From contig CANLRN010000016.1 of the NCBI GenBank assembly GCA_947493495.1, forward strand, positions 1,404 to 65,403: 64,000 nucleotides of DNA. The letters run 5' to 3'. A program made the position numbers and the translations under genes. A model generated the notes under the pieces. It saw nothing but the letters and a program-made list of their open reading frames with translations, ran no database searches and was not told the origin of the DNA. Below, piece after piece: positions 1 to 64,000 of the stretch (position 1 is the first letter of the stretch; every line of letters starts with the position of its first letter). The DNA comes from an uncultured Aquimarina sp. Its GTDB lineage: Bacteria > Bacteroidota > Bacteroidia > Flavobacteriales > Flavobacteriaceae.

Positions 1-514
1 TATTTTCTTCTATTAGTTTTTTTAGATTATTTAAATTTTCGTCTTCTTGAGCTTTCATAGTACTTTTCATAAAAGAAATCATAGATTTAGCAATGATACC
101 ATTTCCTGCGGTGGTGGATTTAGAAATGATTGTAGTCTTCCCTTCTTTTTCTTTAAAAAACATTTCATAATCCATATCCATAAAATCCATAGTAAAAGTC
201 ATGCCAATATGTTCATTTAGTTGTATTGCCGTAATGGTCTCTTTCATTACCATTTCTTCTCCTCTTTCTTCTATATATACATTAGAAACTGCTCCTTTCG
301 TATTAGCTGTTCCACTAACGAGTTCTGATTTTTTAAATCCTTTGATCCATTTGGATAAATTGGATTCATCAGACATTACCGCCTAGGCTTCATTAGCAGG
401 TTTATTGACTGTTATTTCATTTTCGTAAGATATAGTTGGTGTAAAAAATCCTTTCCCAAAAAATACGAGTGCAAGTATAATCACTATATACAATAGATAT
501 TTTAAATATTTCAT
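1..514 (-). pseudogene. SRPBCC/START-like (polyketide cyclase-type) protein gene with in-frame TAG at codon 44; runs off the window edge
   Basis: Manual translation from ATG 514: MKYLKYLLYIVIILALVFFGKGFFTPTISYENEITVNKPANEA*AVMSDESNLSKWIKGFKKSELVSG...NLNNLKKLIEEN. The TAG at 385-383 sits where the SRPBCC N-terminal motif normally has W (TGG). The frame is otherwise open to base 1. Not in the ORF track. Confidence 0.7.
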
Positions 515-552
515 CTGTTTATATGTATTGTTTTTTAATGGTCAGTTGGAAT

Positions 553-605
553 CGCCATATATCATATCGATGGGTATCCACATAATTGTAATGGCTTATT
601 TCATA
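553..605 (-). repeat. 53-bp dispersed repeat arm, homologous to 23330-23383
   Basis: Reverse complement TATGAAATAAGCCATTACAATTATGTGGATACCCATCGATATGATATATGGCG aligns to 23330-23383 at 49/54 positions (hand count). Confidence 0.8.
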
Positions 606-791
606 ATAAGACATATTGTTTCACTATAAATTTAATCATTTTCGTAATTAAAAAATAATATAAACTAAAAACCAAAAGGTCAAAATTTCTGATTTTTAAC
701 TCGGTTTTACATTGAATTTAAGGTATTTGCGAGGCTCAATGTCTGGACCTTATCTTAGCCTGCTTAATCTTAAAATAAGCTACTATTCATT

Positions 792-2594
792 CTATTTACT
801 ATCTGCAATCCAATTGTCAATTTTATTTTCTAACAAAGCCATGGGTACGCAACCTGTTTCCAATACTTTATTATGAAACTCTCGAATATCGAATTTGTCA
901 CCTAATTCTTTTTCTGCTTTAGCACGTAGTTCTCTAATCTTAAGCTGTCCAATTTTATAGGATAATGCTTGCCCAGGATTAGACATATATCGCTCTATCT
1001 CTGAAATAATTCCCGCTTCGGATTCTGCTTCGTTATCTAGTGAGTATTGTATGGCTTGTTCTCTTGTCCAACCTTTGGCGTGTAATCCTGTATCCACCAC
1101 TAAGCGAATCGCTCGATGCATCTCCGCTCCCAGCATTCCAAAATATTGGTATGGATCGGTGTACAACCCTAATTCTTTTCCTAAGGACTCAGAGTATAAG
1201 GCCCAACCTTCTCCATAACCACTATACCAGAGTGTCTTTCGGAATTTTGGTAATTCTTCACTTTCTTGAGTTAAAGAAATTTGATAGTGATGTCCTGGGA
1301 TAGCTTCGTGCAAAAATAAGGATTCATCACTATATACATTATACTTTGTAGCATCGGGAATTGGAGTATAGAAAATCCCTGGCCTGGTACCATCTAATGA
1401 TCCTGAATTATACTCTGCACTAGCAGATTTTTCTCTAAAAGCTTCGGTACGACGTACCTCAAAGGCTGTTTCGGGTTTTACATCAAAGAGTTTTTCGATA
1501 TGTGGTTTCATGCGATCATGAATCGCATTAAAATTATCAATTACCTGTTGTGGTTCTTTAAACGGCATCAGTTCTTTCTTAGTACGCACATGATCAAAAA
1601 ATGATTTTAGATCTCCTCTAAACCCAACTTGGTCTTTTATTTTTTCCATTTCGGTAGCAATACGAGCTACTTCAGATAATCCTAGCGTATGAATTTCATC
1701 GGCAGTCATATTCGTAGTCGTATACAGCTTAATTTGATGTTTATAAAAAGCTGCTCCATTGGGGATTTCGGAAATACCAGAACTTTCTCTACCAGCTTTC
1801 ATATAGGCTGTGCTCATAAATTGATGCAAGCTTTTATAGGCAGGAACTACTTTTTCTATTATCACCTTGCTATAGGTATCCGTCAACTGTTTCTTATCAT
1901 CTTCTGAGAATCTTTCTGGAAAATTTTTAATAGGACTATAAAATAAATGTGTCTCTAGATCTTTAGTTGTAAGTGCTTTTAATTGAGGAAGTACTTTTTT
2001 GATCAATGATTTAGGGAGTACATATCCTGCTTCGATACCTTCTTTCATTTTCTCTTCTGCAGATGTCATCCAGGCTAAATATCCATTTAGTCGTTTTAGC
2101 CAATTATGATAATCGCTAACAGTGTTAAAAGGTTGTGCGCTGGCACCACTGGCTAATTGTCCTATCCTTAGATTTATCGACCACATCTGATCAATTGGAA
2201 AATATTCGCGGTGATATTCAAAACCAACTAGATTCATATCACACTCCCATTGTAGAATAGCTTTGCTCATTTGTTCTCTATCGGAGAGCTTGTCATCATC
2301 AAAAGTTTCTAACTCTGCCTTATACATAGTATAATAAGCTTTTAACTTATTTGTGGTTTCATCTGCAAGAGGATTAGGAAATTGATCATTAAAACGATTA
2401 TCGCCTGCAAATGTAGCTTGTATAGGGTTGAGTTCTAATCCTTCTTCGTAGTATTGGTCTAACATTTTGGCAAAGTCTGCACTGATATCTACGGTGTCTT
2501 CTTCTATATCAGTGTCTTTTGTAGTGGTATCATTCTTACAAGAAATAAAAAAAACAACTGCACAACATATAACTACTATATTCTTAATCATCAT
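792..2594 (-). CDS. DUF885 family lipoprotein (metallopeptidase-like)
   Basis: Lipobox FFISC after likely start ATG 2594. HEAIPGHHYQ, EGWALYSE and MGQALSYKIG-like (PGQALSYKIG) motifs are typical of DUF885. The ORF track start 2612 is an upstream TTG. Confidence 0.88.
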   Translation of the reverse strand: MMIKNIVVICCAVVFFISCKNDTTTKDTDIEEDTVDISADFAKMLDQYYEEGLELNPIQATFAGDNRFNDQFPNPLADETTNKLKAYYTMYKAELETFDDDKLSDREQMSKAILQWECDMNLVGFEYHREYFPIDQMWSINLRIGQLASGASAQPFNTVSDYHNWLKRLNGYLAWMTSAEEKMKEGIEAGYVLPKSLIKKVLPQLKALTTKDLETHLFYSPIKNFPERFSEDDKKQLTDTYSKVIIEKVVPAYKSLHQFMSTAYMKAGRESSGISEIPNGAAFYKHQIKLYTTTNMTADEIHTLGLSEVARIATEMEKIKDQVGFRGDLKSFFDHVRTKKELMPFKEPQQVIDNFNAIHDRMKPHIEKLFDVKPETAFEVRRTEAFREKSASAEYNSGSLDGTRPGIFYTPIPDATKYNVYSDESLFLHEAIPGHHYQISLTQESEELPKFRKTLWYSGYGEGWALYSESLGKELGLYTDPYQYFGMLGAEMHRAIRLVVDTGLHAKGWTREQAIQYSLDNEAESEAGIISEIERYMSNPGQALSYKIGQLKIRELRAKAEKELGDKFDIREFHNKVLETGCVPMALLENKIDNWIADSK

Positions 2595-2630
2595 ACTATA
2601 TTTAATTGCCAAAAAAGTGAATTGGAGTTA

Positions 2631-2801
2631 AACCTGATGTATCCATTAAGAAATCTATTACATCTTTCAACTACTGCAAACACTACCGTTTCACTATATT
2701 TTTTAATCTAACCGTAGCGGTGCTACGCTAAAATTAAGAAAACATCAATGTTTATTGTATTTGAAAGTCTCTTAACGAAATCTTAATGTATAAATCAGGT
2801 T
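2631..2801. repeat. 171-bp palindromic intergenic element, family I, copy 1
   Basis: Terminal inverted repeats AACCTGATGTATCCATTAAGA (2631-2651) and TCTTAATGTATAAATCAGGTT (2781-2801), 19/21 complementary. Central hairpin ACCGTAGCGGTGCTACG at 2711-2727. Homologous to 23379-23467, 27240-27410 and 43431-43601. Confidence 0.8.
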
Positions 2802-2866
2802 AAATGTAGCAATATATTGTAGTTGGAAAGGTTAAGATTTTCTTAATATAAAATACAAAGAATAAG

Positions 2867-3685
2867 TTATTCATATCCTCTCATATACTCCTCTCCTTCT
2901 TCTAGTTGTATCGATTCTTCACCTGTACCAATCAAAAATTTTACGGGCACTGTCTCTCTATTAGTAAACCGCTGTAAGAACACAATAAAATGCAGATGTG
3001 GTCCTGTAGACCATCCTACATTACCACTATACCCAATATGTTGTCCTACTTTGACATCATCACCTGGAGTAACAATAGCGCCTCCTTTTCTAATATGCGT
3101 ATACTCTGCAAAAGTACCATCTGTGTGGTATATTAAAATGTAATTATTAAACTTAGCACAATCCTGATTGGTACAGGTTGTATCAAAACTTTTTTCCACC
3201 AATACTACTCTCCCACTTCTTGCAGCATATATTGCTGTCCCTATTGGCATCCTAAAATCTAACGCATATTCTCCTTGATGTGATATAGTACCATTATAGC
3301 CTTGCGTAACTGTATATTTACTTCCTTTTTTATAAGGTAAATAATACTCATGTTCTTTGTCATAGGTTGTTTGTAAATGGTTCCCATGATTGTAGCGAAC
3401 TTTATATCCTAATCCAATTGCTTTTTTTCTATCTATCACGGTTAGATCAGCAATATAATGAGCTGTTGTTAACTCCGGAACCTCAATGATTTTTGTGGCA
3501 CCAATACTGGATGTTAAATTGTCTATCTCAAAATTTATTTCTAAAGATACGGGGCTATACTCTCCATTATCGGCATATATTTTATATCCATTTTCTGCTT
3601 CTTCATAATATACTTTGAAGTTTTCTTGAGCACTTGTAGCCATAGATCCCAAAAGGATCCAAAACGCAACTCTTTTCATATTCAT
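2867..3685 (-). CDS. M23 family metallopeptidase (LytM-like), secreted
   Basis: HQGEYALDF (HxxxD) and STGPHLHF (HxH) zinc motifs; N-terminal signal peptide. Confidence 0.9.
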   Translation of the reverse strand: MNMKRVAFWILLGSMATSAQENFKVYYEEAENGYKIYADNGEYSPVSLEINFEIDNLTSSIGATKIIEVPELTTAHYIADLTVIDRKKAIGLGYKVRYNHGNHLQTTYDKEHEYYLPYKKGSKYTVTQGYNGTISHQGEYALDFRMPIGTAIYAARSGRVVLVEKSFDTTCTNQDCAKFNNYILIYHTDGTFAEYTHIRKGGAIVTPGDDVKVGQHIGYSGNVGWSTGPHLHFIVFLQRFTNRETVPVKFLIGTGEESIQLEEGEEYMRGYE

Positions 3686-3899
3686 TGTATTTCCAATTAC
3701 CCATAAAAAATACAGTTTTTAATTGGTAATTGCTAATATCATTTTTTTAGGATGTATTAGAAAAGATGCACCCATTCTTATGCATGAGTCCTTTTGAATA
3801 TGAAAATTTCGAATAATTCCTTATTTATAACACCGTCTGAAGTTTAAATTTACTCATAAGAAAAACTCTTATAACATTAGAACAGAAATGGTGGTGGTA

Positions 3900-6449
3900 C
3901 TACTCTCTAAGTACCTTAATAATCGGTCCTTCTTCTGTTTTTAGGAAATACATCCCCTTTGGAAATGTTGATAAATCAACTGAAGATCCATTTCCAGTAT
4001 TAATAAGTTGTCCTAAGTCATTTATTAATATCCATTCATAATCCTTAGGAAGGTGTAAAACTCCATTTGTCGGGTTAGGATAAAAAAGCACCTTATTAGA
4101 ATTAATAACATCTGTAATACCTAATGTATTTTCATTTTCTAATATCCAATGTGCGGTATTATTTGCAGTAATAGCTCCTGCTGTAGAAAAGTTTCCAGCT
4201 GCAAATATTTTTATACTATCAATAGTAGTATCCTTGGAAAAAACCATAGCATTTATCTTAACATCCACTCCTACATTAGTATCTGTACCCATTGCCTCCC
4301 AACTATTTGATTCACTCCATCGGGCAATATTATTAACTATAATATCATTATTAGCGCTTATTCCTGCTGTATTAAAAGCTCCTCCAGCATACAAATAGGC
4401 TCCGTCATGAAGCAAAGAAGTTACATTGTTATTTACTCCACTACCTATGATGTTCCAACTAGAGGAAGATTTATTCCACTGCGCAATACGATTGACTGTG
4501 TTATTACCTGCAAGTGCAAAGTTTCCTCCTATAAAAACAGCTGAAGAAGTTGCGACAATTGCTTCTACAAAACCACTAGTTCCTTCACCTAATGTCCCCC
4601 AATTTGTTCCATTCCAGGTTGCAATTCTATTCGCTATATTTCCTCCAGCTTCATCAAAATTTCCTCCAACATATAAAATCCCATCACTATCTATTTCTAG
4701 AGATCTGATCTCATTATTCGTTCCTGCATCAGATGTAGCAGCATCTGCTAATGCAACCCATTGATTCCCATTCCAAAATGCAATATTTCTAGCTGTTGTT
4801 CCTGTATTAATTGTTTCAAAAACTCCTCCAGCATATACATTCCCATTTTCATCTATTTCCATTGCGAGTATGGTGCCATCAATACCGGGCCCTAAAGCTT
4901 GCCAAGAGCTTCCGTCCCATACAGCTATATTATTAGCAGCTACTCCTCCTATTTCTGTAAAAGATCCTCCAGCGTATAAATTCCCATTAGGAGCAATTTT
5001 TAAAGCATTTATAGTACCATTGGCTCCTCCATTTAATACTGCCCATCCAGAAGTTTCATTCCATACAGCAATATTATTTACTGCTACAGTACCTGCTTGA
5101 TTAAAAGCTCCTCCGTGGTATACATTTCCGGCATCATCTGTTTCTATTGCTCGTATAGTACCATTAATACCTTGATTCAATGCTTCCCACTCTCCAATAC
5201 CATTTACGGCAGTCCCTGAAGGAGCAGAAGCACCATCTACCAGCTTAAAAAGTTTAGAATTACTACCATAATCACTAAAATATAGTTCTCCATCTTTATC
5301 GACTCCAAAAGAGGAAACAAATTCTCCTGAGGTCTTAAAAAGTAGTGTGCTACTAGCATCGCCTGTAGATGGATTATAATCTAGTACCCATACTCTACCA
5401 CTTACATAATCTCCAAAAATATATTTAGAAGTAATATCAGGACTTAGACTTGTCACTTTAGATCCTCTATATACATATCCTCCTGTTATAGAAACATCAC
5501 CTGCTAAATGATCATATGAAAATACAGGAAAGGTAGTAGGTCCATTTATAGTAGTTCTACTATTTGCTACACTGGTAGCTTCAAAACGATTCCAACCATA
5601 ATTCCCTCCATTTTCTATAAGGTTTATTTCTTCAAAAACACCTTGACCTACATCCGCTCCCCATAACCTACCTGTAGTGGTATCGAAAGAAAATTTCCAA
5701 GTATTTCTAATCCCATATGCATAAATCTCATCCAATCCATTTCTCCCTACAAAAGGGTTATCGCTAGGGATCTCATAATTACCATTAGGTAAAGTAGGAT
5801 TAGTTTCTATTGGATTACTTCCATCTACATCTACATCAATACGGCAAATACTACCAAAAACAGTATTGATATTCTGTGCATTTCTTCTAGGGTCATTACC
5901 TCCACCACCATCTCCAAAGGAAATATACAGATAATTATCTGGTCCAAAAGCGATTTTACCACCATTGTGATTTCCGTTTCTTTGATTTTTATCAAATCTA
6001 AAAAGTACCAATTCACTATCAGGATCTACTCGATTATTGTTCGTAGGGTCTACTGAGAATCTTGATAATACTATTCTCACAGATACTCCTTGTACTGGAC
6101 TATTAGCTGTATAATACACATACAAATAGCCATTAGAATCAAATTCTGGATGAAAAGCAAGCCCTAATAACCCTAATTCTTGTCCTGTTATAAAACGTAC
6201 TCGATCTGTAATGTTAAGAAATGTACTAACCTGATTCGGAGTGACATTTCTTCTTCTAGGAAATACTTTAATTCGTCCTCTTTGCTCTACGATAAACATC
6301 CTGTCTGTACCATCTAAGGGAGATTGTATTTCTATAGGAAATTCAAAACCAACATTAGGAAATGCTGATTCATATGTAACTTGGGCTTGTATACTAAAAA
6401 AAGTAATTAATACTGTAAATACAGTACACGTTTTGGTAAAGATTTTCAT
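3900..6449 (-). CDS. PQQ-dependent glucose/sorbosone dehydrogenase-like domain + GGxF/NNIAxW beta-propeller repeats + T9SS C-terminal sorting domain
   Basis: GLLGLAFHP, HNGGKIAFGPD, YAYGIRNTWKFSFD and ITGGYVYRG motifs; repeated GGxF...ANNIAxWxG units; C-terminal FYPNPTNG...GMYFLK; signal peptide. Confidence 0.85.
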   Translation of the reverse strand: MKIFTKTCTVFTVLITFFSIQAQVTYESAFPNVGFEFPIEIQSPLDGTDRMFIVEQRGRIKVFPRRRNVTPNQVSTFLNITDRVRFITGQELGLLGLAFHPEFDSNGYLYVYYTANSPVQGVSVRIVLSRFSVDPTNNNRVDPDSELVLFRFDKNQRNGNHNGGKIAFGPDNYLYISFGDGGGGNDPRRNAQNINTVFGSICRIDVDVDGSNPIETNPTLPNGNYEIPSDNPFVGRNGLDEIYAYGIRNTWKFSFDTTTGRLWGADVGQGVFEEINLIENGGNYGWNRFEATSVANSRTTINGPTTFPVFSYDHLAGDVSITGGYVYRGSKVTSLSPDITSKYIFGDYVSGRVWVLDYNPSTGDASSTLLFKTSGEFVSSFGVDKDGELYFSDYGSNSKLFKLVDGASAPSGTAVNGIGEWEALNQGINGTIRAIETDDAGNVYHGGAFNQAGTVAVNNIAVWNETSGWAVLNGGANGTINALKIAPNGNLYAGGSFTEIGGVAANNIAVWDGSSWQALGPGIDGTILAMEIDENGNVYAGGVFETINTGTTARNIAFWNGNQWVALADAATSDAGTNNEIRSLEIDSDGILYVGGNFDEAGGNIANRIATWNGTNWGTLGEGTSGFVEAIVATSSAVFIGGNFALAGNNTVNRIAQWNKSSSSWNIIGSGVNNNVTSLLHDGAYLYAGGAFNTAGISANNDIIVNNIARWSESNSWEAMGTDTNVGVDVKINAMVFSKDTTIDSIKIFAAGNFSTAGAITANNTAHWILENENTLGITDVINSNKVLFYPNPTNGVLHLPKDYEWILINDLGQLINTGNGSSVDLSTFPKGMYFLKTEEGPIIKVLRE

Positions 6450-6683
6450 TAGTTTGAGTTTATGATGTATCTATGTGTGTTGTTCTGGAACGCAAAAAGA
6501 AGTATTATAGTATGTTAACATTCTTCAATACTATAGAGCTACCTTAAAAATAGCTTTATACTATATTTACTCCTAGAGAGTTAATCCTGTTACAAATTTA
6601 TCTTCCCTTATGAGCTATCTTAACTCTTTATAAATTGAACTTATCTCAAGTATACTTATAGGTAGTAATACAATGATTAATGA

Positions 6684-8468
6684 TTAATAATTAAACTTAT
6701 ACGTTACACCTCCTAATACTTGTATTCCTTGAACAGGAAAGTGAGTCCAACGCTCATAATTCTCTCCTATTAGGTTATTCCCTTTTAAGAAAACTGATAA
6801 TTTTTCATTAAATCGGTATCTCAGATTTACATTGGCATCAAAATAACTATCCAGAGTTATAGTAGCTTCTGGAGTGGGTGGCGTAAAAATGACTACATTA
6901 TTGATATCTTTTCGTTCACCTACATAAAATAATTGTGCTCCAGCAAACCATTTTTCTGTGATCTGATAATCTGAGAAAATGGATGCTTTTATGTCTGGCA
7001 AATTCCAAGCTTCTTGCTCATCTTCTGTAGTATAATCAAAATACTCGATCGAGGTCCCTAGTTTAAATTTTTTATTGATATTAAAATTTAATTCGCCATA
7101 TCCGCTTAGGGTAGTAATGTCATCGTATCTGTACGAAAACGAATTACCAAAGTCGTATCCTTGTAATTGTAAAGCCGTTGCTCTATTGTTAATAAAGAGA
7201 GGTTTATCATTCTCTGAGGCGTATCCACCTCTAAAATTATAACTTACTACATCAGATATTTTACCTTTTAGCCCTACATATCCATCAAACTGATTATGAG
7301 TAGGTGTTAATCGTAATGTAGGCGATACATATGGATTTGCTTGCACAGCATCTCGATAAGTATTTTGTTTTAGCCCTCCTTCTAACCCCCCATATGCAAT
7401 TACGAACTCGTCTAATAGCCTGTAAGATGCAGTCACCTTTGGATAAATAAATAGATCATTATCATTGTTCTTGCTATCTACACTGTATACTACTTCTGCT
7501 CCTAGGTTTACAGTAAGATTATCTCTTAATATTAGTAAGCTTGGGTGTATTCCTAAATTTAAAATCTGATAATCATTCTCTACTCCTATTTGCAATTCTC
7601 TTTCGAAATTTCCTTTAAGAAAGTCAACATTAAAATTAGTGGTAATCAGTTCATCTCCTACTTCAAACTCTAAGGTTGGAGTGATCTTAAAATGATTTTC
7701 TTTAGATTTTAAGGCATCTCCAAAATATCGATAATTTACCGTCACTTTTCTGAAATAAAGGTCTTTAAACTCGAATTTTCCACCAATTTTAGCTCCAAAA
7801 TAATTTTGAGTTGGATCAATAGCATCAATCTGTTGATCTGTTAGCACAGGGATTTCTGGCAAACCATACCAATTGTACAATTGGTGTTCTGCTCCTACTT
7901 CTATGCCATATACATAATCTTTGGTACGAGAGGTATAATTAAGGTCTAAAAAGGTATTATAGAATTTATCATCTAGTAGTACGTCCTTAATACCGCCTTG
8001 TGATGAATTATGATGTAGATATAACCCTATATTATCGGTGCGATCTATCTGAAAATTACTGTAGAACTCTGCTAAGGCAGATGTGAAATTACCAAATCCT
8101 AGCGTTGCATAATTGTCATATAGAGGAATCCGTTTAGGTTTATCAATATTTGCTGCTTTTCCTTTTGCAGGGGTAAATGTAGAAGCCACAGGAACTGAAA
8201 ATATACTATACCTAATCTGTTTCTTTTTTTGGGTCACAGAATCATTAAGGATAGGAGTTGATTTTACTTTAAAAGCATCACTAATTGTAGGCGTATATGC
8301 TTTTACTATGACTAATTTTTCGGTTTCTATAGTCTCCTCTTCTTTTTCTTTTTCTTGGGCTATGATATCCAAAGAAAAAATGAAGAATAAAAAAAATAAG
8401 GCTATTATACATTTCGCAGGTCTCAGATATTTATAAGATCTGTTCATTTTATTTTTATATCTAAACAT
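6684..8468 (-). CDS. TonB-dependent-receptor-like outer-membrane beta-barrel protein
   Basis: Amphipathic beta-strand pattern, C-terminal GIQVLGGVTYKFNY, signal peptide; directly downstream of the TPR gene. Confidence 0.75.
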   Translation of the reverse strand: MFRYKNKMNRSYKYLRPAKCIIALFFLFFIFSLDIIAQEKEKEEETIETEKLVIVKAYTPTISDAFKVKSTPILNDSVTQKKKQIRYSIFSVPVASTFTPAKGKAANIDKPKRIPLYDNYATLGFGNFTSALAEFYSNFQIDRTDNIGLYLHHNSSQGGIKDVLLDDKFYNTFLDLNYTSRTKDYVYGIEVGAEHQLYNWYGLPEIPVLTDQQIDAIDPTQNYFGAKIGGKFEFKDLYFRKVTVNYRYFGDALKSKENHFKITPTLEFEVGDELITTNFNVDFLKGNFERELQIGVENDYQILNLGIHPSLLILRDNLTVNLGAEVVYSVDSKNNDNDLFIYPKVTASYRLLDEFVIAYGGLEGGLKQNTYRDAVQANPYVSPTLRLTPTHNQFDGYVGLKGKISDVVSYNFRGGYASENDKPLFINNRATALQLQGYDFGNSFSYRYDDITTLSGYGELNFNINKKFKLGTSIEYFDYTTEDEQEAWNLPDIKASIFSDYQITEKWFAGAQLFYVGERKDINNVVIFTPPTPEATITLDSYFDANVNLRYRFNEKLSVFLKGNNLIGENYERWTHFPVQGIQVLGGVTYKFNY

Positions 8469-8494
8469 AAGATATTTTATTTTACAACTGATTA

Positions 8495-11400
8495 TTACTG
8501 TTCGGTTTGGATAGATGAATTCGTTTTTGCTTCTTCGGTTTTGATTTTACTAAGCTCAGATTTTGCTTCTCTAACCACATCTGGATAGTCATTAAAATTT
8601 TTAGTAACACTCTCTAAGATATACGTTGCTTGATATGCATCTCCTAAGCTGTAAAAGTTTTTTGCCATCAAGACCAATCCTTTAGCACCATATAATTTAT
8701 AGCCAGAATAGTTTTTGGCTAATTTTTGTACTGCTTCATTAGATGTTTTATAGTCCCCATCTTTGTATTTATAGAATGCATCATAGTATAATGCTTCGGC
8801 GGCTAGTGCTCCTGTTGCTATTTTTTGTACCTCAGCATATGCTTTTTTGGCTCTGACATCATCAGATGTTTGCAACGCTGCTCTGGCTATAAATATCTGT
8901 GCATCACTTTTTACATCGTTTTGTATTTTAGGATTTTCTAATACTTTTTCTGCATACTGGATAGTCTCCTGATAATGTACTAATTGATAATGTGCTTTCA
9001 TCAGATTAGATTGTGCAAATATGATATTCTGAGGAAAATCTGCTTCTTTTTCTAGTCGTTCTAATATAGGAATCGCTTTTTCGTAGGTTTTATTTTCTAA
9101 ATATATCTGCGATAATTGCACAAGAGCTTGTTCTGTATACTCTGTACGCTCATTCTGTACTATATATTGATAATGTGTTATGGTTTCTTGTTTATCACCT
9201 TTTTTATATAATAATTCTGCCAGATAAAAATGACTTTTTAAGGCATGTAATCCTTTGGGAAATTCGTTTAAATATTTTTGAAAACCTGTAATAGCTGCCG
9301 TTGCACTTCCTTCTAGGAATTGTTTTTCGGCCGCTTCATATGACGTATTATCTAGGTCAGCATCTGTAACATCTACAAAGCTCAAGCCTTTTACCCAATC
9401 CGAATATTCGCTAGTTCTTCCTAAATCTACATATATTAATCTTGCTGTATTTACGGCTTGTACGGCTTCGTCTGTTCCCGGAAAATCTGCTACTACTTTT
9501 TTAAATTTAGTCAGTGCTCTATCGCCTTGATTTCCATTATAGTATATCAAACCTTGTTTTAATAGCACTTTAGGGACGTAAGAACTTCTAGGAACTTCTC
9601 TGATTAATTGATCATAGACTTCGATCCCGCGGCGTGTATTATTTTCTGCTACGTAGGTGTTCCCTAATGCGAATATAGCATCATCTCTATAAGTAGATCG
9701 AGTGTATTTTTTTAGAAAAAGTTCTAAATCACTTATTTTTTTATCATTCTTTTTTACAAACCCGTAACTTATTGCTTTCTGATAGTGTGCATAATCAGCA
9801 TCGGCTCCTCCTTTTTTTATTGCTTTATTGTAAGCTTCCATGGCTGGCCAATAATTACTAGTAATAAAATGGCTATCTCCAAGTCTTAGGTAGGTATCTG
9901 TTAATCGCACTTCATCTACACTACTTTTTTTAGTATATGTGTCAAAAAAATTAGCTGCCTGCTTATATTGTTTTAATTTGAAATAGGTATATCCTAAATT
10001 ATAATTTATATGTTCATACTCGGTAGTAGAATTAGCCTCTGCACTACCACTAAATTGCTTAAAACCAACTAATGCTTCATCATAATTATTTAGCAAGTAA
10101 TCACTTTCTGAATTCCAATAGATTGCTTTTGCTGTATATTTAGGATCTGTCTGTTGTGTTAGCGATTTTTCAAAATACTTTTTTGCATCAGGGTAATTAC
10201 CTTCATTATATAATTCTATTCCACGAAAAAAGGCAACCTTCTGATATACTGCCTTGTCTTCGAACTTACGACTGCCTTCTAGCAATTCCATAGCTTCTTT
10301 ATAATTTTTGGAAGTAATATATGAGCTGATTAATAGTTCTTCTATTTCACTTTTATGCTCTGCATTTCCATAGGTGTCTATATATCTAAGTAATACTTTG
10401 GATACAGGTTCATATGAGTTTCCTATCTCATAACTTAGTTTTGCGTAATTTACAAGAGCATCTTCTTGGATCTCTGCACTAAACTCCATCTCTGACGCAT
10501 TCTTAAAAGCATTTAATGCTTCTTGCTTTTTATCAGATTTAAGATATGATTCTGCTAGATGATAGTATGCATTCTGAGCAGTGGCATTACTCCCACCAAT
10601 AATTTTATTAAATTCTGATATGGCATTGGTATAATCTCCTCCTTTGTAATAGGCATAGCCTAATTGATAATAATCTGTATTATTCCATTTGCCTTTTCTT
10701 CCTTTATATCCTTTTAGATATGGAATTGCTTTATCATATTGTTCTAGATTAAAATAGCTTTCTCCTATGATTTTATTGAGTTCTGATTTTTCGGATGGTT
10801 TTGAATTGGGTAATTGTCCTAGACCATCATCAATAGCTTTCTGAAACTCTCCAGATTTAAAATTCATATCACTCTGGAAATACGATAGATTTTTATTGTA
10901 TTGATCCAGATCTTTTACCTCATCAAAAAGTTTATCGGCCTCTTGGTAATTATCACCTTCATAGGCTATAAATCCTAAATAATATTTAGCTTGTGCTCCA
11001 TATTCATCAGATTCTGCAACCTTGTTTAAAAATTTTTTAGCTTCATTAAATCGTTGAATCTTAAAATAGGCATATCCGTTATTAAAATTAAATTTCTCTT
11101 TCTGAGAACGATTCATATTGCCTTCATCTACCTTATCATACCATTTACGCGCATATGCATATTTACCATTGTCAAAATAGTAATTAGCTACATCCAGATA
11201 GGCAGCATTACGCTTAATACTGGTAGGGTATTCTGTAACAAAATCCTCCATCAATCCATCTGCCCCTTTTTGATTAAGCCATACTGCACAATTAGCAATA
11301 TAGTACGTACATTCAGCATCTATATTTTCATCATCTACACTATCACGTACTTTATCAAATAGATTCTGAGCAGCTAAAAACTGTTTATTATTATACAATT

Positions 11401-11512
11401 CTAATGCTTGATTAAAAAGTACTAATTCATTAGTGTAAATTGCAGATTGCTGCGCATTAATCGCAGAGGATAGGATCGCGACAAAGAGCATTAGTATGAT
11501 ATGCTTATTCAT
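8495..11512 (-). CDS. Large tetratricopeptide-repeat envelope protein
   Basis: 1005 aa with many TPR-like units (YYLGFIAY, YQLGYAYY, YYHLAESY, YNLGYTYF); signal peptide. Confidence 0.9.
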   Translation of the reverse strand: MNKHIILMLFVAILSSAINAQQSAIYTNELVLFNQALELYNNKQFLAAQNLFDKVRDSVDDENIDAECTYYIANCAVWLNQKGADGLMEDFVTEYPTSIKRNAAYLDVANYYFDNGKYAYARKWYDKVDEGNMNRSQKEKFNFNNGYAYFKIQRFNEAKKFLNKVAESDEYGAQAKYYLGFIAYEGDNYQEADKLFDEVKDLDQYNKNLSYFQSDMNFKSGEFQKAIDDGLGQLPNSKPSEKSELNKIIGESYFNLEQYDKAIPYLKGYKGRKGKWNNTDYYQLGYAYYKGGDYTNAISEFNKIIGGSNATAQNAYYHLAESYLKSDKKQEALNAFKNASEMEFSAEIQEDALVNYAKLSYEIGNSYEPVSKVLLRYIDTYGNAEHKSEIEELLISSYITSKNYKEAMELLEGSRKFEDKAVYQKVAFFRGIELYNEGNYPDAKKYFEKSLTQQTDPKYTAKAIYWNSESDYLLNNYDEALVGFKQFSGSAEANSTTEYEHINYNLGYTYFKLKQYKQAANFFDTYTKKSSVDEVRLTDTYLRLGDSHFITSNYWPAMEAYNKAIKKGGADADYAHYQKAISYGFVKKNDKKISDLELFLKKYTRSTYRDDAIFALGNTYVAENNTRRGIEVYDQLIREVPRSSYVPKVLLKQGLIYYNGNQGDRALTKFKKVVADFPGTDEAVQAVNTARLIYVDLGRTSEYSDWVKGLSFVDVTDADLDNTSYEAAEKQFLEGSATAAITGFQKYLNEFPKGLHALKSHFYLAELLYKKGDKQETITHYQYIVQNERTEYTEQALVQLSQIYLENKTYEKAIPILERLEKEADFPQNIIFAQSNLMKAHYQLVHYQETIQYAEKVLENPKIQNDVKSDAQIFIARAALQTSDDVRAKKAYAEVQKIATGALAAEALYYDAFYKYKDGDYKTSNEAVQKLAKNYSGYKLYGAKGLVLMAKNFYSLGDAYQATYILESVTKNFNDYPDVVREAKSELSKIKTEEAKTNSSIQTEQ

Positions 11513-11690
11513 ATATTTCTTTAAAATTTAGATATTATAGTATATACCAGAATATCTGATTACTAGAAATTTCAAGGATTGGCCTTGACCAAATTTTTAA
11601 AAGAGTAAATATCGCTTCCCGTGAATAATTTTTGTGTTAAAGATACCCTAATCTTCATCTTAATAACGAAACATTTTAGAGATAATTACA

Positions 11691-12620
11691 TTAGGGCTCA
11701 TTTTTTGGATTGGTTAGTATCTCATTTATGATTTTTGTATATTTTTTTGCGCCTTTTGGGTTCAGATGATCCGCATCATAAAAATCTGTGTCTTCTAATC
11801 TAGAATCTGCTCTCAGATTGATATACTTTGCATTAGAATTAGCACTTTCTAATATTTGACAACTTGTTGTGATCTTTTTCAATTTTTTCATGTTTAAGGC
11901 ACTCAAATAACAGCTATGCACTGGTAGATCCACTAAATAAACAGTACAGCTTATTTTTTTGCAATAATCAATGACAGATTGGATTCTAGCAAGATTTCGT
12001 TCAAAATCTAGTGATCCATCTATATGCATTCTCGCTCTTTCTAATCCATTTTTACATAGATCAATATCGCTACTCACATTATAGATGTTTCCCCATCCAT
12101 TCTTATCACATTTTACGTGTGTCCCCTTATCAAAATAGTCTTTGATAAATTCTAAGGAGCTACTAAATCTACGAGTAAGTGACAAACTATAGTTTTTAAT
12201 ATTAAATATAGAAACAATTGGTACTTCTAATTCCATTTGGTTACTATAAAAATATTTTCGCCAGTTATCTTCTTTAGTATCTTCTTTCTGACTTAGATTA
12301 AAATAACTAATCGTAAAAATGAGTTGTTTTAGGTTTTTTAGACTATCAATATGTTTTTCAAAAAGTAATTCATCAAAATAGAGTGATTGACTCACATTGG
12401 CTATATTAAATGCTTTTGCATCTAAATATGCTGGATTAATACCGTACAATGCGTGGGAATCTCCTAAAACCAGCGTTTCTATCGTACTGTAATTTTCAGT
12501 AATTTTTTGATGCTTATATGAATAGTTAGATGCTGTCGTTCGATAAAAATATTCTAAAGCCCCCCAAATGAGTAATATTGGGATTAGAAAAATCACTATT
12601 TTTTTTAGAAAAACCTTCAT
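11691..12620 (-). CDS. SGNH-hydrolase-like (AlgJ/DltD-type) membrane-anchored acyltransferase partner
   Basis: N-terminal TM anchor, LVLGDSH (GDS block I) and DADHLN (DxxH) motifs; starts 2 bp after the MBOAT stop. Confidence 0.65.
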   Translation of the reverse strand: MKVFLKKIVIFLIPILLIWGALEYFYRTTASNYSYKHQKITENYSTIETLVLGDSHALYGINPAYLDAKAFNIANVSQSLYFDELLFEKHIDSLKNLKQLIFTISYFNLSQKEDTKEDNWRKYFYSNQMELEVPIVSIFNIKNYSLSLTRRFSSSLEFIKDYFDKGTHVKCDKNGWGNIYNVSSDIDLCKNGLERARMHIDGSLDFERNLARIQSVIDYCKKISCTVYLVDLPVHSCYLSALNMKKLKKITTSCQILESANSNAKYINLRADSRLEDTDFYDADHLNPKGAKKYTKIINEILTNPKNEP

Positions 12621-12622
12621 CC

Positions 12623-14044
12623 TTAAAATTGAAAATAAATAAAAGTTTGTAAATCACCTCCGTAATAAAATATTAAAAATGCAGTCGTGTAATAAATAAG
12701 GTATCTAATTTTCTTTGAAGAAATATGGTCTATATCCAGAAGATGTTCTTTCTTTTTCTGCAACCATTCTATACACATATACCCTATCAAAAACAATAAA
12801 AACCATTTGTTCCCTTGGGGCATCGTAAATAGAGAATTAGAAAAAATCTTACTTATATACAAAAAAGCTTCTGTAATCGTCTCTGCTCTAAAAAAAATCC
12901 AGGCCATGGTGACTATAAAAAAAGTAATCCCTATTCTAATAAGATCAAGAAATGCATAATTTTTACGTGCAAAGAATCTCTCTGTATTCGTATATTTATT
13001 TATAAAAATAGTTACAAGTAATACCACTCCATGAAGTACTCCCCACAGTACAAAGGTTAGATTAGCTCCATGCCATAACCCACTCAGTAAAAAAACAATC
13101 AGAATATTAAAAACTAATCTAGGATTAGATACTCTGTTTCCGCCTAGAGCAATATACACATAATCCCTAAACCAGGTAGATAAAGAAATATGCCATCGCC
13201 GCCAAAACTCAATTAGATTTTTTGATAAATACGGGAAATTAAAATTCTTCATTAAATCAAAACCTAATAATTTGGATGTCCCTATGGCCATATCAGAATA
13301 GCCAGAAAAATCTCCATAAATCTGAAATCCAAAAATGATAGCTCCACACAATAGCGTACTACCAGAATACTCTTGATAATTATCAAACAGGTTATTTACA
13401 ATCAAAGCACAATTATCAGCGATAACCATTTTTTTAAATAATCCACCTAAAATCAATTGTAAGCCGCATATACTTTTTTTATAATCAAAAATTCTTTTCT
13501 TTTCAAATTGTGGCAGCAAGTGGGTTGCCCTCTCAATAGGACCTGCAACTAGTTGAGGAAAAAAAGAAACAAAAGCAAAAAAAGAAACAATATCAGTAGT
13601 AGGTACTATTCTTTTCTTGTATACATCGATTGTATAACTTAATGTCTGGAACGTATAAAAACTAATTCCTACTGGAAGTACAAATGCCAACGAGCTATGT
13701 GATATTGGTTTACCGAACAACAAAAAAACCTCTGCGAACGTTTCTATAAAGAAATTAAAGTATTTAAAAACAAACAGCATCCCTATGTTAAAAAATAAAC
13801 TGATACTTAATACTAATTTTCTAGTGTTATTAGTAGTCAGTTGTATTTTTTGAGCTACCATAAAATCGATAAGAGAACTCATAAAAATCAATGCCAAAAA
13901 ACGCCAATCCCAAAAGGAATAAAATAAATAGCTAACACTTAGTAGAAAAACATTTTGAATTTTTATGGATCGATTACATACAAACCAATACAACACAAAA
14001 ACTATTGGAAAGAAAACAGCAAAATCAATGGTGTTAAATTGCAA
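12623..14044 (-). CDS. MBOAT family O-acyltransferase (AlgI/PatA/DltB-like)
   Basis: LPVGISFYTFQ, SFFPQLVAGPIER, YGDFSGYSDMAIG, FWRRWHISLSTWFRDYVY and SGLWHGAN motifs. Confidence 0.93.
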   Translation of the reverse strand: MQFNTIDFAVFFPIVFVLYWFVCNRSIKIQNVFLLSVSYLFYSFWDWRFLALIFMSSLIDFMVAQKIQLTTNNTRKLVLSISLFFNIGMLFVFKYFNFFIETFAEVFLLFGKPISHSSLAFVLPVGISFYTFQTLSYTIDVYKKRIVPTTDIVSFFAFVSFFPQLVAGPIERATHLLPQFEKKRIFDYKKSICGLQLILGGLFKKMVIADNCALIVNNLFDNYQEYSGSTLLCGAIIFGFQIYGDFSGYSDMAIGTSKLLGFDLMKNFNFPYLSKNLIEFWRRWHISLSTWFRDYVYIALGGNRVSNPRLVFNILIVFLLSGLWHGANLTFVLWGVLHGVVLLVTIFINKYTNTERFFARKNYAFLDLIRIGITFFIVTMAWIFFRAETITEAFLYISKIFSNSLFTMPQGNKWFLLFLIGYMCIEWLQKKKEHLLDIDHISSKKIRYLIYYTTAFLIFYYGGDLQTFIYFQF

Positions 14045-14175
14045 AATACAAAATGCTATGAATTCTTCGGAAAAATACTCAAAATCAACGTGGATAAAAA
14101 ACCATTTTTAATAAATACATTTGTACATAAACTTTTTATTTTTACTAAAATTAATTAAACACCGATTCTCTACGC

Positions 14176-14859
14176 ATGTCAACTCTTGTTCTTAGCCTAA
14201 AAAATGCTTCTATTTATCAACGTGAAAATCTTATCCTATCCGATGTAAATATTGAGGTAAACAAAGGTGATTTTGTATATCTTATTGGTAAAACGGGAAC
14301 AGGCAAAAGTAGTTTTATGAAAACACTATATGGTGATATTCCATTACAAAAAGGAGAAGGAAGCATCGTAGATTTTAACCTAACTACACTTAAAGAAAAC
14401 CAAATTCCTTTTTTAAGGAGAAAATTAGGGATCGTTTTTCAGGATTTTAAATTGCTAAATGATCGTACCGTAAAGGATAATCTCATATTCGTATTAAAAG
14501 CTACGGGCTGGACAGATCAGAAAGCTATGGAAAGTAAGATTGAAAGCGTATTAGATAAAGTGGGTATGAAAACTAAGGATTTTAAATTCCCTTATCAATT
14601 ATCTGGTGGAGAACAACAAAGAATAGCTATTGCCAGAGCATTACTCAATGATCCAGAATTAATCCTTGCAGATGAGCCAACAGGTAATCTAGATCCACAA
14701 ACATCTGTAGAAGTGATGGAAGTATTACAAGACATCAATAAAAATGGAAATACCATACTTATGGCAACTCACGACTATGCGCTATTACTCAAATATCCTT
14801 CTAAAACATTAAAATGTGAAGGCAACAAAGTTTTTGAAGTCGTACAACGAAAAGGGTAA
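14176..14859 (+). CDS. ftsE: FtsE-like ABC ATP-binding protein
   Basis: Walker A GKTGTGKS, LSGGEQQR signature, ILADEPTGNLD Walker B, MATHD; FtsE-like RRKLGIVFQDFKLL. No permease gene adjacent. Confidence 0.8.
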   Translation: MSTLVLSLKNASIYQRENLILSDVNIEVNKGDFVYLIGKTGTGKSSFMKTLYGDIPLQKGEGSIVDFNLTTLKENQIPFLRRKLGIVFQDFKLLNDRTVKDNLIFVLKATGWTDQKAMESKIESVLDKVGMKTKDFKFPYQLSGGEQQRIAIARALLNDPELILADEPTGNLDPQTSVEVMEVLQDINKNGNTILMATHDYALLLKYPSKTLKCEGNKVFEVVQRKG

Positions 14860-14952
14860 TATTGTTTAGGATACATCTAATAAAGCTCTAATACCATAAG
14901 CTTGTCGTATAGTAAACATCCACTTCAATTGATTTTTTTAATACATCTTCAT

Positions 14953-14960
14953 TATATTTG
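14953..14960 (+). promoter_or_regulatory. Bacteroidota sigma70 -7 element candidate for the GT2 pair
   Basis: TATATTTG matches the established TAnnTTTG consensus, upstream of 15072. Confidence 0.4.
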
Positions 14961-15071
14961 AACTCAACAACTCTAATAGGAACAATGCTATCTCTTGTAG
15001 GTACTCTATGAATTTTCTATTAGGAAATTGAGCAAAAAAATAATTATAACCTCTAACCAAAGCATCTTTTC

Positions 15072-15950
15072 ATGTTATCAATTTTGATTCCTGTTTATAA
15101 TTATGATGCTTTTTTATTAGTTAAGGAGATACATTCTCAGGTTGTAAAGACGACTACCATTTTTGAAATACTTGTTTTTGATGATGCTTCTGAGCAGTAT
15201 CTAGAAGAAAACAAAGCCATTCACAAATTATCATACTGCACCTATATACAGTTACCCGAGAACATTGGGAGAAGCGCAATTAGAAACTTATTAGCCTCAA
15301 AAGCTACTTATGATTTTTTACTTTTTATAGATGCTGGTACATTTCCATTGAAGAAAAATTTCATCAAAACATATTTAGAAAATATAGATCAAAAGGTAGT
15401 AACTGGTGGAATGACTTATAAAAAAGAACGTCCTGAAAAACCCTATACTTTGCGATGGTTATATACCAAAGAAAGAGAATCTTTGCCCGAGAAACAACAA
15501 AGAAACCGCCCTATTATATGTTCTTCCAACTTCTTAATACAAAAAGAAGTTTTTAATACCATTACTTTTGATGAATCCTTAAAGAAATATGGTTGTGAGG
15601 ATGTTATTTTCTTCGATATGGTTGTCAAAGAAGGAATTTTAATTAAACATATAGATAATCCTGTAATCCATGATGCCAATGATGATGCAAATACTTTTAT
15701 CAAAAAAACCGAAAATGCCATCGATAACATGATTACCCTTATCGATACTAATAAAATGTCTAAAAACAGATTCAAAGTATCATCTATATACTATATAATA
15801 CATCATGTAAGAATAGATAAACTGATCTTGTTTATTTTTAAGAGGTTTAAAAATACACTAACACAAAATTTTAACTCTTCAAAACCCTCCATTCTATATT
15901 ATGATTTCTATCGTTTGGGCTATTTTTGTTTCGTAAAAAATAAAAAATAA
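15072..15950 (+). CDS. Glycosyltransferase family 2
   Basis: MLSILIPVYN, VFDDAS, NIGRSAIRN, LLFIDA (DxD-like) and YGCED motifs. Confidence 0.9.
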   Translation: MLSILIPVYNYDAFLLVKEIHSQVVKTTTIFEILVFDDASEQYLEENKAIHKLSYCTYIQLPENIGRSAIRNLLASKATYDFLLFIDAGTFPLKKNFIKTYLENIDQKVVTGGMTYKKERPEKPYTLRWLYTKERESLPEKQQRNRPIICSSNFLIQKEVFNTITFDESLKKYGCEDVIFFDMVVKEGILIKHIDNPVIHDANDDANTFIKKTENAIDNMITLIDTNKMSKNRFKVSSIYYIIHHVRIDKLILFIFKRFKNTLTQNFNSSKPSILYYDFYRLGYFCFVKNKK

Positions 15951-16900
15951 TGCCTTTTTTCTCTGTTGTCATTCCTGTATATAACAAACAAGCTCATATT
16001 AGAGCGACTATTACTTCTGTATTGCTACAAGAAGAAAAGGATTATGAGATCATTATTGTTAATGATGGTTCTACTGATGAGAGTAAAAAAATTATTCTAG
16101 AATTTGATGATCCTAAAATCAGGTGTTTTTCGACAGAAAACAAAGGGGTTTCAAAGGCTAGAAACTTAGGAATCCAAAAGGCAAAAGGAGAACTAATTGC
16201 TTTTCTTGATGCAGACGACTATTGGTATCCGAATCACTTAGAAATACTAGGCAAACTTTATAAAAAATTTCCGGATGCAGGCTTGTATACCACCTCATAT
16301 GAAAAAAGATTTACTGCCAAAATAAATTTTCCTGCTCAGTTTAAGCATATTGATTCTGGGAGTAACTCTCTTATGATTATCGATGATTTTTTTGAAGCAA
16401 GTACTATCGACCCTATTGCCTGGACCTCAGCTTGTGCTGTTCCTAAAACTGTTATTCAGATGTTAGGAGGATTTGATACATCCATCACTCACGGGGCTGG
16501 TGAAGACACTGATTTATGGATTAGGATTGCACTAAAGTTTCCAATAGCTTTAGCAACATTTATAACAGCTATCTATACGCTAGACGCCAACAATAGAGTT
16601 TCTAAAATCAATCCAACAAAAAGGAATTTTATGAATATGGATACCTATAAAGAAGCTGAACAATCAAATCCTAGCTTAAAAAAATACTTAGATCAAAATA
16701 GATATGCGATATCCATTTTATACAAAATGGCAGGAGATCATAATGTATCTAAAAAATATAGAGCAGAATTAAATACTAATAACCTCACCTATAAACAAAA
16801 AATAATTTTAACACTTCCAAGATCTATATTATTGCTATTAAAAAATATCAAAAACCAATTGTTAACTAGATTTCATATTAAACTATCTGCTTTTGATTAG
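15950..16900 (+). CDS. Glycosyltransferase family 2
   Basis: FSVVIPVYNK, VNDGSTD, GVSKARNLG, IAFLDADD and GEDTDLW motifs; overlaps the upstream stop. Confidence 0.92.
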   Translation: MPFFSVVIPVYNKQAHIRATITSVLLQEEKDYEIIIVNDGSTDESKKIILEFDDPKIRCFSTENKGVSKARNLGIQKAKGELIAFLDADDYWYPNHLEILGKLYKKFPDAGLYTTSYEKRFTAKINFPAQFKHIDSGSNSLMIIDDFFEASTIDPIAWTSACAVPKTVIQMLGGFDTSITHGAGEDTDLWIRIALKFPIALATFITAIYTLDANNRVSKINPTKRNFMNMDTYKEAEQSNPSLKKYLDQNRYAISILYKMAGDHNVSKKYRAELNTNNLTYKQKIILTLPRSILLLLKNIKNQLLTRFHIKLSAFD

Positions 16901-17299
16901 TTTAAACTCTTCGAAATTTCTAATGTAATCTTCTTCATCAAACACAGCTGATGCGAGTACCAAGCAAACAGATCCAGAAGAAAAATTATCTAATTCTCTC
17001 CATATACCTGGTTTTATAAGCAATCCTCTATCTGGTTTGTTTAGAGTTCTTATTTTTTTGCTTTTCCCGTCATGGAGCATCACATCAAAGCTACCACTTA
17101 ATGCAATTAGTAATTGGTACAATTTTTTATGTGCATGCCCTCCTCTCGATGCATCACTAGGTACATCATAGAGGTAGTAGGTTCGTTTAATCTCGAAAGG
17201 AATTACATCTTTTTCTATCACGGCAATGTTTCCCCTTGGGTCTTTTATTTTTGGGATTTCGATTATCTCACAATCTTCTACAGTTGTACTATTCATCAT
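16883..17299 (-). CDS. fdtA: FdtA/QdtA family sugar 3,4-ketoisomerase (cupin)
   Basis: DPRGNIAVIE, PFEIKRTYYLYDVP, RGGHAHK and CLVLAS motifs. Probable start ATG 17299 overlaps the upstream stop (ATGA). Confidence 0.85.
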   Translation of the reverse strand: MMNSTTVEDCEIIEIPKIKDPRGNIAVIEKDVIPFEIKRTYYLYDVPSDASRGGHAHKKLYQLLIALSGSFDVMLHDGKSKKIRTLNKPDRGLLIKPGIWRELDNFSSGSVCLVLASAVFDEEDYIRNFEEFKLIKSR

Positions 17300-18402
17300 G
17301 TTTTGGGTAAAAGTAATGCTTGCCATTGCGGTATTATATTTTCTATTTTAAAACGAGATACACTGGAGACTGTTCCAAGTTTACATTGCTGATAAAAATC
17401 AGCATCTTCTATCATTCTATTCAGGGCTGTAATGTATGCTTCTTCATTCTTAAAAGGTACTAATATACCATTCTTACCTGTAACAATAACCTCTGAAGGG
17501 CCAGATTTAAAATCAACTGAAACAACAGGAGTTCCCATAGCTAATGATTCGATCAAAGTCATAGGAAACCCTTCATAATTACTAGTTAGTGTAGTGAATA
17601 ATGCATTTTTTACATATGGAAAAGGGTTTTTACAAAATTCCTTAAATATAACAGAATGCCCAATACCTAATTCTTCTATTAGGTTGTGTACAAAATTCTT
17701 ATCGGGTCCATCACCTATGATGCATAGTTTCACCTGTTTATTAATAAGTTTTGATTTTGCATAAGCGTTAACTAAAAAACTATAATTTTTGGACACTTCT
17801 TCTATACGTCCGTACATCAAAATATACTTCTCTGCTGGTAGTTCTATTTTCTCTTTTGAAAGTAGCTCCCAATGTATTTTATCATAAGCATTATAAATAC
17901 ATATCCCTTTATTTAGTCCATATTCTTGTTTAAAATGCCTAACCGAAGCTTTAGAAACGCCTACTAGCTGGTATGCATTCTTATATAGATGTTTTCCTAA
18001 AAATCTACTGTTTGGAAAATAACTGCTTACATTAAAATTATGTACCACAAAAATAGTTTTTACATTTTGATAGATTATTTTATTAATAAACCATTGCTTA
18101 AACCACCTGGGTCTCGATGATGCATCTATAATGTAATCAAATTGCTCTTTTTGTATAACCCTACGGGTAATTATAAATTTACGCCACCGTTTATATATTC
18201 CAGCATTAAATACAGTACGTCTTCCTAGATTTATCAAGTTTCCTTTATAATCATACACTATTTTATCTAGAATACTTATGATTGTGATATCATAACCAGC
18301 AGCTACTAACATCTTAGATAAAATAGCACTAGACCGCTCTGCACCACCAACACCTAATGATGATACCATAATACATACTTTTATTTTTGTGCTAGTTGTC
18401 AA
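17296..18402 (-). CDS. Glycosyltransferase family 4 (GT-B)
   Basis: SLGVGGAERS, YGRIEEVSKN, IIGDGPD and YEGFPMTLIESLAMGTPVVS motifs. Confidence 0.9.
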   Translation of the reverse strand: MTTSTKIKVCIMVSSLGVGGAERSSAILSKMLVAAGYDITIISILDKIVYDYKGNLINLGRRTVFNAGIYKRWRKFIITRRVIQKEQFDYIIDASSRPRWFKQWFINKIIYQNVKTIFVVHNFNVSSYFPNSRFLGKHLYKNAYQLVGVSKASVRHFKQEYGLNKGICIYNAYDKIHWELLSKEKIELPAEKYILMYGRIEEVSKNYSFLVNAYAKSKLINKQVKLCIIGDGPDKNFVHNLIEELGIGHSVIFKEFCKNPFPYVKNALFTTLTSNYEGFPMTLIESLAMGTPVVSVDFKSGPSEVIVTGKNGILVPFKNEEAYITALNRMIEDADFYQQCKLGTVSSVSRFKIENIIPQWQALLLPKT

Positions 18403-18405
18403 ATA

Positions 18406-19701
18406 TCAAATAGTTCTATCAGGTCCGAAAAGTGATTTTCTGAACATCAAAATTAATAGTAAAAAATAAAATACATAATTAAAAAAATGAGCCATTGAAG
18501 CCCCAACAAATCCATAACGATGTACTAAATATATGCTTAAAAAGTATAAGAATGCGAATGAAATTATTTCTGTAATTATGTACTCCCAAATCATCCTTTT
18601 GGCTAAAAATTGATACGCTATTACCAATGAAGCTATCTTAAAAACATCGCCCAATAATTGCCAAGAAAATAAGCTTTCCATCGGAAGAAAATTATCAGAA
18701 TATAGTAGTTCTATAATCCAATTACGACACATATAGATAACACCAAAACCAAGTATAAAAACTGGTAATATTATTTTATAAAAATTGAAAACTTCTAATT
18801 TAAAAATCTTACTTCTATCAATCTCAGATAATTTTGGTAATAAATACAATGTAAGCAATGTAGTAATAAAGATCATATACTGATTACTAATTCTCTGTAT
18901 TGCCTCCCAATAACCAGCTGCTTCTGCACCCTCATTTGCTATAATATAATTTCTAATTTTAATTAAAATTACAGGTAACACAGTAGTAGAAATTAATGCC
19001 ATAATCGCATATGAGCTAAATTTCTTCATATACTGTACAGACACCTTATCTATAGTAATCAATTGTAAGAATGCGCTCTGTTTAAGCAATATTATAATTG
19101 TAATCAGAAATGAAATTGCTGGATTAGCAATAATAGCTATAAAAGCACCATCCAACTTATATTGCCATATCAATACTATTGTTATTAATACGCCTATAAT
19201 ACTACTAAAAATATTAATGCTAATATATTTCTTATACTTAGAAAAGCCATTAATTATCCCTAAACAAATCATATTGGCTGTATAGAATGGTAGCGCAATA
19301 GCTAGAGCCTCAAAAACATATTCAAAATTATAGTGTTGACCAAAAATAAGATCATTACACCAATTAGCTCCTATGTACAAGCCTACTGATAAGCATATAG
19401 ATACTACAAAACACAAAAAAAATGCAGTAGATATTATGGTGATTAATTCTTTTTTATTTGTTCTATTCTGTGCAGTATATTTTACAATTCCATTATATAT
19501 CCCTAATGTGCCTAATGATTGAATTGTAGTGAGCGCATTTCGAAGGTTGCCGATAAGTGCTAGGCCCTCTGCTCCTAGCAATATAGCAACTACCTTAGCA
19601 CTAATCAAACTCGTTATAGACATCACTAATACCCCAATCGCATTAAAGGAGCTGACTTTAAGCAATACATTTTTTTTAAATTTATCAAAGTATGTATTCA
19701 C
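18406..19701 (-). CDS. wzx: O-antigen/polysaccharide flippase (Wzx)
   Basis: Multi-TM protein with LLGAEGLALIG, GYWEAIQRIS and WQLLGDVFKI, typical of O-antigen translocases. Confidence 0.85.
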   Translation of the reverse strand: MNTYFDKFKKNVLLKVSSFNAIGVLVMSITSLISAKVVAILLGAEGLALIGNLRNALTTIQSLGTLGIYNGIVKYTAQNRTNKKELITIISTAFFLCFVVSICLSVGLYIGANWCNDLIFGQHYNFEYVFEALAIALPFYTANMICLGIINGFSKYKKYISINIFSSIIGVLITIVLIWQYKLDGAFIAIIANPAISFLITIIILLKQSAFLQLITIDKVSVQYMKKFSSYAIMALISTTVLPVILIKIRNYIIANEGAEAAGYWEAIQRISNQYMIFITTLLTLYLLPKLSEIDRSKIFKLEVFNFYKIILPVFILGFGVIYMCRNWIIELLYSDNFLPMESLFSWQLLGDVFKIASLVIAYQFLAKRMIWEYIITEIISFAFLYFLSIYLVHRYGFVGASMAHFFNYVFYFLLLILMFRKSLFGPDRTI

Positions 19702-19705
19702 TTAA

Positions 19706-20824
19706 CTAGTATTGATTTAGTGTCATAATGATTTTATCGATATCTGCATCTCCTAATCCCAAATTTAAAGGAATACTGACTACTTCTTTATGTATCTTTT
19801 CTGTAATTGGTAATACGAGTTCAGAAAATTCTGAAAATGCTTTTTGTTGATGTGGTGCTACAGGATAATGAATCAAATATCCGATACCACAAGTATCTAG
19901 ATAGCTACAAAAATGCGCTCGGTTTTGTACTCTAACAACAAAAAGATGAAAAACATGATCTTCTGAACCATCCCATAATGGCAAACGGATCTTAGGGTTA
20001 TCGATTTCGGCACTATATCTTTTTGCTATATTCCTCCTCACTTGGTTAGTATTCTCTAAGTCTTTTAATTTTTCTACTAAAAAAGACGCTTGTATCTCAT
20101 CAAGTCTAGAGTTTACTCCTGCATATGTACTCACATATTTTTTTGAAAAGCCATAATTACTAATACTTCGAACAATTTTTGCTAATTTTTCATTATTAGT
20201 AGTTATTGCTCCCGCATCTCCCATGGCTCCTAGATTCTTAGTAGGATAAAAGCTAAATGAAGAAGCATCACTAAGGCCACCTGCCATACGCCCATCTTGA
20301 GTTTTTGCTCCATGAGCTTGTGCTGCATCACTAATTACTAATACTTTATATTTTTTTGCTAATGCAGTAATATCATCCATAGGCGCTAACTGCCCATATA
20401 GATGTGTAGGAACAATTGCTTTTGTTTTATTGGTAATATGATGTTGTATACAATTAGGAGTTAGTACAAAAGTATCTTCATCAGGTTCTACTAGTATGGG
20501 TTTCAATCCTGCTTGTTTGATCGATAATATCGTAGCGACAAACGTATTAGCAGCTACTATAACTTCATCTCCAATATTCAATTCATTCAATACTATGTAT
20601 CCTTTTAGAATCAATGTCAGTGCATCTAACCCATTCCCTACTCCTATACAGTAATCAACACTACAAAAATCAGCGAAAGATTCTTCAAATTTTTTTACAT
20701 GAAGACCGTTTATATAATTACCTTTTTCTAAAAAATCAGAAAACTTTTTTTTCAATCGTTCATGATAAGGTCTATTAATTTTATAAAGATCCAAAAAAGG
20801 AATAAATGATTTTTGATGCTCCAT
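19706..20824 (-). CDS. DegT/DnrJ/EryC1/StrS PLP aminotransferase (FdtB/QdtB-like)
   Basis: VGNGLDAL, PTHLYGQ, DAAQAHGA, SFYPTKNLGAMGDAG (PLP Lys) and NSRLDEIQA motifs. Confidence 0.92.
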   Translation of the reverse strand: MEHQKSFIPFLDLYKINRPYHERLKKKFSDFLEKGNYINGLHVKKFEESFADFCSVDYCIGVGNGLDALTLILKGYIVLNELNIGDEVIVAANTFVATILSIKQAGLKPILVEPDEDTFVLTPNCIQHHITNKTKAIVPTHLYGQLAPMDDITALAKKYKVLVISDAAQAHGAKTQDGRMAGGLSDASSFSFYPTKNLGAMGDAGAITTNNEKLAKIVRSISNYGFSKKYVSTYAGVNSRLDEIQASFLVEKLKDLENTNQVRRNIAKRYSAEIDNPKIRLPLWDGSEDHVFHLFVVRVQNRAHFCSYLDTCGIGYLIHYPVAPHQQKAFSEFSELVLPITEKIHKEVVSIPLNLGLGDADIDKIIMTLNQY

Positions 20825-20984
20825 TATCCGAATATATAACTACCGATATAAAACTATATAAATAAGTTTACATATTGTAGTCTTCTGTTTTTTTATTATT
20901 AATAGATTTGCAAGTACCTTTATGGCAAAGATATTTCTTTTTAGATAAGACCTTACACTATGTCATTTTTTATACAGTTTTCTA

Positions 20985-22130
20985 ATGAAAATATTACTGG
21001 TAGGAGAATATAGTCGATTACATAATTCATTGAAAGAAGGTCTAACCAAACTTGGGCATCAGGTTACTCTTATTGGTAATGGAGATGTTTTTAAAAAATA
21101 TCCTGTGGATATTAATATAGATGGAAGTTTCATAAAAAATAATTTCTTACTTAATAAAATAAGGATTTTATTATTTAAAATTACGACTATTGATATCGCT
21201 TCTATAGAAACTTTCATCCGGTTTAAAAGAAATAAGAAATCTCTAGTGGATTATAATGTAGTGCAATTGATCAATGAAACACCTTTTAATATTGGGCCTT
21301 ATTTTGAGAAAAAACTTTTAAAATATCTTTTTAAGCATAATAAAAATATCTTTTTATTAGCCTGTGGTGATGATTATCAATATATTTCTTATTTACTATC
21401 CGGAAAATTCGATTATAGTACCGTAAGTCCATTATTAGATGATCCATCTCTAAAAAAAGAGTATCAATACACATTAAAATTTGTATCAAAAAAACAAAAA
21501 GTACTTCATGACTTTGTCTTTTCTCATATCAAAGGTGTGATCCCTGCGAGTGTAGAATATCATATTGCTTACCAAAATACCCAAAAAACATTACCGCTTA
21601 TCTCTAATCCAGTTAATGTCGATACAATTAAGTTTATTCCTTTTCAAAAGGATGAAAAAATTAAAATTTTACACGGAATCAATAGCGCTAATTACCTTAA
21701 AAAAGGGAATCGCTATTTTGAGGAAGCGCTTACTATATTGCTACAAAAATACCCTAATAGTATTGAAGTCATCACTACTAGGGACTTACCCTATAAAGAT
21801 TATATCAAACATTTTTTATCTACTCACATTCTGTTGGATCAAGCGCAAGCACACGATCAAGGATACAATGCCTTAGAGGCTATGGCTATGGGGAAAGTAG
21901 TTTTTACAGGTGCGGGACAAGATTTTAAAAAATATTATCGATTAGATACAACTGTCGCCATAGATACATCTCCTAATACTACTAAAATTGTAAAAGACTT
22001 AGAAGCATTAATTCTAAACCCTAATCTAATAGGCGAAATAGGAAGAAATGCTAGGGAATTTATTAAAAAAGAGCACCATTATATTGACATTGCCAAAAAG
22101 TATACAGAAACTTGGAAAAAGTATAACTAA
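20985..22130 (+). CDS. GT-B fold glycosyltransferase
   Basis: MKILLVGEYS N-terminus; C-terminal DQ...GYNALEAMAMGKVV GT4-like motif. Confidence 0.8.
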   Translation: MKILLVGEYSRLHNSLKEGLTKLGHQVTLIGNGDVFKKYPVDINIDGSFIKNNFLLNKIRILLFKITTIDIASIETFIRFKRNKKSLVDYNVVQLINETPFNIGPYFEKKLLKYLFKHNKNIFLLACGDDYQYISYLLSGKFDYSTVSPLLDDPSLKKEYQYTLKFVSKKQKVLHDFVFSHIKGVIPASVEYHIAYQNTQKTLPLISNPVNVDTIKFIPFQKDEKIKILHGINSANYLKKGNRYFEEALTILLQKYPNSIEVITTRDLPYKDYIKHFLSTHILLDQAQAHDQGYNALEAMAMGKVVFTGAGQDFKKYYRLDTTVAIDTSPNTTKIVKDLEALILNPNLIGEIGRNAREFIKKEHHYIDIAKKYTETWKKYN

Positions 22131-22143
22131 TCATTCTCTAGAC

Positions 22144-23079
22144 CTAAACCTCTACTCTATAAAAATCTTGTGTGTAAATCTCGCATCCTAATTCTTCTTT
22201 TTGTTTAAGCAATCCAAAATTATCTTCTGTAACTGTTCCCATATCAAAAAACACAAACTCTAATTCTTTATATTTTTTAATTAATGAAATGAATAAAAAA
22301 TCCAAGGCGCGGTGTTTTTCTCCTTCGTTAGTGACAGCTCCATACTGCGATTTAACTACTTGATTAGAAATAAAAATGGTAATTCCAGCAAGAATTCGGC
22401 CTTCTAAACGGATAGTATATTGCTTGATAAATTCTGGAAATTTATTCTTAAGCAGAGAAATTTCTTCTAATGAATGTACAGGTAGTGTCTTATGTTTTTT
22501 GGCTAAACGTGGGATTAAAACTTTGTTCCAAAAACCAGAAAAATCTAATGTCTCTTCAATACTAAAACCAAGATTTTTTCTCTTTTCATAATTTTTCAAT
22601 TTACTCTTATGGATTCGTAATGGCAACCTATAATCAATAGCCAAATTAAGATGTCTTTCATATATATTACCTCCTAAATCAGAAACAAAAAAAGTAAATT
22701 CATGGGCTGGTTTAGTATGATAAAAAATAGGAATTGACTTGATGAAAATCGTTTGGATCTGATTTTTTTTATAAAAATTCACTATCGCAAAAAGTATATT
22801 TCTTACTTTTTCTCCACCAATACTATCTAGGAGTAATAATCCACCATACGTTAGTCCTTGATGAGAATATATTATATTATCTACTATGTTTGCAGGAAAT
22901 AAACCTATCAATGTCTTATCATTATAGATCATTACTGAAAAATCTTGAAATCGATCTGCATGATACTCCATAAATTCTCTATGAAATAAAAATGTCCCAT
23001 TTTTGGAGTTTTTAATAAAATCGTTCCACGAAGAATATGCTTCTTTTGTATATTTCTTAACTGTATAATTAGGTAGCAT
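22144..23079 (-). CDS. GNAT/FemAB-related acyl- or aminoacyl-transferase
   Basis: WNDFIKNSKNGTFLFHREFMEYH, SHQGLTYGG and FFDMGT motifs, as in FemAB-like proteins of polysaccharide loci. Confidence 0.7.
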   Translation of the reverse strand: MLPNYTVKKYTKEAYSSWNDFIKNSKNGTFLFHREFMEYHADRFQDFSVMIYNDKTLIGLFPANIVDNIIYSHQGLTYGGLLLLDSIGGEKVRNILFAIVNFYKKNQIQTIFIKSIPIFYHTKPAHEFTFFVSDLGGNIYERHLNLAIDYRLPLRIHKSKLKNYEKRKNLGFSIEETLDFSGFWNKVLIPRLAKKHKTLPVHSLEEISLLKNKFPEFIKQYTIRLEGRILAGITIFISNQVVKSQYGAVTNEGEKHRALDFLFISLIKKYKELEFVFFDMGTVTEDNFGLLKQKEELGCEIYTQDFYRVEV

Positions 23080-23323
23080 AATAGTATTAGAGTGGTGAAA
23101 ATAATTATTTTGTTTGAGTATAAAGAATATAAATCATACTATTAGTACTTAAATCTAAGCTTACGAAGTCAATCACTAGTTTGTTTTATTAATAAAAAGG
23201 TAACAGAATTTTATTAATTGCAACTATTTTTTTGTAATTAATTTATTTAATGTCGACAAATTAAAAGTATTACCCCCTCTTAATTGCAAACCCCACAGTA
23301 CTCTAGAATTTATTTTTTTATAC

Positions 23324-23477
23324 TATTCATATGAAATAAGCCATAACAATTATGTGGATGTCCATCGATATGATGATATAGCGTAGCACCTATGGTTAGA
23401 TTAAAAAACATAGTGAATCGGTAGTGTTTGCAGCAGTTCAAAGATGGAATAGATTTCCTAATGAATAATAGGGTTAA
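23324..23477. repeat. Mosaic family-I palindromic element (divergent left arm + family-I hairpin and right arm)
   Basis: 23379-23467 aligns to the reverse complement of 2640-2730 at 81/91 (hand count). 23330-23383 aligns to the reverse complement of 553-605. Imperfect terminal IR TATTCATATGAAAT / ATTTCCTAATGAATA. Confidence 0.75.
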
Positions 23478-23613
23478 AAATAACTAAACACTCTTAAGTT
23501 CTGAGGTTATATTTTGATAATAAAATTGATTTATTTGTGTTTTTTAACGATAAAAAAGTGTATTTTACCGATGTTTAATTGTTTTTTACAAGTTTTAAGC
23601 TTGTTATACTGTG

Positions 23614-23621
23614 TATATTTG
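23614..23621 (+). promoter_or_regulatory. TAnnTTTG -7 promoter element with no downstream CDS
   Basis: TATATTTG followed by CATC; the next + strand feature is a terminator about 90 nt later. Confidence 0.55.
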
Positions 23622-23626
23622 CATCA

Positions 23627-23740
23627 GTACAAAAGAAAAATAGTAATGTATTAGTTAACCCATAAATAAAATTGACCCCGAAACCAGACCTTGCCCCAAA
23701 ATTTTAGAAAAAAAATCCCGAGAAAACTCGGGATTTTTTG
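23627..23740 (+). ncRNA. Candidate ~110-nt small RNA with three C-rich motifs
   Basis: Bracketed by a consensus -7 element and a perfect 13-bp hairpin plus T tract. Contains TTAACCC, TTGACCCCG and TTGCCCC. The only ATG in the span gives ATG-TAT-TAG. Confidence 0.45.
23710..23739. terminator. Bidirectional intrinsic terminator
   Basis: AAAAAATCCCGAG-AAAA-CTCGGGATTTTTT, perfect 13-bp stem, 70 bp past the typA stop. Confidence 0.85.
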
Positions 23741-23809
23741 TTATTCTTTTTTGAATAAACTGATTCTTATAAGAAGTATTTATTTTCTAGCTCTTACAAC
23801 AAATCTTAA

Positions 23810-25609
23810 TTATACAATTTTATTCCTTTTACGCTCTACTTCGGTTAAGAATATTTTTCTTAATCTTAGATAATTCGGAGTTACTTCTACATATTCATCT
23901 TTCTGTATGTATTCTAGTGCTTCTTCTAATGAAAATTTTATTGCAGGAACAATCTTAGCTTTATCATCAGCACCAGCAGAACGCACATTCGATAATTTTT
24001 TAGTCTTAGTTACATTTACCGTCATATCATCACCGCGAGAGTTTTCTCCAATCACCTGACCTTCATAAATATCTTCTCCGGGATCAACAAAAAACTTTCC
24101 TCTTTCTTGTAGTTTATCAATCGAATAAGGTATCGCTGATCCTTTTTCCATAGAAACTAGAGACCCATTAATACGACCCGGGATATCTCCTTTGAGCGGT
24201 TGGTATTCTTTAAATCTGTGTGCCATTATGGCCTCGCCAGCAGTAGCGGTAAGCAATTGATTACGTAATCCAATAATTCCTCTCGAGGGAATCAAAAACT
24301 CACAAATCATACGTTCTCCTTTCGCTTCCATGCTAAGCATCTCTCCTTTACGTAGTGTAACCATTTCTACAGCTTTTCCAGAAACAGTCTCAGGAAGATC
24401 TATCGTTAGTTCTTCTACTGGTTCGCATTTGGTACCATCAATTTCTCTAATAATTACCTGTGGCTGTCCAATCTGCAATTCATATCCTTCTCTCCTCATC
24501 GTTTCAATTAAAACTGATAAGTGCAGTACACCTCTTCCATACACTATGAATTTATCTGCACTATCTGTCTCATTAACTCTAAGTGCTAGATTTTTTTCTA
24601 ATTCTTTTTCTAAACGTTCTTTAATATGTCTAGAGGTTACAAACTTTCCATCTTTCCCAAAAAATGGAGAATCATTGATGGTAAATAGCATACTCATGGT
24701 GGGTTCATCAATTGCAATTGTTTTCAATCTTTCTGGATTTTCTATATCAGCAACTGTATCCCCAATTTCAAAACCTTCTAAACCTACTAATGCGCAGATA
24801 TCACCTGCTTCTACCTTCTCTACTTTCATTCTTCCCAAACCTTCGAAAGTATGTAGTTCTTTGATTTTAGATTTTTTAATCGATCCATCTCGTTTTACTA
24901 ATGAAACCTGCATACCCTCTTGTAGTATTCCTCTTTGTAGACGACCAATAGCAATACGACCTGTAAATGAAGAAAAATCTAAAGATGTAATGAGCATTTG
25001 CAGAGTCCCTTCTTCAATTTTTGGAGAAGGAATATGTTCCATTACCATATCTAACAATGGCTCAATATTATCTGTTTCTTTTTTCCAATCATCACTCATC
25101 CAGTTATTTTTAGCAGAGCCATATACGGTAGGGAAATCTAATTGCCATTCTTCTGCACCTAACTCAAACATGAGATCAAATACCTTCTCATGTACCTCAT
25201 CAGGAGTACAATTTTCTTTATCAACTTTATTCACCACTACACAAGGTTTTAGCCCCAGATCAATTGCTTTTTGCAAAACGAATCTAGTTTGTGGCATAGG
25301 ACCTTCAAAAGCATCAACTAATAACAATACTCCATCCGCCATGTTCAATACTCGCTCTACCTCTCCACCAAAATCGGCGTGACCTGGAGTATCTATAATA
25401 TTTATCTTTGTGTCTTTATAAGTCACAGAAACATTTTTAGAGGTTATTGTAATACCTCTTTCGCGCTCTAAATCATTATTGTCCAAGATTAAATCTCCTG
25501 TATTTTCATTTTCACGAAATAATTGACAATGGTACATAATTTTGTCTACCAAAGTAGTTTTACCGTGATCTACGTGAGCAATAATCGCAATGTTTTTTAT
25601 AGCAGTCAT
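23810..25609 (-). CDS. typA: Translational GTPase TypA/BipA
   Basis: IAIIAHVDHGKTTLVD, ERERGITITSK, DTPGHADFGGEVER, GRGVLHLSVLIETMRREGYE and SLEEALEYI motifs. Confidence 0.97.
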   Translation of the reverse strand: MTAIKNIAIIAHVDHGKTTLVDKIMYHCQLFRENENTGDLILDNNDLERERGITITSKNVSVTYKDTKINIIDTPGHADFGGEVERVLNMADGVLLLVDAFEGPMPQTRFVLQKAIDLGLKPCVVVNKVDKENCTPDEVHEKVFDLMFELGAEEWQLDFPTVYGSAKNNWMSDDWKKETDNIEPLLDMVMEHIPSPKIEEGTLQMLITSLDFSSFTGRIAIGRLQRGILQEGMQVSLVKRDGSIKKSKIKELHTFEGLGRMKVEKVEAGDICALVGLEGFEIGDTVADIENPERLKTIAIDEPTMSMLFTINDSPFFGKDGKFVTSRHIKERLEKELEKNLALRVNETDSADKFIVYGRGVLHLSVLIETMRREGYELQIGQPQVIIREIDGTKCEPVEELTIDLPETVSGKAVEMVTLRKGEMLSMEAKGERMICEFLIPSRGIIGLRNQLLTATAGEAIMAHRFKEYQPLKGDIPGRINGSLVSMEKGSAIPYSIDKLQERGKFFVDPGEDIYEGQVIGENSRGDDMTVNVTKTKKLSNVRSAGADDKAKIVPAIKFSLEEALEYIQKDEYVEVTPNYLRLRKIFLTEVERKRNKIV

Positions 25610-25630
25610 ATACGCCTAAATTTAAGGGTG

Positions 25631-25638
25631 CAAATGTA
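25631..25638 (-). promoter_or_regulatory. -7 promoter element of typA
   Basis: TACATTTG on the minus strand, 22 bp upstream of the ATG. Confidence 0.6.
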
Positions 25639-25777
25639 CGGTATATTTTAAAACCTTATACAAGAAATTAAATAAGAATTCCTGAAGATGTTTTTAACTT
25701 CTAAAATAACAAAACTAATAAACAACTTATTTACATAAATTTTGCAAAGAAAGGTGTCATAAAAATGAAACCACTAA

Positions 25778-25961
25778 TTAACCCAGAAAATTCATGGTTT
25801 TTCGTTATGAAAAGTCAAAACACCAAGATATGTGGTAAACGCAGGAATTTTTATCCGAAGAAATTGTAACCCAATTTTGAGGATATACAATTTCGAGTAG
25901 TATCAGATACCGCTGATGGTTTGGCTTTGGAATAGAAATAAGCATGAATTTTCTGGGTTAA
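25778..25961. mobile_element. 184-bp MITE-like or internally deleted IS remnant
   Basis: Perfect 19-bp terminal inverted repeats TTAACCCAGAAAATTCATG (25778-25796) and CATGAATTTTCTGGGTTAA (25943-25961). No transposase-length ORF inside. Confidence 0.6.
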
Positions 25962-26049
25962 ACTCGAAGTATGCATTGAAACTATATTATGACGCTTTGA
26001 GACGCAATAAATATGGATTTTCATAATTTCTGCATAGCTACCTGGTTAA

Positions 26050-26253
26050 ACCCAATTTATCAATGCCAATAATACTCTAAGATTAAGTGTTTATGATAGA
26101 ACTGGAAAAACCATAGTATCTAATCTTATAAGAAAGGATGCCAATAGTAGATTTTTATATACGCTTGATATGTCTTATGCCAGTACAGGTGTTTACTTTG
26201 TACAATTAGGAAACAGTAATACTAGAAAATCGGCCAAATTTATAGTCAATTAA
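26050..26253 (+). pseudogene. Orphan T9SS C-terminal sorting-domain remnant without start codon
   Basis: Stop-to-stop frame TQFINANNTLRLSVYDRTGKTIVSNLIRKDANSRFLYTLDMSYASTGVYFVQLGNSNTRKSAKFIVN*, with typical CTD elements (VYDxTGK, lDMSxxxxGVYFV, KFIV). Preceded by in-frame TAA at 26047. Confidence 0.65.
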
Positions 26254-26386
26254 TCAATATCTATACTTTTCTGACAAAGAAAGGTATTGTTTTCAAATAG
26301 CTATGAATAGCATCAATTATTATTTCAATGTACTGTAAAATAAAATTATGTTTTTTTTCGTTAAAAATTTAACCAACATAATTATC

Positions 26387-27124
26387 ATGAAAATACTCAA
26401 GTTTTACAATATTTTAGCTGCACTATCCCTTTTCCTAATTTTCCAACAAGGATTTTCTCAAAACAATACCCAAGAAATGGAAGAAATGCTGCAATTAGTT
26501 AACGAATTGCGAGCTCAAGAAGGTCTACAACCATTACAGTTAAATACAAGTCTAAACAATGCTGCCTTTAATCATTCTAAGGATATGGGAGATAATAACT
26601 ACTTTAGTCATACAGGATTGAATGGTTCTAGTTTTAGTGACCGTGCAAGAGCCGAAGGATATACAGGATCACCTAGAGGCGAAAATATTGCAGCAGGTAA
26701 TGCTACCGTAGAAGCAACTTTTAGGCAATGGGTAAACAGTGGGGGGCATTTAAATAATATGTTAAACGCTGGTCATAATGAAATGGGAATTGGTCATGCA
26801 ACTGTTGATGGTTCTAGGTATACACATTATTGGACACAAATTTTTGGAAAAGGAAACCTATTATCTGTAACTAGTTTTGATAAAAATGAGATTGCTGTGA
26901 CTGTATATCCAAACCCATTCTCTGATGAAATTCAATGTAAAATATCTCAACCTATGACTGATCCTGTAGCCATACGTATCATAGATAGTAGTGGTAAAGT
27001 AGTTTATGAAGATACTAAGGCTATGATCTCTGAATCTTATCGTATCGCTTCAGAGCAATTCTCTAGTGGGCTTTATTTTGTGCTTATCAATGATGGTTTA
27101 TCCAAAAAAATTGTAAAACTGTAG
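26387..27124 (+). CDS. CAP (SCP/PR-1) domain protein with T9SS CTD
   Basis: LVNELRAQEGLQPL, AAFNHSKDM...YFSH, GENIAAG, WVNSGGH and YWTQIFG motifs; CTD VYPNPFS...GLYFV. Likely start ATG 26387. Confidence 0.88.
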   Translation: MKILKFYNILAALSLFLIFQQGFSQNNTQEMEEMLQLVNELRAQEGLQPLQLNTSLNNAAFNHSKDMGDNNYFSHTGLNGSSFSDRARAEGYTGSPRGENIAAGNATVEATFRQWVNSGGHLNNMLNAGHNEMGIGHATVDGSRYTHYWTQIFGKGNLLSVTSFDKNEIAVTVYPNPFSDEIQCKISQPMTDPVAIRIIDSSGKVVYEDTKAMISESYRIASEQFSSGLYFVLINDGLSKKIVKL

Positions 27125-27239
27125 CTAATATTTTTCTATATGTCCTCCTAAATAAATAGGTATCCGAAATCCTGTTTTATGCAATTTCTTACAAACGCTA
27201 AAAAAAATTCTTGAGTACTAAAATACCATAAGATAAATC

Positions 27240-27410
27240 CAAAGGCTATATCCAATAGAACTTTGATATCAAGTTTAAAGATATCATACTTATCGATACT
27301 TTTATGATTTTAGCATAACAACACTATGATAAAATCAATAAATAGAGAGAAGCACCAGTATTTGCAGTAGTTCTAAAATGTAATAACATTTCTATTGTAT
27401 AAATCCGGTT
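27240..27410. repeat. ~171-bp palindromic element, family I, degenerate copy
   Basis: Centre TAGCATAACAACACTATGAT is homologous to TAGCGTAGCACCGCTACGGT. Shares TTTGCAGTAGTT (27361-27372) with copy 1. Ends ATAAATCCGGTTTAA. Confidence 0.6.
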
Positions 27411-27515
27411 TAAGTCTCTTTAAAGAATTCATCGCAAAGGGATAAAATTCATATACTATTTTTGGTAGTTTTTACGTTTATAATATTCAACATAACTTAT
27501 CTTAAAACCAAAAAA

Positions 27516-30500
27516 ATGAGAACCCTAACTATCCAAACCGTATTATTATTTTTATTGTCAAGCATCTCTCTTCAAAGTCAGATCACCTATCAAAACGCTT
27601 TTCCTAATATAAATTTTGAATTCCCTACAGAAATCCAAAATGCTAATGATGGCTCTAATCGATTGTTCGTAGTAGAACAAAGAGGCCGTATCGAGGTTTT
27701 TTCGAATCAAAGTAATGTTACCAATACTTCAAATTTCTTGGATATTACAGATCGGGTACGTTTTAGAAATGGACAAGAAGTAGGCTTACTAGGCCTTGCT
27801 TTTCACCCTCAATATACCTCCAATGGATATATTTATGTGTATTACACCACAGATAGCCCAGCAAATGGTATTTCTGTTAGGATGGTATTGTCCAGGTTTT
27901 CGGTAAATCCATCAAATAATAATGATGTTCTAGAAGACAGTGAACAGGTTATTTTTCAATTTGATAAAAACCAAAATAATAGCAATCATAATGGGGGCAA
28001 AATCGCTTTTGGTCCAGATGGATATTTATATATTTCTATTGGTGATGGAGGTGGCGGTAATGATCCCCGACGAAATGGACAAAACAAAAACACCGTTTTT
28101 GGAAGTATCTTAAGAATAGATGTAGACCTTGATGGGAGCAATCCTGTAGAAAATAATCCTACACCACCCAATGGTAACTATGAGATTCCTAGTGATAACC
28201 CATTAGTAGGCAGCAACGGATTAGATGAAATTTATGTCTATGGTATTCGCAATACGTGGAAATTTGCTTTTGACGAAGTTACAGGAAGATGCTGGGGTGC
28301 AGATGTTGGTCAGAATGCTTTTGAAGAAATCAATATTATTGAGTCTGGTAAAAATTATGGATGGAGTCGTTTTGAAGCTAATTCTGTAGCCAACAGTAAT
28401 GTTACGATATCCGAACCCACAGAATTTCCGGTTTTCTTTTATAACCGAAATCAAGGAGATCGATCCATTACTGGTGGGTATGTATATAGAGGATCAGAAA
28501 TCACCAGTCTCAATCCTGATATTCAAGGAAAATATATATTTGGGGATTATGTAAGCGGAAGAGTTTGGGTACTAAATTATAACCCTTCTACCGGTGATGC
28601 GAGTAGAACATTACTCTTTAATACCACTAACGAATTTGTATCTTCATTTGGATTAGATGAAGATGGAGAACTTTATTTTAGTGATTATGGTACTAATGCA
28701 CAACTCTATAAATTAGTGGATGGCACCTCACCTCCTTCAGGTACAGCGGTAAATGGTATTGGTCAATGGAGTACGCTAAATGAAGGAGTAATTAATGGAA
28801 TAGTAAATGATATTGTAACTGCTCCTAATGGAAATGTTTATCATGCTGGAACTTTTAGTCAAGCAGGTACAATTAGTGCTAATAACATTGCAGTTTGGAA
28901 TCAGACCTCTGGGTGGCAAAGTTTAGGTAATGGTGCTAATGGTACCATAAACGCATTGGCAATTGCTCCTAATGGAAATATATATGCTGGTGGTTCTTTT
29001 ACAGAGATCGGAGGTGTTACTGCTAATAACATTGCCGTGTATAATGGTAGTAATTGGAGCGCCCTAGGTTCTGGAATAGATGGTACAGTGGCTGCGATGG
29101 CAATACGTGATAATGGAGATCTGTATGTAGGTGGTGTTTTTGAAACTGTAAATGGCAACACGGTAAGAAATATTGCACTATGGAATGGTAGTCAATGGGC
29201 TGCTCTTAGAGATGCAACCACTGCTGTCGCTGGAACTAATAATGAAATTAGAGCATTAGCCATTGATACTGATGGTACCCTATATGTTGGGGGAAATTTT
29301 GATGAAGCCGGAAGTAATACCGCAAACAGAATCGCAACCTGGAATGGAACCAATTGGGGTACTTTAGGATCAGGAACTAGTGGTTTTGTAGAAGCTATAG
29401 CTGTTACCCCTACAGAAGTATATATTGGAGGGAATTTTGCTATCGCTGGAGGACAAACCGTAAACCGAATCGCCAGATGGAATAAAAATACGACATCCTG
29501 GTCTTCTGTTGGTAATGGTGTAAATAACATCGTTAATTCATTAATTCATGATGGCACTTATCTATATGCTGCTGGAGCTTTTGACAATGCGAATATTGAC
29601 GCCAATAATAGAATCATTGTAAATAATATTGCAAGATGGAGTTCTATAGAAGGTTGGGAGGCTCTTGGCACAAATACTAATGTTGGTGTAGATATCAAAG
29701 TAAATACTTTAAGTTTTGCGTCAGATACAGACGGTACTAATAAGTTGTATGCAGGTGGTAATTTTACCAGTGCAGGTGCTATAAATGCTAGTAATACTGC
29801 AGAATGGCTCTCAGAAAACACCTCGACTCCTCCTGATACTCAAGCCCCAACCGATCCTACTAATCTTACCGCAAATAACATTACCGCTGATAGTGCCACC
29901 TTAAACTGGACTGCTTCTACTGATAATGTAGAGGTAACCCAATACAACATTTCTATAGATGGAAATAGTGTAGGTACTTCTGCAAATACCTCTTTTAATG
30001 TAACCCAACTAGCTCCATCCACTACCTATACTGCTTCGGTAACTTCACAAGATGCAGCTGGAAATATTTCAGGTAGTGCAACGGTTTCTTTTACTACCAT
30101 AAATGGACCAACAGTGACTTATTGTGATTCTGCAAGTACCACCGTAAATGAGGAATTTATTAGTAGAGTTCAAATAAATACCATAGATAATACTTCTGGA
30201 GCACAGTTTTATTCTGACTTTAGTACAACTTCTACAGATTTAATTGAAGGTCAAAATTACACTGTCTCAGTGACTCCAACCTGGACCGGAACCATATATG
30301 CTGAGGCATATGCTGTTTGGGTTGACTATAATAACAATGGAGATTTTACAGATGCAGAAGAATTAGTATTCTCTAAATCTCCTTCTTCTGATACTAATAA
30401 TACAGGAACTTTTACGATACCTACTGGTACTGCACGTACTTCTGTTAGAATGCGTGTATCAATGAAGTATAATGAAATCCCTACATCCTGCGAAACTTTT

Positions 30501-31328
30501 ACTTATGGAGAGGTTGAAGACTATACCATTAATCTTAAAGAAGGTAATGGTAGCCCTAGTCCAAGTGGCAATGTAATTGCTGCATATTTCTTTGAAACTG
30601 GTTATGATGGATGGACAGATGGTGGAAGTGATTGCTCAAGAATTAATAATAGTGAGCGTGCCTTTGAAGGAGATTTTTCGATTCGACTTCGTGATAATAG
30701 TGCTTCTTCTAACGCTATTTCTCCAGTTTTGAATTTAACAGGAAACACAGAAGTTTCTATTAATTTTCAAACATTTGCGGTTGATATGGAAGATGGAGAA
30801 GATTACTTTGTTGAGTTCTTTAATGGATCTTCTTATGAAGTAATTGGTCGATATATTACTGGAACAGATTTTACCAATGGAGCATTCTTTACAGACACTA
30901 TAGTACTTAACTCTGGAACCTATAATTTTAATGCTAATAACAGATTTAGAATTCGTTGTGATGCAAGTGTAAATAATGATCAGGTGTATTTTGATCAAAT
31001 CATAATTTCTGGTGATAATACAAGAGCGTCAAGCCCTAACCTACCAAAAGATCCAGAGAATGAAACCGAACCAGATACGTTTACAGAAAACGCTCTTAAA
31101 AACATTAATCTGTATCCAAATCCGGCAAGCGCTTTATTAAACATCGAAATTACAAGAGGAAGTTTTGAAGAAATTATTATTTCATCTTCTACTGGTGCTA
31201 TTGTTAAGCAATTAAAACCTGAAGAAAGAACTTTTGCTGTAGATATTTCTGATTTTGCATCAGGGATGTACTTCGTAAGATTTGTTTCTAAAAGATTGAC
31301 GCTTACCAAAAGGTTTGTAAAAAACTAG
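27516..31328 (+). CDS. PQQ sugar-dehydrogenase-like + beta-propeller repeats + FN3 + GEVED + beta-sandwich + T9SS CTD; paralog of 3900-6449
   Basis: Same GSDH motifs and GGxF/NNIAxW repeats; FN3 DTQAPTDPTNLTA...LNWTASTDN; GEVED WVDYNNNGDF...GEVEDYTINL; CTD LYPNPAS...GMYFVR. Likely start ATG 27516. Confidence 0.88.
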   Translation: MRTLTIQTVLLFLLSSISLQSQITYQNAFPNINFEFPTEIQNANDGSNRLFVVEQRGRIEVFSNQSNVTNTSNFLDITDRVRFRNGQEVGLLGLAFHPQYTSNGYIYVYYTTDSPANGISVRMVLSRFSVNPSNNNDVLEDSEQVIFQFDKNQNNSNHNGGKIAFGPDGYLYISIGDGGGGNDPRRNGQNKNTVFGSILRIDVDLDGSNPVENNPTPPNGNYEIPSDNPLVGSNGLDEIYVYGIRNTWKFAFDEVTGRCWGADVGQNAFEEINIIESGKNYGWSRFEANSVANSNVTISEPTEFPVFFYNRNQGDRSITGGYVYRGSEITSLNPDIQGKYIFGDYVSGRVWVLNYNPSTGDASRTLLFNTTNEFVSSFGLDEDGELYFSDYGTNAQLYKLVDGTSPPSGTAVNGIGQWSTLNEGVINGIVNDIVTAPNGNVYHAGTFSQAGTISANNIAVWNQTSGWQSLGNGANGTINALAIAPNGNIYAGGSFTEIGGVTANNIAVYNGSNWSALGSGIDGTVAAMAIRDNGDLYVGGVFETVNGNTVRNIALWNGSQWAALRDATTAVAGTNNEIRALAIDTDGTLYVGGNFDEAGSNTANRIATWNGTNWGTLGSGTSGFVEAIAVTPTEVYIGGNFAIAGGQTVNRIARWNKNTTSWSSVGNGVNNIVNSLIHDGTYLYAAGAFDNANIDANNRIIVNNIARWSSIEGWEALGTNTNVGVDIKVNTLSFASDTDGTNKLYAGGNFTSAGAINASNTAEWLSENTSTPPDTQAPTDPTNLTANNITADSATLNWTASTDNVEVTQYNISIDGNSVGTSANTSFNVTQLAPSTTYTASVTSQDAAGNISGSATVSFTTINGPTVTYCDSASTTVNEEFISRVQINTIDNTSGAQFYSDFSTTSTDLIEGQNYTVSVTPTWTGTIYAEAYAVWVDYNNNGDFTDAEELVFSKSPSSDTNNTGTFTIPTGTARTSVRMRVSMKYNEIPTSCETFTYGEVEDYTINLKEGNGSPSPSGNVIAAYFFETGYDGWTDGGSDCSRINNSERAFEGDFSIRLRDNSASSNAISPVLNLTGNTEVSINFQTFAVDMEDGEDYFVEFFNGSSYEVIGRYITGTDFTNGAFFTDTIVLNSGTYNFNANNRFRIRCDASVNNDQVYFDQIIISGDNTRASSPNLPKDPENETEPDTFTENALKNINLYPNPASALLNIEITRGSFEEIIISSSTGAIVKQLKPEERTFAVDISDFASGMYFVRFVSKRLTLTKRFVKN

Positions 31329-31340
31329 ATACTTAAACAT

Positions 31341-31390
31341 TATTAATAAAAGAGAGTTGTTTTCTATAAAGCAACTCTCTTTTATTAATA
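31341..31390. terminator. Intrinsic terminator hairpin
   Basis: Perfect 19-bp inverted repeat TATTAATAAAAGAGAGTTG / CAACTCTCTTTTATTAATA, 12 bp after the stop. Confidence 0.85.
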
Positions 31391-31443
31391 GTACTTTACT
31401 TGAAATACTAAAAGAGCTATCTTTGTATTCCTAAAAAAAACAT

Positions 31444-32262
31444 ATGGATCTTTCTAAGATTAAAAACTTAAAAAACCTTGAAGCCAACAATTTTTTCTTG
31501 CTTGCAGGCCCTTGCGCTATAGAAGGTGAAGAAATGGCACTACGCATTGCAGAAAAAGCCGTAGAGATAACCTCAAAACTAAGAATACCTTATGTTTTTA
31601 AAGGCTCTTTCAAAAAAGCAAATCGTAGTCGTATTGATAGCTTTACAGGAATTGGCAATGAAAAAGCATTAAAAATTCTTCGTAAAGTAGGTGAAACTTT
31701 TGAAGTTCCTACGGTTACTGACATTCACGAAAATGAAGATGCTGATTTAGCTGCTGAGTATGTTGATATTTTGCAAATTCCTGCATTTCTGGTTAGACAA
31801 ACTGATCTTGTAGTTGCTGCTGCAAAAACAGGAAAAACGGTAAATCTAAAAAAGGGGCAGTTTATGAGTCCCGAAGCCATGCAACATGCCGTTAGAAAGG
31901 TTAATGATAGCGGAAATGACAATGCTATGATTACGGATCGAGGTACTATGTTTGGATATCAGGATATGATTGTAGATTTTAGAGGAATTCCAACCATGAG
32001 ACAATACGCAACTACAGTTCTAGATGTAACACATTCTTTACAGCAACCTAATCAATCAAGTGGTGTTACTGGCGGAAGGCCGGATATGATAGAAACAATT
32101 GCTAGAGCAGGTATCGTTACTGGTGTAGACGGCTTATTTATAGAAACACATTTTGATCCTGCAAATGCAAAAAGTGACGGTGCTAATATGTTAGATCTCC
32201 AATATTTAGAAAAACTATTAAGCAATTTGGTGACTATAAGGCAAACCATTGTTCGGCTATAA
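31444..32262 (+). CDS. kdsA: 3-deoxy-8-phosphooctulonate (KDO8P) synthase
   Basis: LLAGPCAIE, FKGSFKKANRSR, QIPAFLVRQTDL, KKGQF, DVTHSLQQP and DGLFIETH motifs. A TATCTTTG -7 element lies at 31418-31425. Confidence 0.96.
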   Translation: MDLSKIKNLKNLEANNFFLLAGPCAIEGEEMALRIAEKAVEITSKLRIPYVFKGSFKKANRSRIDSFTGIGNEKALKILRKVGETFEVPTVTDIHENEDADLAAEYVDILQIPAFLVRQTDLVVAAAKTGKTVNLKKGQFMSPEAMQHAVRKVNDSGNDNAMITDRGTMFGYQDMIVDFRGIPTMRQYATTVLDVTHSLQQPNQSSGVTGGRPDMIETIARAGIVTGVDGLFIETHFDPANAKSDGANMLDLQYLEKLLSNLVTIRQTIVRL

Positions 32263-32287
32263 TCATACACTATTGTGCAAAAAGGTA

Positions 32288-32635
32288 TTACAACTTATAT
32301 AAAGATGCTGCATCTTGCAAAATATCAATAAGTACCTGATCCTGAATATCCTCTAATTTCCAGTACCGTAGAGATTTCATCATTTTTCTACCATCTGTCA
32401 CCAGATGATCTGGATGAACCTGTATCTGATTTGCCTTCCAAAATCCAATATCCACATAGCCTTTGGTTACATTAAAATAGCAGAAGGGTTTCTCATTAAT
32501 ATAATAAAAAGGGAGTTTATACTTATATTTCAGTGAGACTTGGGGTACCGAATTTTCGATAATGACCTGTAGATGTATCAATAGTGTTCTATAAGGTTCT
32601 GGTTGATTCTCTATATATTCTAAAGCAGGATTCAA
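32288..32635 (-). CDS. DUF1801 (YdhG-like) domain protein
   Basis: C-terminal part of the 263-aa track ORF: (M)NPALEYIENQPEPYRTLL...KYKYKLPFYY...KPFCYFN...GRKMMKSLRY. TTG start at 32635 inferred; the N-terminal extension is the antisense shadow of the next gene. Confidence 0.75.
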   Translation of the reverse strand: MNPALEYIENQPEPYRTLLIHLQVIIENSVPQVSLKYKYKLPFYYINEKPFCYFNVTKGYVDIGFWKANQIQVHPDHLVTDGRKMMKSLRYWKLEDIQDQVLIDILQDAASLYKL

Positions 32636-32654
32636 TAAAAAGTAGTATTTTAGA

Positions 32655-34178
32655 TTGATTATTTTAATAACCCCAAGATATTTAATCACATTGAAACCGC
32701 AAAACTTAGCCATTTTATTTATTTGTATATGTTCTTTTTTTGGAATAGGAACTACACAATCTATTGCCCAAAAAAAAACTAAATCTGAAACCCTTACCAT
32801 AGAAGCTACGGTCTTAGACAAGGACACCAAAGACCCTTTACCTTTTACCAATGTCATTGTAGAAAACACATCAATTGGTACGATTACTAATGAAGATGGT
32901 ATGTTCGAATTAACAATCAGCAAAAAATATGAATCCTCTTCAGTTATTTTTTCTTTTGTTGGATATGAGAATACTAGTATCACTGTAAAAAAAATTACAG
33001 GTGCTAATAAGAAAGTATACTTACAGACAGCCTCTACTTCATTAGATGAAATCATAGTTACTGCAAAAAACAAATACAAAGAGCTTATTGATCAAGCTAT
33101 CGCATTAATCCCCAAAAATTACGCGCAAAACCCTGTAAAATTAGAAACATATTACAGAGAACTTACTAAAACAGATACAAACTACACCAAGTTTTCTGAT
33201 GCAGCAAGTACCATCTATTATACTGGGTATGATCCCGATTTTGATCACCAAATATCTAATACAGATTACATACAATTTAATCGGTTAGAAAAAAACATCA
33301 ATCAAGTTCCTTTCCCAGAACCAGAAGAATTTATTGCAGATACTCGAGATCAGGCAAAAATCGTTGCACTGCGAAAAAGTAACAATCTAAAAGACTATAA
33401 AATCTTAGAGCAGTCAAAAAAACTAATAGCTATAGATACTTCGAATCTAAAGTGGTTAGAAAATAATGATATAGGTGGCGGACCATTACGACTGACTGGA
33501 GCGGATAAAATAAAACGTCTAGAAGATTTTTTAGATCCCAAAATAAATAACAACTACCTCTTTACCCTATACGGTAAAAGTTCTTATGATGACAGACCTA
33601 TTTACATTATTTCTTTTAAACCAAAAGACTCTACTAGCCTAAAAGCAAAATATCTTGGAGAAATAACTATAGATGAAGAAAACAAAGCTATTATAGGATA
33701 TCAATATCGCTTAACCAAAAAAGCAAAAAAAAGATTAAATCGAAGATTTGCAGCGCAATTAAAAACACCTAAGTCTATTGAAAAAAAAACAAAAAAAGCT
33801 TTTATTACTCGGGTAACAAGTCTAAAAGATTATAAGGTCTATGTTTCTTTTTCAAAATACCAAGACAAATGGTATTTAAAAAGAATTAAGGCTATTAATG
33901 AATATACTAACTCTGGTGATTTATTCGAAGATTATAAGGTAATTACAGAATCCGAATTGGTTGTCAATTCTGTAAAAACAGATAGTATTCATCGATTATC
34001 TCCAGATGAAATTTACAAAGCTAATTTTTCTAATTTCTTATTTAATTATCATATGCCATATGATATTGATTTCTGGAAAAAATACAGTACGCTACTACCA
34101 ATAGGAGTTGTTGGCAAAGCCTTAGAAGATCTAGAAACCAAAGGAAGTTTAGAGTCACAATTTCTAGGGAAACAATAA
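32655..34178 (+). CDS. Carboxypeptidase-regulatory-like domain-containing exported protein
   Basis: VLDKDTKDPLPFTNV...GTITNEDGMF...FSFVGYE...LDEIIV domain followed by YYRE-type body. True start probably slightly downstream. Confidence 0.75.
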   Translation: MIILITPRYLITLKPQNLAILFICICSFFGIGTTQSIAQKKTKSETLTIEATVLDKDTKDPLPFTNVIVENTSIGTITNEDGMFELTISKKYESSSVIFSFVGYENTSITVKKITGANKKVYLQTASTSLDEIIVTAKNKYKELIDQAIALIPKNYAQNPVKLETYYRELTKTDTNYTKFSDAASTIYYTGYDPDFDHQISNTDYIQFNRLEKNINQVPFPEPEEFIADTRDQAKIVALRKSNNLKDYKILEQSKKLIAIDTSNLKWLENNDIGGGPLRLTGADKIKRLEDFLDPKINNNYLFTLYGKSSYDDRPIYIISFKPKDSTSLKAKYLGEITIDEENKAIIGYQYRLTKKAKKRLNRRFAAQLKTPKSIEKKTKKAFITRVTSLKDYKVYVSFSKYQDKWYLKRIKAINEYTNSGDLFEDYKVITESELVVNSVKTDSIHRLSPDEIYKANFSNFLFNYHMPYDIDFWKKYSTLLPIGVVGKALEDLETKGSLESQFLGKQ

Positions 34179-34228
34179 TTTTTTTACTTTTTGTACAAAA
34201 AAACTTGTAATAGTTACAATTTTATTTT

Positions 34229-34251
34229 TACTTTGTATTTCAAAGTACTTT
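34229..34251. promoter_or_regulatory. Palindromic operator candidate, copy 1
   Basis: TACTTTG-TATTT-CAAAGTA-CTTT immediately before ATG 34256; near-identical copy at 35208. Confidence 0.6.
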
Positions 34252-34255
34252 TAAC

Positions 34256-34861
34256 ATGAGCGCAGAAGATTATTTAAAAGATATTACAGAGATTAAGGAT
34301 ATGATGAATAAATCATCACGGTTTTTCTTATTAAGTGGATTATCAGGAATATTATCAGGTATATATGCCTTGATTGGTGCTGCTATTGCATATTATCTAG
34401 TTAGTAATAGTGGTCGGGATTATTTAATTCTAGATGGAGAAATATTCAATTATATCTTAATCGATTTATCAATTGTAGCACTACTTAGTGTGATTACAGC
34501 GGCTATATTAAGCAATCGAAAAGCTAAAAAAAATAACGAATATCTGTGGAATAGCACAACCAAGAGATTATTAACAGCCTTTCTAATTCCTTTGATAACA
34601 GGCGGTATTTATATCCTCATAAAAATATATAGCAATCATTATGGACTTACAGGTTCTCTAATGCTTATATTTTATGGCTTAGCATTGGTCAATGCATCAA
34701 AATATACAATAGGAAATGTAAAATATCTAGGCTATACAGAAATTATTTTAGGGTTAATTTGTGCTGTTTATCCAGGGTATGGTTTTTGGTTTTGGGTAGT
34801 AGGGTTTGGTATTATGCATATCATATATGGTAGTATGATTTATCTAAAACACGATCGATAA
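34256..34861 (+). CDS. Conserved multi-TM membrane protein
   Basis: 201 aa, several hydrophobic segments; YLKDITEIKDMMNKSSRF...LSGLSG, GxGIMHIIYG. Confidence 0.8.
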   Translation: MSAEDYLKDITEIKDMMNKSSRFFLLSGLSGILSGIYALIGAAIAYYLVSNSGRDYLILDGEIFNYILIDLSIVALLSVITAAILSNRKAKKNNEYLWNSTTKRLLTAFLIPLITGGIYILIKIYSNHYGLTGSLMLIFYGLALVNASKYTIGNVKYLGYTEIILGLICAVYPGYGFWFWVVGFGIMHIIYGSMIYLKHDR

Positions 34862-34893
34862 AAAAACCTTGAAAAACCAATTCAAGATCACAC

Positions 34894-35187
34894 ATGAAAA
34901 ATATAATTGGAAATATAAATAAGGCTTTTGATCATCGAATTAGATTAGGCATTATGTCAATCTTAGTCGTAAACGAGTATGCCGATTTTAAAACACTTAA
35001 AGAACTACTTGGTGCAACTGATGGTAATCTAGCTAGTCATACCAGAGCTTTAGAAAAAGAAGAATATATAGTAGTAGAAAAATTATTTATAGGTAGAAAA
35101 CCTAATACCAGATATAGCGCCAGTAAAAAAGGTAGAGAAGCTTTTAAAAAACACGTAGAAGCCATAGAAAAATTATTAAAAAAGTAA
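34894..35187 (+). CDS. Winged helix-turn-helix transcriptional regulator (ArsR/MarR-like)
   Basis: RIRLGIMSIL...DFKTLKELL..TDGNLASH..ALEKEEYI...GRKPNTRYS. Confidence 0.9.
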   Translation: MKNIIGNINKAFDHRIRLGIMSILVVNEYADFKTLKELLGATDGNLASHTRALEKEEYIVVEKLFIGRKPNTRYSASKKGREAFKKHVEAIEKLLKK

Positions 35188-35207
35188 TCTATTTTTTTTA
35201 CTATTAA

Positions 35208-35229
35208 ACTTTGAATTTCAAAGTACTTT
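35208..35229. promoter_or_regulatory. Palindromic operator candidate, copy 2
   Basis: ACTTTGAATTTCAAAGTACTTT, 21/22 identical to 34230-34251; lies in the gap before ORF 35282. Confidence 0.6.
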
Positions 35230-35281
35230 AATAAACAAAATATCAGAAATAATAAAAACAACTTTCTTAATTAAAACTATT

Positions 35282-35590
35282 ATGAGAATACTACAACCAG
35301 TAAACAAAAATGCATTATTCATTGCCACTATAAGTTTTTTAGTCGGTACAATACTATTGATATCATACGTAATGATTGATTGGGATACATTAATCCCTAT
35401 CGGTATATTTTATGTTTTAATCGCTTTTACATTAAACATTATCACTCTTGTTGCTGTTATTGCCAATAGTCTTATCAACTATCATTTATATAAAGAAAAC
35501 GTACTCACCGTAGTACTCTTTTTGATAAACATACCTGTAGCTATTGGATATTTTTTAATAGTAATCAATCTTCCTTTTCAAAACATATAA
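35282..35590 (+). CDS. Small membrane protein (about 3 TM)
   Basis: 102 aa, highly hydrophobic, co-oriented within the operon. Confidence 0.7.
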   Translation: MRILQPVNKNALFIATISFLVGTILLISYVMIDWDTLIPIGIFYVLIAFTLNIITLVAVIANSLINYHLYKENVLTVVLFLINIPVAIGYFLIVINLPFQNI

Positions 35591-35594
35591 CTTC

Positions 35595-36245
35595 ATGGAA
35601 ACTATCTATAAAAACATACATTTTATCAAAAGTTTTGCAGTAGCAGTATTGTTTAGTGTGCTATTACTCTTTATTAGAATCTTTACTGTTGGTTCAGACT
35701 TTTTCTTATTCTTAGTTTGGAATTTATTTCTAGCCTGTATCCCATATATGATTACTATTGTTATGGGGTATAAGCGTCTACATGAAAACAACTTTTTTTT
35801 CTGGTCAGGCTTTATAATATGGTTAGCGTTTTTACCTAATTCTCCATATATAGTAACTGATCTACAACATATCAGAATAAGCACACTACATTCTATTTGG
35901 TTTGATGTATTACTTATCTTATCATTTGCAATTAATGGATTACTCATAGGTTTTGCATCCATACATATGATGCAGGATTTATTACGGAAACGATTTTCTA
36001 AAAAAAATACATATGCAATTGTTTACTGTGTCTTACTTCTCTGTGGATTTGGGATATATCTAGGTAGAGTTTTGCGATGGAATAGCTGGGATTTGATACA
36101 GCATCCTCTGGATATACTAGCAGATATAGCAAAGAGACTATTATTCCCTATTCTACATATACAAACTTGGGTATTTACACTAGGATTTGGAGGGTTTCTT
36201 ATCATCTCTTATCAATTAGTACAACATTATCAAAAACAAAAATAA
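35595..36245 (+). CDS. DUF1361 family membrane protein
   Basis: FLVWNLFLACIP, WLAFLPNSPYIVTDLQH and GIYLGRVLRWNSWD motifs. Confidence 0.85.
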   Translation: METIYKNIHFIKSFAVAVLFSVLLLFIRIFTVGSDFFLFLVWNLFLACIPYMITIVMGYKRLHENNFFFWSGFIIWLAFLPNSPYIVTDLQHIRISTLHSIWFDVLLILSFAINGLLIGFASIHMMQDLLRKRFSKKNTYAIVYCVLLLCGFGIYLGRVLRWNSWDLIQHPLDILADIAKRLLFPILHIQTWVFTLGFGGFLIISYQLVQHYQKQK

Positions 36246-36265
36246 TTTTATAATTTTTTAAAACT

Positions 36266-37627
36266 ATGGAAACTAAAAAAGGAAAAAAGTCATTTGGTCA
36301 ATGGATCAAAACATCAATTACCGTAAGAATGTTAATGGTGGGTATACTCATACTAGTATTACTCATCCCTTTATCGTATGTAAAGAATTTAATTCGGGAA
36401 CGATCTCTCAGGCAAAAAGAAGTCATTAGCGAAATCAATCAAAAATGGGGTAATGAAGTACTATTATATGGCCCTATACTTAAGGTTCCATATCAAACAC
36501 ATAATATAAAAAAGACCTGGAATGAAGAGACAAAATCTTATTTTCAGGAAGATATTATATCTATAAAAAATGCATATTTCTTTCCAAATGATCTTGATAT
36601 AAATGGAAATGTAGATGTGGATGCAGAAAACCTAAAACGAGGTATTTACACCTCTGCAGTATACACTGCAGATATGAAGATAAAAGGATCTTTTGCCATT
36701 CCCAATTTTGAATCTCAGGATATCACAAATACAGATATTTTATGGAATAAAGCTACAGTACTTATAAACTCTACTAATCTAAAAGGTATTAAAAGCAACC
36801 TACAAATAGCATTAGAAACTGAGTCTTATCCATTAAGATCTCGCTATTCACAGGATTCATATACCAATACATTAGAAACTAAATTTATAAAAGAAACATC
36901 GTTACCAATAACAAAAGCTATTAATTTTAACCTTGATCTAAAAGTGAATGGTAGCGAATACCTGCGTTTTATCCCTGTTGGTAGAGAAACCAATGTTTCT
37001 CTAGATTCCAATTGGGCCTCCCCTAGTTTTGATGGCAACTATTTACCTGATCCTAAGACAAAATCCATTACCGAAAATGGTTTTAAAGCAAATTGGAAAG
37101 TACTAGAAATTAACCGAGAGTTCGAACAAGAATTTTTTGGCTCCTTGCCACAGATAAACTCATCTGCATTTGGCGTAAAATTATTTATCCCTGTAGATGA
37201 GTATCAAAAAAGTGAACGAGCAACAAAATATGGATATCTAGTCATTGCATTGACATTCTTAGTGTTTTTTTTAATACAAGCAGTAAGTAAAATTAATATA
37301 CACCCTTTTCAATATCTAATGATAGGATTAGCAATGACAATGTTTTATACGTTACTGATATCAATCTCTGAGCACTCTAGCTTTTTAAAAGCCTATAGCA
37401 TTGCAGGTATCGCAGTAGTTCTTCTGATAGCAACATACTCCAAAACAATATTGAAGAGCTTCAAGTTCATGGGACTTATCGGAGCTTCATTAGCTGCGCT
37501 ATATACTTTCATTTTTGTCATTATACAATTAGAAAACTACGCATTACTAGTAGGTAGCATAGGTTTATTCTTAATTCTTGGAACAATTATGATGGTATCC
37601 AGAAAAATTGATTGGGGAGAAGAATGA
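36266..37627 (+). CDS. creD: Inner-membrane protein CreD
   Basis: RGIY, FIPVGRET, WASPSFDG, YQKSERATKYG and IHPFQYLMIGLA motifs; C-terminal TM cluster. Confidence 0.9.
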   Translation: METKKGKKSFGQWIKTSITVRMLMVGILILVLLIPLSYVKNLIRERSLRQKEVISEINQKWGNEVLLYGPILKVPYQTHNIKKTWNEETKSYFQEDIISIKNAYFFPNDLDINGNVDVDAENLKRGIYTSAVYTADMKIKGSFAIPNFESQDITNTDILWNKATVLINSTNLKGIKSNLQIALETESYPLRSRYSQDSYTNTLETKFIKETSLPITKAINFNLDLKVNGSEYLRFIPVGRETNVSLDSNWASPSFDGNYLPDPKTKSITENGFKANWKVLEINREFEQEFFGSLPQINSSAFGVKLFIPVDEYQKSERATKYGYLVIALTFLVFFLIQAVSKINIHPFQYLMIGLAMTMFYTLLISISEHSSFLKAYSIAGIAVVLLIATYSKTILKSFKFMGLIGASLAALYTFIFVIIQLENYALLVGSIGLFLILGTIMMVSRKIDWGEE

Positions 37628-37667
37628 GTATTCATAAGTAAAAATAAGTACTGGTTAGTTTATTGAG

Positions 37668-37706
37668 AAAAAGTCGTACTTCAGGTTTTCGAAGTGCGGC
37701 TTTTTT
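37668..37706 (+). terminator. Intrinsic terminator after creD
   Basis: AAGTCGTACTTC...GAAGTGCGGCTT stem (with G-U pairs) followed by a T tract. Confidence 0.65.
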
Positions 37707-37735
37707 ATCTACTTTTAGCTTCTAAAGCTTCCATA

Positions 37736-38230
37736 ATGAAAAAAAATATCTTTTTACTACTCATAGCCACTACTACTTTATTTATTTCTTCTTGTAAAAA
37801 AGAGACTGATAAAAAAATTGTAACCGAAGAAATACAATTTAAGAAAGAAGGTGAGCTTTCTATATATACCATAAAAGATACAATTTCTAGTGAGGTCATG
37901 AAATTAGATATCGAGATTGCTGATAATAATTATGAAAGAGAAACTGGTTTGATGCATCGAAAATCTATGGAGAAAAACCAAGGGATGTTATTTATCCAAG
38001 AAAAATTGAAACCGCAAAGCTTTTATATGAAAAATACATTAATTCCTTTGGATATAATTTTTATTGATGATCACTATAAAGTTGTAAGTGTTCAGAAAAA
38101 TGCAAAACCATTAGACGAAACTTCGCTTCCCTCAGAGAAACCAGCGCTATATATCTTAGAAATCAATGCGGGCCTATTCGATCAATGGAATATAAAAATT
38201 GGAGATTCTTTTGCATTTAAGAAAATGTAA
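37736..38230 (+). CDS. DUF192 family lipoprotein
   Basis: Lipobox FISSC; RETGLMHR, GMLF, SFYMKNTLIPLDIIF and YILEINAG motifs. Likely start ATG 37736. Confidence 0.88.
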   Translation: MKKNIFLLLIATTTLFISSCKKETDKKIVTEEIQFKKEGELSIYTIKDTISSEVMKLDIEIADNNYERETGLMHRKSMEKNQGMLFIQEKLKPQSFYMKNTLIPLDIIFIDDHYKVVSVQKNAKPLDETSLPSEKPALYILEINAGLFDQWNIKIGDSFAFKKM

Positions 38231-38395
38231 TACGATTTATGGATGAGAATTTCGTAAAAATAATGGCAAGGATTTTTCGCTAGATTGATGAATCAAATTA
38301 AAGAATAGCCATAGCTATTGTTTCATTTTATGAAGAAAATATAGTAGAAAAAGAATGTCATTAGATGCGAAATTTTTATTCGTAAATCGTATAAT
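38227..38395. repeat. 169-bp palindromic intergenic element, family II, copy 1
   Basis: Ends GTAATACGATTTAT...TAAATCGTATAAT with ~29-bp imperfect IR; central AATAGC-CATA-GCTATT at 38304-38319. Its reverse complement starts and ends like 59073-59240. Confidence 0.75.
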
Positions 38396-38516
38396 ATAAA
38401 TTTTCTTTTACAGTACATCTATAGAATAAACGGTATTACTTTTATAAAAAAGAAAAATCTATTGCAGACACAATAGATTTTTCTTGTAAAATTTATTTTG
38501 AGTGTATCCGGTATAG

Positions 38517-41500
38517 TTAACTTACTAACTCTTCAACAACTTCGGTCTTCTTTTTTTCTTTTAACCCTACTTTGCTTACTGTATCATACATTACAGGTGT
38601 TGCAATGAATAAGGATGAATAGGTACCTACTAGCACACCAATAATTAATGAAAACATAAACCCTCTTAATGGTTCTGCAAAAATAAAGATGGCGATCAAT
38701 ACTAGTAATGTAGTTAATGAGGTATTCAACGTACGGCTCAATGTACTATTCAATGCGCCATTAATATTCTTATCTAATGGCCAAGAGGTATGTTCTGCAA
38801 AATACTCTCGTATTCTATCAAACACCACCACGGTATCATTCAATGAATATCCAATTACAGTCAATATCGCTGCTATAAATGCCTGATCGATTTCCATATT
38901 AAATGGCATAAATTTCCATGTCAATGAGAATACACCTAATACTACCAATACATCGTGGAATACTGCCGCCACAGCACCTAAACTAAATTGCCATCTTCTA
39001 AACCTAAATAAGATATATAAGAAGACTACAATTAGAGATCCTATTACAGATATAAACGCTGCTTGCTTAATATCATCTGCAATGGTAGGTCCTACTTTTA
39101 TAGAAGACATAATACCCACTTGCTTATCTTCTGCTCCATCAGAGAATTGTCGATATTCCATCCCCTGAGGAAGATAGGGTTTCAAAGCTTTGAATAATGA
39201 ATTAGAAATCTCAGAATCTACAGCTTCACCAGTTTCATCGATTTTATATTTGGTAGTAATTTTCAATTGATTGTTTGCACCTAGGGTTTTTGCTTGAGCA
39301 CTCCCAAATTCTGCTATCAATACTTTTTCTACATCGGTAGGCACCACATCATTGGCAAAACGTACCGTATATGTTCTACCTCCTACAAAATCAACGCCTT
39401 GATCCAATCCTTGCGTAAACAAAGAGGCAAGACCAGCTACAACAATTACAGCAGAAATCACATATGCAATCTTTCTTTTACCTAAGAAATTAACATTCAT
39501 ATTAGCAAACCAATTTTTGGTTATCGCTGTAGAAAATGCTAGCTCTTTACCATTTTTACCATATCCATCAATAAATAATCTAGTGATAAAAATTGCCGTA
39601 AACAGAGAAGTCAAAATACCAATCAATAAGGTAGTTGCAAATCCTTTGATAGGCCCTGTCCCAAAATAGAAAAGGATTAATCCGGTAAGACCTGTAGTAA
39701 TATTGGCATCTAAGATCGAAGATAATGCATTATTAAATCCATCTTTAATAGCGTCTTTCTGTATTTTGCCTTTGGCTAATTCTTCTTTAATTCTTTCAAA
39801 AATAAGTACGTTGGCATCTACCGACATACCAATCGTTAGTACAATACCAGCAATACCAGGTAAAGTAAGTACTGCTTTTAGTCCTGCTAATACACCAAAA
39901 ATAAATAAGATATTTACTACCAATGCTATATCTGCAAAAACACCTGCTTTTCCGTAATAGAAAACCATCCAAATCAATATCAATGCCAATGCAATTGCAA
40001 ACGACATCGTACCACTATTAATTGCCTCTTGTCCTAATGACGGCCCCACTATTTCACTCTGTATAATATCTGCAGATGCTGGCAATTTACCAGCTCGCAA
40101 TACATTGGCCAAATCTGTTCCTTCTTCTACAGTAAAATCTCCTGATATCTGGCTGTTACCTCCACTTATCGCACCAGTAGTAACTCCAGGAGCAGAATAT
40201 ACAATATCATCTAGTATAATAGCAATTTGACTTCGTTGCGTAAACGCTTTGCCTGTCATTTCTTCCCATTTCTTAGCTCCTTTACCGTCCATCTGCATAG
40301 AGACAACAACCTGATTCAACTGATCATAAGTCTGAGAAGCATCTGTTATTACACCTCCACTTAATTCTGGCACATTATCACGATTTCCTTTAATAGCATA
40401 TAAGTCTAAAATATCAGAATCTTTGGTTTGTTTTCCCCAAGCAAATTTAGCATATCGCAAATCACCTGTTAATAATGATTTTACCTTAGGGTTGTTAAGA
40501 TAGTTATTAAATTCTGCCGTGTCTTTTATCGCTACTCTAGCAATAACAGGACCTCCTTGCCCTCCTTGACCTGCTAATAAATCAAAAATAGGATTTACCT
40601 GATCTTCAACATCTGTAGAATCTTCTGAATCTGCTAGTAATTTTTCAATTTCGGCATCTGCATCAGTGGCTGTAGAATCTACTTGTGTAGAATCGATAAT
40701 TTTATCTACAGATTCTGCTATCTCTATTTTTTCTTTAGTATCTTTTTTCGTCTTTTCTATATCTTCTTTCAATACATTGTTTGCAGAAACTAGCACATTA
40801 AAAACCTCTTCCATCTTAAATACATCCCAGAATTCTAACTGCGCTGTACTCTGTAATAATCTCCTAACACGATCTACATCTTTTGCTCCAGGCAATTCTA
40901 CCAAGATACGTCCAGACTCACCTAGTCGTTGAATGTTTGGTTGTGTAACTCCAAACTTATCAATACGCTTACGTAGTACCTCGAATGCTGAAACAACTGA
41001 TTCATCAATTTTTCTTTTCAGAATTGGCTTGACTACATCATTAGACATATCGAATGTGATATCATCACTTAAATTCTTATTAGCAAAAATATCTGGAGAT
41101 GCCAATTGCGTATCTGGTATCTTTTCAAACTCTGTAAAGAAATCTTCTACATAGGTATTCTGACTATTTTTTTGAGTTTGATCTGTGGCTAGCAAAGCTT
41201 GGTTAAAAGCTGGGTTTTTCGAATAGTTGGCCAGTCCTTTTAATATATCTTTTACAGAAATTTGGAGTATTACATTAATACCTCCTTCAAGGTCAAGTCC
41301 TTTATTCAATTCTTTGCTTTTAGCATCATTATAGCTATAATTGGCAAAAATTGGTTCTTTGCCAATAGAATCTAAATAGCTACGTTGAGCTGTTTCTCTT
41401 AGATTCGAATAATCAGCTACAGTTTCTGGATATTTATTGATCGCATATCCTTCTGCTTCTTTTTCTTTTGTGTATGTTAAGTATGTAAACGATAGTTGGT

Positions 41501-41558
41501 ATACACATACCAATCCAAATAAGATCGCAAACATCCTAACAAGTCCTTTATTTTGCAT
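38517..41558 (-). CDS. secDF: Protein translocase subunit SecDF (fused)
   Basis: GLDLEGG, RILVELPGA, VGPSLG, LTLPGIAGIVLTIGMSVDANVLIFERIKEE and GYSLNDTVVVFDRIRE motifs. Confidence 0.97.
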   Translation of the reverse strand: MQNKGLVRMFAILFGLVCVYQLSFTYLTYTKEKEAEGYAINKYPETVADYSNLRETAQRSYLDSIGKEPIFANYSYNDAKSKELNKGLDLEGGINVILQISVKDILKGLANYSKNPAFNQALLATDQTQKNSQNTYVEDFFTEFEKIPDTQLASPDIFANKNLSDDITFDMSNDVVKPILKRKIDESVVSAFEVLRKRIDKFGVTQPNIQRLGESGRILVELPGAKDVDRVRRLLQSTAQLEFWDVFKMEEVFNVLVSANNVLKEDIEKTKKDTKEKIEIAESVDKIIDSTQVDSTATDADAEIEKLLADSEDSTDVEDQVNPIFDLLAGQGGQGGPVIARVAIKDTAEFNNYLNNPKVKSLLTGDLRYAKFAWGKQTKDSDILDLYAIKGNRDNVPELSGGVITDASQTYDQLNQVVVSMQMDGKGAKKWEEMTGKAFTQRSQIAIILDDIVYSAPGVTTGAISGGNSQISGDFTVEEGTDLANVLRAGKLPASADIIQSEIVGPSLGQEAINSGTMSFAIALALILIWMVFYYGKAGVFADIALVVNILFIFGVLAGLKAVLTLPGIAGIVLTIGMSVDANVLIFERIKEELAKGKIQKDAIKDGFNNALSSILDANITTGLTGLILFYFGTGPIKGFATTLLIGILTSLFTAIFITRLFIDGYGKNGKELAFSTAITKNWFANMNVNFLGKRKIAYVISAVIVVAGLASLFTQGLDQGVDFVGGRTYTVRFANDVVPTDVEKVLIAEFGSAQAKTLGANNQLKITTKYKIDETGEAVDSEISNSLFKALKPYLPQGMEYRQFSDGAEDKQVGIMSSIKVGPTIADDIKQAAFISVIGSLIVVFLYILFRFRRWQFSLGAVAAVFHDVLVVLGVFSLTWKFMPFNMEIDQAFIAAILTVIGYSLNDTVVVFDRIREYFAEHTSWPLDKNINGALNSTLSRTLNTSLTTLLVLIAIFIFAEPLRGFMFSLIIGVLVGTYSSLFIATPVMYDTVSKVGLKEKKKTEVVEELVS

Positions 41559-41763
41559 TATTTGTTGATTTTAGTCAAACCTGCAACCTATAAATATTTC
41601 TATTATATAGTAATGATCTGACAATTGTTGTTAATTAATTTTATTATTGTGTAAACAAGCTTGATCACAGTATTTAGACTGATAAGCTTGATCAAAAAGT
41701 TGATAGTCATACTAAATTAGTATTCTTTATAACCTTAAAAAATAGAGTTTTAGGAATTCCTAA

Positions 41764-42390
41764 TTAAGAAATGGGACCAGCTCTGATTTCTGGAACATCA
41801 TATGAAGTAACACCTATTGCAACAGCAATGGTTGTTCGTATTTTCTGGGTGATTTTTATATTAGTATTGATCCCCTCGTAGCCACCAATTATAGCGAAAA
41901 CATTATGGGAATCATCACCCGTATATTTCTTTTGTTCTTGTTTTACTTCTAAAACTTGTGCTCTAGAGTAATCAATATCAAAATTCGTGCTTTTTTGAAT
42001 CTCATGTACATCAAAACTATAGTCTTTAGGATCTTCATCTAAAGGCAATTTTTCTGTCTCTCCTTCATCGCCAGTATAATAAATATGTCCTAATGTTACA
42101 TTTTGATCCTTAGAAAGGATTCTTTTGATAAGTGCTACATCCGCGTCACTATAATAGGAGATCTTTAGTTTCCCCTTTTTTAGTTCTTTAGATATTCTAG
42201 TATGCTGTACACCTATAGATTGTAACTGTTTCGTTACATCTGATATGGCGTTTTGAACCTCTGTAGCGCTTACCTCACTGCTAGTAAATTCTAATACAAT
42301 TTCTTGGTTAGGCACAACGGATTGCTGCTGCACAATAACAAGTAATGCTAGTGCAGATAGTAAAGTCCCGAAGTACCATTTTTTCTTCAT
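41764..42390 (-). CDS. Hypothetical membrane-anchored protein upstream of secDF
   Basis: 208-aa ORF with N-terminal TM; TATATTTG -7 element at 42395-42402 (minus strand) just upstream. Confidence 0.7.
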   Translation of the reverse strand: MKKKWYFGTLLSALALLVIVQQQSVVPNQEIVLEFTSSEVSATEVQNAISDVTKQLQSIGVQHTRISKELKKGKLKISYYSDADVALIKRILSKDQNVTLGHIYYTGDEGETEKLPLDEDPKDYSFDVHEIQKSTNFDIDYSRAQVLEVKQEQKKYTGDDSHNVFAIIGGYEGINTNIKITQKIRTTIAVAIGVTSYDVPEIRAGPIS

Positions 42391-42526
42391 TTGGCAAATA
42401 TAAAAAAATTAAAACTGCATTACTAAAGTCTCTACATAAATATCTTTTTTATCTAAAAAAATTATTTTTACTTGTGATCGTATCCATATGATACTATATT
42501 AATATAGTTTACATTCATCAAACGAC

Positions 42527-43327
42527 ATGACTAAAGATATCAAGCAATATTTCAAAACAAATGCTACTACTTGGAATAAAAAAGTAGAGATACACGCTGC
42601 TAGTAGTTTTTACGATCTAAATGGGTTTAAAAAAGGAGCTTCTTCTCTCAATCAATATGAACTTGAGGCCTTAGGAGATGTAACTGGCAAAACATTATTA
42701 CATCTACAGTGCCATTTTGGGATGGACACACTAAGCTGGAGTAGAATGGGCGCAAAGTGTACGGGAGTCGATCTGTCTGATCAAGGGATTAAATTAGCAA
42801 AACAATTAAATACAGAATTACAATTAGATGCTTCATTTACCTGCTGCAATGTATTGGATACCGCTATTTACATAAAAGATACATTTGATATTATATATAC
42901 CAGTTATGGAGTTATTGGTTGGTTACCCGATCTAAAGCCTTGGGGCAGAATGATTGCAGAACGACTTAAAAAAGGAGGCGTATTCTACATAATTGAATTT
43001 CATCCTATTGCATGGATGTTTGACTATCAAAAAGAAAAACCAAGTATTACATATGGATATTCTCAAAAAGAAGTGATTTATGAAGAGTATAAAGGCACCT
43101 ATGCGGATACAAATGCGGATATGATCAGCAAAGAATATGGTTGGAATCACGGATTAGGAGAAGTAGTATCTTCATTGTCTGAAGCTGGTTTAACTATCGA
43201 ATACCTGAGAGAGTATGATGCATCACCATATAATATATTTCCTAAGATGATTAAAAACAAACAAGGAATGTATGAGCGTATTAACAAATTATACCCATTA
43301 TTATTTGCCATTAAGGCTTTTAAGTAA
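42527..43327 (+). CDS. Class I SAM-dependent methyltransferase
   Basis: LLHLQCHFGMDTLS..RMGA..TGVDLS motif I variant; FDIIYTSYGVIGWLPDL. Confidence 0.88.
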   Translation: MTKDIKQYFKTNATTWNKKVEIHAASSFYDLNGFKKGASSLNQYELEALGDVTGKTLLHLQCHFGMDTLSWSRMGAKCTGVDLSDQGIKLAKQLNTELQLDASFTCCNVLDTAIYIKDTFDIIYTSYGVIGWLPDLKPWGRMIAERLKKGGVFYIIEFHPIAWMFDYQKEKPSITYGYSQKEVIYEEYKGTYADTNADMISKEYGWNHGLGEVVSSLSEAGLTIEYLREYDASPYNIFPKMIKNKQGMYERINKLYPLLFAIKAFK

Positions 43328-43430
43328 CAATTCATTGATAATTTTTTTACATTTGTTGAAGGTTTTAATGTTTGCATAAGCTCTAAAACACAGAGCTAGT
43401 TTGTCTAGAACATTAAGACTCGGGTTTTTT

Positions 43431-43601
43431 AACTCGTATCATGCATTAGAACTTCGTTATGAAGGTTGAAACTACAATAAAATATGACAATTTATTAATT
43501 TCATCATAGTATCATTATGGTTAAATTAAAAATTGTAGTAAAACACCATATCTTGAAGAAGTTTCAAGATGTAATAGATTTTCTAATGCATAATTCGGGT
43601 T
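43431..43601. repeat. 171-bp palindromic element, family I, full-length copy
   Basis: TIR AACTCGTATCATGCATTAGAA / TTCTAATGCATAATTCGGGTT. Shares AAGATGTAATAGATTT (43566-43581), TTCGTTA and TACAATAAA with the reverse complement of 2631-2801. Same 171-bp length. Confidence 0.75.
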
Positions 43602-43645
43602 TAAAATCCTTTAAATCTTTAGGCAGACTGGAATCATAAAAATAT

Positions 43646-44998
43646 ATGCAAACAAAAAATATTGCCATTGTAGGGAGTGGATTAGCAGGTTCATTATTAG
43701 CTATTTATCTAAAAAAAAGAAAGCACCAGGTTACGGTATTTGACAGAAGGCCTGACATTAGAAAAATACAATTCAGTGGTCGCTCTATTAATCTAGCCAT
43801 GTCTGTTCGTGGATGGAACGCATTGGACAGAGTTGGTATTGGTAAAGAAATTCGAAAACTGGCTATTCCAATGCATAAACGAACTATGCATATAAATAAT
43901 AAGCCCGAATATCATCAATATTATGGAAAAGAAGGAGAGGCGATATATTCGATTTCTAGAGGTGTTCTAAACCGTAAGATGATCACATTAGCTGAAGAAG
44001 CTGGAGTAGTGTTTCGGTTTAATGAAAAAGTATGGGATGTAAATTTACCCGAAGCTAAAATATATACTGGAGAAACCGAAAAAGGAATCTGGAAAGAATA
44101 TCAATATGATATGATCTTTGGGTGTGATGGAGCATTTTCTAGAATCCGTCATAAAATGCAGCGAAGAAGTAGATTTGATTATTCTCAGGATTTTCTAGAT
44201 GCTGGTTATAAAGAATTGAACATCCCTGCAAATGCAGATGGAACTCATAAACTAGATAAAAACTCACTACATATATGGCCCAGAGGGAAATTTATGCTGA
44301 TTGCATTGCCCAACCTAGACGGTAGTTTTACGTGCACACTATTTATGCCTCATGAGGGTGAAAATTCTTTTGAGAACCTAACAAATGATGTAGAGGTAAC
44401 TACATTTTGGGAACAACATTTTCCTGATACTATTACTTTAATGCCAAGTCTACTTCAGGATTTTAGAGACAATCCAACCAGCGCTTTGGTTACTATGAAG
44501 TGTTATCCCTGGACCTATTGGGATAAGGTTGCTTTAGTTGGAGATTCTGCCCACGCCATTGTTCCTTTTTATGGTCAGGGAATCAATGCGGGTTTCGAAG
44601 ATATTTCTGTACTAGATGATATTATAGAAAACTATCAAGGTGATGATTGGCAAGAAATTTTTAAAACTTATCAAGAAAAAAGAAAACCTAATACCGATGC
44701 TATTGCAGAACTGTCTTATCGTAATTTTATAGAGATGAGTAGCAAAACAGCAAATCCCGAATTTCTATTACGAAAAAAAATCGAAAAGCATTTTTCAGAA
44801 AAATATTCTGGCAAATGGATTCCTTTGTATACTAGGGTTACTTTTACACAACGACCTTATGCAGAAGCCTTAGAGTTAGGGAATCAACAGGCTGCTATTA
44901 TGGATAAAATCATGCAATTGGATGGTATAGAAAATATTTGGGATAGTGAGGTTGTAGAAAAAATGCTATTAGATTTTTTTAAACCTCAGACAGTATAA
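43646..44998 (+). CDS. kmo: Kynurenine 3-monooxygenase (FAD-dependent)
   Basis: GSGLAG dinucleotide fold, GRSINLAMSVRG, HIWPRG.FMLIALPN.DGSFT and GDSAHAIVPFYGQG.NAGFED motifs. Confidence 0.88.
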   Translation: MQTKNIAIVGSGLAGSLLAIYLKKRKHQVTVFDRRPDIRKIQFSGRSINLAMSVRGWNALDRVGIGKEIRKLAIPMHKRTMHINNKPEYHQYYGKEGEAIYSISRGVLNRKMITLAEEAGVVFRFNEKVWDVNLPEAKIYTGETEKGIWKEYQYDMIFGCDGAFSRIRHKMQRRSRFDYSQDFLDAGYKELNIPANADGTHKLDKNSLHIWPRGKFMLIALPNLDGSFTCTLFMPHEGENSFENLTNDVEVTTFWEQHFPDTITLMPSLLQDFRDNPTSALVTMKCYPWTYWDKVALVGDSAHAIVPFYGQGINAGFEDISVLDDIIENYQGDDWQEIFKTYQEKRKPNTDAIAELSYRNFIEMSSKTANPEFLLRKKIEKHFSEKYSGKWIPLYTRVTFTQRPYAEALELGNQQAAIMDKIMQLDGIENIWDSEVVEKMLLDFFKPQTV

Positions 44999-45020
44999 TG
45001 ATTCTCTGATTTTTTAACAA

Positions 45021-46385
45021 CTATCCAATAAGCTTCTTCAGCCATTTTAATTTACCAGCAGTATAAGGAGCATATTTTAGATCCAATTCTATCAGAAAAG
45101 ATTTCTGTAATATGCTTTTGTAATGCGAAAAAGTTTCGAATCCTGCTTTGCCGTGATAAGACCCCATACCACTATCCCCTACTCCTCCGAAGGGTAAGTT
45201 TTTTTCCATAAAATACATCACTGCGTCATTTACCGCTCCACCTCCAAAAGATAGCTCATTTAACATCTTGTTTTTAAGTGTTTTATTAGTAGTAAAAATA
45301 TAACAAGACAATGGTTTAGATAATTTTTTTACTATTGTAATTGCATCTCCAATACTATCAAAAGCAAGTACAGGAAGAATGGGCCCAAAAATTTCTTCTT
45401 GCATCACTTTATCACTTAGTGATACCTCTGTAAGGACAGTAGGGTTAATTATTCTATCTTGCGCTGTGCTCTCTCCACCATAATATACTTTTGCAGGATC
45501 TATTAATTCTAGTAATCTATTAAAATTTCGTTGGTTAATGATCTGGGTATAATTATGATTCTCTATTTTATAAGCTGCTTTTTGTATATATTTTTGTACA
45601 GCCTCAAGCAATTGATTATGTATCGATGAGGCAACAAGAATGTAATCTGGCGCAATACAGGTTTGCCCTGCATTAAGAAACTTAGCCCAAACTAATCGCT
45701 TAGCTGTCATATCAATATGTACATCTTCTGTAATGATCGCAGGGCTTTTGCCACCTAATTCTAATGTTACTGGCGTCAGATGTTTGGCAGCAGCCTGATA
45801 TACAATTTTACCAACTGATGTACTGCCGGTAAAAAATATTTTATCGAATTTATTTTTCAATAATGCTGTTGTTTCTTGTACTGCTCCTTCAATGACTTTA
45901 AAAAATTGTGGATCAAAATTCTGATTGATCAATTGTGCCATAGCGTTGGATGTATGTATAGGAATTTCACTTGGTTTCAAGATTACAGTGCATCCTGCAG
46001 CAATGGCAGCGATTGCAGGAACCAATGATAATTGGTATGGATAATTCCACGCTCCTATTACTAATATTGTGCCATAAGGTTCTGGGATTACATAACTACT
46101 TGCCGGAAGGTTTGCTACACCTGTAGCTACCTTTTTTTTCTTAATCCATTTTTTAACTTTCTTTACAGCTAGATCAATTTCCTGATAAATAATAGCTAGT
46201 TCTGTAGTATAAGTTTCATACTCTGATTTTTTAAAATCCTTATAAATAGCATCAAAGAGTAGAGATTCATTTTCTTGTAAAACATGCTTTAAGCGTTTAA
46301 GTTCCTTGACTCTAAAAGAGATATCTTTGGTCGTATTTGTATCAAAAAAAGTTCTTTGCGCCTTTATAATTTCCTGATAATCCAT
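45021..46385 (-). CDS. Aldehyde dehydrogenase (ALDH3-like)
   Basis: WNYP, LKPSE, FTGSTSVGK, TLELGGKSP, NAGQTCIAPD (catalytic Cys), EEIFGP and PFGGVGDSGMG motifs. Confidence 0.95.
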   Translation of the reverse strand: MDYQEIIKAQRTFFDTNTTKDISFRVKELKRLKHVLQENESLLFDAIYKDFKKSEYETYTTELAIIYQEIDLAVKKVKKWIKKKKVATGVANLPASSYVIPEPYGTILVIGAWNYPYQLSLVPAIAAIAAGCTVILKPSEIPIHTSNAMAQLINQNFDPQFFKVIEGAVQETTALLKNKFDKIFFTGSTSVGKIVYQAAAKHLTPVTLELGGKSPAIITEDVHIDMTAKRLVWAKFLNAGQTCIAPDYILVASSIHNQLLEAVQKYIQKAAYKIENHNYTQIINQRNFNRLLELIDPAKVYYGGESTAQDRIINPTVLTEVSLSDKVMQEEIFGPILPVLAFDSIGDAITIVKKLSKPLSCYIFTTNKTLKNKMLNELSFGGGAVNDAVMYFMEKNLPFGGVGDSGMGSYHGKAGFETFSHYKSILQKSFLIELDLKYAPYTAGKLKWLKKLIG

Positions 46386-46661
46386 AAGTAGAATTACTTA
46401 AACATTTAAATTATACATCATTCTCGTTTTAGCAATAATTTACAAAAAAAGAAATAGAATCTATTAAACTACTTGAGGCAGAGCCATCATGGTATCAGAA
46501 TCAATACTGCTGTACTAAAAGAACCAAGACCTTTTGTTTAGACTCTAGACTCATAATCCCTGGCGCAGTCGATAACTATAAGTAACACCTAAGGCAGAAC
46601 TTAGGGAGAATTCTATAGATTAAACTACTTCTATCTCTATCCAGGACTTTTGGAAATCATA

Positions 46662-47603
46662 TTAATCAACCTTTAAGGTTGCCATTTTTTTTAGTTCTAA
46701 TTCTTTTTGCATTTGTTTTACGGTAAGTGTGCTACCGTCATGACTCCATCCAGGAGGTCCGAATATGTACATGAATTTATGATACCAGTTTTTGGATTTT
46801 TTAGTATCATTCCAGATATCTTTATACTCATGCGTTAATATAACCCACGGATTATAAGAGTCAGGTGCATGTGTTACACCATATTGTACCTCAATATCAT
46901 CATCTAATTCTTTCCAAGTACCAAATATTTTATCAAAAATGTTAAGGAATCCTCCATGATTTTTATCCATATACTCTACATTTTTGGCGTGATGTACCTG
47001 ATGCATCGTATGGGTATTAAATATTTTTTCGATAATTCCCATTTTAGGGATATACACAGAATGTAACTGAAACTGCCATAAAGCTTCTATACCCAAACAT
47101 ACAATCACCATATTAGGATCAAAACCGATAGCTGGCATCCACATATAAAAAAAAGGTTTATATAATAAAGTAAACCAACCATTACGAACAGCAGTTCCTA
47201 GATTAAAATTATCAGAAGAATGGTGGACTATATGTGCCGCCCACAAGGCCCTCACCATATGGTTCTGCCTATGAAACCAATAATATGTATAATCATCTGC
47301 TAATTGACAAAGTAGCCAGACATACCAAGCAAATCCAAAAGATTGCCATCCCATAATATTGGTTCTTACACCATCAATTTCTGGGTTAAATACATTATAA
47401 ACATAATGAAAAAGAATAATTGAAAAAACTGTTTTGATCAAAGGGCCTAATATTGCAGACCCAACGCCCATAGTGACACTGGCTCTTAAGTCTTTCCAAT
47501 TATACAGATCTTCGTGTCCGTGTGTTTTACTATACGTTAACTCAACAAGTATGAGTGCTAAAAAACACGGCACTCCATACGTCAGGGGCTGAATAAATTC
47601 CAT
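46662..47603 (-). CDS. Sterol desaturase/fatty-acid hydroxylase superfamily (alkylglycerol monooxygenase-like)
   Basis: His boxes YYWFHRQNH, HIVHHSS, QLH and HQVHH; TM segments. Confidence 0.85.
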   Translation of the reverse strand: MEFIQPLTYGVPCFLALILVELTYSKTHGHEDLYNWKDLRASVTMGVGSAILGPLIKTVFSIILFHYVYNVFNPEIDGVRTNIMGWQSFGFAWYVWLLCQLADDYTYYWFHRQNHMVRALWAAHIVHHSSDNFNLGTAVRNGWFTLLYKPFFYMWMPAIGFDPNMVIVCLGIEALWQFQLHSVYIPKMGIIEKIFNTHTMHQVHHAKNVEYMDKNHGGFLNIFDKIFGTWKELDDDIEVQYGVTHAPDSYNPWVILTHEYKDIWNDTKKSKNWYHKFMYIFGPPGWSHDGSTLTVKQMQKELELKKMATLKVD

Positions 47604-47805
47604 TACTATTTTGTTCTAATCTAAATTGAGGCAGAATATAATAAGAATTTGCTGTAAAATGCAGCTATTTTGCCTATTAATATTTTTAAAATATACTTTT
47701 TAACGCTTGTTTATCCAAAAAAGTCTTGTTCTCATAAAATATATTCTTCATTTGTTAAAATCCATACTTCTTTACTTCTTTTTAGAATTCATTTAAGTTT
47801 TTTAA

Positions 47806-48231
47806 TTAGTTGGCAAAAATCTGAGAAGGGTCTTTAAAAGATTTAAATTCCAACGCATTACCACAGGGGTCATAAAAAAACAGAGTAGCTTGTTCTCCAA
47901 CCTCTCCTCTAAATCTTATATGAGGTTCTATTACAAATTGAATATTTTTATCTGATAGCATATTTGCAAAATTATGCCAGATATCCCATTCTAGAATAAT
48001 ACCAAAATGAGGAACAGGCACTTCTTTTCCATCAACACTATTATGGTGATTTTTTTCTATCTCTGATTTGGGTTTATAGTGAATCACTAGTTGATGACCA
48101 AAAAAATTAAAATCTACCCATTGATCACTACTACGCCCTTCGCTAAGCGCTAACGTATTTTTATAAAAATCTCGTGCTAATGCTAGATTATCTACAGGAA
48201 TTGCTAAATGAAATGGCGATAGCGTATTCAT
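47806..48231 (-). CDS. VOC/glyoxalase family protein
   Basis: [29 protein letters not shown] and [12 protein letters not shown] motifs. Confidence 0.9.
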
Positions 48232-48252
48232 ACTTACTAATTTTATGATGTA

Positions 48253-49122
48253 TTAATTTCTTCTATCTTTTCTTTTTCGATCTTTTGATCTAGAACTATT
48301 TTTTTTGAAGTTGTTTTTCTTATCGTTTTTTTCTTTAGTAAAAGATTTCGAATTATGAACGTGTCTACTGGACTTTCGATTGTTCTCAACTGATGCTTCT
48401 TCAGTTTTTATAGAATCTCCAGTATCTACATTAATAATACCTAGTTCTTTATCAGTAAGGTAACGCCATTCTCCTACAGGTATATCGAGCATAATATTCA
48501 TGATACGAATTCGCTTTAGGTGCATTACTTGATAGCCTAGATATTCACACATTCTTCTGATCTGACGGTTTAACCCTTGGGTAAGTATTATTCTAAAATC
48601 GTATTTGTTAATCTGTTCTACTTCACATTTACGAGTTACAGTATCTAGGATAGGTATACCATTACCCATTCTTTTAATAAACAGGGGACTAATTAATTTA
48701 TTCACTGTAACTATATATTCTTTTTCGTGATTGTTTCTGGCTCTAAGTATCTTATTAACAATATCACCATCACTAGTAAGGAGTATTAGTCCTTCACTAG
48801 GTTTATCTAATCGACCGATAGGAAAAATTCGTTTTGGGTAATTAATATAATCTATAATATTATCCTTTTCATTCTGAGCTGTCGTACATACAATACCAAC
48901 CGGTTTATGAAAGGCAAGATACACATGATCTTCTTTAGGTGTATTAACAATTTCTCCATCAACTTTTACTTCATCTCCAGGAGCTACTTTAGTACCCATC
49001 TCTGGGACTTTATTATTTATAGTTACCCTTTCTTGATCAATCAACTTATCTGCTTCTCTTCTGGAACAATATCCTACTTCACTAAGATATTTATTAAGTC
49101 TGGTTAGGTTAGAATTTTTCAC
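48253..49122 (-). CDS. rluF: 23S rRNA pseudouridine(2604) synthase (RsuA/RluF family)
   Basis: S4 domain [30 protein letters not shown] (catalytic Asp), [13 protein letters not shown]. Probable GTG start at 49122. Confidence 0.9.
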
Positions 49123-49143
49123 ATGCAAAGGTGATTATAAAAT

Positions 49144-49983
49144 TTAATTTTTCAAAAAATCGATAATCATATCATCTACCTCATCAAAATATAAAGAATG
49201 TCCAAAATTTTCTGTAGTGATAAACTTTACATCTTTCCAGTTATCTCTTATCTGTATAGCGCCAGAATAAGGAGCTATTTTATCATATTTATCGTGTATA
49301 AGTAAGCCTGATTGTTGTATGTCTTTGGCAAATATGGCTGTAGAAAATTCTTCGAAATAAAAACCAAATTTAGTTTTAAAATATTGACTTAATGCATTCA
49401 TAAATTTATTGGACAAACTCAATGTTTTCTGATAGTCACTCATAATAACAGCTAATTCTGTCGGAGGAGCCAATATAACTAATTTCTCTATTTCTGAATT
49501 TGGATATTTGTATTGATGGAAGATCGTGGTCATACCACCAACAGAATGTCCTATGATATGGTTAGGGCGGTATAATTCTATTATTTTTTGCAAACAATCT
49601 GTATACAAAGGTACATTTAGAATTTTTCCAGAGGAATTTCCTTGTGCTGGTGCATCAAATGCTACAATATTAAAATTTTCTTGATGTAGTTTTTCTATTA
49701 AAGTTTTCCATCGATGTGTATTACTTTCCCATCCGTGAACCATTAATATGGTTTCTCCCATATTCGGCCAGCGATAGGTTTGGATTTGATTATTTTTAAT
49801 AGCAACTATTTCATCTTCTGCTTCTTCTAGAAAATATTCTTGCTCGGGAGTTAATTTTCCTTTTCTTGGAGTACTAAAAAGCAAATAAGCCTTACGTAAT
49901 GCTTTGGTTTTATTAAACAAGAATGTAAACTGCAGACTTTTTCCTATTAGCGTAGGAATATATTTTTTGATTATTGATTTCAT
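49144..49983 (-). CDS. Alpha/beta hydrolase
   Basis: VHGWES, FDAPAQG, GHSVGG nucleophile elbow, IHDKYD and GH motifs. Start ATG 49983 overlaps the upstream stop. Confidence 0.88.
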   Translation of the reverse strand: MKSIIKKYIPTLIGKSLQFTFLFNKTKALRKAYLLFSTPRKGKLTPEQEYFLEEAEDEIVAIKNNQIQTYRWPNMGETILMVHGWESNTHRWKTLIEKLHQENFNIVAFDAPAQGNSSGKILNVPLYTDCLQKIIELYRPNHIIGHSVGGMTTIFHQYKYPNSEIEKLVILAPPTELAVIMSDYQKTLSLSNKFMNALSQYFKTKFGFYFEEFSTAIFAKDIQQSGLLIHDKYDKIAPYSGAIQIRDNWKDVKFITTENFGHSLYFDEVDDMIIDFLKN

Positions 49984-50351
49984 GTAGCTTCTCGATGTGC
50001 AGATTCTACAGAAAAAGCAGGAAGGCATATGGCTATATATTCGCATTCTTCCTCAAATGGGTTCGCGTATTGAACACGCGTATTTTTTTCTATTTTAATC
50101 GATTGACCTGTTTCCAAAATTATCGTGTCTTCTTCAATAATAAATTGTTTTTTTCCTCTGATAATATAGGTGTATTCATCGAACTCTGGAGTCTGAAAAG
50201 ATTCTTTCCAACCTGCTGGAGCAATCATATGAGCAATACTAATTTCTTTATTTCGGTCAGTAGCAGCGCCAAAATGTTCTTCTATTAATTTACCATCTGC
50301 AGTGGGGACAACAAAAGGAGATTTCTGAACCATATATTTTTTAGACTTCAT
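49980..50351 (-). CDS. Cupin domain protein
   Basis: IEEHFG, SIAHMIAPAGW.E.FQTPEFDEYT and YIAICLPAFS motifs. Confidence 0.8.
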   Translation of the reverse strand: MKSKKYMVQKSPFVVPTADGKLIEEHFGAATDRNKEISIAHMIAPAGWKESFQTPEFDEYTYIIRGKKQFIIEEDTIILETGQSIKIEKNTRVQYANPFEEECEYIAICLPAFSVESAHREAT

Positions 50352-50368
50352 ATATCATAGTGCTAAAT

Positions 50369-50935
50369 TTAGTTTTCGTCCCAACTGATCAAAAAGTGCT
50401 TGATTTTGGCAGAATCAGGAATTTTTGCAGCTTCAATTTTTACATCAGTAGTAAACTTTAATTCACTAGGTAATTCTTTTTTATCAATAGTTAAATATGC
50501 CTGAATACTATCTACAAATATTACAGCTGCACTTAAGGTATTATTAATTTTAGAAATCGTATAATGATCCTTAATATCCCTAAACACTCCATCAGCTGAT
50601 AAGCCAGAAATAGTATGATATCTAGCATCTATTACTTGTATGTTTTTAATGGTGGATGTAGGATCAGATTTCTGTCTCGCTTCGAGAATTAATAACTTAT
50701 TACCTCCTTTTTCATAGATTTCGATTTCGTCTTTAGTATTCAAAAGGTGCACATCGGCAGCTTTTCTAATGATCGAGTCATTTGCATAAATAGAATCTAA
50801 TTGCTGTATTCTGGTCGTATTAGTTAAATACCCAATTCTATATCTTGATATTTCGAAAGGGTCTTGTTTCTCTCCTTTTTGGCAACTCAAAGAAAGTATA
50901 CTAATCAGAAGTATTAGTAATGTTTTTTGGTACAT
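50369..50935 (-). CDS. Hypothetical lipoprotein
   Basis: Lipobox LSLSC; 188-aa ORF co-oriented with its neighbours. Confidence 0.7.
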   Translation of the reverse strand: MYQKTLLILLISILSLSCQKGEKQDPFEISRYRIGYLTNTTRIQQLDSIYANDSIIRKAADVHLLNTKDEIEIYEKGGNKLLILEARQKSDPTSTIKNIQVIDARYHTISGLSADGVFRDIKDHYTISKINNTLSAAVIFVDSIQAYLTIDKKELPSELKFTTDVKIEAAKIPDSAKIKHFLISWDEN

Positions 50936-50976
50936 CGTTAGTTCATTTAAATAATTAGTTTATGTAATAACGAAAA

Positions 50977-52512
50977 TTATTTCAATAACTTATTTAGTAC
51001 ACCTAAAGCTCCTCTGATAAAAGTAGCACTGGTTAGTACTTTAATAACAGCTTTCTCTGCGGTACTTGATTTCTTGTTTGTTGAGCGAGAGCGAGATGCG
51101 GGTTTATTTAGTTTTTCTCTTTCTTTTTTTGCTGCTTCTTTAGCTTCTACAGCTTCAGCTTTTTCTATTTTTTTATTCAAAATCTCATAAGCGCTCTCTC
51201 TATCTATATCTTCATTATATTTATCAATCAATGTCGATTTTTTTAGCAGATCATCTAATTCTTTCTTGCTAAGTATATCCATCCTACTCATAGGAGCTCT
51301 AAGCATGGTTGCTGCTAGTGGAGTTGGTCGTCCTTTTTCATCTAATGCAGACACTAATGCCTCTCCGATCCCTAAAGATGTTAACACCTCTTTAGTATCA
51401 TAATAATCGGAGATTGGATAATTCTCTGCTGTAAGTTTGATTGCTTTTCTATCCTTAGCGGTAAAAGCTCTTAATGCGTGTTGTACTTTTAGTCCTAATT
51501 GACTTAATACTCCATCTGGGACATCAGTTGGGTTTTGCGTAACAAAATACAACCCTACACCTTTAGAGCGAATGAGTTTTACTATATTTTCTATTTGATC
51601 CATTAATGCATTAGAAGCTTGCTTAAAAATAAGATGAGCTTCATCCAGAAAAATAACAAGCTCTGGTTGTTCACTATCGCCTTGCTCCGGGAATGTACTG
51701 TAGACTTCTGCTAATAAACTAAGCATAAAAGTAGAAAACAGTTTAGGTTTATCTTGGATATCTGTTAACCTCAAGATATTGATATATCCTCTACCATTAT
51801 CATCCACTCTACATAGATCATTGACCTCAAAAGAATGTTCGCCAAAAAAAAGATCCGCACCTTGTTGTTCTAGTTCTACAATTTTACGTAGAATAGAACC
51901 TGTAGATGCTGTAGAAATTCTACCATAGTCTTTTTCTAATTCTTCTTTACCTTCTCTGGTAGCAAACTGTAATACCTTTTTTAAATCTTTAAGATCTAGT
52001 AACGGTAACTTATTGTCATCGCAATACTTAAATATAATGGCTATAATTCCAGCTTGTGTTTCCGTTACATCAAGAATTCTAGAAAATAAAACAGGACCAA
52101 ATTCACTTACAGTAGCTTTTAGCCTAACTCCTTCTTGTTCTGACAAAGAAAGAATTTCTACTGGAAAATCTTTAGCCTGAAATGGAATACCGATTTTTTC
52201 GTGACGCTCATCAATTTTAGGATGTCCAGGACTGGCAGCAGCAAGACCACTTAAATCTCCTTTTATATCCATAAGTAAAACAGGTATTCCCTTTTCACTT
52301 AAATTTTCTGCCAATATTTGCAATGTTTTTGTTTTTCCAGTACCCGTAGCTCCAGCTATAAGTCCATGTCTATTTAGGGTTTTTAAAGGGATTTTTACAT
52401 GGGCATCAGTTACCGTTTCTCCATTATGCATGGCAGCACCTAATGCTATAAAATCACCTTTGGTAGTATACCCAGTTTGGATATGATCAAAAAATTCTTG
52501 ATGAGTACTCAT
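50977..52512 (-). CDS. DUF853/HerA-like P-loop ATPase
   Basis: NRHGLIAGATGTGKTKT (Walker A), DIKGDLSG, FLDEAHL and IRSKGVGLYFVTQNP motifs. Confidence 0.9.
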   Translation of the reverse strand: MSTHQEFFDHIQTGYTTKGDFIALGAAMHNGETVTDAHVKIPLKTLNRHGLIAGATGTGKTKTLQILAENLSEKGIPVLLMDIKGDLSGLAAASPGHPKIDERHEKIGIPFQAKDFPVEILSLSEQEGVRLKATVSEFGPVLFSRILDVTETQAGIIAIIFKYCDDNKLPLLDLKDLKKVLQFATREGKEELEKDYGRISTASTGSILRKIVELEQQGADLFFGEHSFEVNDLCRVDDNGRGYINILRLTDIQDKPKLFSTFMLSLLAEVYSTFPEQGDSEQPELVIFLDEAHLIFKQASNALMDQIENIVKLIRSKGVGLYFVTQNPTDVPDGVLSQLGLKVQHALRAFTAKDRKAIKLTAENYPISDYYDTKEVLTSLGIGEALVSALDEKGRPTPLAATMLRAPMSRMDILSKKELDDLLKKSTLIDKYNEDIDRESAYEILNKKIEKAEAVEAKEAAKKEREKLNKPASRSRSTNKKSSTAEKAVIKVLTSATFIRGALGVLNKLLK

Positions 52513-52687
52513 AATTATTATAAATTTTTATAAAGAAGCTATTCAAAAATAGGAATCTTAATGATTCTAGCGAAACGAATAGGATGTTGTTTTTTATAAT
52601 CCGTCTATAATTGATAAAAAAATAATATGCTTCTGATTAATTTATGATACTGTTTTATGTATATTGAGCATACTTATTTTTTATATT

Positions 52688-53137
52688 ATGAAACATTTTT
52701 TCTCATTGATCTGTATCCTATCTTTACTTATTAGTTGCAAAACTGAAAACACTAACCCTACAGCTATTTTTCATAAAACCCATGAACCTAAAAAAGTAAA
52801 TGCTCCATTTTCTGATGCAGTTCAGGTTGGAAATCTATTTTTCCTTTCTGGCCAAGTAGGAATGGATCATACCACAAGAAAATTAGTACCAGGAGGCATC
52901 AAAGCAGAAACAAAAAAGGTGTTAGAAAATATAAAGGAGGTATTAGCTCAACATCAAATGACTATGGACAATGTAGTGAAGTGTACTGTAATTCTTTCTG
53001 ATATTGATGATTTTTCTGCTTTTAATCAGGTATATACTACATATTTCCCGCAAAAGCCTGCGCGTACTACTTTTGCGGCCAGTGGATTGGCTGTAGGAGC
53101 TAAAATAGAAATAGAGTGTATTGCTGCTAGATATTAG
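52688..53137 (+). CDS. Rid (YjgF/YER057c/UK114) family protein with N-terminal lipoprotein signal
   Basis: PFSDAV..GNLFFLSGQVG, VVKCTVIL, FNQVY, PARTT and KIEIECIA motifs; N-terminus MKHFFSLICILSLLISC. Confidence 0.85.
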   Translation: MKHFFSLICILSLLISCKTENTNPTAIFHKTHEPKKVNAPFSDAVQVGNLFFLSGQVGMDHTTRKLVPGGIKAETKKVLENIKEVLAQHQMTMDNVVKCTVILSDIDDFSAFNQVYTTYFPQKPARTTFAASGLAVGAKIEIECIAARY

Positions 53138-53208
53138 CAAACCATAGATAGCTAATCTCACTCCAAAATTCGTGATTCATAATTTTTATTATTTACCTTT
53201 GCATCCTT

Positions 53209-53838
53209 ATGCTAGAAAGTACAGAAAAGTTAGTTGCAGAGGGTAAAATGCTTCCTCTTATGGAAGAGTTCTATACGATACAAGGTGAAGGGTATCATAA
53301 AGGAACTGCAGCCTATTTTATTAGGATTGGAGGATGTGATGTTGGTTGTCATTGGTGTGATGTAAAAGAAAGTTGGAATGCTGATCTACACCCTCCTACA
53401 GATACAAATACTATTGTAACAAAAGCAATCGCTTATAGTAATGTCATTGTAGTTACCGGAGGAGAACCACTCACATGGGATATGACTGTCTTAACTGATA
53501 CACTAAAACGCAAAGGTGCTACAACACATATAGAAACATCTGGAGCTTATCCGCTAACGGGAACATGGGATTGGGTTTGCCTCTCTCCCAAAAAAACAAA
53601 GTTGCCAGTTACAGAAATTTATAACAAAGCAAATGAGTTAAAATGTATCATCTATAATAAAGATGATTTTAAATTTGCTGAAGAACAAGCTGCTCAAGTT
53701 TCTAATGATTGTATATTATATCTGCAACCCGAATGGAGTGTTAGAGAAAAGGTAATTCCGCTAATTGTTGAGTATGTGATGAAAAAGCCAGAATGGAAAG
53801 TATCTTTACAGACTCATAAATACCTGAATATTCCATAA
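53209..53838 (+). CDS. queE: 7-carboxy-7-deazaguanine synthase (radical SAM)
   Basis: FYTIQGEG, FIRIGGCDVGCHWCD (CxxxCxxC), TGGEP, IETSG and SLQTHKYL motifs. TACCTTTG -7 element at 53194-53201. Confidence 0.93.
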   Translation: MLESTEKLVAEGKMLPLMEEFYTIQGEGYHKGTAAYFIRIGGCDVGCHWCDVKESWNADLHPPTDTNTIVTKAIAYSNVIVVTGGEPLTWDMTVLTDTLKRKGATTHIETSGAYPLTGTWDWVCLSPKKTKLPVTEIYNKANELKCIIYNKDDFKFAEEQAAQVSNDCILYLQPEWSVREKVIPLIVEYVMKKPEWKVSLQTHKYLNIP

Positions 53839-54120
53839 TTAGCTTTTTTATAGTACTAGTTTTGTCGTTTTTTAGAGTTTTTTTAAAACTAGCAAACATC
53901 ATATTACGGATATTCCATACATAAAAGGGAAATATCCCTTAAAAATACTATTAAAAATGAAAGAAAAATACTATAATAATATTTAATAAAATTTAATATT
54001 TTGTTTTTTATCGATTAAATTATTTATTTCATGTGTAAAATTAAGTATTTTGACATTTAATTTTAAAATTATAAAATATTGTTGTTAAATTTACAGTAAG
54101 TAATTTAAAATCAATATACT

Positions 54121-54207
54121 ATGAGGAGTTTTTACACTATTTTTAAATTAGTAATTAATTTTATTAAAGAACTACCTGCAGCATCAAGTCATGTAATACG
54201 CCATTAA
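54121..54207 (+). CDS. Unannotated 28-aa microprotein A: MRSFYTIFKLVINFIKELPAASSHVIRH
   Basis: Hand translation; paralog of 54721-54819; A-rich leader (TAAAATCAATATACT-ATG); hairpin downstream. Confidence 0.6.
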   Translation: MRSFYTIFKLVINFIKELPAASSHVIRH

Positions 54208-54245
54208 TATGGTACTACTATTACATATGCTAAACGCAAGTAATC

Positions 54246-54277
54246 AAAGAGGTTTTCAGTTTGATAACCTCTTTTTT
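54246..54277 (+). terminator. Intrinsic terminator after microprotein A
   Basis: AAAGAGGTT...AACCTCTTT stem followed by a T tract. Confidence 0.6.
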
Positions 54278-54685
54278 GTGTCCTTATAAAAGGAGGTGTA
54301 TATTCTATTGACAGATTAGCTGGATAATAATCAATTCTTTTTTGTACTAAAAAAGCAGGTTCTTATAAAAATTAAAGTACTATTTAATAGTATATAGTAC
54401 TTGCATATAACTCTTCTATTGTATTTTAAAAAAATTGAAAGAATTATCTTCTATAAGTAAACAGGAATTATAAACAGCTGAAAAGGTATTTTACATAGAT
54501 AATCAACAAAAAAACCGTAAATAACATCATTATAATTGAGAATATGTTAAAAAATAATACATTTTACATATATATTATCACTTGATTACATTAATAATTA
54601 CGTCATTAATCTATAAAATATGTATTTTTATCTAAAAAATAATACTGAAATTGTTAAAAGTATTGATTTAAGGCTGTGTAGATTA

Positions 54686-54693
54686 TATATTTG
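54686..54693 (+). promoter_or_regulatory. -7 promoter element for microprotein B
   Basis: TATATTTG with TTG at 54663-54665 (20-nt spacer), 28 nt upstream of ATG 54721. TAAATTTA occupies the identical offset (54086-54093) before microprotein A. Confidence 0.55.
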
Positions 54694-54720
54694 TATAACT
54701 TATTAAAATTAAATATTATT

Positions 54721-54819
54721 ATGGGGCTATTTTACACTAAATTCAGATTAACATTTAGAATTGTTATGGATTTTCTAAAAGATCTACCAGCAGCATCAAG
54801 TAATGCTATGCGTAGATAA
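54721..54819 (+). CDS. Unannotated 32-aa microprotein B: MGLFYTKFRLTFRIVMDFLKDLPAASSNAMRR
   Basis: Hand translation; shares FYTxFxL and (E/D)LPAASS with 54121-54207; consensus promoter upstream. Confidence 0.65.
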   Translation: MGLFYTKFRLTFRIVMDFLKDLPAASSNAMRR

Positions 54820-55034
54820 TTTTTCATGTTTCGATAATTGTTAAGTATCAGTAAGAATTTTTCGATACATAAGGACACTAGTTCTTGGGGTACATCATTA
54901 ATACTCATACTTACAATTGTATTTCTTATCATTCTATATTCATTGATGATAGGATAGCATACTAATCTATATGTCTTAATCTAGGAAAAATTGTTTTGTA
55001 TAAACAATTAAATGTTTAATAATTTTAATCCAAT

Positions 55035-55071
55035 AAAAAAAGCGAGGATACTTAATCTGTATCTTCGCTTT
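55035..55071 (-). terminator. Intrinsic terminator downstream of the DUF2911 gene
   Basis: AAAGCGAGGATAC...GTATCTTCGCTTT stem; the A tract on the left reads as a U tract on the minus strand. Confidence 0.75.
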
Positions 55072-55128
55072 ATGATATATACTAGTACTATATTATATTA
55101 ATACACTAGACTACTTAATACTTATCTA

Positions 55129-55662
55129 TTACATATAAAATGGAACCTCAACTCTAGTCGTTTCCCATCCCATTACCATATGATATCCTTTGTCTACTTT
55201 CTTAAAAGCAATTGAGAAAGCTTCTATCTCTTCGCCTGTTGCTGCTGGAACTTTTATTCTTGCTACATCATTACTCTCATTATAAGAGTATGCACCCCAT
55301 ACATCTAGGTCAGAACTTAAAATAATTGTCCATTCTTTTTCTCCTGGGATTGTAAACAAAGAGTACGTACCTGCTTTTACAGCCTTATCTCCCATTTTTA
55401 CATCTTGATACAATTTTATTTCTGTTGCTTCGTCTGCTCCTGTTCTCCAAACTTTTCCGTATGCTACTTTGTCGCCTAGCATAGTTCTCCCTTTCTTTTG
55501 GGGTCTGCTATAAATAACCTTAATTTCTGGTTTCGCATTTCTATCAGCCTTGGCATAAGAAATATCGGTAGGACTCTTTTGTAACCCTTTAAATTTTTGG
55601 GCTTGTATGCCTGTTACTGTTCCTAAAAACATAATAACTGCAAGTAAAAGTGATTTTTTCAT
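55129..55662 (-). CDS. DUF2911 family exported protein
   Basis: SP..., YSRPQKKGR, YGKVWRTGADEAT, GTYSLFTIP and MGWETT motifs; signal peptide from ATG 55662. Confidence 0.88.
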   Translation of the reverse strand: MKKSLLLAVIMFLGTVTGIQAQKFKGLQKSPTDISYAKADRNAKPEIKVIYSRPQKKGRTMLGDKVAYGKVWRTGADEATEIKLYQDVKMGDKAVKAGTYSLFTIPGEKEWTIILSSDLDVWGAYSYNESNDVARIKVPAATGEEIEAFSIAFKKVDKGYHMVMGWETTRVEVPFYM

Positions 55663-56056
55663 GATCTGTGAATTTATTTTTTTTAATAGGCGTAAAGATA
55701 TCTGTGAACTTACATACAAAATGTTAATCCCCTCATTAAATTGTGTTAAAATGAAATGCAACAAATTTTCGTTTTCTTTTTAAACCATAATTGATATAAA
55801 CTGTAACTACAGAAAAAGAATGAATGTTTTTCTAGTAAGACTCCTCAAATTTATAATTACAAAAATTCGCTTTATACCCATAAAATGTTTTCCTATCAAC
55901 TTGTTAGTATTTTTTACTCAAAACTTCATTTTAGTTTATTTTTGTTTCAAAAAAACATAATATTGTTTCATTTTATAACTAATATTTAATTATTGTTTAT
56001 ATTTTAAAACTATTTAATCATCTTTGACTTCTTAATTAATAGAATATATAAAAATT

Positions 56057-57721
56057 ATGTGCGGAATTGTTTGTGCTTTTGATTTGAAAGAAAAAACAGA
56101 GGTCTTAAGACCTCAATTATTAGAGATGTCAAAAAAGATACGTCATAGAGGGCCTGATTGGAGTGGGATTTATTCAGATATTAATGTTATTATGGCACAT
56201 GAACGATTGGCCATTGTAGATCCTGTTTCTGGGAAACAACCCTTATTTAGCGATGATAAAAAAATAATACTAGCTGCAAACGGAGAGATCTATAATCATA
56301 GGGATATTCGCAAACAGTTTGAAGGAAAGTACAATTTTCAGACTGCATCTGATTGTGAAGTAATTTTAGCATTATATAAAGAGAAAGGGACTGCATTTTT
56401 AGATGATCTTAGTGGTATTTTTGCATTCGCATTATATGACCAAGAAAATGATTCGTATCTGATTGCAAGAGACCATATGGGGATAATTCCTTTATATATG
56501 GGATGGGATCAGAATGGTACTTTTTATGTAGGATCAGAATTAAAAGCCCTTGAAGGGGTTTGCACTAAAATTGAACTATTCCCTCCAGGACACTTTTTAG
56601 ATAGTAAATCAGGGGAATTAGAAAAATGGTATGTTAGAGATTGGACTGATTTTGAAGCTGTAAAAGAGAATCAAACCAGTATTGATGAACTAAGAGATGC
56701 TCTAGAAGCCGCGGTGCATAGACAATTAATGTCTGATGTACCCTATGGAGTGTTATTATCAGGAGGACTTGATTCTTCTGTTACTTCTGCGGTTGCCAAA
56801 AAATATGCAGAAAAAAGAATAGAATCTGGAGATACCAAAGATGCGTGGTGGCCTCAATTACATTCTTTCTCGGTAGGACTAGAAGGATCTCCTGATCTGG
56901 CTGCTGCTCAAAAAGTAGCAGATCATATAGGAACTGTGCATCACGAAATCAAATTTACGATACAAGAAGGTCTGGATGCAATTAAAGATGTTATTTATAA
57001 TCTAGAAACCTATGATATTACCACCATTAGAGCTAGTACACCTATGTATTTGATGGCTCGGGTCATTAAGTCTATGGGAGTAAAAATGGTGCTTTCTGGC
57101 GAAGGGGCGGATGAGATATTTGGTGGATATCTGTATTTTCATAAAGCGCCAAATGCGCAAGAGTTTCACGAAGAAACAGTACGTAAGTTAGACAAATTGC
57201 ATATGTATGATTGTCTACGCGCCAATAAATCCTTGGCAGCTTGGGGAATCGAAGGTAGAGTTCCTTTTCTGGATAAAGAATTTATGGATGTAGCGATGCG
57301 AATCAATCCACAAGATAAAATGATCAATGGAGAGCGAATGGAGAAATGGGTGATCCGCAAGGCATTTGAATCCTATTTGCCAGAAAGTGTAGCCTGGAGA
57401 CAGAAAGAGCAGTTCTCTGATGGAGTGGGATACAGCTGGATAGATACCCTAAAAGAAGTAGTAGAAACAGAAGTAACGGATGAGCAAATGGCAAATGCGC
57501 ATTTTAGATTCCCTATACAGACCCCTCAAAACAAAGAAGAATTTTATTACAGAACCATTTTCGAAGGTCATTTTCCGAGTGATGCAGCAGCCTTAAGTGT
57601 ACCACAAGAGCCTTCTGTAGCTTGTAGTACTAAAATAGCATTAGAATGGGATGAAGCTTTTAAAAATATGAATGATCCTAGTGGTAGAGCGGTAGCCAAT
57701 GTTCATGATGAGGCATATTAG
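56057..57721 (+). CDS. asnB: Asparagine synthetase B (glutamine-hydrolysing)
   Basis: N-terminal MCGI, RHRGPDWSG, HERLAIVD, NGEIYNH, LLSGGLDSS, SGEGADE and WRQKEQFSDGVG motifs. Confidence 0.97.
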   Translation: MCGIVCAFDLKEKTEVLRPQLLEMSKKIRHRGPDWSGIYSDINVIMAHERLAIVDPVSGKQPLFSDDKKIILAANGEIYNHRDIRKQFEGKYNFQTASDCEVILALYKEKGTAFLDDLSGIFAFALYDQENDSYLIARDHMGIIPLYMGWDQNGTFYVGSELKALEGVCTKIELFPPGHFLDSKSGELEKWYVRDWTDFEAVKENQTSIDELRDALEAAVHRQLMSDVPYGVLLSGGLDSSVTSAVAKKYAEKRIESGDTKDAWWPQLHSFSVGLEGSPDLAAAQKVADHIGTVHHEIKFTIQEGLDAIKDVIYNLETYDITTIRASTPMYLMARVIKSMGVKMVLSGEGADEIFGGYLYFHKAPNAQEFHEETVRKLDKLHMYDCLRANKSLAAWGIEGRVPFLDKEFMDVAMRINPQDKMINGERMEKWVIRKAFESYLPESVAWRQKEQFSDGVGYSWIDTLKEVVETEVTDEQMANAHFRFPIQTPQNKEEFYYRTIFEGHFPSDAAALSVPQEPSVACSTKIALEWDEAFKNMNDPSGRAVANVHDEAY

Positions 57722-57871
57722 CTATTATAAATCTTGAAATAAAGGCGTATTTATATGTATGCGATTCATTTGTGTAGCCCTTTGTTTTTAGATATCTAAG
57801 TCAATTAAACTAAGAAATATCAGTACACCTTAGCAGATAAATTTTGCTAAGGTTTTTCTTATATTTAGCAT

Positions 57872-58888
57872 ATGCTACAACTTGTATTACAGAAATTTGA
57901 TATCCCACTACAACATCCTTTTAGAACCTCTAGATATACTGTAGCATTACAGAAAACTTGTATTATCTCCATTTCTTGTGGCACTTATACAGGTTATGGA
58001 GAAGCAACTGTAAATCCGTATTATCAGAGTACAGTAGATAAGATAGAAGCGTCTATAAAAAAGGTAACTCATATGGTTACAGATGCAGCGCTAATGCATC
58101 CCTCAGAATTATGGGAGTTGTTAAAAAAGCCTCTTACGCATGACTATTTTTCACTTTGTGCTATAGATTGTGCTTTTTGGGATTGGTTTGCTCAAAAAAA
58201 TAAAATTCCACTCAGGCAATTCTGGAGCAGATCGGAGCTGCATATACCCAAAACAAATTACACCATTGGGATGGATAGCATTGCAGTGATGAAGAAAAAA
58301 ATCGAGGAATTTCCGTGGCCAATTTACAAAATCAAATTAGGAACAGACACTGATATAGAAATCATTAGGGCATTAAGATCCATAACTGATGCCGTATTTA
58401 GAATAGATGCCAATTGTGCGTGGACTGCAACAGAAACTATACAAAATTCGATTGTTTTAAAAGAATTAGGAGTAGAATTTATAGAACAGCCTCTTAAGGC
58501 ATCTGCCTTAGAAGCTATGCTAGATGTAAAAAAGAAATCATCGCTACCTATTATCGCTGATGAAAGTTGCCAGCGAGAAGAAGATATTGATATATGTCAA
58601 AAGTCTTTTGATGGCATTAATATCAAATTGATGAAATGTGGAGGCATTACTCCTGCGCTAAGAATGATCGAAAAAGCAAGAAAAGCAAATCTTTTGGTAA
58701 TGATGGGGTGTATGACCGAATCCTCTATCGGAATATCCTCTTTATGTCAGTTAGCACCTCTTTTGGATTATATTGATGCAGATGGCGCCATGTTACTTAA
58801 AAATGATATTGCAAAAGGCGTGCAGTTTTCTAATGGTGCTATTGTTTTTTCTTCTACTAATGGAGCTGGATCTCAGTTATTGAAATAA
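57872..58888 (+). CDS. Dipeptide (L-Ala-D/L-Glu) epimerase, enolase superfamily
   Basis: YKIKLG, RIDANCAW, EFIEQP, IIADES, INIKLMKCGG and DYIDADG motifs. Confidence 0.88.
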   Translation: MLQLVLQKFDIPLQHPFRTSRYTVALQKTCIISISCGTYTGYGEATVNPYYQSTVDKIEASIKKVTHMVTDAALMHPSELWELLKKPLTHDYFSLCAIDCAFWDWFAQKNKIPLRQFWSRSELHIPKTNYTIGMDSIAVMKKKIEEFPWPIYKIKLGTDTDIEIIRALRSITDAVFRIDANCAWTATETIQNSIVLKELGVEFIEQPLKASALEAMLDVKKKSSLPIIADESCQREEDIDICQKSFDGINIKLMKCGGITPALRMIEKARKANLLVMMGCMTESSIGISSLCQLAPLLDYIDADGAMLLKNDIAKGVQFSNGAIVFSSTNGAGSQLLK

Positions 58889-59072
58889 CGAAATCGGAAA
58901 AACGAAATTCATCCTTATTAAAAAGCAAAAAGAATATGACAAAGGGCTTAAAATTGTTTATTCAAAGGATACTTTTTTCGCATTCTATGGAATTAGGTAT
59001 TCACTTTCGCTTAATAATGAATTAGAAATAGAAGCGTGTGAGAATGGAACTGATCAACGGTGTGTTAAAGCT

Positions 59073-59240
59073 ATTATACGATTTGTGATTAAAAAATTCG
59101 TATAAATTCATTGAATTATTTTTTCTTAATGCAAGGCAAAAAAATCAAGCATAGCTATAGCTACGGTTTATTTTTTAAACGAAGTAGAAAGGAAAAAGAA
59201 ACGATGAATATGCGAAATTTTTAGTTATAAATCGTATTAC
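59073..59240. repeat. 168-bp palindromic intergenic element, family II, copy 2
   Basis: Ends ATTATACGATTTG...ATAAATCGTATTAC; central ATAGCTATAGCTACGG at 59151-59166; opposite orientation to 38227-38395. Confidence 0.75.
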
Positions 59241-59642
59241 TGCAGATTTGACCTTTAATGTTTAATGCGCTACTGAATCAGAAGACTATTTATATATATT
59301 GGTATATCCCTTGGAACAATATATTACTTGGATAAATTGCATGTGAAGGTGGCTAAGCTTGAAAACAAACTTGATCAAATCAAAAAACGGCTAGTGGAAT
59401 CAGGCTTTAGCGAAGAGCCCATTTGCACCTTGAAATGGAATGTAAATATTAATAATAAATATGGCTAGTAGATGCGATAGCCGCCATTCTTTAACTGTCA
59501 TTACATAATACCCCTTATCATTTAAAGCGGCAATATATTTAAGTTGTCGAGTTTTCCTTATTTTAACATTGCATTAATATTGCAAATACATATTTTAAGT
59601 TATACCTTTATTGTAATCAAAAACTCTTAAAACCTTTTTAAA

Positions 59643-61181
59643 ATGAAAAAAACCACATTTATTATCGCAATTTTTGCCTGCTCTATTATCTACGGACAGG
59701 TAGTTACTACAAACGGAGGAGCTCCCGTTGGAGACAACCAAAACTCCAAATCAGTAGGTAGGTCCGGGGAGGTACTTTTAGAAGATATACATCTTATTGA
59801 AAAGCTTGCTGCTTTTGACCGGGAACGTGTACCAGAACGAGTAGTGCATGCCAGGGGAACTGGAGCATTTGGACATTTTGTAAGTACAGCAGATATGTCG
59901 AGGTTTACAAAAGCTTCACTATTTCAAGGTAATGGTAAGAAAACAGATTTAGCAGTACGTTTTTCTACCGTTATTCATGGAAAAGGATCACCTGAAACAT
60001 TAAGAGATCCAAGAGGCTTTGCTGTTAAGTTTTATACGGATGAAGGAAATTATGATATCGTAGGAAATAATTTGCCGATATTTTTTATTAGAGATGCTAT
60101 TAAGTTTCCAGATATGGTACATTCTTTAAAGCCATCTCCTGTAACCAACAAACAGGATCCGAATAGATTTTTTGACTTTTTTAGTAATGTGCCGGAAGCA
60201 ACACATATGATTACTCGTTTGTATACTGATTTAGGAATTCCTAAAGGATATCAGTTTATGAATGGAAGCAGTATACATGGTTTTAAATGGGTCAATAACA
60301 GAGGTGAAGTTACGTATGTAAAGTATACATGGGTAAGTAAGCAAGGTGAAATAAACCTTGATATTGATCAAGCAGCCGAACAACAATCAAAGGATTGGCA
60401 ACATGCTACGGTTAGTTTAAGAAACGATATTGCTACTAAAAGATTTCCACAATGGGATTTGTTTGTACAGTTAATTAAACCAAGAGACTTAAACAGTTTT
60501 GATTTTTGGCCTTTAGATGCTACTAAGGATTGGCCTGCTGATCAAATTAGAAAAATTAAAATAGGTACTATGATTTTGAATAGAAATCCTATTAACTTTT
60601 TTGAAGAAATAGAATCAATAGCAATGGCTCCTGGTAACTTGGTTCCTGGTATTGAACCATCTGAAGATAAATTGTTACAAGGCCGTTTGTTCTCATATTT
60701 TGATACACAACGTCATAGATTGGGAGCTAATAATCAACAAATAGCAGTAAACAGACCTAAAAATGCTGTAGTTAATTACAATTCGGATAGTTTTGCGAGT
60801 TCAGATAATTCTAAATTTCCGAATCCAGATGTAAATTACGAACCTAGTAATAAAGTAAATGTTTCAGATAACGCTGCTTTTAAATTTTCCGAAAGAAGGA
60901 TTCCAAATAATACCATTATAACACAAGGAAATATTCTTAAAACAAATAATTTTGGACAAGCAGGTGATTTTTATAGATCATTATCAGAAAAAGACAAAAA
61001 TAGCTTAATCAGAAACTTAACAGGAGACTTGGGGCAAGTAACAGACAGGAGAATTCAGATAAGAATGATTACTTATTTCTATAGAGCAGATAGAAATTAT
61101 GGAATAAGAGTAGCCGAAGCATTAGGTTTTTCTCGAAGAGAATTTGCGCAAAACTCAAACCAGAACCAAAGTAAATACTAA
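59643..61181 (+). CDS. Monofunctional heme catalase with N-terminal signal peptide
   Basis: FDRERVPERVVHARG (distal His), RDPRGFAVKFYT, GNN and RLFSYFDTQRHRLG (proximal Tyr); hydrophobic leader MKKTTFIIAIFACSIIYGQ. Confidence 0.95.
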   Translation: MKKTTFIIAIFACSIIYGQVVTTNGGAPVGDNQNSKSVGRSGEVLLEDIHLIEKLAAFDRERVPERVVHARGTGAFGHFVSTADMSRFTKASLFQGNGKKTDLAVRFSTVIHGKGSPETLRDPRGFAVKFYTDEGNYDIVGNNLPIFFIRDAIKFPDMVHSLKPSPVTNKQDPNRFFDFFSNVPEATHMITRLYTDLGIPKGYQFMNGSSIHGFKWVNNRGEVTYVKYTWVSKQGEINLDIDQAAEQQSKDWQHATVSLRNDIATKRFPQWDLFVQLIKPRDLNSFDFWPLDATKDWPADQIRKIKIGTMILNRNPINFFEEIESIAMAPGNLVPGIEPSEDKLLQGRLFSYFDTQRHRLGANNQQIAVNRPKNAVVNYNSDSFASSDNSKFPNPDVNYEPSNKVNVSDNAAFKFSERRIPNNTIITQGNILKTNNFGQAGDFYRSLSEKDKNSLIRNLTGDLGQVTDRRIQIRMITYFYRADRNYGIRVAEALGFSRREFAQNSNQNQSKY

Positions 61182-61278
61182 TAACTAGAAACTTTATTTC
61201 TTTATACGTAACACTCAAAATTAATGTAATTATTAGTTTTGAGTGCTGTGCGTATATAATTATATAATATTTAATAAG

Positions 61279-61815
61279 ATGAAAAAAAACATATTTTTAC
61301 TCTATATACTATTATTATCCACTACTATTATCTACTGTCAAGAGCCTATATTTGATTATAGTAGAGAAGGAAATACAGCTGCAATAGAAGCATTGTATAA
61401 AGAAAATTCAAAAATAATAAACAAAGTAAATAGTAAAGGTTTTAGTCCTTTAATACTAGCAGTTTATAATCATAATAAAGAGACGGTGCGTTTTTTGTTA
61501 GAACATAAAGCGAATACAGAAATACAAGATGATTCTGGAAATACTGCACTAATGGGAGCTTGTTTCAAGGGTTACTTGGATATGGCCAAATTATTAATAG
61601 CCCATAAAACAGAAGTAAACAGAAAGAATTATAACAATGCAACGGCATTAATTTATGCTGCTACTTTTGGTCATATCGATATTGTAAAAGAATTGCTCCA
61701 AAATGGAGCAGATATTAGTTTAAAAGACAATAGAGGTAACACTGCATTTGACCATGCAAAAATGCAAGGTAACCAGGAGATCATGGCAGTGTTAAATAAG
61801 ACATTGTCTAAATAA
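61279..61815 (+). CDS. Ankyrin-repeat protein with signal peptide (AnkB-like catalase partner)
   Basis: GFSPLILAVY, GNTALMGACFKG, NATALIYAATFG and GNTAFDHA repeats. Likely start ATG 61279. Confidence 0.88.
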   Translation: MKKNIFLLYILLLSTTIIYCQEPIFDYSREGNTAAIEALYKENSKIINKVNSKGFSPLILAVYNHNKETVRFLLEHKANTEIQDDSGNTALMGACFKGYLDMAKLLIAHKTEVNRKNYNNATALIYAATFGHIDIVKELLQNGADISLKDNRGNTAFDHAKMQGNQEIMAVLNKTLSK

Positions 61816-61940
61816 CATCTGAAAATAAAAATGTAAACTCAATAATAGCCCAAACCCAGTTTATATATGGGGTTTCACTCTTTAGAAACTAGCTTATTCG
61901 CAATCAAGTTGTATGAGTTTTCGACAGGAAAAAAGTTAAT

Positions 61941-62060
61941 CCCCCCGATTCCTAAGCGAGAAGTAAGTATTGTAATTAATAAAAACTTTGCTAAAGAAAA
62001 ACACCAAAAATCCTTAAGAAAATAGATAATTATATAAGCGAGATAGAAAGAATCGGGGGG
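61941..62060. other. GC-rich 11-bp inverted repeat bracketing ~100 nt, upstream of the RHS gene
   Basis: CCCCCCGATTC (61941-61951) and GAATCGGGGGG (62050-62060); internal direct repeat TAAGCGAGA at 61953 and 62035. Confidence 0.5.
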
Positions 62061-62077
62061 TAAATTTAGTTTTAATT

Positions 62078-64000
62078 ATGATAGAAAATAAACAATTCTT
62101 GCTGAATAGTATTATCTTTTGTATTGTACTTCAGTTAACTAGTGATCCAATGTATTCATTTTCTTTTAAGAATGTAAATAAAGGATATAAAGGTACCAGT
62201 AAAGACATTATCAATACGGAAACTGATTATTTTAAAGATGTAAATTGTACAGTAAAAGATCAGTTAAATACAGAAAATGAAGTGCGTTATTTTTATGTCA
62301 CATTTCAAGATATATCAGGTATTCCAAAATTAAATTATGGAGGTTATTATTCAAAAAATGAATTACATGAAAGTATAATTAAAAATGAGAATTGGACACC
62401 AACTCAAACTGATTTAAGAGATCATACCACAATAGAGTTTAAAAACAAGCAAGGACAAGTTGTATTAAAACGGAATTATAATTCTACACAGGTTTTAGAA
62501 AGTGAATACGATACGTATTATGTATATGATGATTATGGCAATTTAGCATATGTACTCTCACCTGAAGGGTCGTCAAAAATTTTAAATACAAATGATCAAA
62601 TAGTTGTATCTGTACTAGATGAATTGTGTTATCAATATAGGTATGATTCTAGAAATAGATTAATAGAAAAGAAAATTCCAGGCAAGGGTAAAGAATATAT
62701 TGTTTATGATAAATTAGACCGTCCAGTATTAACTCAAGATGCCAATCAAAGAGAAAAAACTCCAAAAGAGTGGTTATTCACAAAGTACGATATTAATAGT
62801 AGAGTAGTCTATACAGGTTTATATATGGATAATGCAGAGAGAGCAGAATTACAAGCTAATGTCATTGCACATTCTAATAGTAATTCGGATTTACTGTATG
62901 AAGTAAGAAAAAAAACAAAAAGTCCCGTTGTACCTCTAGATACAATTACAGATTTATATTACACATCTAGAGCTTTTCCAACTATAGTATCAAAAGTATA
63001 TACTACTAATTATTACGATGATTATAAGTGGGATACAGCTAATAAATTAAAAGTTTCTTATGATTTTGAAGCTATTGAGGGATTGTCGCAAAACGGTAAA
63101 AATATTACAAAAATAAATGAATATGAAGGGGATGTAAATTTTGTATCTACAGGTACAATAGAACATGATGGCTATATACAATTTACTGTGACAGAACCAT
63201 ACAAAAGTGTTGTAGTAGGTTTAACTGCTTTGAGTAAAAAAAATCAACATCATAATTCAATTGACTATGCCATTCATTTAAATTCTGAAGGACACGTTTT
63301 AGTTTACAAATTTGGCATATCACAATCAATACTAACAGTTGATTACAAAGTTGGAGATGTCTTTAAAGTAGAACGGTCAGGGAACTATATTTTATATAAA
63401 AAGAATGATGATGTATTTCACCGTAGCTTGATTGATACTAGTGAACCTTTATATGGAGGTAGTTCTTTTTTTGATATAAATAAAATAGTAAACAATGTAC
63501 GTATAGGGTATTCACATTCAGGACAATCATTTACAAATGATACAAAGTTTTTAAAAACTGGAAGTAAATCCCGTGTTTTAGGAACAGCAAAGTGGATCAC
63601 TAATGTTATATATTATGACACTAAAAAAAGGCCTATATATATAACAACAAAAAATGATTATTTAAAAACTAAAAATGAGATAGGTAAAACATTAGATGTA
63701 GAAGGTAATATCTTAAAGGAAGTGAACATACACAAAAGAGGTAACGAAACCCCGGTGGTTACACAAAACTATTATACGTATAATCATGCTAACTATTTAA
63801 TTCGTCAAGAGCAGCAAATCAATAACCAATTGAAAGAGCTTATTTCAAAAAATACGTACGATACTATGGGAAGACTTATTAAAAAAGAGGTAGGAGGGCA
63901 TTTACTAGGTTTGAGTAGTTATACAAACAAAAGTGATAATATTACTATACAAGAAAATCTAATTACAAAAAAATCAAGTGCGGCTAGTGATTGGAATTCA
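62078..64000 (+). CDS. RHS/YD-repeat protein (Bacteroidota DUF6443-associated type), 3' end outside the window
   Basis: Frame checked open for 641 codons from ATG 62078. Motifs TIEFKNKQGQVVLKR, TYYVYDDYGNLAYVLSP, YQYRYDSRNRLIEKKIPG, YDKLDRPVLTQD and NTYDTMGRLIKKEVG. Not in the ORF track because it has no stop in the window. Confidence 0.88.
   Translation, partial: MIENKQFLLNSIIFCIVLQLTSDPMYSFSFKNVNKGYKGTSKDIINTETDYFKDVNCTVKDQLNTENEVRYFYVTFQDISGIPKLNYGGYYSKNELHESIIKNENWTPTQTDLRDHTTIEFKNKQGQVVLKRNYNSTQVLESEYDTYYVYDDYGNLAYVLSPEGSSKILNTNDQIVVSVLDELCYQYRYDSRNRLIEKKIPGKGKEYIVYDKLDRPVLTQDANQREKTPKEWLFTKYDINSRVVYTGLYMDNAERAELQANVIAHSNSNSDLLYEVRKKTKSPVVPLDTITDLYYTSRAFPTIVSKVYTTNYYDDYKWDTANKLKVSYDFEAIEGLSQNGKNITKINEYEGDVNFVSTGTIEHDGYIQFTVTEPYKSVVVGLTALSKKNQHHNSIDYAIHLNSEGHVLVYKFGISQSILTVDYKVGDVFKVERSGNYILYKKNDDVFHRSLIDTSEPLYGGSSFFDINKIVNNVRIGYSHSGQSFTNDTKFLKTGSKSRVLGTAKWITNVIYYDTKKRPIYITTKNDYLKTKNEIGKTLDVEGNILKEVNIHKRGNETPVVTQNYYTYNHANYLIRQEQQINNQLKELISKNTYDTMGRLIKKEVGGHLLGLSSYTNKSDNITIQENLITKKSSAASDWNS

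Follow-up and report, generated by a model that had tools for sequence, protein, structure and literature searches.

Palindromic intergenic repeats in an Aquimarina genome are probably MITEs moved in trans by an IS1380-family transposase

The window analyzed here is a 64,000-nt stretch of one contig of an uncultured Aquimarina sp. It holds two full copies of a short palindromic repeat (c1 and c4), a decayed copy (c3), a half copy (c2), and a fifth piece of 83 bp. Genes beside the copies encode a DUF885 protein, a GSDH protein with a T9SS sorting domain, and a FAD monooxygenase. Matches in the window were obtained with nhmmer, using a profile built from this genome's own MITE copies. The features are as follows (window coordinates, strand, description).

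2628-2632, no strand: left target-site duplication of c1, TTAAA, identical to 2800-2804 (sequence reading)
2633-2799, + strand: c1, full-length 167-bp MITE, CCTG...CAGG (nhmmer, BLAST to genome copies); nhmmer match 2631-2801, + strand, model 1-171, E = 2.7e-42
2713-2727, + strand: apical hairpin of c1, CGTAGC-GGT-GCTACG (folds)
2800-2804, no strand: right target-site duplication of c1, TTAAA (sequence reading)
23379-23473, - strand: c2, half copy from left arm to central hairpin (nhmmer, inverted matches); nhmmer match 23379-23471, - strand, model 6-100 only, E = 2e-20
23474-23478: TTAAA following the tip of c2
25958-25962 and 26046-26050: TTAAA on both sides of the fifth piece (sequence reading)
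25963-26045, - strand: fifth piece, 83 bp, right arm from central hairpin to tip (nhmmer); nhmmer match 25962-26050, - strand, model 77-170, E = 7.7e-8
27240-27408, - strand: c3, old decayed copy (nhmmer, sequence); nhmmer match 27249-27410, - strand, model 1-162, E = 5.8e-18
43428-43432, no strand: left target-site duplication of c4, TTTAA (sequence reading)
43433-43599, - strand: c4, full-length 167-bp MITE, CTCG...CGGG on the + strand (nhmmer); nhmmer match 43432-43601, - strand, model 1-170, E = 3.8e-31
43600-43604, no strand: right target-site duplication of c4, TTTAA (sequence reading)

All four copies named by an earlier, sequence-only reading of this DNA were thus recovered by nhmmer, with the reservation that c2 is only half an element and that c3 is decayed at one end. 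The arm identity of 81/91 given there was exact (89.0% over 91 nt; also 78 nt at 90%). A length of 171 bp holds for c1 and c4 as measured, but the terminal AA and TT belong to the target, which leaves an element of 167 bp. c1 is an older relative of subfamily B, with 85-87% identity to B copies by BLAST, and in folding it forms a long hairpin (z = -5.6). In c3, one tip (27408) is intact, with TTTAA following at 27409-27413, the opposite tip near 27240 is eroded, and identity to the nearest genome copy is only 69%.

In c2, the half element is joined to one arm of a different repeat family (23330-23374), of which a second occurrence lies at 561-605; the genome has further half or chimeric copies with breakpoints at the central position seen in c2. 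We dropped the idea that half copies transpose on their own by means of a cryptic end at the centre, because matching TTAAA flanks were present only on the 83-bp piece of the window; the remaining half copies are chimeras or truncations. The 83-bp piece adjoins another small CCC...GGG element at 25782-25957. A neighbour element with three copies in the window has plain TTAA flanks.

Orthologous empty sites, a check proposed in the sequence-only reading, were found for both full-length copies. The flanks of c4 are contiguous in at least nine sister species, which show a single TKTAA-like site at the position where the window carries an extra 172 bp, and c1 is missing from the syntenic spacer of three species. 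At the position of c3, synteny with the sister species is lost. For polymorphism between strains, a look-up by exact protein gave no record. The same architecture of 169-172 bp with TTNAA flanks was present in 13 of the 18 species sampled from the genus.

As had been anticipated, the repeat is non-autonomous, MITE-like, and far more numerous genome-wide. nhmmer detected about 171 non-overlapping loci; 71 are full length, 20 touch a contig end, and the modal locus length is 171 bp, AA/TT tips included. Three subfamilies were distinguished, namely A (33 near-full copies, mean identity 96.9%), B (16, 96.2%), and C (12, 91.7%). Three subfamily A copies are 100% identical and yet have different target duplications; the last burst was therefore recent. 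Judged against crude ORF calls of at least 100 aa, 164/166 copies are intergenic, compared to about 8% expected if placed at random. The position just upstream of genes, stressed previously, is correct for the named neighbours, but is not a property of the family, whose copies favour neither strand with respect to neighbouring genes (18 vs 30, p = 0.11) and are over-represented in convergent spacers (28% vs 15%). Taken together, the target duplications, the 100%-identical copies, and the presence/absence differences between species show that the family has, to judge from genome comparison, spread by transposition.

The element proper (167 bp, CCCG…CGGG) can be folded over its whole length as an imperfect palindrome and carries no gene, being too short for a transposase gene and lying outside the crude ORF calls of at least 100 aa. 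Its terminal inverted repeats of about 21 bp begin with CCCG and are perfect in subfamily A. The fold was taken from the consensus sequence and then from a cross-species alignment; helix 1, formed by the terminal repeats, is conserved across species, and helix 5 of the cross-species consensus has G-C, A-U, and G-U variants. RNAalifold on 91 genome copies returned an empty structure. The small hairpin ACCG-TAG-CGGT, described before as lying at the exact centre, does so in c1 (2711-2721); the hairpin conserved in the family is the overlapping CRTAGC-GRT-GCTAYG (2713-2727 in c1), about 4 nt off centre. A 5-bp TTNAA duplication flanks the MITE in the pattern TT-N / AACC...GGTT / N-AA. TT was found in 46/48 copies and AA in 45/48, and N was equal on both sides in 45/48.

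A candidate partner was found when the genome was scanned for occurrences of the terminal repeat beyond the MITE copies. The sequence-only reading had seen no transposase nearby, which is true of the window; the partner lies on another contig (G000:C130:109-1501+). It is an IS of about 1.4 kb with a single ORF running into the right end. This ORF matches NCBIfam NF033539 (IS1380) with 226 bits (cutoff 180) and Pfam PF13701 with 142 bits, and is the only above-cutoff NF033539 match in this genome. The left end of the IS and the subfamily A end have 19/24 bases in common, and in the intact copy of sister species G031 the right end has 21/24 by a hand count from the printed ends. Ends of about 22-24 bp and the 5-bp TTNAA duplication are common to the MITE and the IS. 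The right end of the C130 IS is interrupted by a nested 137-bp insert, another mini-element; once this insert is discounted, TTAAA stands on both sides. Beyond the ends, no similarity was detectable between the MITE interior and the IS, and a simple deletion derivative of the IS was thus ruled out as the origin of the MITE.

In the assembled sequence, the C130 transposase gene has lost 1 nt from a T run when compared with intact orthologues and is thereby frameshifted. Intact copies of the IS occur in two sister species (G031 and G056), and many copies are found in other Bacteroidota and Verrucomicrobiota. An intact sister-species transposase has 434 aa (locus L023:1336-2640). Within the genus, the transposase is present in only 4/61 genomes and the MITE in most; G010 and G016, which have many MITE copies, contain no detectable copy of the partner transposase. 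Because the sole transposase gene of this strain is frameshifted, MITE activity here has probably stopped or become marginal.

Ends and target duplications bear directly on the proposal, made in the sequence-only reading, of a REPIN-like element moved by a RAYT/IS200-type Y1 (HUH) transposase that reads the central or terminal hairpin. Such an origin would suit a palindromic element with a conserved small hairpin in a genome that encodes PF01797 Y1 transposase homologues. However, HUH single-strand transposition makes no target-site duplication, whereas the copies have one of 5 bp, and the MITE ends match a DDE element instead. The search for a hairpin-flanked transposase yielded four IS200-like PF01797 loci, none of them flanked by the MITE (nearest distances 1.4 to 69 kb); the best-matching one is a truncated ORF of 112 aa, and in-frame stops interrupt the remaining three. 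We therefore consider movement by a Y1 enzyme extremely improbable.

As a second alternative, the MITE could belong to a different DDE family, one that duplicates only the inner TNA (IS5/IS1031, PIF-Harbinger type) or a single base, in which case the outer T...A would belong to the element. Since both target and ends are palindromic, the MITE copies alone fit 1, 3, or 5 bp and cannot separate these lengths. Full-length IS1380-family elements with matching ends can: 36 such relatives from other genomes have CC...GG ends, 23 of them with identical 5-bp flanks, and off-consensus sites among them (TTTAT, ATAAA, TTTAG, TTCAC, TATAA, and ATGAA) are duplicated whole, which fixes the duplication at 5 bp. 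An end scan of the genome detected no IS5-type element with these ends, and the sole other IS examined, on contig C190, has unrelated ends. A shorter duplication by a different DDE family is accordingly very improbable.

The repeats are best explained as an IS1380-type MITE that would be mobilized in trans by the DDE enzyme encoded in the same-ended IS of about 1.4 kb, a reading drawn from sequence comparison to which we assign a probability of roughly 0.87. An IS1380-family DDE transposase would insert the MITE at TTNAA and duplicate five bases. The mover would be this transposase rather than another enzyme, and the mechanism is presumably cut-and-paste, as in Tn5/piggyBac-type DDE enzymes.

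The folding potential also allows for a host-selected structured element (an RNA hairpin, a terminator or insulator, or a protein-binding site) that merely resembles a transposon, or for a MITE since co-opted in such a role. The arms co-vary, with compensatory changes at 24/49 pairs across 13 species; the proportion of paired cells is 94%, vs 82% after shuffling and about 40% after sliding; the sequence of an asymmetric internal loop is conserved; and convergent spacers are enriched. Against a host role, Rfam (Flavo-1 included) gave no match to a described family, at gathering scores for the window or even at E ≤ 1 for young copies; the copies lack a strand bias; and identical copies, target duplications, and differences in presence between species speak for mobility. 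G-U intermediates are moreover rare relative to double changes, and pairing at the DNA level therefore fits better than at the RNA level. On balance, we regard selection by the host as the origin or present role of the repeats as improbable.

Returning to the IS1380-type MITE, arms that are kept complementary over their full length, few G-U intermediates, and a conserved internal loop suggest that selection could act on a folded form of the single-stranded DNA (or RNA). Such a molecule might act as the true substrate in a reaction of IS1380/piggyBac type that excises seamlessly at TTNAA; alternatively, its hairpin might have a function at the level of the host. Two other non-autonomous elements appear to home to the last 9-10 bp of the MITE tips. 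That the MITE is more than a passive hitch-hiker in this combined sense, with a selected folded form and with tips that serve as homing sites, seems to us rather unlikely, if clearly less so than the alternatives above.

The MITE family is genuine, fairly ordinary as selfish DNA goes, and not a REPIN. It explains much of the genome's assembly into 333 pieces. Its approximately 170 copies with dated subfamilies form a clean natural data set on the target choice of an IS1380-type transposase, according to the literature a bacterial cousin of piggyBac, which here would insert at piggyBac-like TTNAA. Should a folded substrate underlie the arm co-variation, or should the tips indeed attract other elements, the family would lend itself well as a model of small-transposon recognition and nesting. 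Otherwise the gain is at the level of annotation, i.e. spacers with copies hold selfish DNA and no regulators.

Among known systems, the closest is the IS1380 family of IS (ISfinder family; NF033539; e.g. IS1380 and ISEcp1), whose family model the partner transposase passes. Members have CC ends and a 4-5 bp duplication in the ISfinder tables, and the partner is likewise about 1.4 kb long with a single ORF, CC ends, and a 5-bp duplication. The MITE has those ends and that target, but no transposase and an unrelated interior. Our literature search found no description of a strict TTNAA preference or of abundant MITE derivatives for the IS1380 family, no paper on IS1380-derived MITEs or TTNAA-targeting transposases, and none on MITEs in Aquimarina or Flavobacteriaceae. 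Eukaryotic piggyBac transposons and MITEs have CCC...GGG ends and a palindromic TTAA-like target, as here, although their duplication is 4 bp (TTAA) and that of the MITE is 5 bp (TTNAA). IS1380 transposases have served as the prokaryotic outgroup of piggyBac (PMC10813416), and we take this kinship from the literature only. A PDB sequence search with the partner transposase gave no match; its AlphaFold model was poor (pLDDT 58), and with this model the best Foldseek match was the Tn5 transposase, a weak one, with piggyBat at rank 21 (E = 0.26, not significant).

REPINs are likewise short, abundant, intergenic, hairpin-forming repeats, but they come without target duplications and go with a single-copy Y1 transposase that they flank; the MITE shows neither trait. 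In overall form, the family resembles Correia elements (Neisseria), ERIC/IRU (enterobacteria), RUP (pneumococcus), and MITECca01, which are 100-250 bp long with terminal inverted repeats and no ORF, occur in tens to hundreds of intergenic copies, can form long hairpins, and, where the partner is known, are moved in trans by an IS transposase. The target of Correia elements and RUP is TA. MITECca01 of Cardinium derives from IS982 (PMC9769881), whereas the partner here is of IS1380 type, with a 5-bp TTNAA duplication.

On sequence evidence, family I is a well-defined family of MITEs with an identified IS1380-type partner. An nhmmer profile derived from genome copies was searched against the organism's own genome (5.02 Mb, 333 contigs, 32.8% G+C; the window is C16:1404-65403). 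The four copies claimed in the sequence-only reading were all present as profile matches, together with a fifth piece (positions are those of the window unless a contig is named):

2631-2801, + strand: copy c1 (model 1-171, E 2.7e-42); given a 5-bp duplication, 2633-2799, with TTAAA at 2628-2632 and 2800-2804
23379-23471, - strand: copy c2 (model 6-100, E 2e-20)
27249-27410, - strand: copy c3 (model 1-162, E 5.8e-18)
43432-43601, - strand: copy c4 (model 1-170, E 3.8e-31); given a 5-bp duplication, 43433-43599, with TTTAA at 43428-43432 and 43600-43604
25962-26050, - strand: fifth family-I piece (model 77-170, E 7.7e-8)

The arm identity of 81/91 reported earlier was reproduced exactly (89.0% over 91 nt; 78 nt at 90%). 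Copy c2 is a real family-I match, but only a half copy, joined at the central hairpin to a foreign repeat arm; c3 is old, with its closest relative 69% identical and one tip eroded. The hairpin ACCG-TAG-CGGT does lie at the exact centre of c1, whereas the family-wide hairpin is CRTAGC-GRT-GCTAYG, about 4 nt off centre. Positions 23330-23374 and 561-605 form a 45-nt inverted match (93%) belonging to another repeat family, the former being joined to c2 exactly at the central hairpin. Arm swapping at this point recurs, since a different foreign arm is attached there at C14:72571 and C261:259. A 176-bp palindromic element with ends CCCAG...CTGGG (25782-25957) adjoins the 83-bp fifth piece, with a common TTAAA. 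Its three genome copies are 99-100% identical and have TTAA on both sides, a piggyBac-like signature, possibly with a 4-bp duplication.

The expectation of many more copies genome-wide was borne out: the profile search found about 171 non-overlapping loci, 71 of them full length (modal length 171 bp). Because twenty loci run up to a contig end, this may be an underestimate. Clustering of 96 near-full-length copies gave three main subfamilies, A (33 copies, 96.9% mean pairwise identity), B (16 copies, 96.2%), and C (12 copies, 91.7%), as well as older singletons. Copy c1 is related to B, but older. Three subfamily-A copies are 100% identical, yet occupy different sites with different duplications. 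Shorter internally deleted forms (~110 bp), half copies, and chimeras also occur.

When 48 full copies were aligned with their flanks, the pattern was TT-N / AACC…GGTT / N-AA, with TT in 46, AA in 45, and the same N on both sides in 45; the target is therefore TTNAA. Because target and ends are both palindromic, MITE copies alone cannot separate duplications of 1, 3, or 5 bp. Full-length IS relatives from other genomes (n = 36) have ends CC…GG and identical 5-bp flanks in 23 cases, and off-consensus sites (TTTAT, ATAAA, TTTAG, TTCAC, TATAA, ATGAA) are duplicated in full. The duplication is therefore 5 bp, with TTNAA preferred, which excludes a 3-bp duplication of the IS5/Harbinger type. The AA/TT previously counted as element tips are target sequence, leaving an element of 167 bp.

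Scanning the own genome for the terminal motif outside MITE loci led to contig C130, which carries a 1.4-kb element. Its left end agrees with the subfamily-A end at 19 of 24 positions, counted from the printed ends; by the same count, the right end of an intact copy in a sister species (G031) agrees at 21 of 24. The C130 transposase matches NCBIfam NF033539 (IS1380 family; 226 bits vs a cutoff of 180) and Pfam PF13701, and is the sole above-cutoff IS1380-family match in the genome. The C130 copy is damaged: a T run has lost one base and the frame is split, in comparison with the intact frames of two sister species (434-438 aa). The right end holds the 137-bp element Z, and with this insert discounted TTAAA flanks the IS on both sides. 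Relatives with 66-84% protein identity occur in Salegentibacter, Algoriphagus, Roseivirga (at least a dozen copies in one genome), other Bacteroidota, and Verrucomicrobiota, and fragments at 93-96% identity in Aquimarina muelleri, which makes Aquimarina the probable genus of the window. The 1386-bp contig C190 carries a separate IS (~414-aa frame, weak DDE transposase matches) with ends CATTGTTGTCCGAC... unrelated to family I.

A REPIN element moved by a RAYT/HUH transposase, as proposed from sequence alone, fails on two counts. Target duplications are present, and the four PF01797 loci of the genome (Y1 transposases at C48:31770-32108 = L002:1471-1809, C72:21615-21899, C13:86681-86983, and C45:2120-2467) are IS200-like and none is linked to family I. 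In-frame stops interrupt three of them, and the best one is a truncated ORF of 112 aa.

The suggested mobility is matched by empty orthologous sites, in a comparison covering c1 and c4 (c3 has lost synteny). The flanks of c4 are contiguous in at least nine sister species, which have a single TKTAA-like site vs TTTAA-MITE-TTTAA in the window; in one of these genomes (G049) only 4 bp separate the two flank matches, the window having 172 additional bases at this place. In three species the spacer syntenic to that of c1 lacks any MITE match and is 137-148 bp shorter. No other assemblies were found by an exact-protein look-up. Family I was detected in 13 of 18 sampled species of the genus, in large numbers in two (counts in other genomes being matches, not copy numbers), and these species keep the 169-172 bp length and the TTNAA flanks. 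Beyond the genus, matches at ~70-76% identity were seen in 4 of 150 further genera from the same family. Of 61 genomes of the genus, only 4 yielded a transposase match; as is usual for MITEs, family I therefore persists longer or spreads further than its partner.

With crude ORF calls (at least 100 aa; coding share of the genome 85%), 164 of 166 copies fall between genes, vs ~8% for random placement. The neighbours named earlier for copies just upstream of genes are correct (DUF885, GSDH with a T9SS sorting domain, FAD monooxygenase), but this position is not a family property, since convergent spacers are enriched (34/122 vs 356/2354; chi-square p = 0.0008) and no strand bias relative to co-directional neighbours was seen (18 vs 30, p = 0.11). 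A role purely as a host-functional RNA conflicts with the signs of mobility and with this lack of strand bias, and an Rfam search for family I matched no family; later co-option is possible.

Family-I copies fold end to end as a long hairpin (z = -8.8 for A and -5.6 for c1 as RNA, -3.4 for B as DNA). Aligning 18 copies across 13 species gave a consensus structure of 49 pairs, 24 of them changed on both sides. Paired cells amount to 94.4%, vs 82.1% in shuffles (observed value reached by 0/500), and sliding partners by 1-3 columns lowers the share to 36-43%. Within the own genome, the 91 distinct near-full copies show the same pairing picture, and one-sided (G-U) changes are rare relative to double changes. 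We infer that arm pairing may be kept at the DNA level, through selection on a folded strand or repair between arms. About 13 nt per side (alignment columns 23-35 and 138-151) are unpaired yet conserved in sequence, left differing from right; repeated palindromisation of the whole element is probably not the cause, because this asymmetric stretch would also turn symmetric. In the terminal helix, both ends could merely be changing in parallel with transposase specificity.

Other small elements occur in this genome:

C10:21513-21854 (= L019:314-655): element X, 342 bp, non-coding, TCCATCTAAC...AATGTCTATG, ~45 more places in the own genome
C130:1502-1638 (= L001:1502-1638): element Z, a 137-bp MITE, ends CAATGTCGTTAAGTTAAGC, 9-bp duplication, 20 other full copies in the own genome
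C75:23423-23531, C20:65-173, C86:1-111, C62:~11540-11721: MITE family E2, ~115 bp, same type of ends
38227-38395 and 59073-59240 of the window: the Family II MITE of the sequence-only reading, ends TAATACGATTT...

Element X, which does not occur in the window, always has the same orientation: on its left is the ...TGCAT/...TGAAT part of an IS1380-type end, and on its right are the last 10 bp of that end (AAT-N-C/T-GGGTT, then TTNAA). X accounts for ~60 contig ends. Its left-hand neighbours comprise at least six different MITE bodies, and every combination was seen at 2-5 loci. The right-hand 10 bp never deviate from the 'AAT' type, also where the left-hand body is 'AAA'-type; hence either X inserts site-specifically, or recombination within the common end generates chimeras. 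The arrangement recurs in a sister species at 74% identity, and X has no Rfam match. Its interior (positions 54-285) matches short intergenic stretches in ~33 of 90 genus genomes at 70-98% identity (e.g. L116:1490-1730 in G097) and is bounded by small inverted ends of its own (GTCCTATTGAAATTT-like); X thus looks composite, holding a further mini-element. Over its left 27 bp, E2 matches the left end of the IS1380-type element without a difference, and several E2 copies carry X. Family II is also inserted inside X copies (C95, C76), so nesting is at least three deep. At least 14 of the 21 Z copies duplicate 9 bp from the very tip of a family-I MITE or of the IS1380-type element; one such tip is the right end of the sole transposase-bearing copy. 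These tips look like a preferred target (TAAAT/TAATT-like) of a second transposon.

A PDB sequence search with the IS transposase gave no match. Its AlphaFold model has a mean pLDDT of 58, and the best fold match of this low-pLDDT model was Tn5 transposase (E 1e-3, TM 0.28), piggyBat not being significant. Our literature search found no paper on IS1380-derived MITEs, a TTNAA preference, or MITEs in the genus. The IS1380 family serves as a prokaryotic outgroup in piggyBac papers (PMC10813416), and the CCC…GGG ends and TTAA-like palindromic target of piggyBac are echoed in family I and its IS. Less ordinary are the genus-wide co-variation of the arms and the tips that collect other small elements. 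Family I works like other bacterial MITEs, such as Correia, ERIC, RUP, and MITECca01, the IS982-derived MITE of Cardinium (PMC9769881).

Follow-up and report, generated by a model that had tools for sequence, protein, structure and literature searches.

The window, a 64,000-nucleotide stretch of DNA from an uncultured Aquimarina sp., contains an interval of 1,290 bp (53839-55128) between a radical-SAM gene on the plus strand (53209-53838), of the QueE type judged by its best relatives, and a DUF2911 gene on the minus strand, which ends at 55129. The GC content of the interval is 17-26%, compared with 33-39% in the flanking genes. It holds two short open reading frames (sORFs) on the plus strand, to which the DUF2911 gene is convergent. 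Copy A (54121-54207, stop included) encodes a 28-residue peptide, MRSFYTIFKLVINFIKELPAASSHVIRH, and its frame matches the family HMM with E = 1e-17; copy B (54721-54819, stop included) encodes a 32-residue peptide, MGLFYTKFRLTFRIVMDFLKDLPAASSNAMRR, and was assigned from its frame and from conservation among orthologues. The original prediction, made on the window itself, had placed two sORFs with starts 600 bp apart in an AT-rich interval and had proposed that they differ by an in-frame indel of 12 nt. Coordinates, strand, base composition and the exact 600-bp spacing are all as described, and alignment of the two DNA sequences with 120-nt flanks gave a single in-frame gap of 12 nt, the likeness being concentrated in the ORFs. 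Relative to its 32-residue orthologues, copy A of the source genome carries a 4-codon deletion. The antisense frame is also broken in copy A as claimed, where a minus-strand ORF of at least 20 aa is absent; a minus-strand ORF of 66 aa lies over copy B. Between the two sORFs (54395-54464, plus strand), a sequence resembling a -7 box, TACTTGCATATAAC, is followed by a frame without an ATG, LFYCILKKLKELSSISKQ. This segment sits at the position of the middle copy in relatives, and a tblastn search of the 1.3-kb interval with that copy (MKLFYGIL) matched it at E = 0.05; alignment at the DNA level is ambiguous. It may perhaps be a decayed middle copy, for which it is a weak candidate.

Each copy had been predicted to have a -7-like element at an equal offset. 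Both elements (TAAATTTA at 54086-54093 for copy A, TATATTTG at 54686-54693 for copy B, plus strand) indeed end 27 nt 5′ of the ATG. The copy A promoter region also contains TTGACA (54050-54055), and a sigma-70-style scan listed TTGACA-16-TAAAAT there as well; copy B has TTGATT in the -33 region (54663-54668). A-type orthologues carry TAATTTTA or TAAATTTA at the -7 position of copy A, while TTGA and TATATTTG are conserved among B-type orthologues. TAnnTTTG is the -7 element of Bacteroidetes sigma-A promoters. Its exact form was found in 40 of 68 family copies within one 10-nt bin, starting 31-40 nt 5′ of the ATG, and nearly all other 10-nt bins across a single cassette have it in at most three copies; further peaks, at +320 to +339, come from the -7 box belonging to the next member of a tandem array. 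Most family members have 25-27 nt between the end of the exact box and the ATG, and the remaining copies, copy A included, have one-mismatch versions in the same place. The leader that follows is A-rich across the family (AAA at -13 to -11, A at -8, 59% A at -3, 89% T at -1, almost no G), presumably in line with Shine-Dalgarno-free initiation in this phylum. It is longer in copies of the C81 type (see below) than in other copies.

Further upstream, the elements differ by paralogue type. Copy A is preceded by a near-palindromic box, TTATCGATTAA (54008-54018, plus strand), and ATCGAT occurs at a similar upstream distance in 18 of 79 family copies, mostly of the A and B types. Upstream of copy B is a TATCTAAAA box (54629-54637, plus strand) that is invariant, or nearly so, in 21 aligned B-type upstream regions and has variants in array paralogues of other types; it may be a regulator site or an UP-like element. 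Array copies have the TATCTAAAA box and a TGTTAATTTTTT -33 region in common, some with the ATCGAT palindrome further upstream, and one paralogue type has a sigma-54-like box. These unlike upstream elements suggest that the paralogue types are differently regulated.

The terminator-like hairpin predicted after copy A is an intrinsic terminator (54246-54277, plus strand) with a 9-bp stem followed by U6, a folding energy of -13.2 kcal/mol and z = -3.46 against shuffles. A strong hairpin (55039-55071; -18.4 kcal/mol, z = -5.9) lies between copy B and the convergent DUF2911 gene, with an A-run before it and a U-rich stretch after it. It is probably the terminator of the DUF2911 gene and could serve both strands. 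No convincing terminator was found directly 3′ of copy B in the source genome, whereas terminators are present in its orthologues, many of which conserve a hairpin 3′ of the stop; terminators also stand 3′ of several other family copies. Each gene appears to be a self-contained cassette made up of a Bacteroidetes-type promoter, a leader of about 20-27 nt without a Shine-Dalgarno sequence, a frame of about 32 codons (nearly always exactly 32) and usually a terminator.

Coding status was assessed mainly on the B type, for which 20 distinct orthologous DNA sequences were compared. Mean heterozygosity at codon positions 1, 2 and 3 is 0.09, 0.03 and 0.31, and the stop is always at codon 33 while being TAA, TAG or TGA. 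This third-position bias, together with a fixed stop site at which the stop codon varies, indicates that the B type is translated and under purifying selection. Substitution rates had been proposed as a check on the prediction; Nei-Gojobori pN/pS is 0.11 for the B type, 0.17 for the middle MKxFYGI type and 0.38 for a mixed A-type set, again consistent with purifying selection. The conservation therefore sits on the plus strand, where it had been placed. In the B type, residues 1-7 and 9-13 are invariant and residues 8, 14 and 17 vary in at most a few sequences; across the first 13 residues only two sequences depart from the rest, each at a single position. Invariance also holds for the first 17 nt, and synonymous divergence is 0.32 in codons 1-16 compared with 0.65 in codons 17-32. 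This halving at the 5′ end points to some constraint at the nucleotide level, which may reflect translation initiation or an RNA contact, so that an RNA-level role may contribute. Between paralogues, likeness is visible at the protein level and largely lost at the DNA level. Judged from the sequence, both sORFs appear to be real, translated and independently transcribed genes.

They are not alone. A tblastn search of the whole assembly (5.02 Mb, 333 contigs, 32.8% GC) located three further copies, giving five in all: MNYIYSSIGLIFKSVFNFLKDLPGASSYAIRK (C1:213368-213463, minus strand), MKSFRINFKFLKEFLRELPKACSHAIHR (C81:1575-1661, minus strand) and MMNLIYKSLGIDLATLKKFLKELPSACSHAIHR (C39:38563-38661, plus strand), each with a strong hairpin and a T-run on its 3′ side. 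The description of copies A and B as paralogous, separately promoted genes holds, in that they are genuine coding paralogues with their own promoters, but they belong to a larger family. A profile of the five copies matched all 24 same-genus genomes searched at E <= 1, 20 of them below 1e-14, and many of these matches form tandem arrays with members 200-500 bp apart. With an improved profile and a threshold of E <= 1e-5, the family was found in 75 of 91 Aquimarina genomes (70 of the 80 of good quality), with 1-14 matches per carrier genome and about 600 in total. The same peptides recurring at some 600 places in 75 genomes put the resemblance of the two sORFs far beyond chance. The ten good-quality genomes without the family are mostly smaller ones. 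Among 250 other Flavobacteriaceae genera, weak matches were obtained in only five genomes at E <= 1e-3, the best at 1.8e-8. Four of these out-of-genus relatives were inspected; they are short and keep the tail (one ends in ...LKELPKACSYAIHR). One such genome has a Lys-rich tandem pair adjoining rplU, and one out-of-genus copy adjoins a traG-like gene. The homology and copy-number searches that the original prediction had called for thus reveal a family with hardly any members outside a large clade of Aquimarina. Searches of plasmids and phages found no copies.

The closest relatives of the QueE protein are those of Aquimarina rubra, A. litoralis and A. gracilis (79-83% identity), which places the source genome in Aquimarina; in these three species, three or four family members lie directly 3′ of queE. 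The gene order HerA (minus strand), RidA, QueE, 32-residue genes, DUF2911 (minus strand), AsnB is the same in the window and in five further assemblies. Within the arrays of the relatives, the A type comes first, one or two middle types (MKLFYGIL..., MNKFF...) follow and the B type is last; in species such as A. rubra and A. litoralis, queE is followed immediately by a 32-residue A-type orthologue. The queE slot of the source genome retains only A, four codons shorter, and B.

The C-terminal 15 residues are near-invariant and run to the stop as F-[LI]-[KR]-[EDQ]-L-P-[SGA]-A-[SC]-[SG..]-[NHY]-A-[IM]-[HR]-[RK]; the 69 distinct peptides behind this motif were collected with a pattern that fixed some positions, and sets collected by HMM give the same motif. 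The conserved LPAASS of the original prediction is part of a real tail motif, but its true form is LPxA[S/C]. At the last of these positions, otherwise invariant, 49 peptides have Ser and 20 have Cys. Exactly 32 residues are found in 62 of the 69. The part before LP is cationic (net charge +3 to +5) and amphipathic, with a hydrophobic moment of 0.41-0.68 that exceeds that of shuffled sequences in four of the five copies, as expected from the proposal of an amphipathic N-terminal half; the tail after the proline is not amphipathic. GRAVY values range from -0.34 to 0.42, and Lys, Arg, Asp or Glu recurs every 3-4 residues. Neither a signal peptide nor a transmembrane-grade stretch nor a Gly-Gly motif is present in the peptides. 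AlphaFold2, run on an alignment of 12 sequences, places residues 2-31 in a helix with moderate confidence (mean pLDDT 72), best at residues 11-20. The helix module, residues 1 to about 21, is paralogue-specific and almost frozen within each orthologue group. The product is predicted to consist of two modules, a paralogue-specific cationic amphipathic helix and a C-terminal motif common to all members, and the paralogues appear to have diverged anciently, each being conserved.

Searches of databases bear out the statement that no named family is recognisable. Rfam, at a permissive threshold, gave no match in 53000-56500. Neither peptide matched any Pfam-A model at E <= 10, the models for PSM-alpha, PSM-beta and delta-lysin included. 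NCBIfam, PADLOC and PHROGs returned nothing meaningful (one match of 14 bits where the cut-off is 213 bits, and two from PHROGs at E of about 0.35), and a profile search of the PDB gave chance-level matches only, the best of which (E = 0.31) falls in a helix-turn-helix part of an affibody. When 1.84 billion representative proteins were searched with a profile, 41 matches resulted. Peptides of 26-68 aa ending in this tail account for 39 of them, and the longer among these seem to have been called from upstream starts; the remaining two matches, to long repetitive proteins, we take to be spurious. In a collection of 15 billion proteins, one of ten exact sequences was present, in a cluster named ‘hypothetical protein ATE84_1873 [Aquimarina sp. 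MAR_2010_214]’. A word-indexed protein search with the 42-aa TTG-extended frame as query returned four clusters, all unnamed and without Pfam domains. Public annotation therefore goes no further than ‘hypothetical protein’, and the family is almost entirely unannotated. Literature searches found nothing on the family; the graspetide precursors of Aquimarina are GG-motif peptides adjoining ATP-grasp enzymes and are unrelated. As neither databases nor literature gave a match, we regard the family as undescribed.

The neighbours of the copies were compared at 12 loci in four genomes. No function common to the 25 neighbour proteins, which are of housekeeping or secreted kinds, was found; they include QueE, DUF2911, HutG, an AhpD-like protein, a PLP lyase, T9SS cargo proteins, GH18, a cNMP-binding regulator, VgrG, hybrid and histidine kinases, DnaJ, bL21 and a TraG-like protein. 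No exporter, immunity or peptide-modifying gene adjoins the copies at these loci, in agreement with the claim that neither a maturase nor an exporter is adjacent. Elsewhere the genome encodes two C39-ABC exporters, for whose Gly-Gly signal the peptides have no counterpart. One SPASM enzyme is also encoded.

We tentatively favour the reading that these are partner-binding regulatory or adaptor microproteins. The peptides would be intracellular, possibly attached to the inner face of the membrane, and would act by binding other macromolecules. The common C-terminal motif would dock onto one conserved partner and the paralogue-specific helix would supply specificity or a second contact, so that members under different regulation would modulate a conserved cellular machine, much as known bacterial regulatory small proteins do. 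Four features favour specific binding to a partner: the core-genome site, old and frozen paralogues (polar face included), strict length and the universal tail. The same four are not as expected of fast-evolving weapons or of generic surfactants. Over the first 13-19 positions of the B type, polar as well as hydrophobic residues are essentially invariant, while QueE is only about 80% identical between species, and this invariance of the polar face argues for partner binding rather than generic membrane activity. Among the roles originally proposed, a regulatory microprotein is thus the one we retain, while peptides of the type-I-toxin or PSM kind fit less well.

Known regulatory small proteins such as MgrB, AcrZ, MntS, SgrT and Sda bind a larger partner. 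Like them, the Aquimarina peptides have tens of residues that are largely one helix, are non-enzymatic, often escape annotation, and are encoded by genes that have their own promoters and are under purifying selection. Those proteins are single-copy and many are transmembrane, whereas a carrier genome has 1-14 or more paralogues that share one tail; there is no sequence similarity. SpoVM of Bacillus subtilis, an amphipathic helix of 26 aa with affinity for curved membranes, works intracellularly on the membrane surface. It too is small and cationic, and its start, M-K-F-Y-T-I, recalls the M-[KR]-x-F-Y-T-I of many members; it has no C-terminal motif, however, and Aquimarina is non-sporulating. 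Homology to SpoVM was rejected (a single pairwise BLASTP comparison gave 7/24 identities, 29%, with 9 gaps and E = 0.075).

Several observations count against binding to a partner. A cationic amphipathic helix of this size fits a membrane-active secreted peptide equally well. High copy number (up to 14 or more) and tandem arrangement are commoner among toxins, bacteriocins and signalling peptides than among regulators, and the invariant C-terminus might instead serve export or processing. The AlphaFold model is of moderate confidence and was built from 12 sequences.

A broader version of the docking idea, which we hold more loosely, is that the C-terminus acts as a universal ‘plug’, LPxA[S/C]xxA[I/M][H/R][R/K], that could address all members to one machine or to one export or processing route, with up to a dozen or more helices giving differing instructions. 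The upstream elements suggest that the helices are expressed under different promoters, sigma-A-type in general and sigma-54-like for one type. If this were true, a combinatorial layer of regulation by small proteins would have been invented within one flavobacterial genus.

The main rival to partner binding, which we consider somewhat unlikely, is that the peptides are exported, leaderless and membrane-active (a surfactant, cytolysin or antimicrobial), with the tail as an export handle for an unlinked transporter. Their charge, Phe-rich hydrophobic face and high hydrophobic moment would all suit such a role, as would tandem arrays of 2-4 related peptides that are genus-restricted and almost never annotated, in a genus with algicidal and animal-associated members. 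Antimicrobial and cytolytic peptides as a rule diverge rapidly, however, and the strong purifying selection and frozen N-termini seen here do not fit; nor do the syntenic core location, where no exporter or immunity gene is nearby, the out-of-genus relatives, which are Lys-rich and not hydrophobic, or the helix-breaking LP and small-residue tail, which membrane activity does not need. Comparison with known systems points both ways. The phenol-soluble modulins of Staphylococcus are likewise genus-restricted, core-genome, tandem, leaderless amphipathic helices that were long unannotated. They differ in phylum, in sharing an operon where the present genes have a promoter each, and in the matching Pfam models, none of which detects our peptides; the tail with its invariant proline and the much stronger purifying selection set the Aquimarina family further apart. 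Leaderless bacteriocins such as aureocin A70 and enterocin L50 also consist of several related cationic peptides of about 30 aa encoded side by side. Those are found in accessory or plasmid clusters with an ABC exporter and immunity genes, unlike the syntenic chromosomal slot between queE and the DUF2911 gene and a family without plasmid or phage copies.

We consider it unlikely that the genes encode type I toxin-like, self-toxic small proteins, each checked by a small RNA. They are tandem, intergenic, about 30 codons long, narrow in taxonomic range and missed by annotation, and such traits are typical of the ibs/sib, ldr/rdl and zorO/orzO loci, whose genes of about 20-35 codons are similarly arranged. 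The products of those loci are hydrophobic and transmembrane, whereas ours are amphipathic and cationic, their recurrent charged residues and GRAVY values leaving no transmembrane-grade stretch. The leader here is very short, and not long and structured. Antisense TAnnTTTG, the canonical promoter signal for an overlapping or adjacent RNA, was tallied over 250 nt around the 68 copies and showed no enrichment in any 10-nt bin; a non-canonical antisense promoter might exist.

It is less probable still that the peptides are precursors of ribosomally synthesised and modified peptides (RiPPs), with enzymes encoded elsewhere acting on the conserved Ser/Cys and the helix serving as the recognition sequence. 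The Ser/Cys interchange at an otherwise invariant position invites this idea, many dispersed paralogous precursors recall the prochlorosin situation, and F-x-x-x-L before the proline may resemble leader motifs. Azoline formation, which the Ser/Cys position brought to mind, was rejected because YcaO and a PqqD-type RRE are both absent from the 99.99%-complete genome, and the thioether classes are excluded as most members have no Cys. More generally, no modifying enzyme adjoins the copies examined, the two C39 exporters would find no Gly-Gly motif, and conservation lies at the C-terminus and variation at the N-terminus, opposite to leader-core precursors.

Conservation up to the stop codon and a length of strictly 32 codons would also be features of cis-acting leader peptides, such as TnaC, SpeFL or SecM-type arrest peptides, which halt the ribosome through their C-terminus and in this way regulate the gene downstream. 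We think this very improbable, since there is no downstream gene in the unit (a terminator follows copy A, and terminators and a convergent gene follow the B types) and the dispersed copies adjoin unrelated genes in either orientation. Finally, the notion that these are non-coding elements, small RNAs or repeats with chance open frames, could draw on the invariant 17 nt, the lowered 5′ synonymous divergence and the hairpin after the stop in many B types, but it is largely refuted, and in its pure form very unlikely, given third-position variation 3-10 times that at positions 1 and 2, a stop site kept while the stop codon varies, near-constant length, in-frame indels, paralogue likeness at the protein and not the DNA level, and the lack of an Rfam match.

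Of all parts of bacterial genomes, small proteins are charted least, and coverage of the Bacteroidota is especially poor. A large family under strong selection, with a clear two-module design, fixed length and its own promoters, offers a tractable entry to lineage-specific microproteins. It also provides a clean training case for the annotation of sORFs in organisms without Shine-Dalgarno signals. If the tail is a docking or export signal, it could reveal a partner system in a genus that is studied for its natural products and its host and algal associations.

Across 20 distinct orthologues the B-type open reading frame begins with an identical stretch of 17 nt, ATGGGGCTATTTTACAC, which includes the unusual codons GGG and TAC. 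Synonymous divergence is halved over codons 1 to 16 of the B-type gene (positions 54721 to 54768 of the window). The invariant stretch and the lowered synonymous divergence together suggest that the 5′ end of B-type genes is under additional constraint at the nucleotide level. At the other end of the gene, many B-type orthologues (loci L008 to L019) conserve a hairpin, TTATTATCCC...GGGATAATCA, immediately 3′ of the stop codon; TTTAGGGGCATAAA and then a second, strong terminator come after it, and together they form a structured 3′ UTR roughly 110 nt long. This 3′ UTR is not conserved in the genome of the window.

Two conserved boxes lie upstream of the −7 element. TATCTAAAA (54629 to 54637) lies some 45–50 nt before the −7 box and is found in most array copies, the relatives compared being those at loci L001 to L023. 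The palindrome TTATCGATAA (54008 to 54018) sits about 65–75 nt before the −7 box; 18 of 79 copies have its core, ATCGAT. Both boxes may be sites for a regulator. Between copies A and B, positions 54395 to 54464 carry the −7-box-like TACTTGCATATAAC followed by the frame LFYCILKKLKELSSISKQ, which has no start codon. The segment may be a decayed third family member; its tblastn match has E = 0.05, and at the DNA level it aligns ambiguously.

The paralogue on contig C39 of the same genome (about 38450 to 38661, outside the window; orthologue at L104, 5938 to 6180, minus strand) has different upstream elements. Where array copies have a TAnnTTTG promoter, it carries a sigma-54-like −24/−12 box, TGGCAC-N5-TTG(T/A), and a CCGAT...ATCGG hairpin in the leader; both are conserved across two species. 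The C81-type paralogues, of 28 aa (contig C81, 1575 to 1661; L101 of genome G009, 8180 to 12214), share the conserved upstream element GGGTGTTTTCCCCCATTGTGC. They are interspersed with genes whose products are T9SS-secreted proteins (Por_Secre_tail) or a GH18 chitinase, and adjoin a Cys/Met PLP lyase.

Relatives beyond the genus are rare. In one genome, MKKIKKHFKVSTKKISEFIKELPAAASHTLNH and its sister copy form a Lys-rich tandem pair adjoining rplU (L108, 6364 to 6718, minus strand), and a second genome has a lone copy near a GH18 gene (L106, 5043 to 5222, minus strand). In a third, the copy (L109, 6080 to 6223, plus strand) adjoins a traG-like coupling-protein gene, a location which hints at occasional horizontal transfer.
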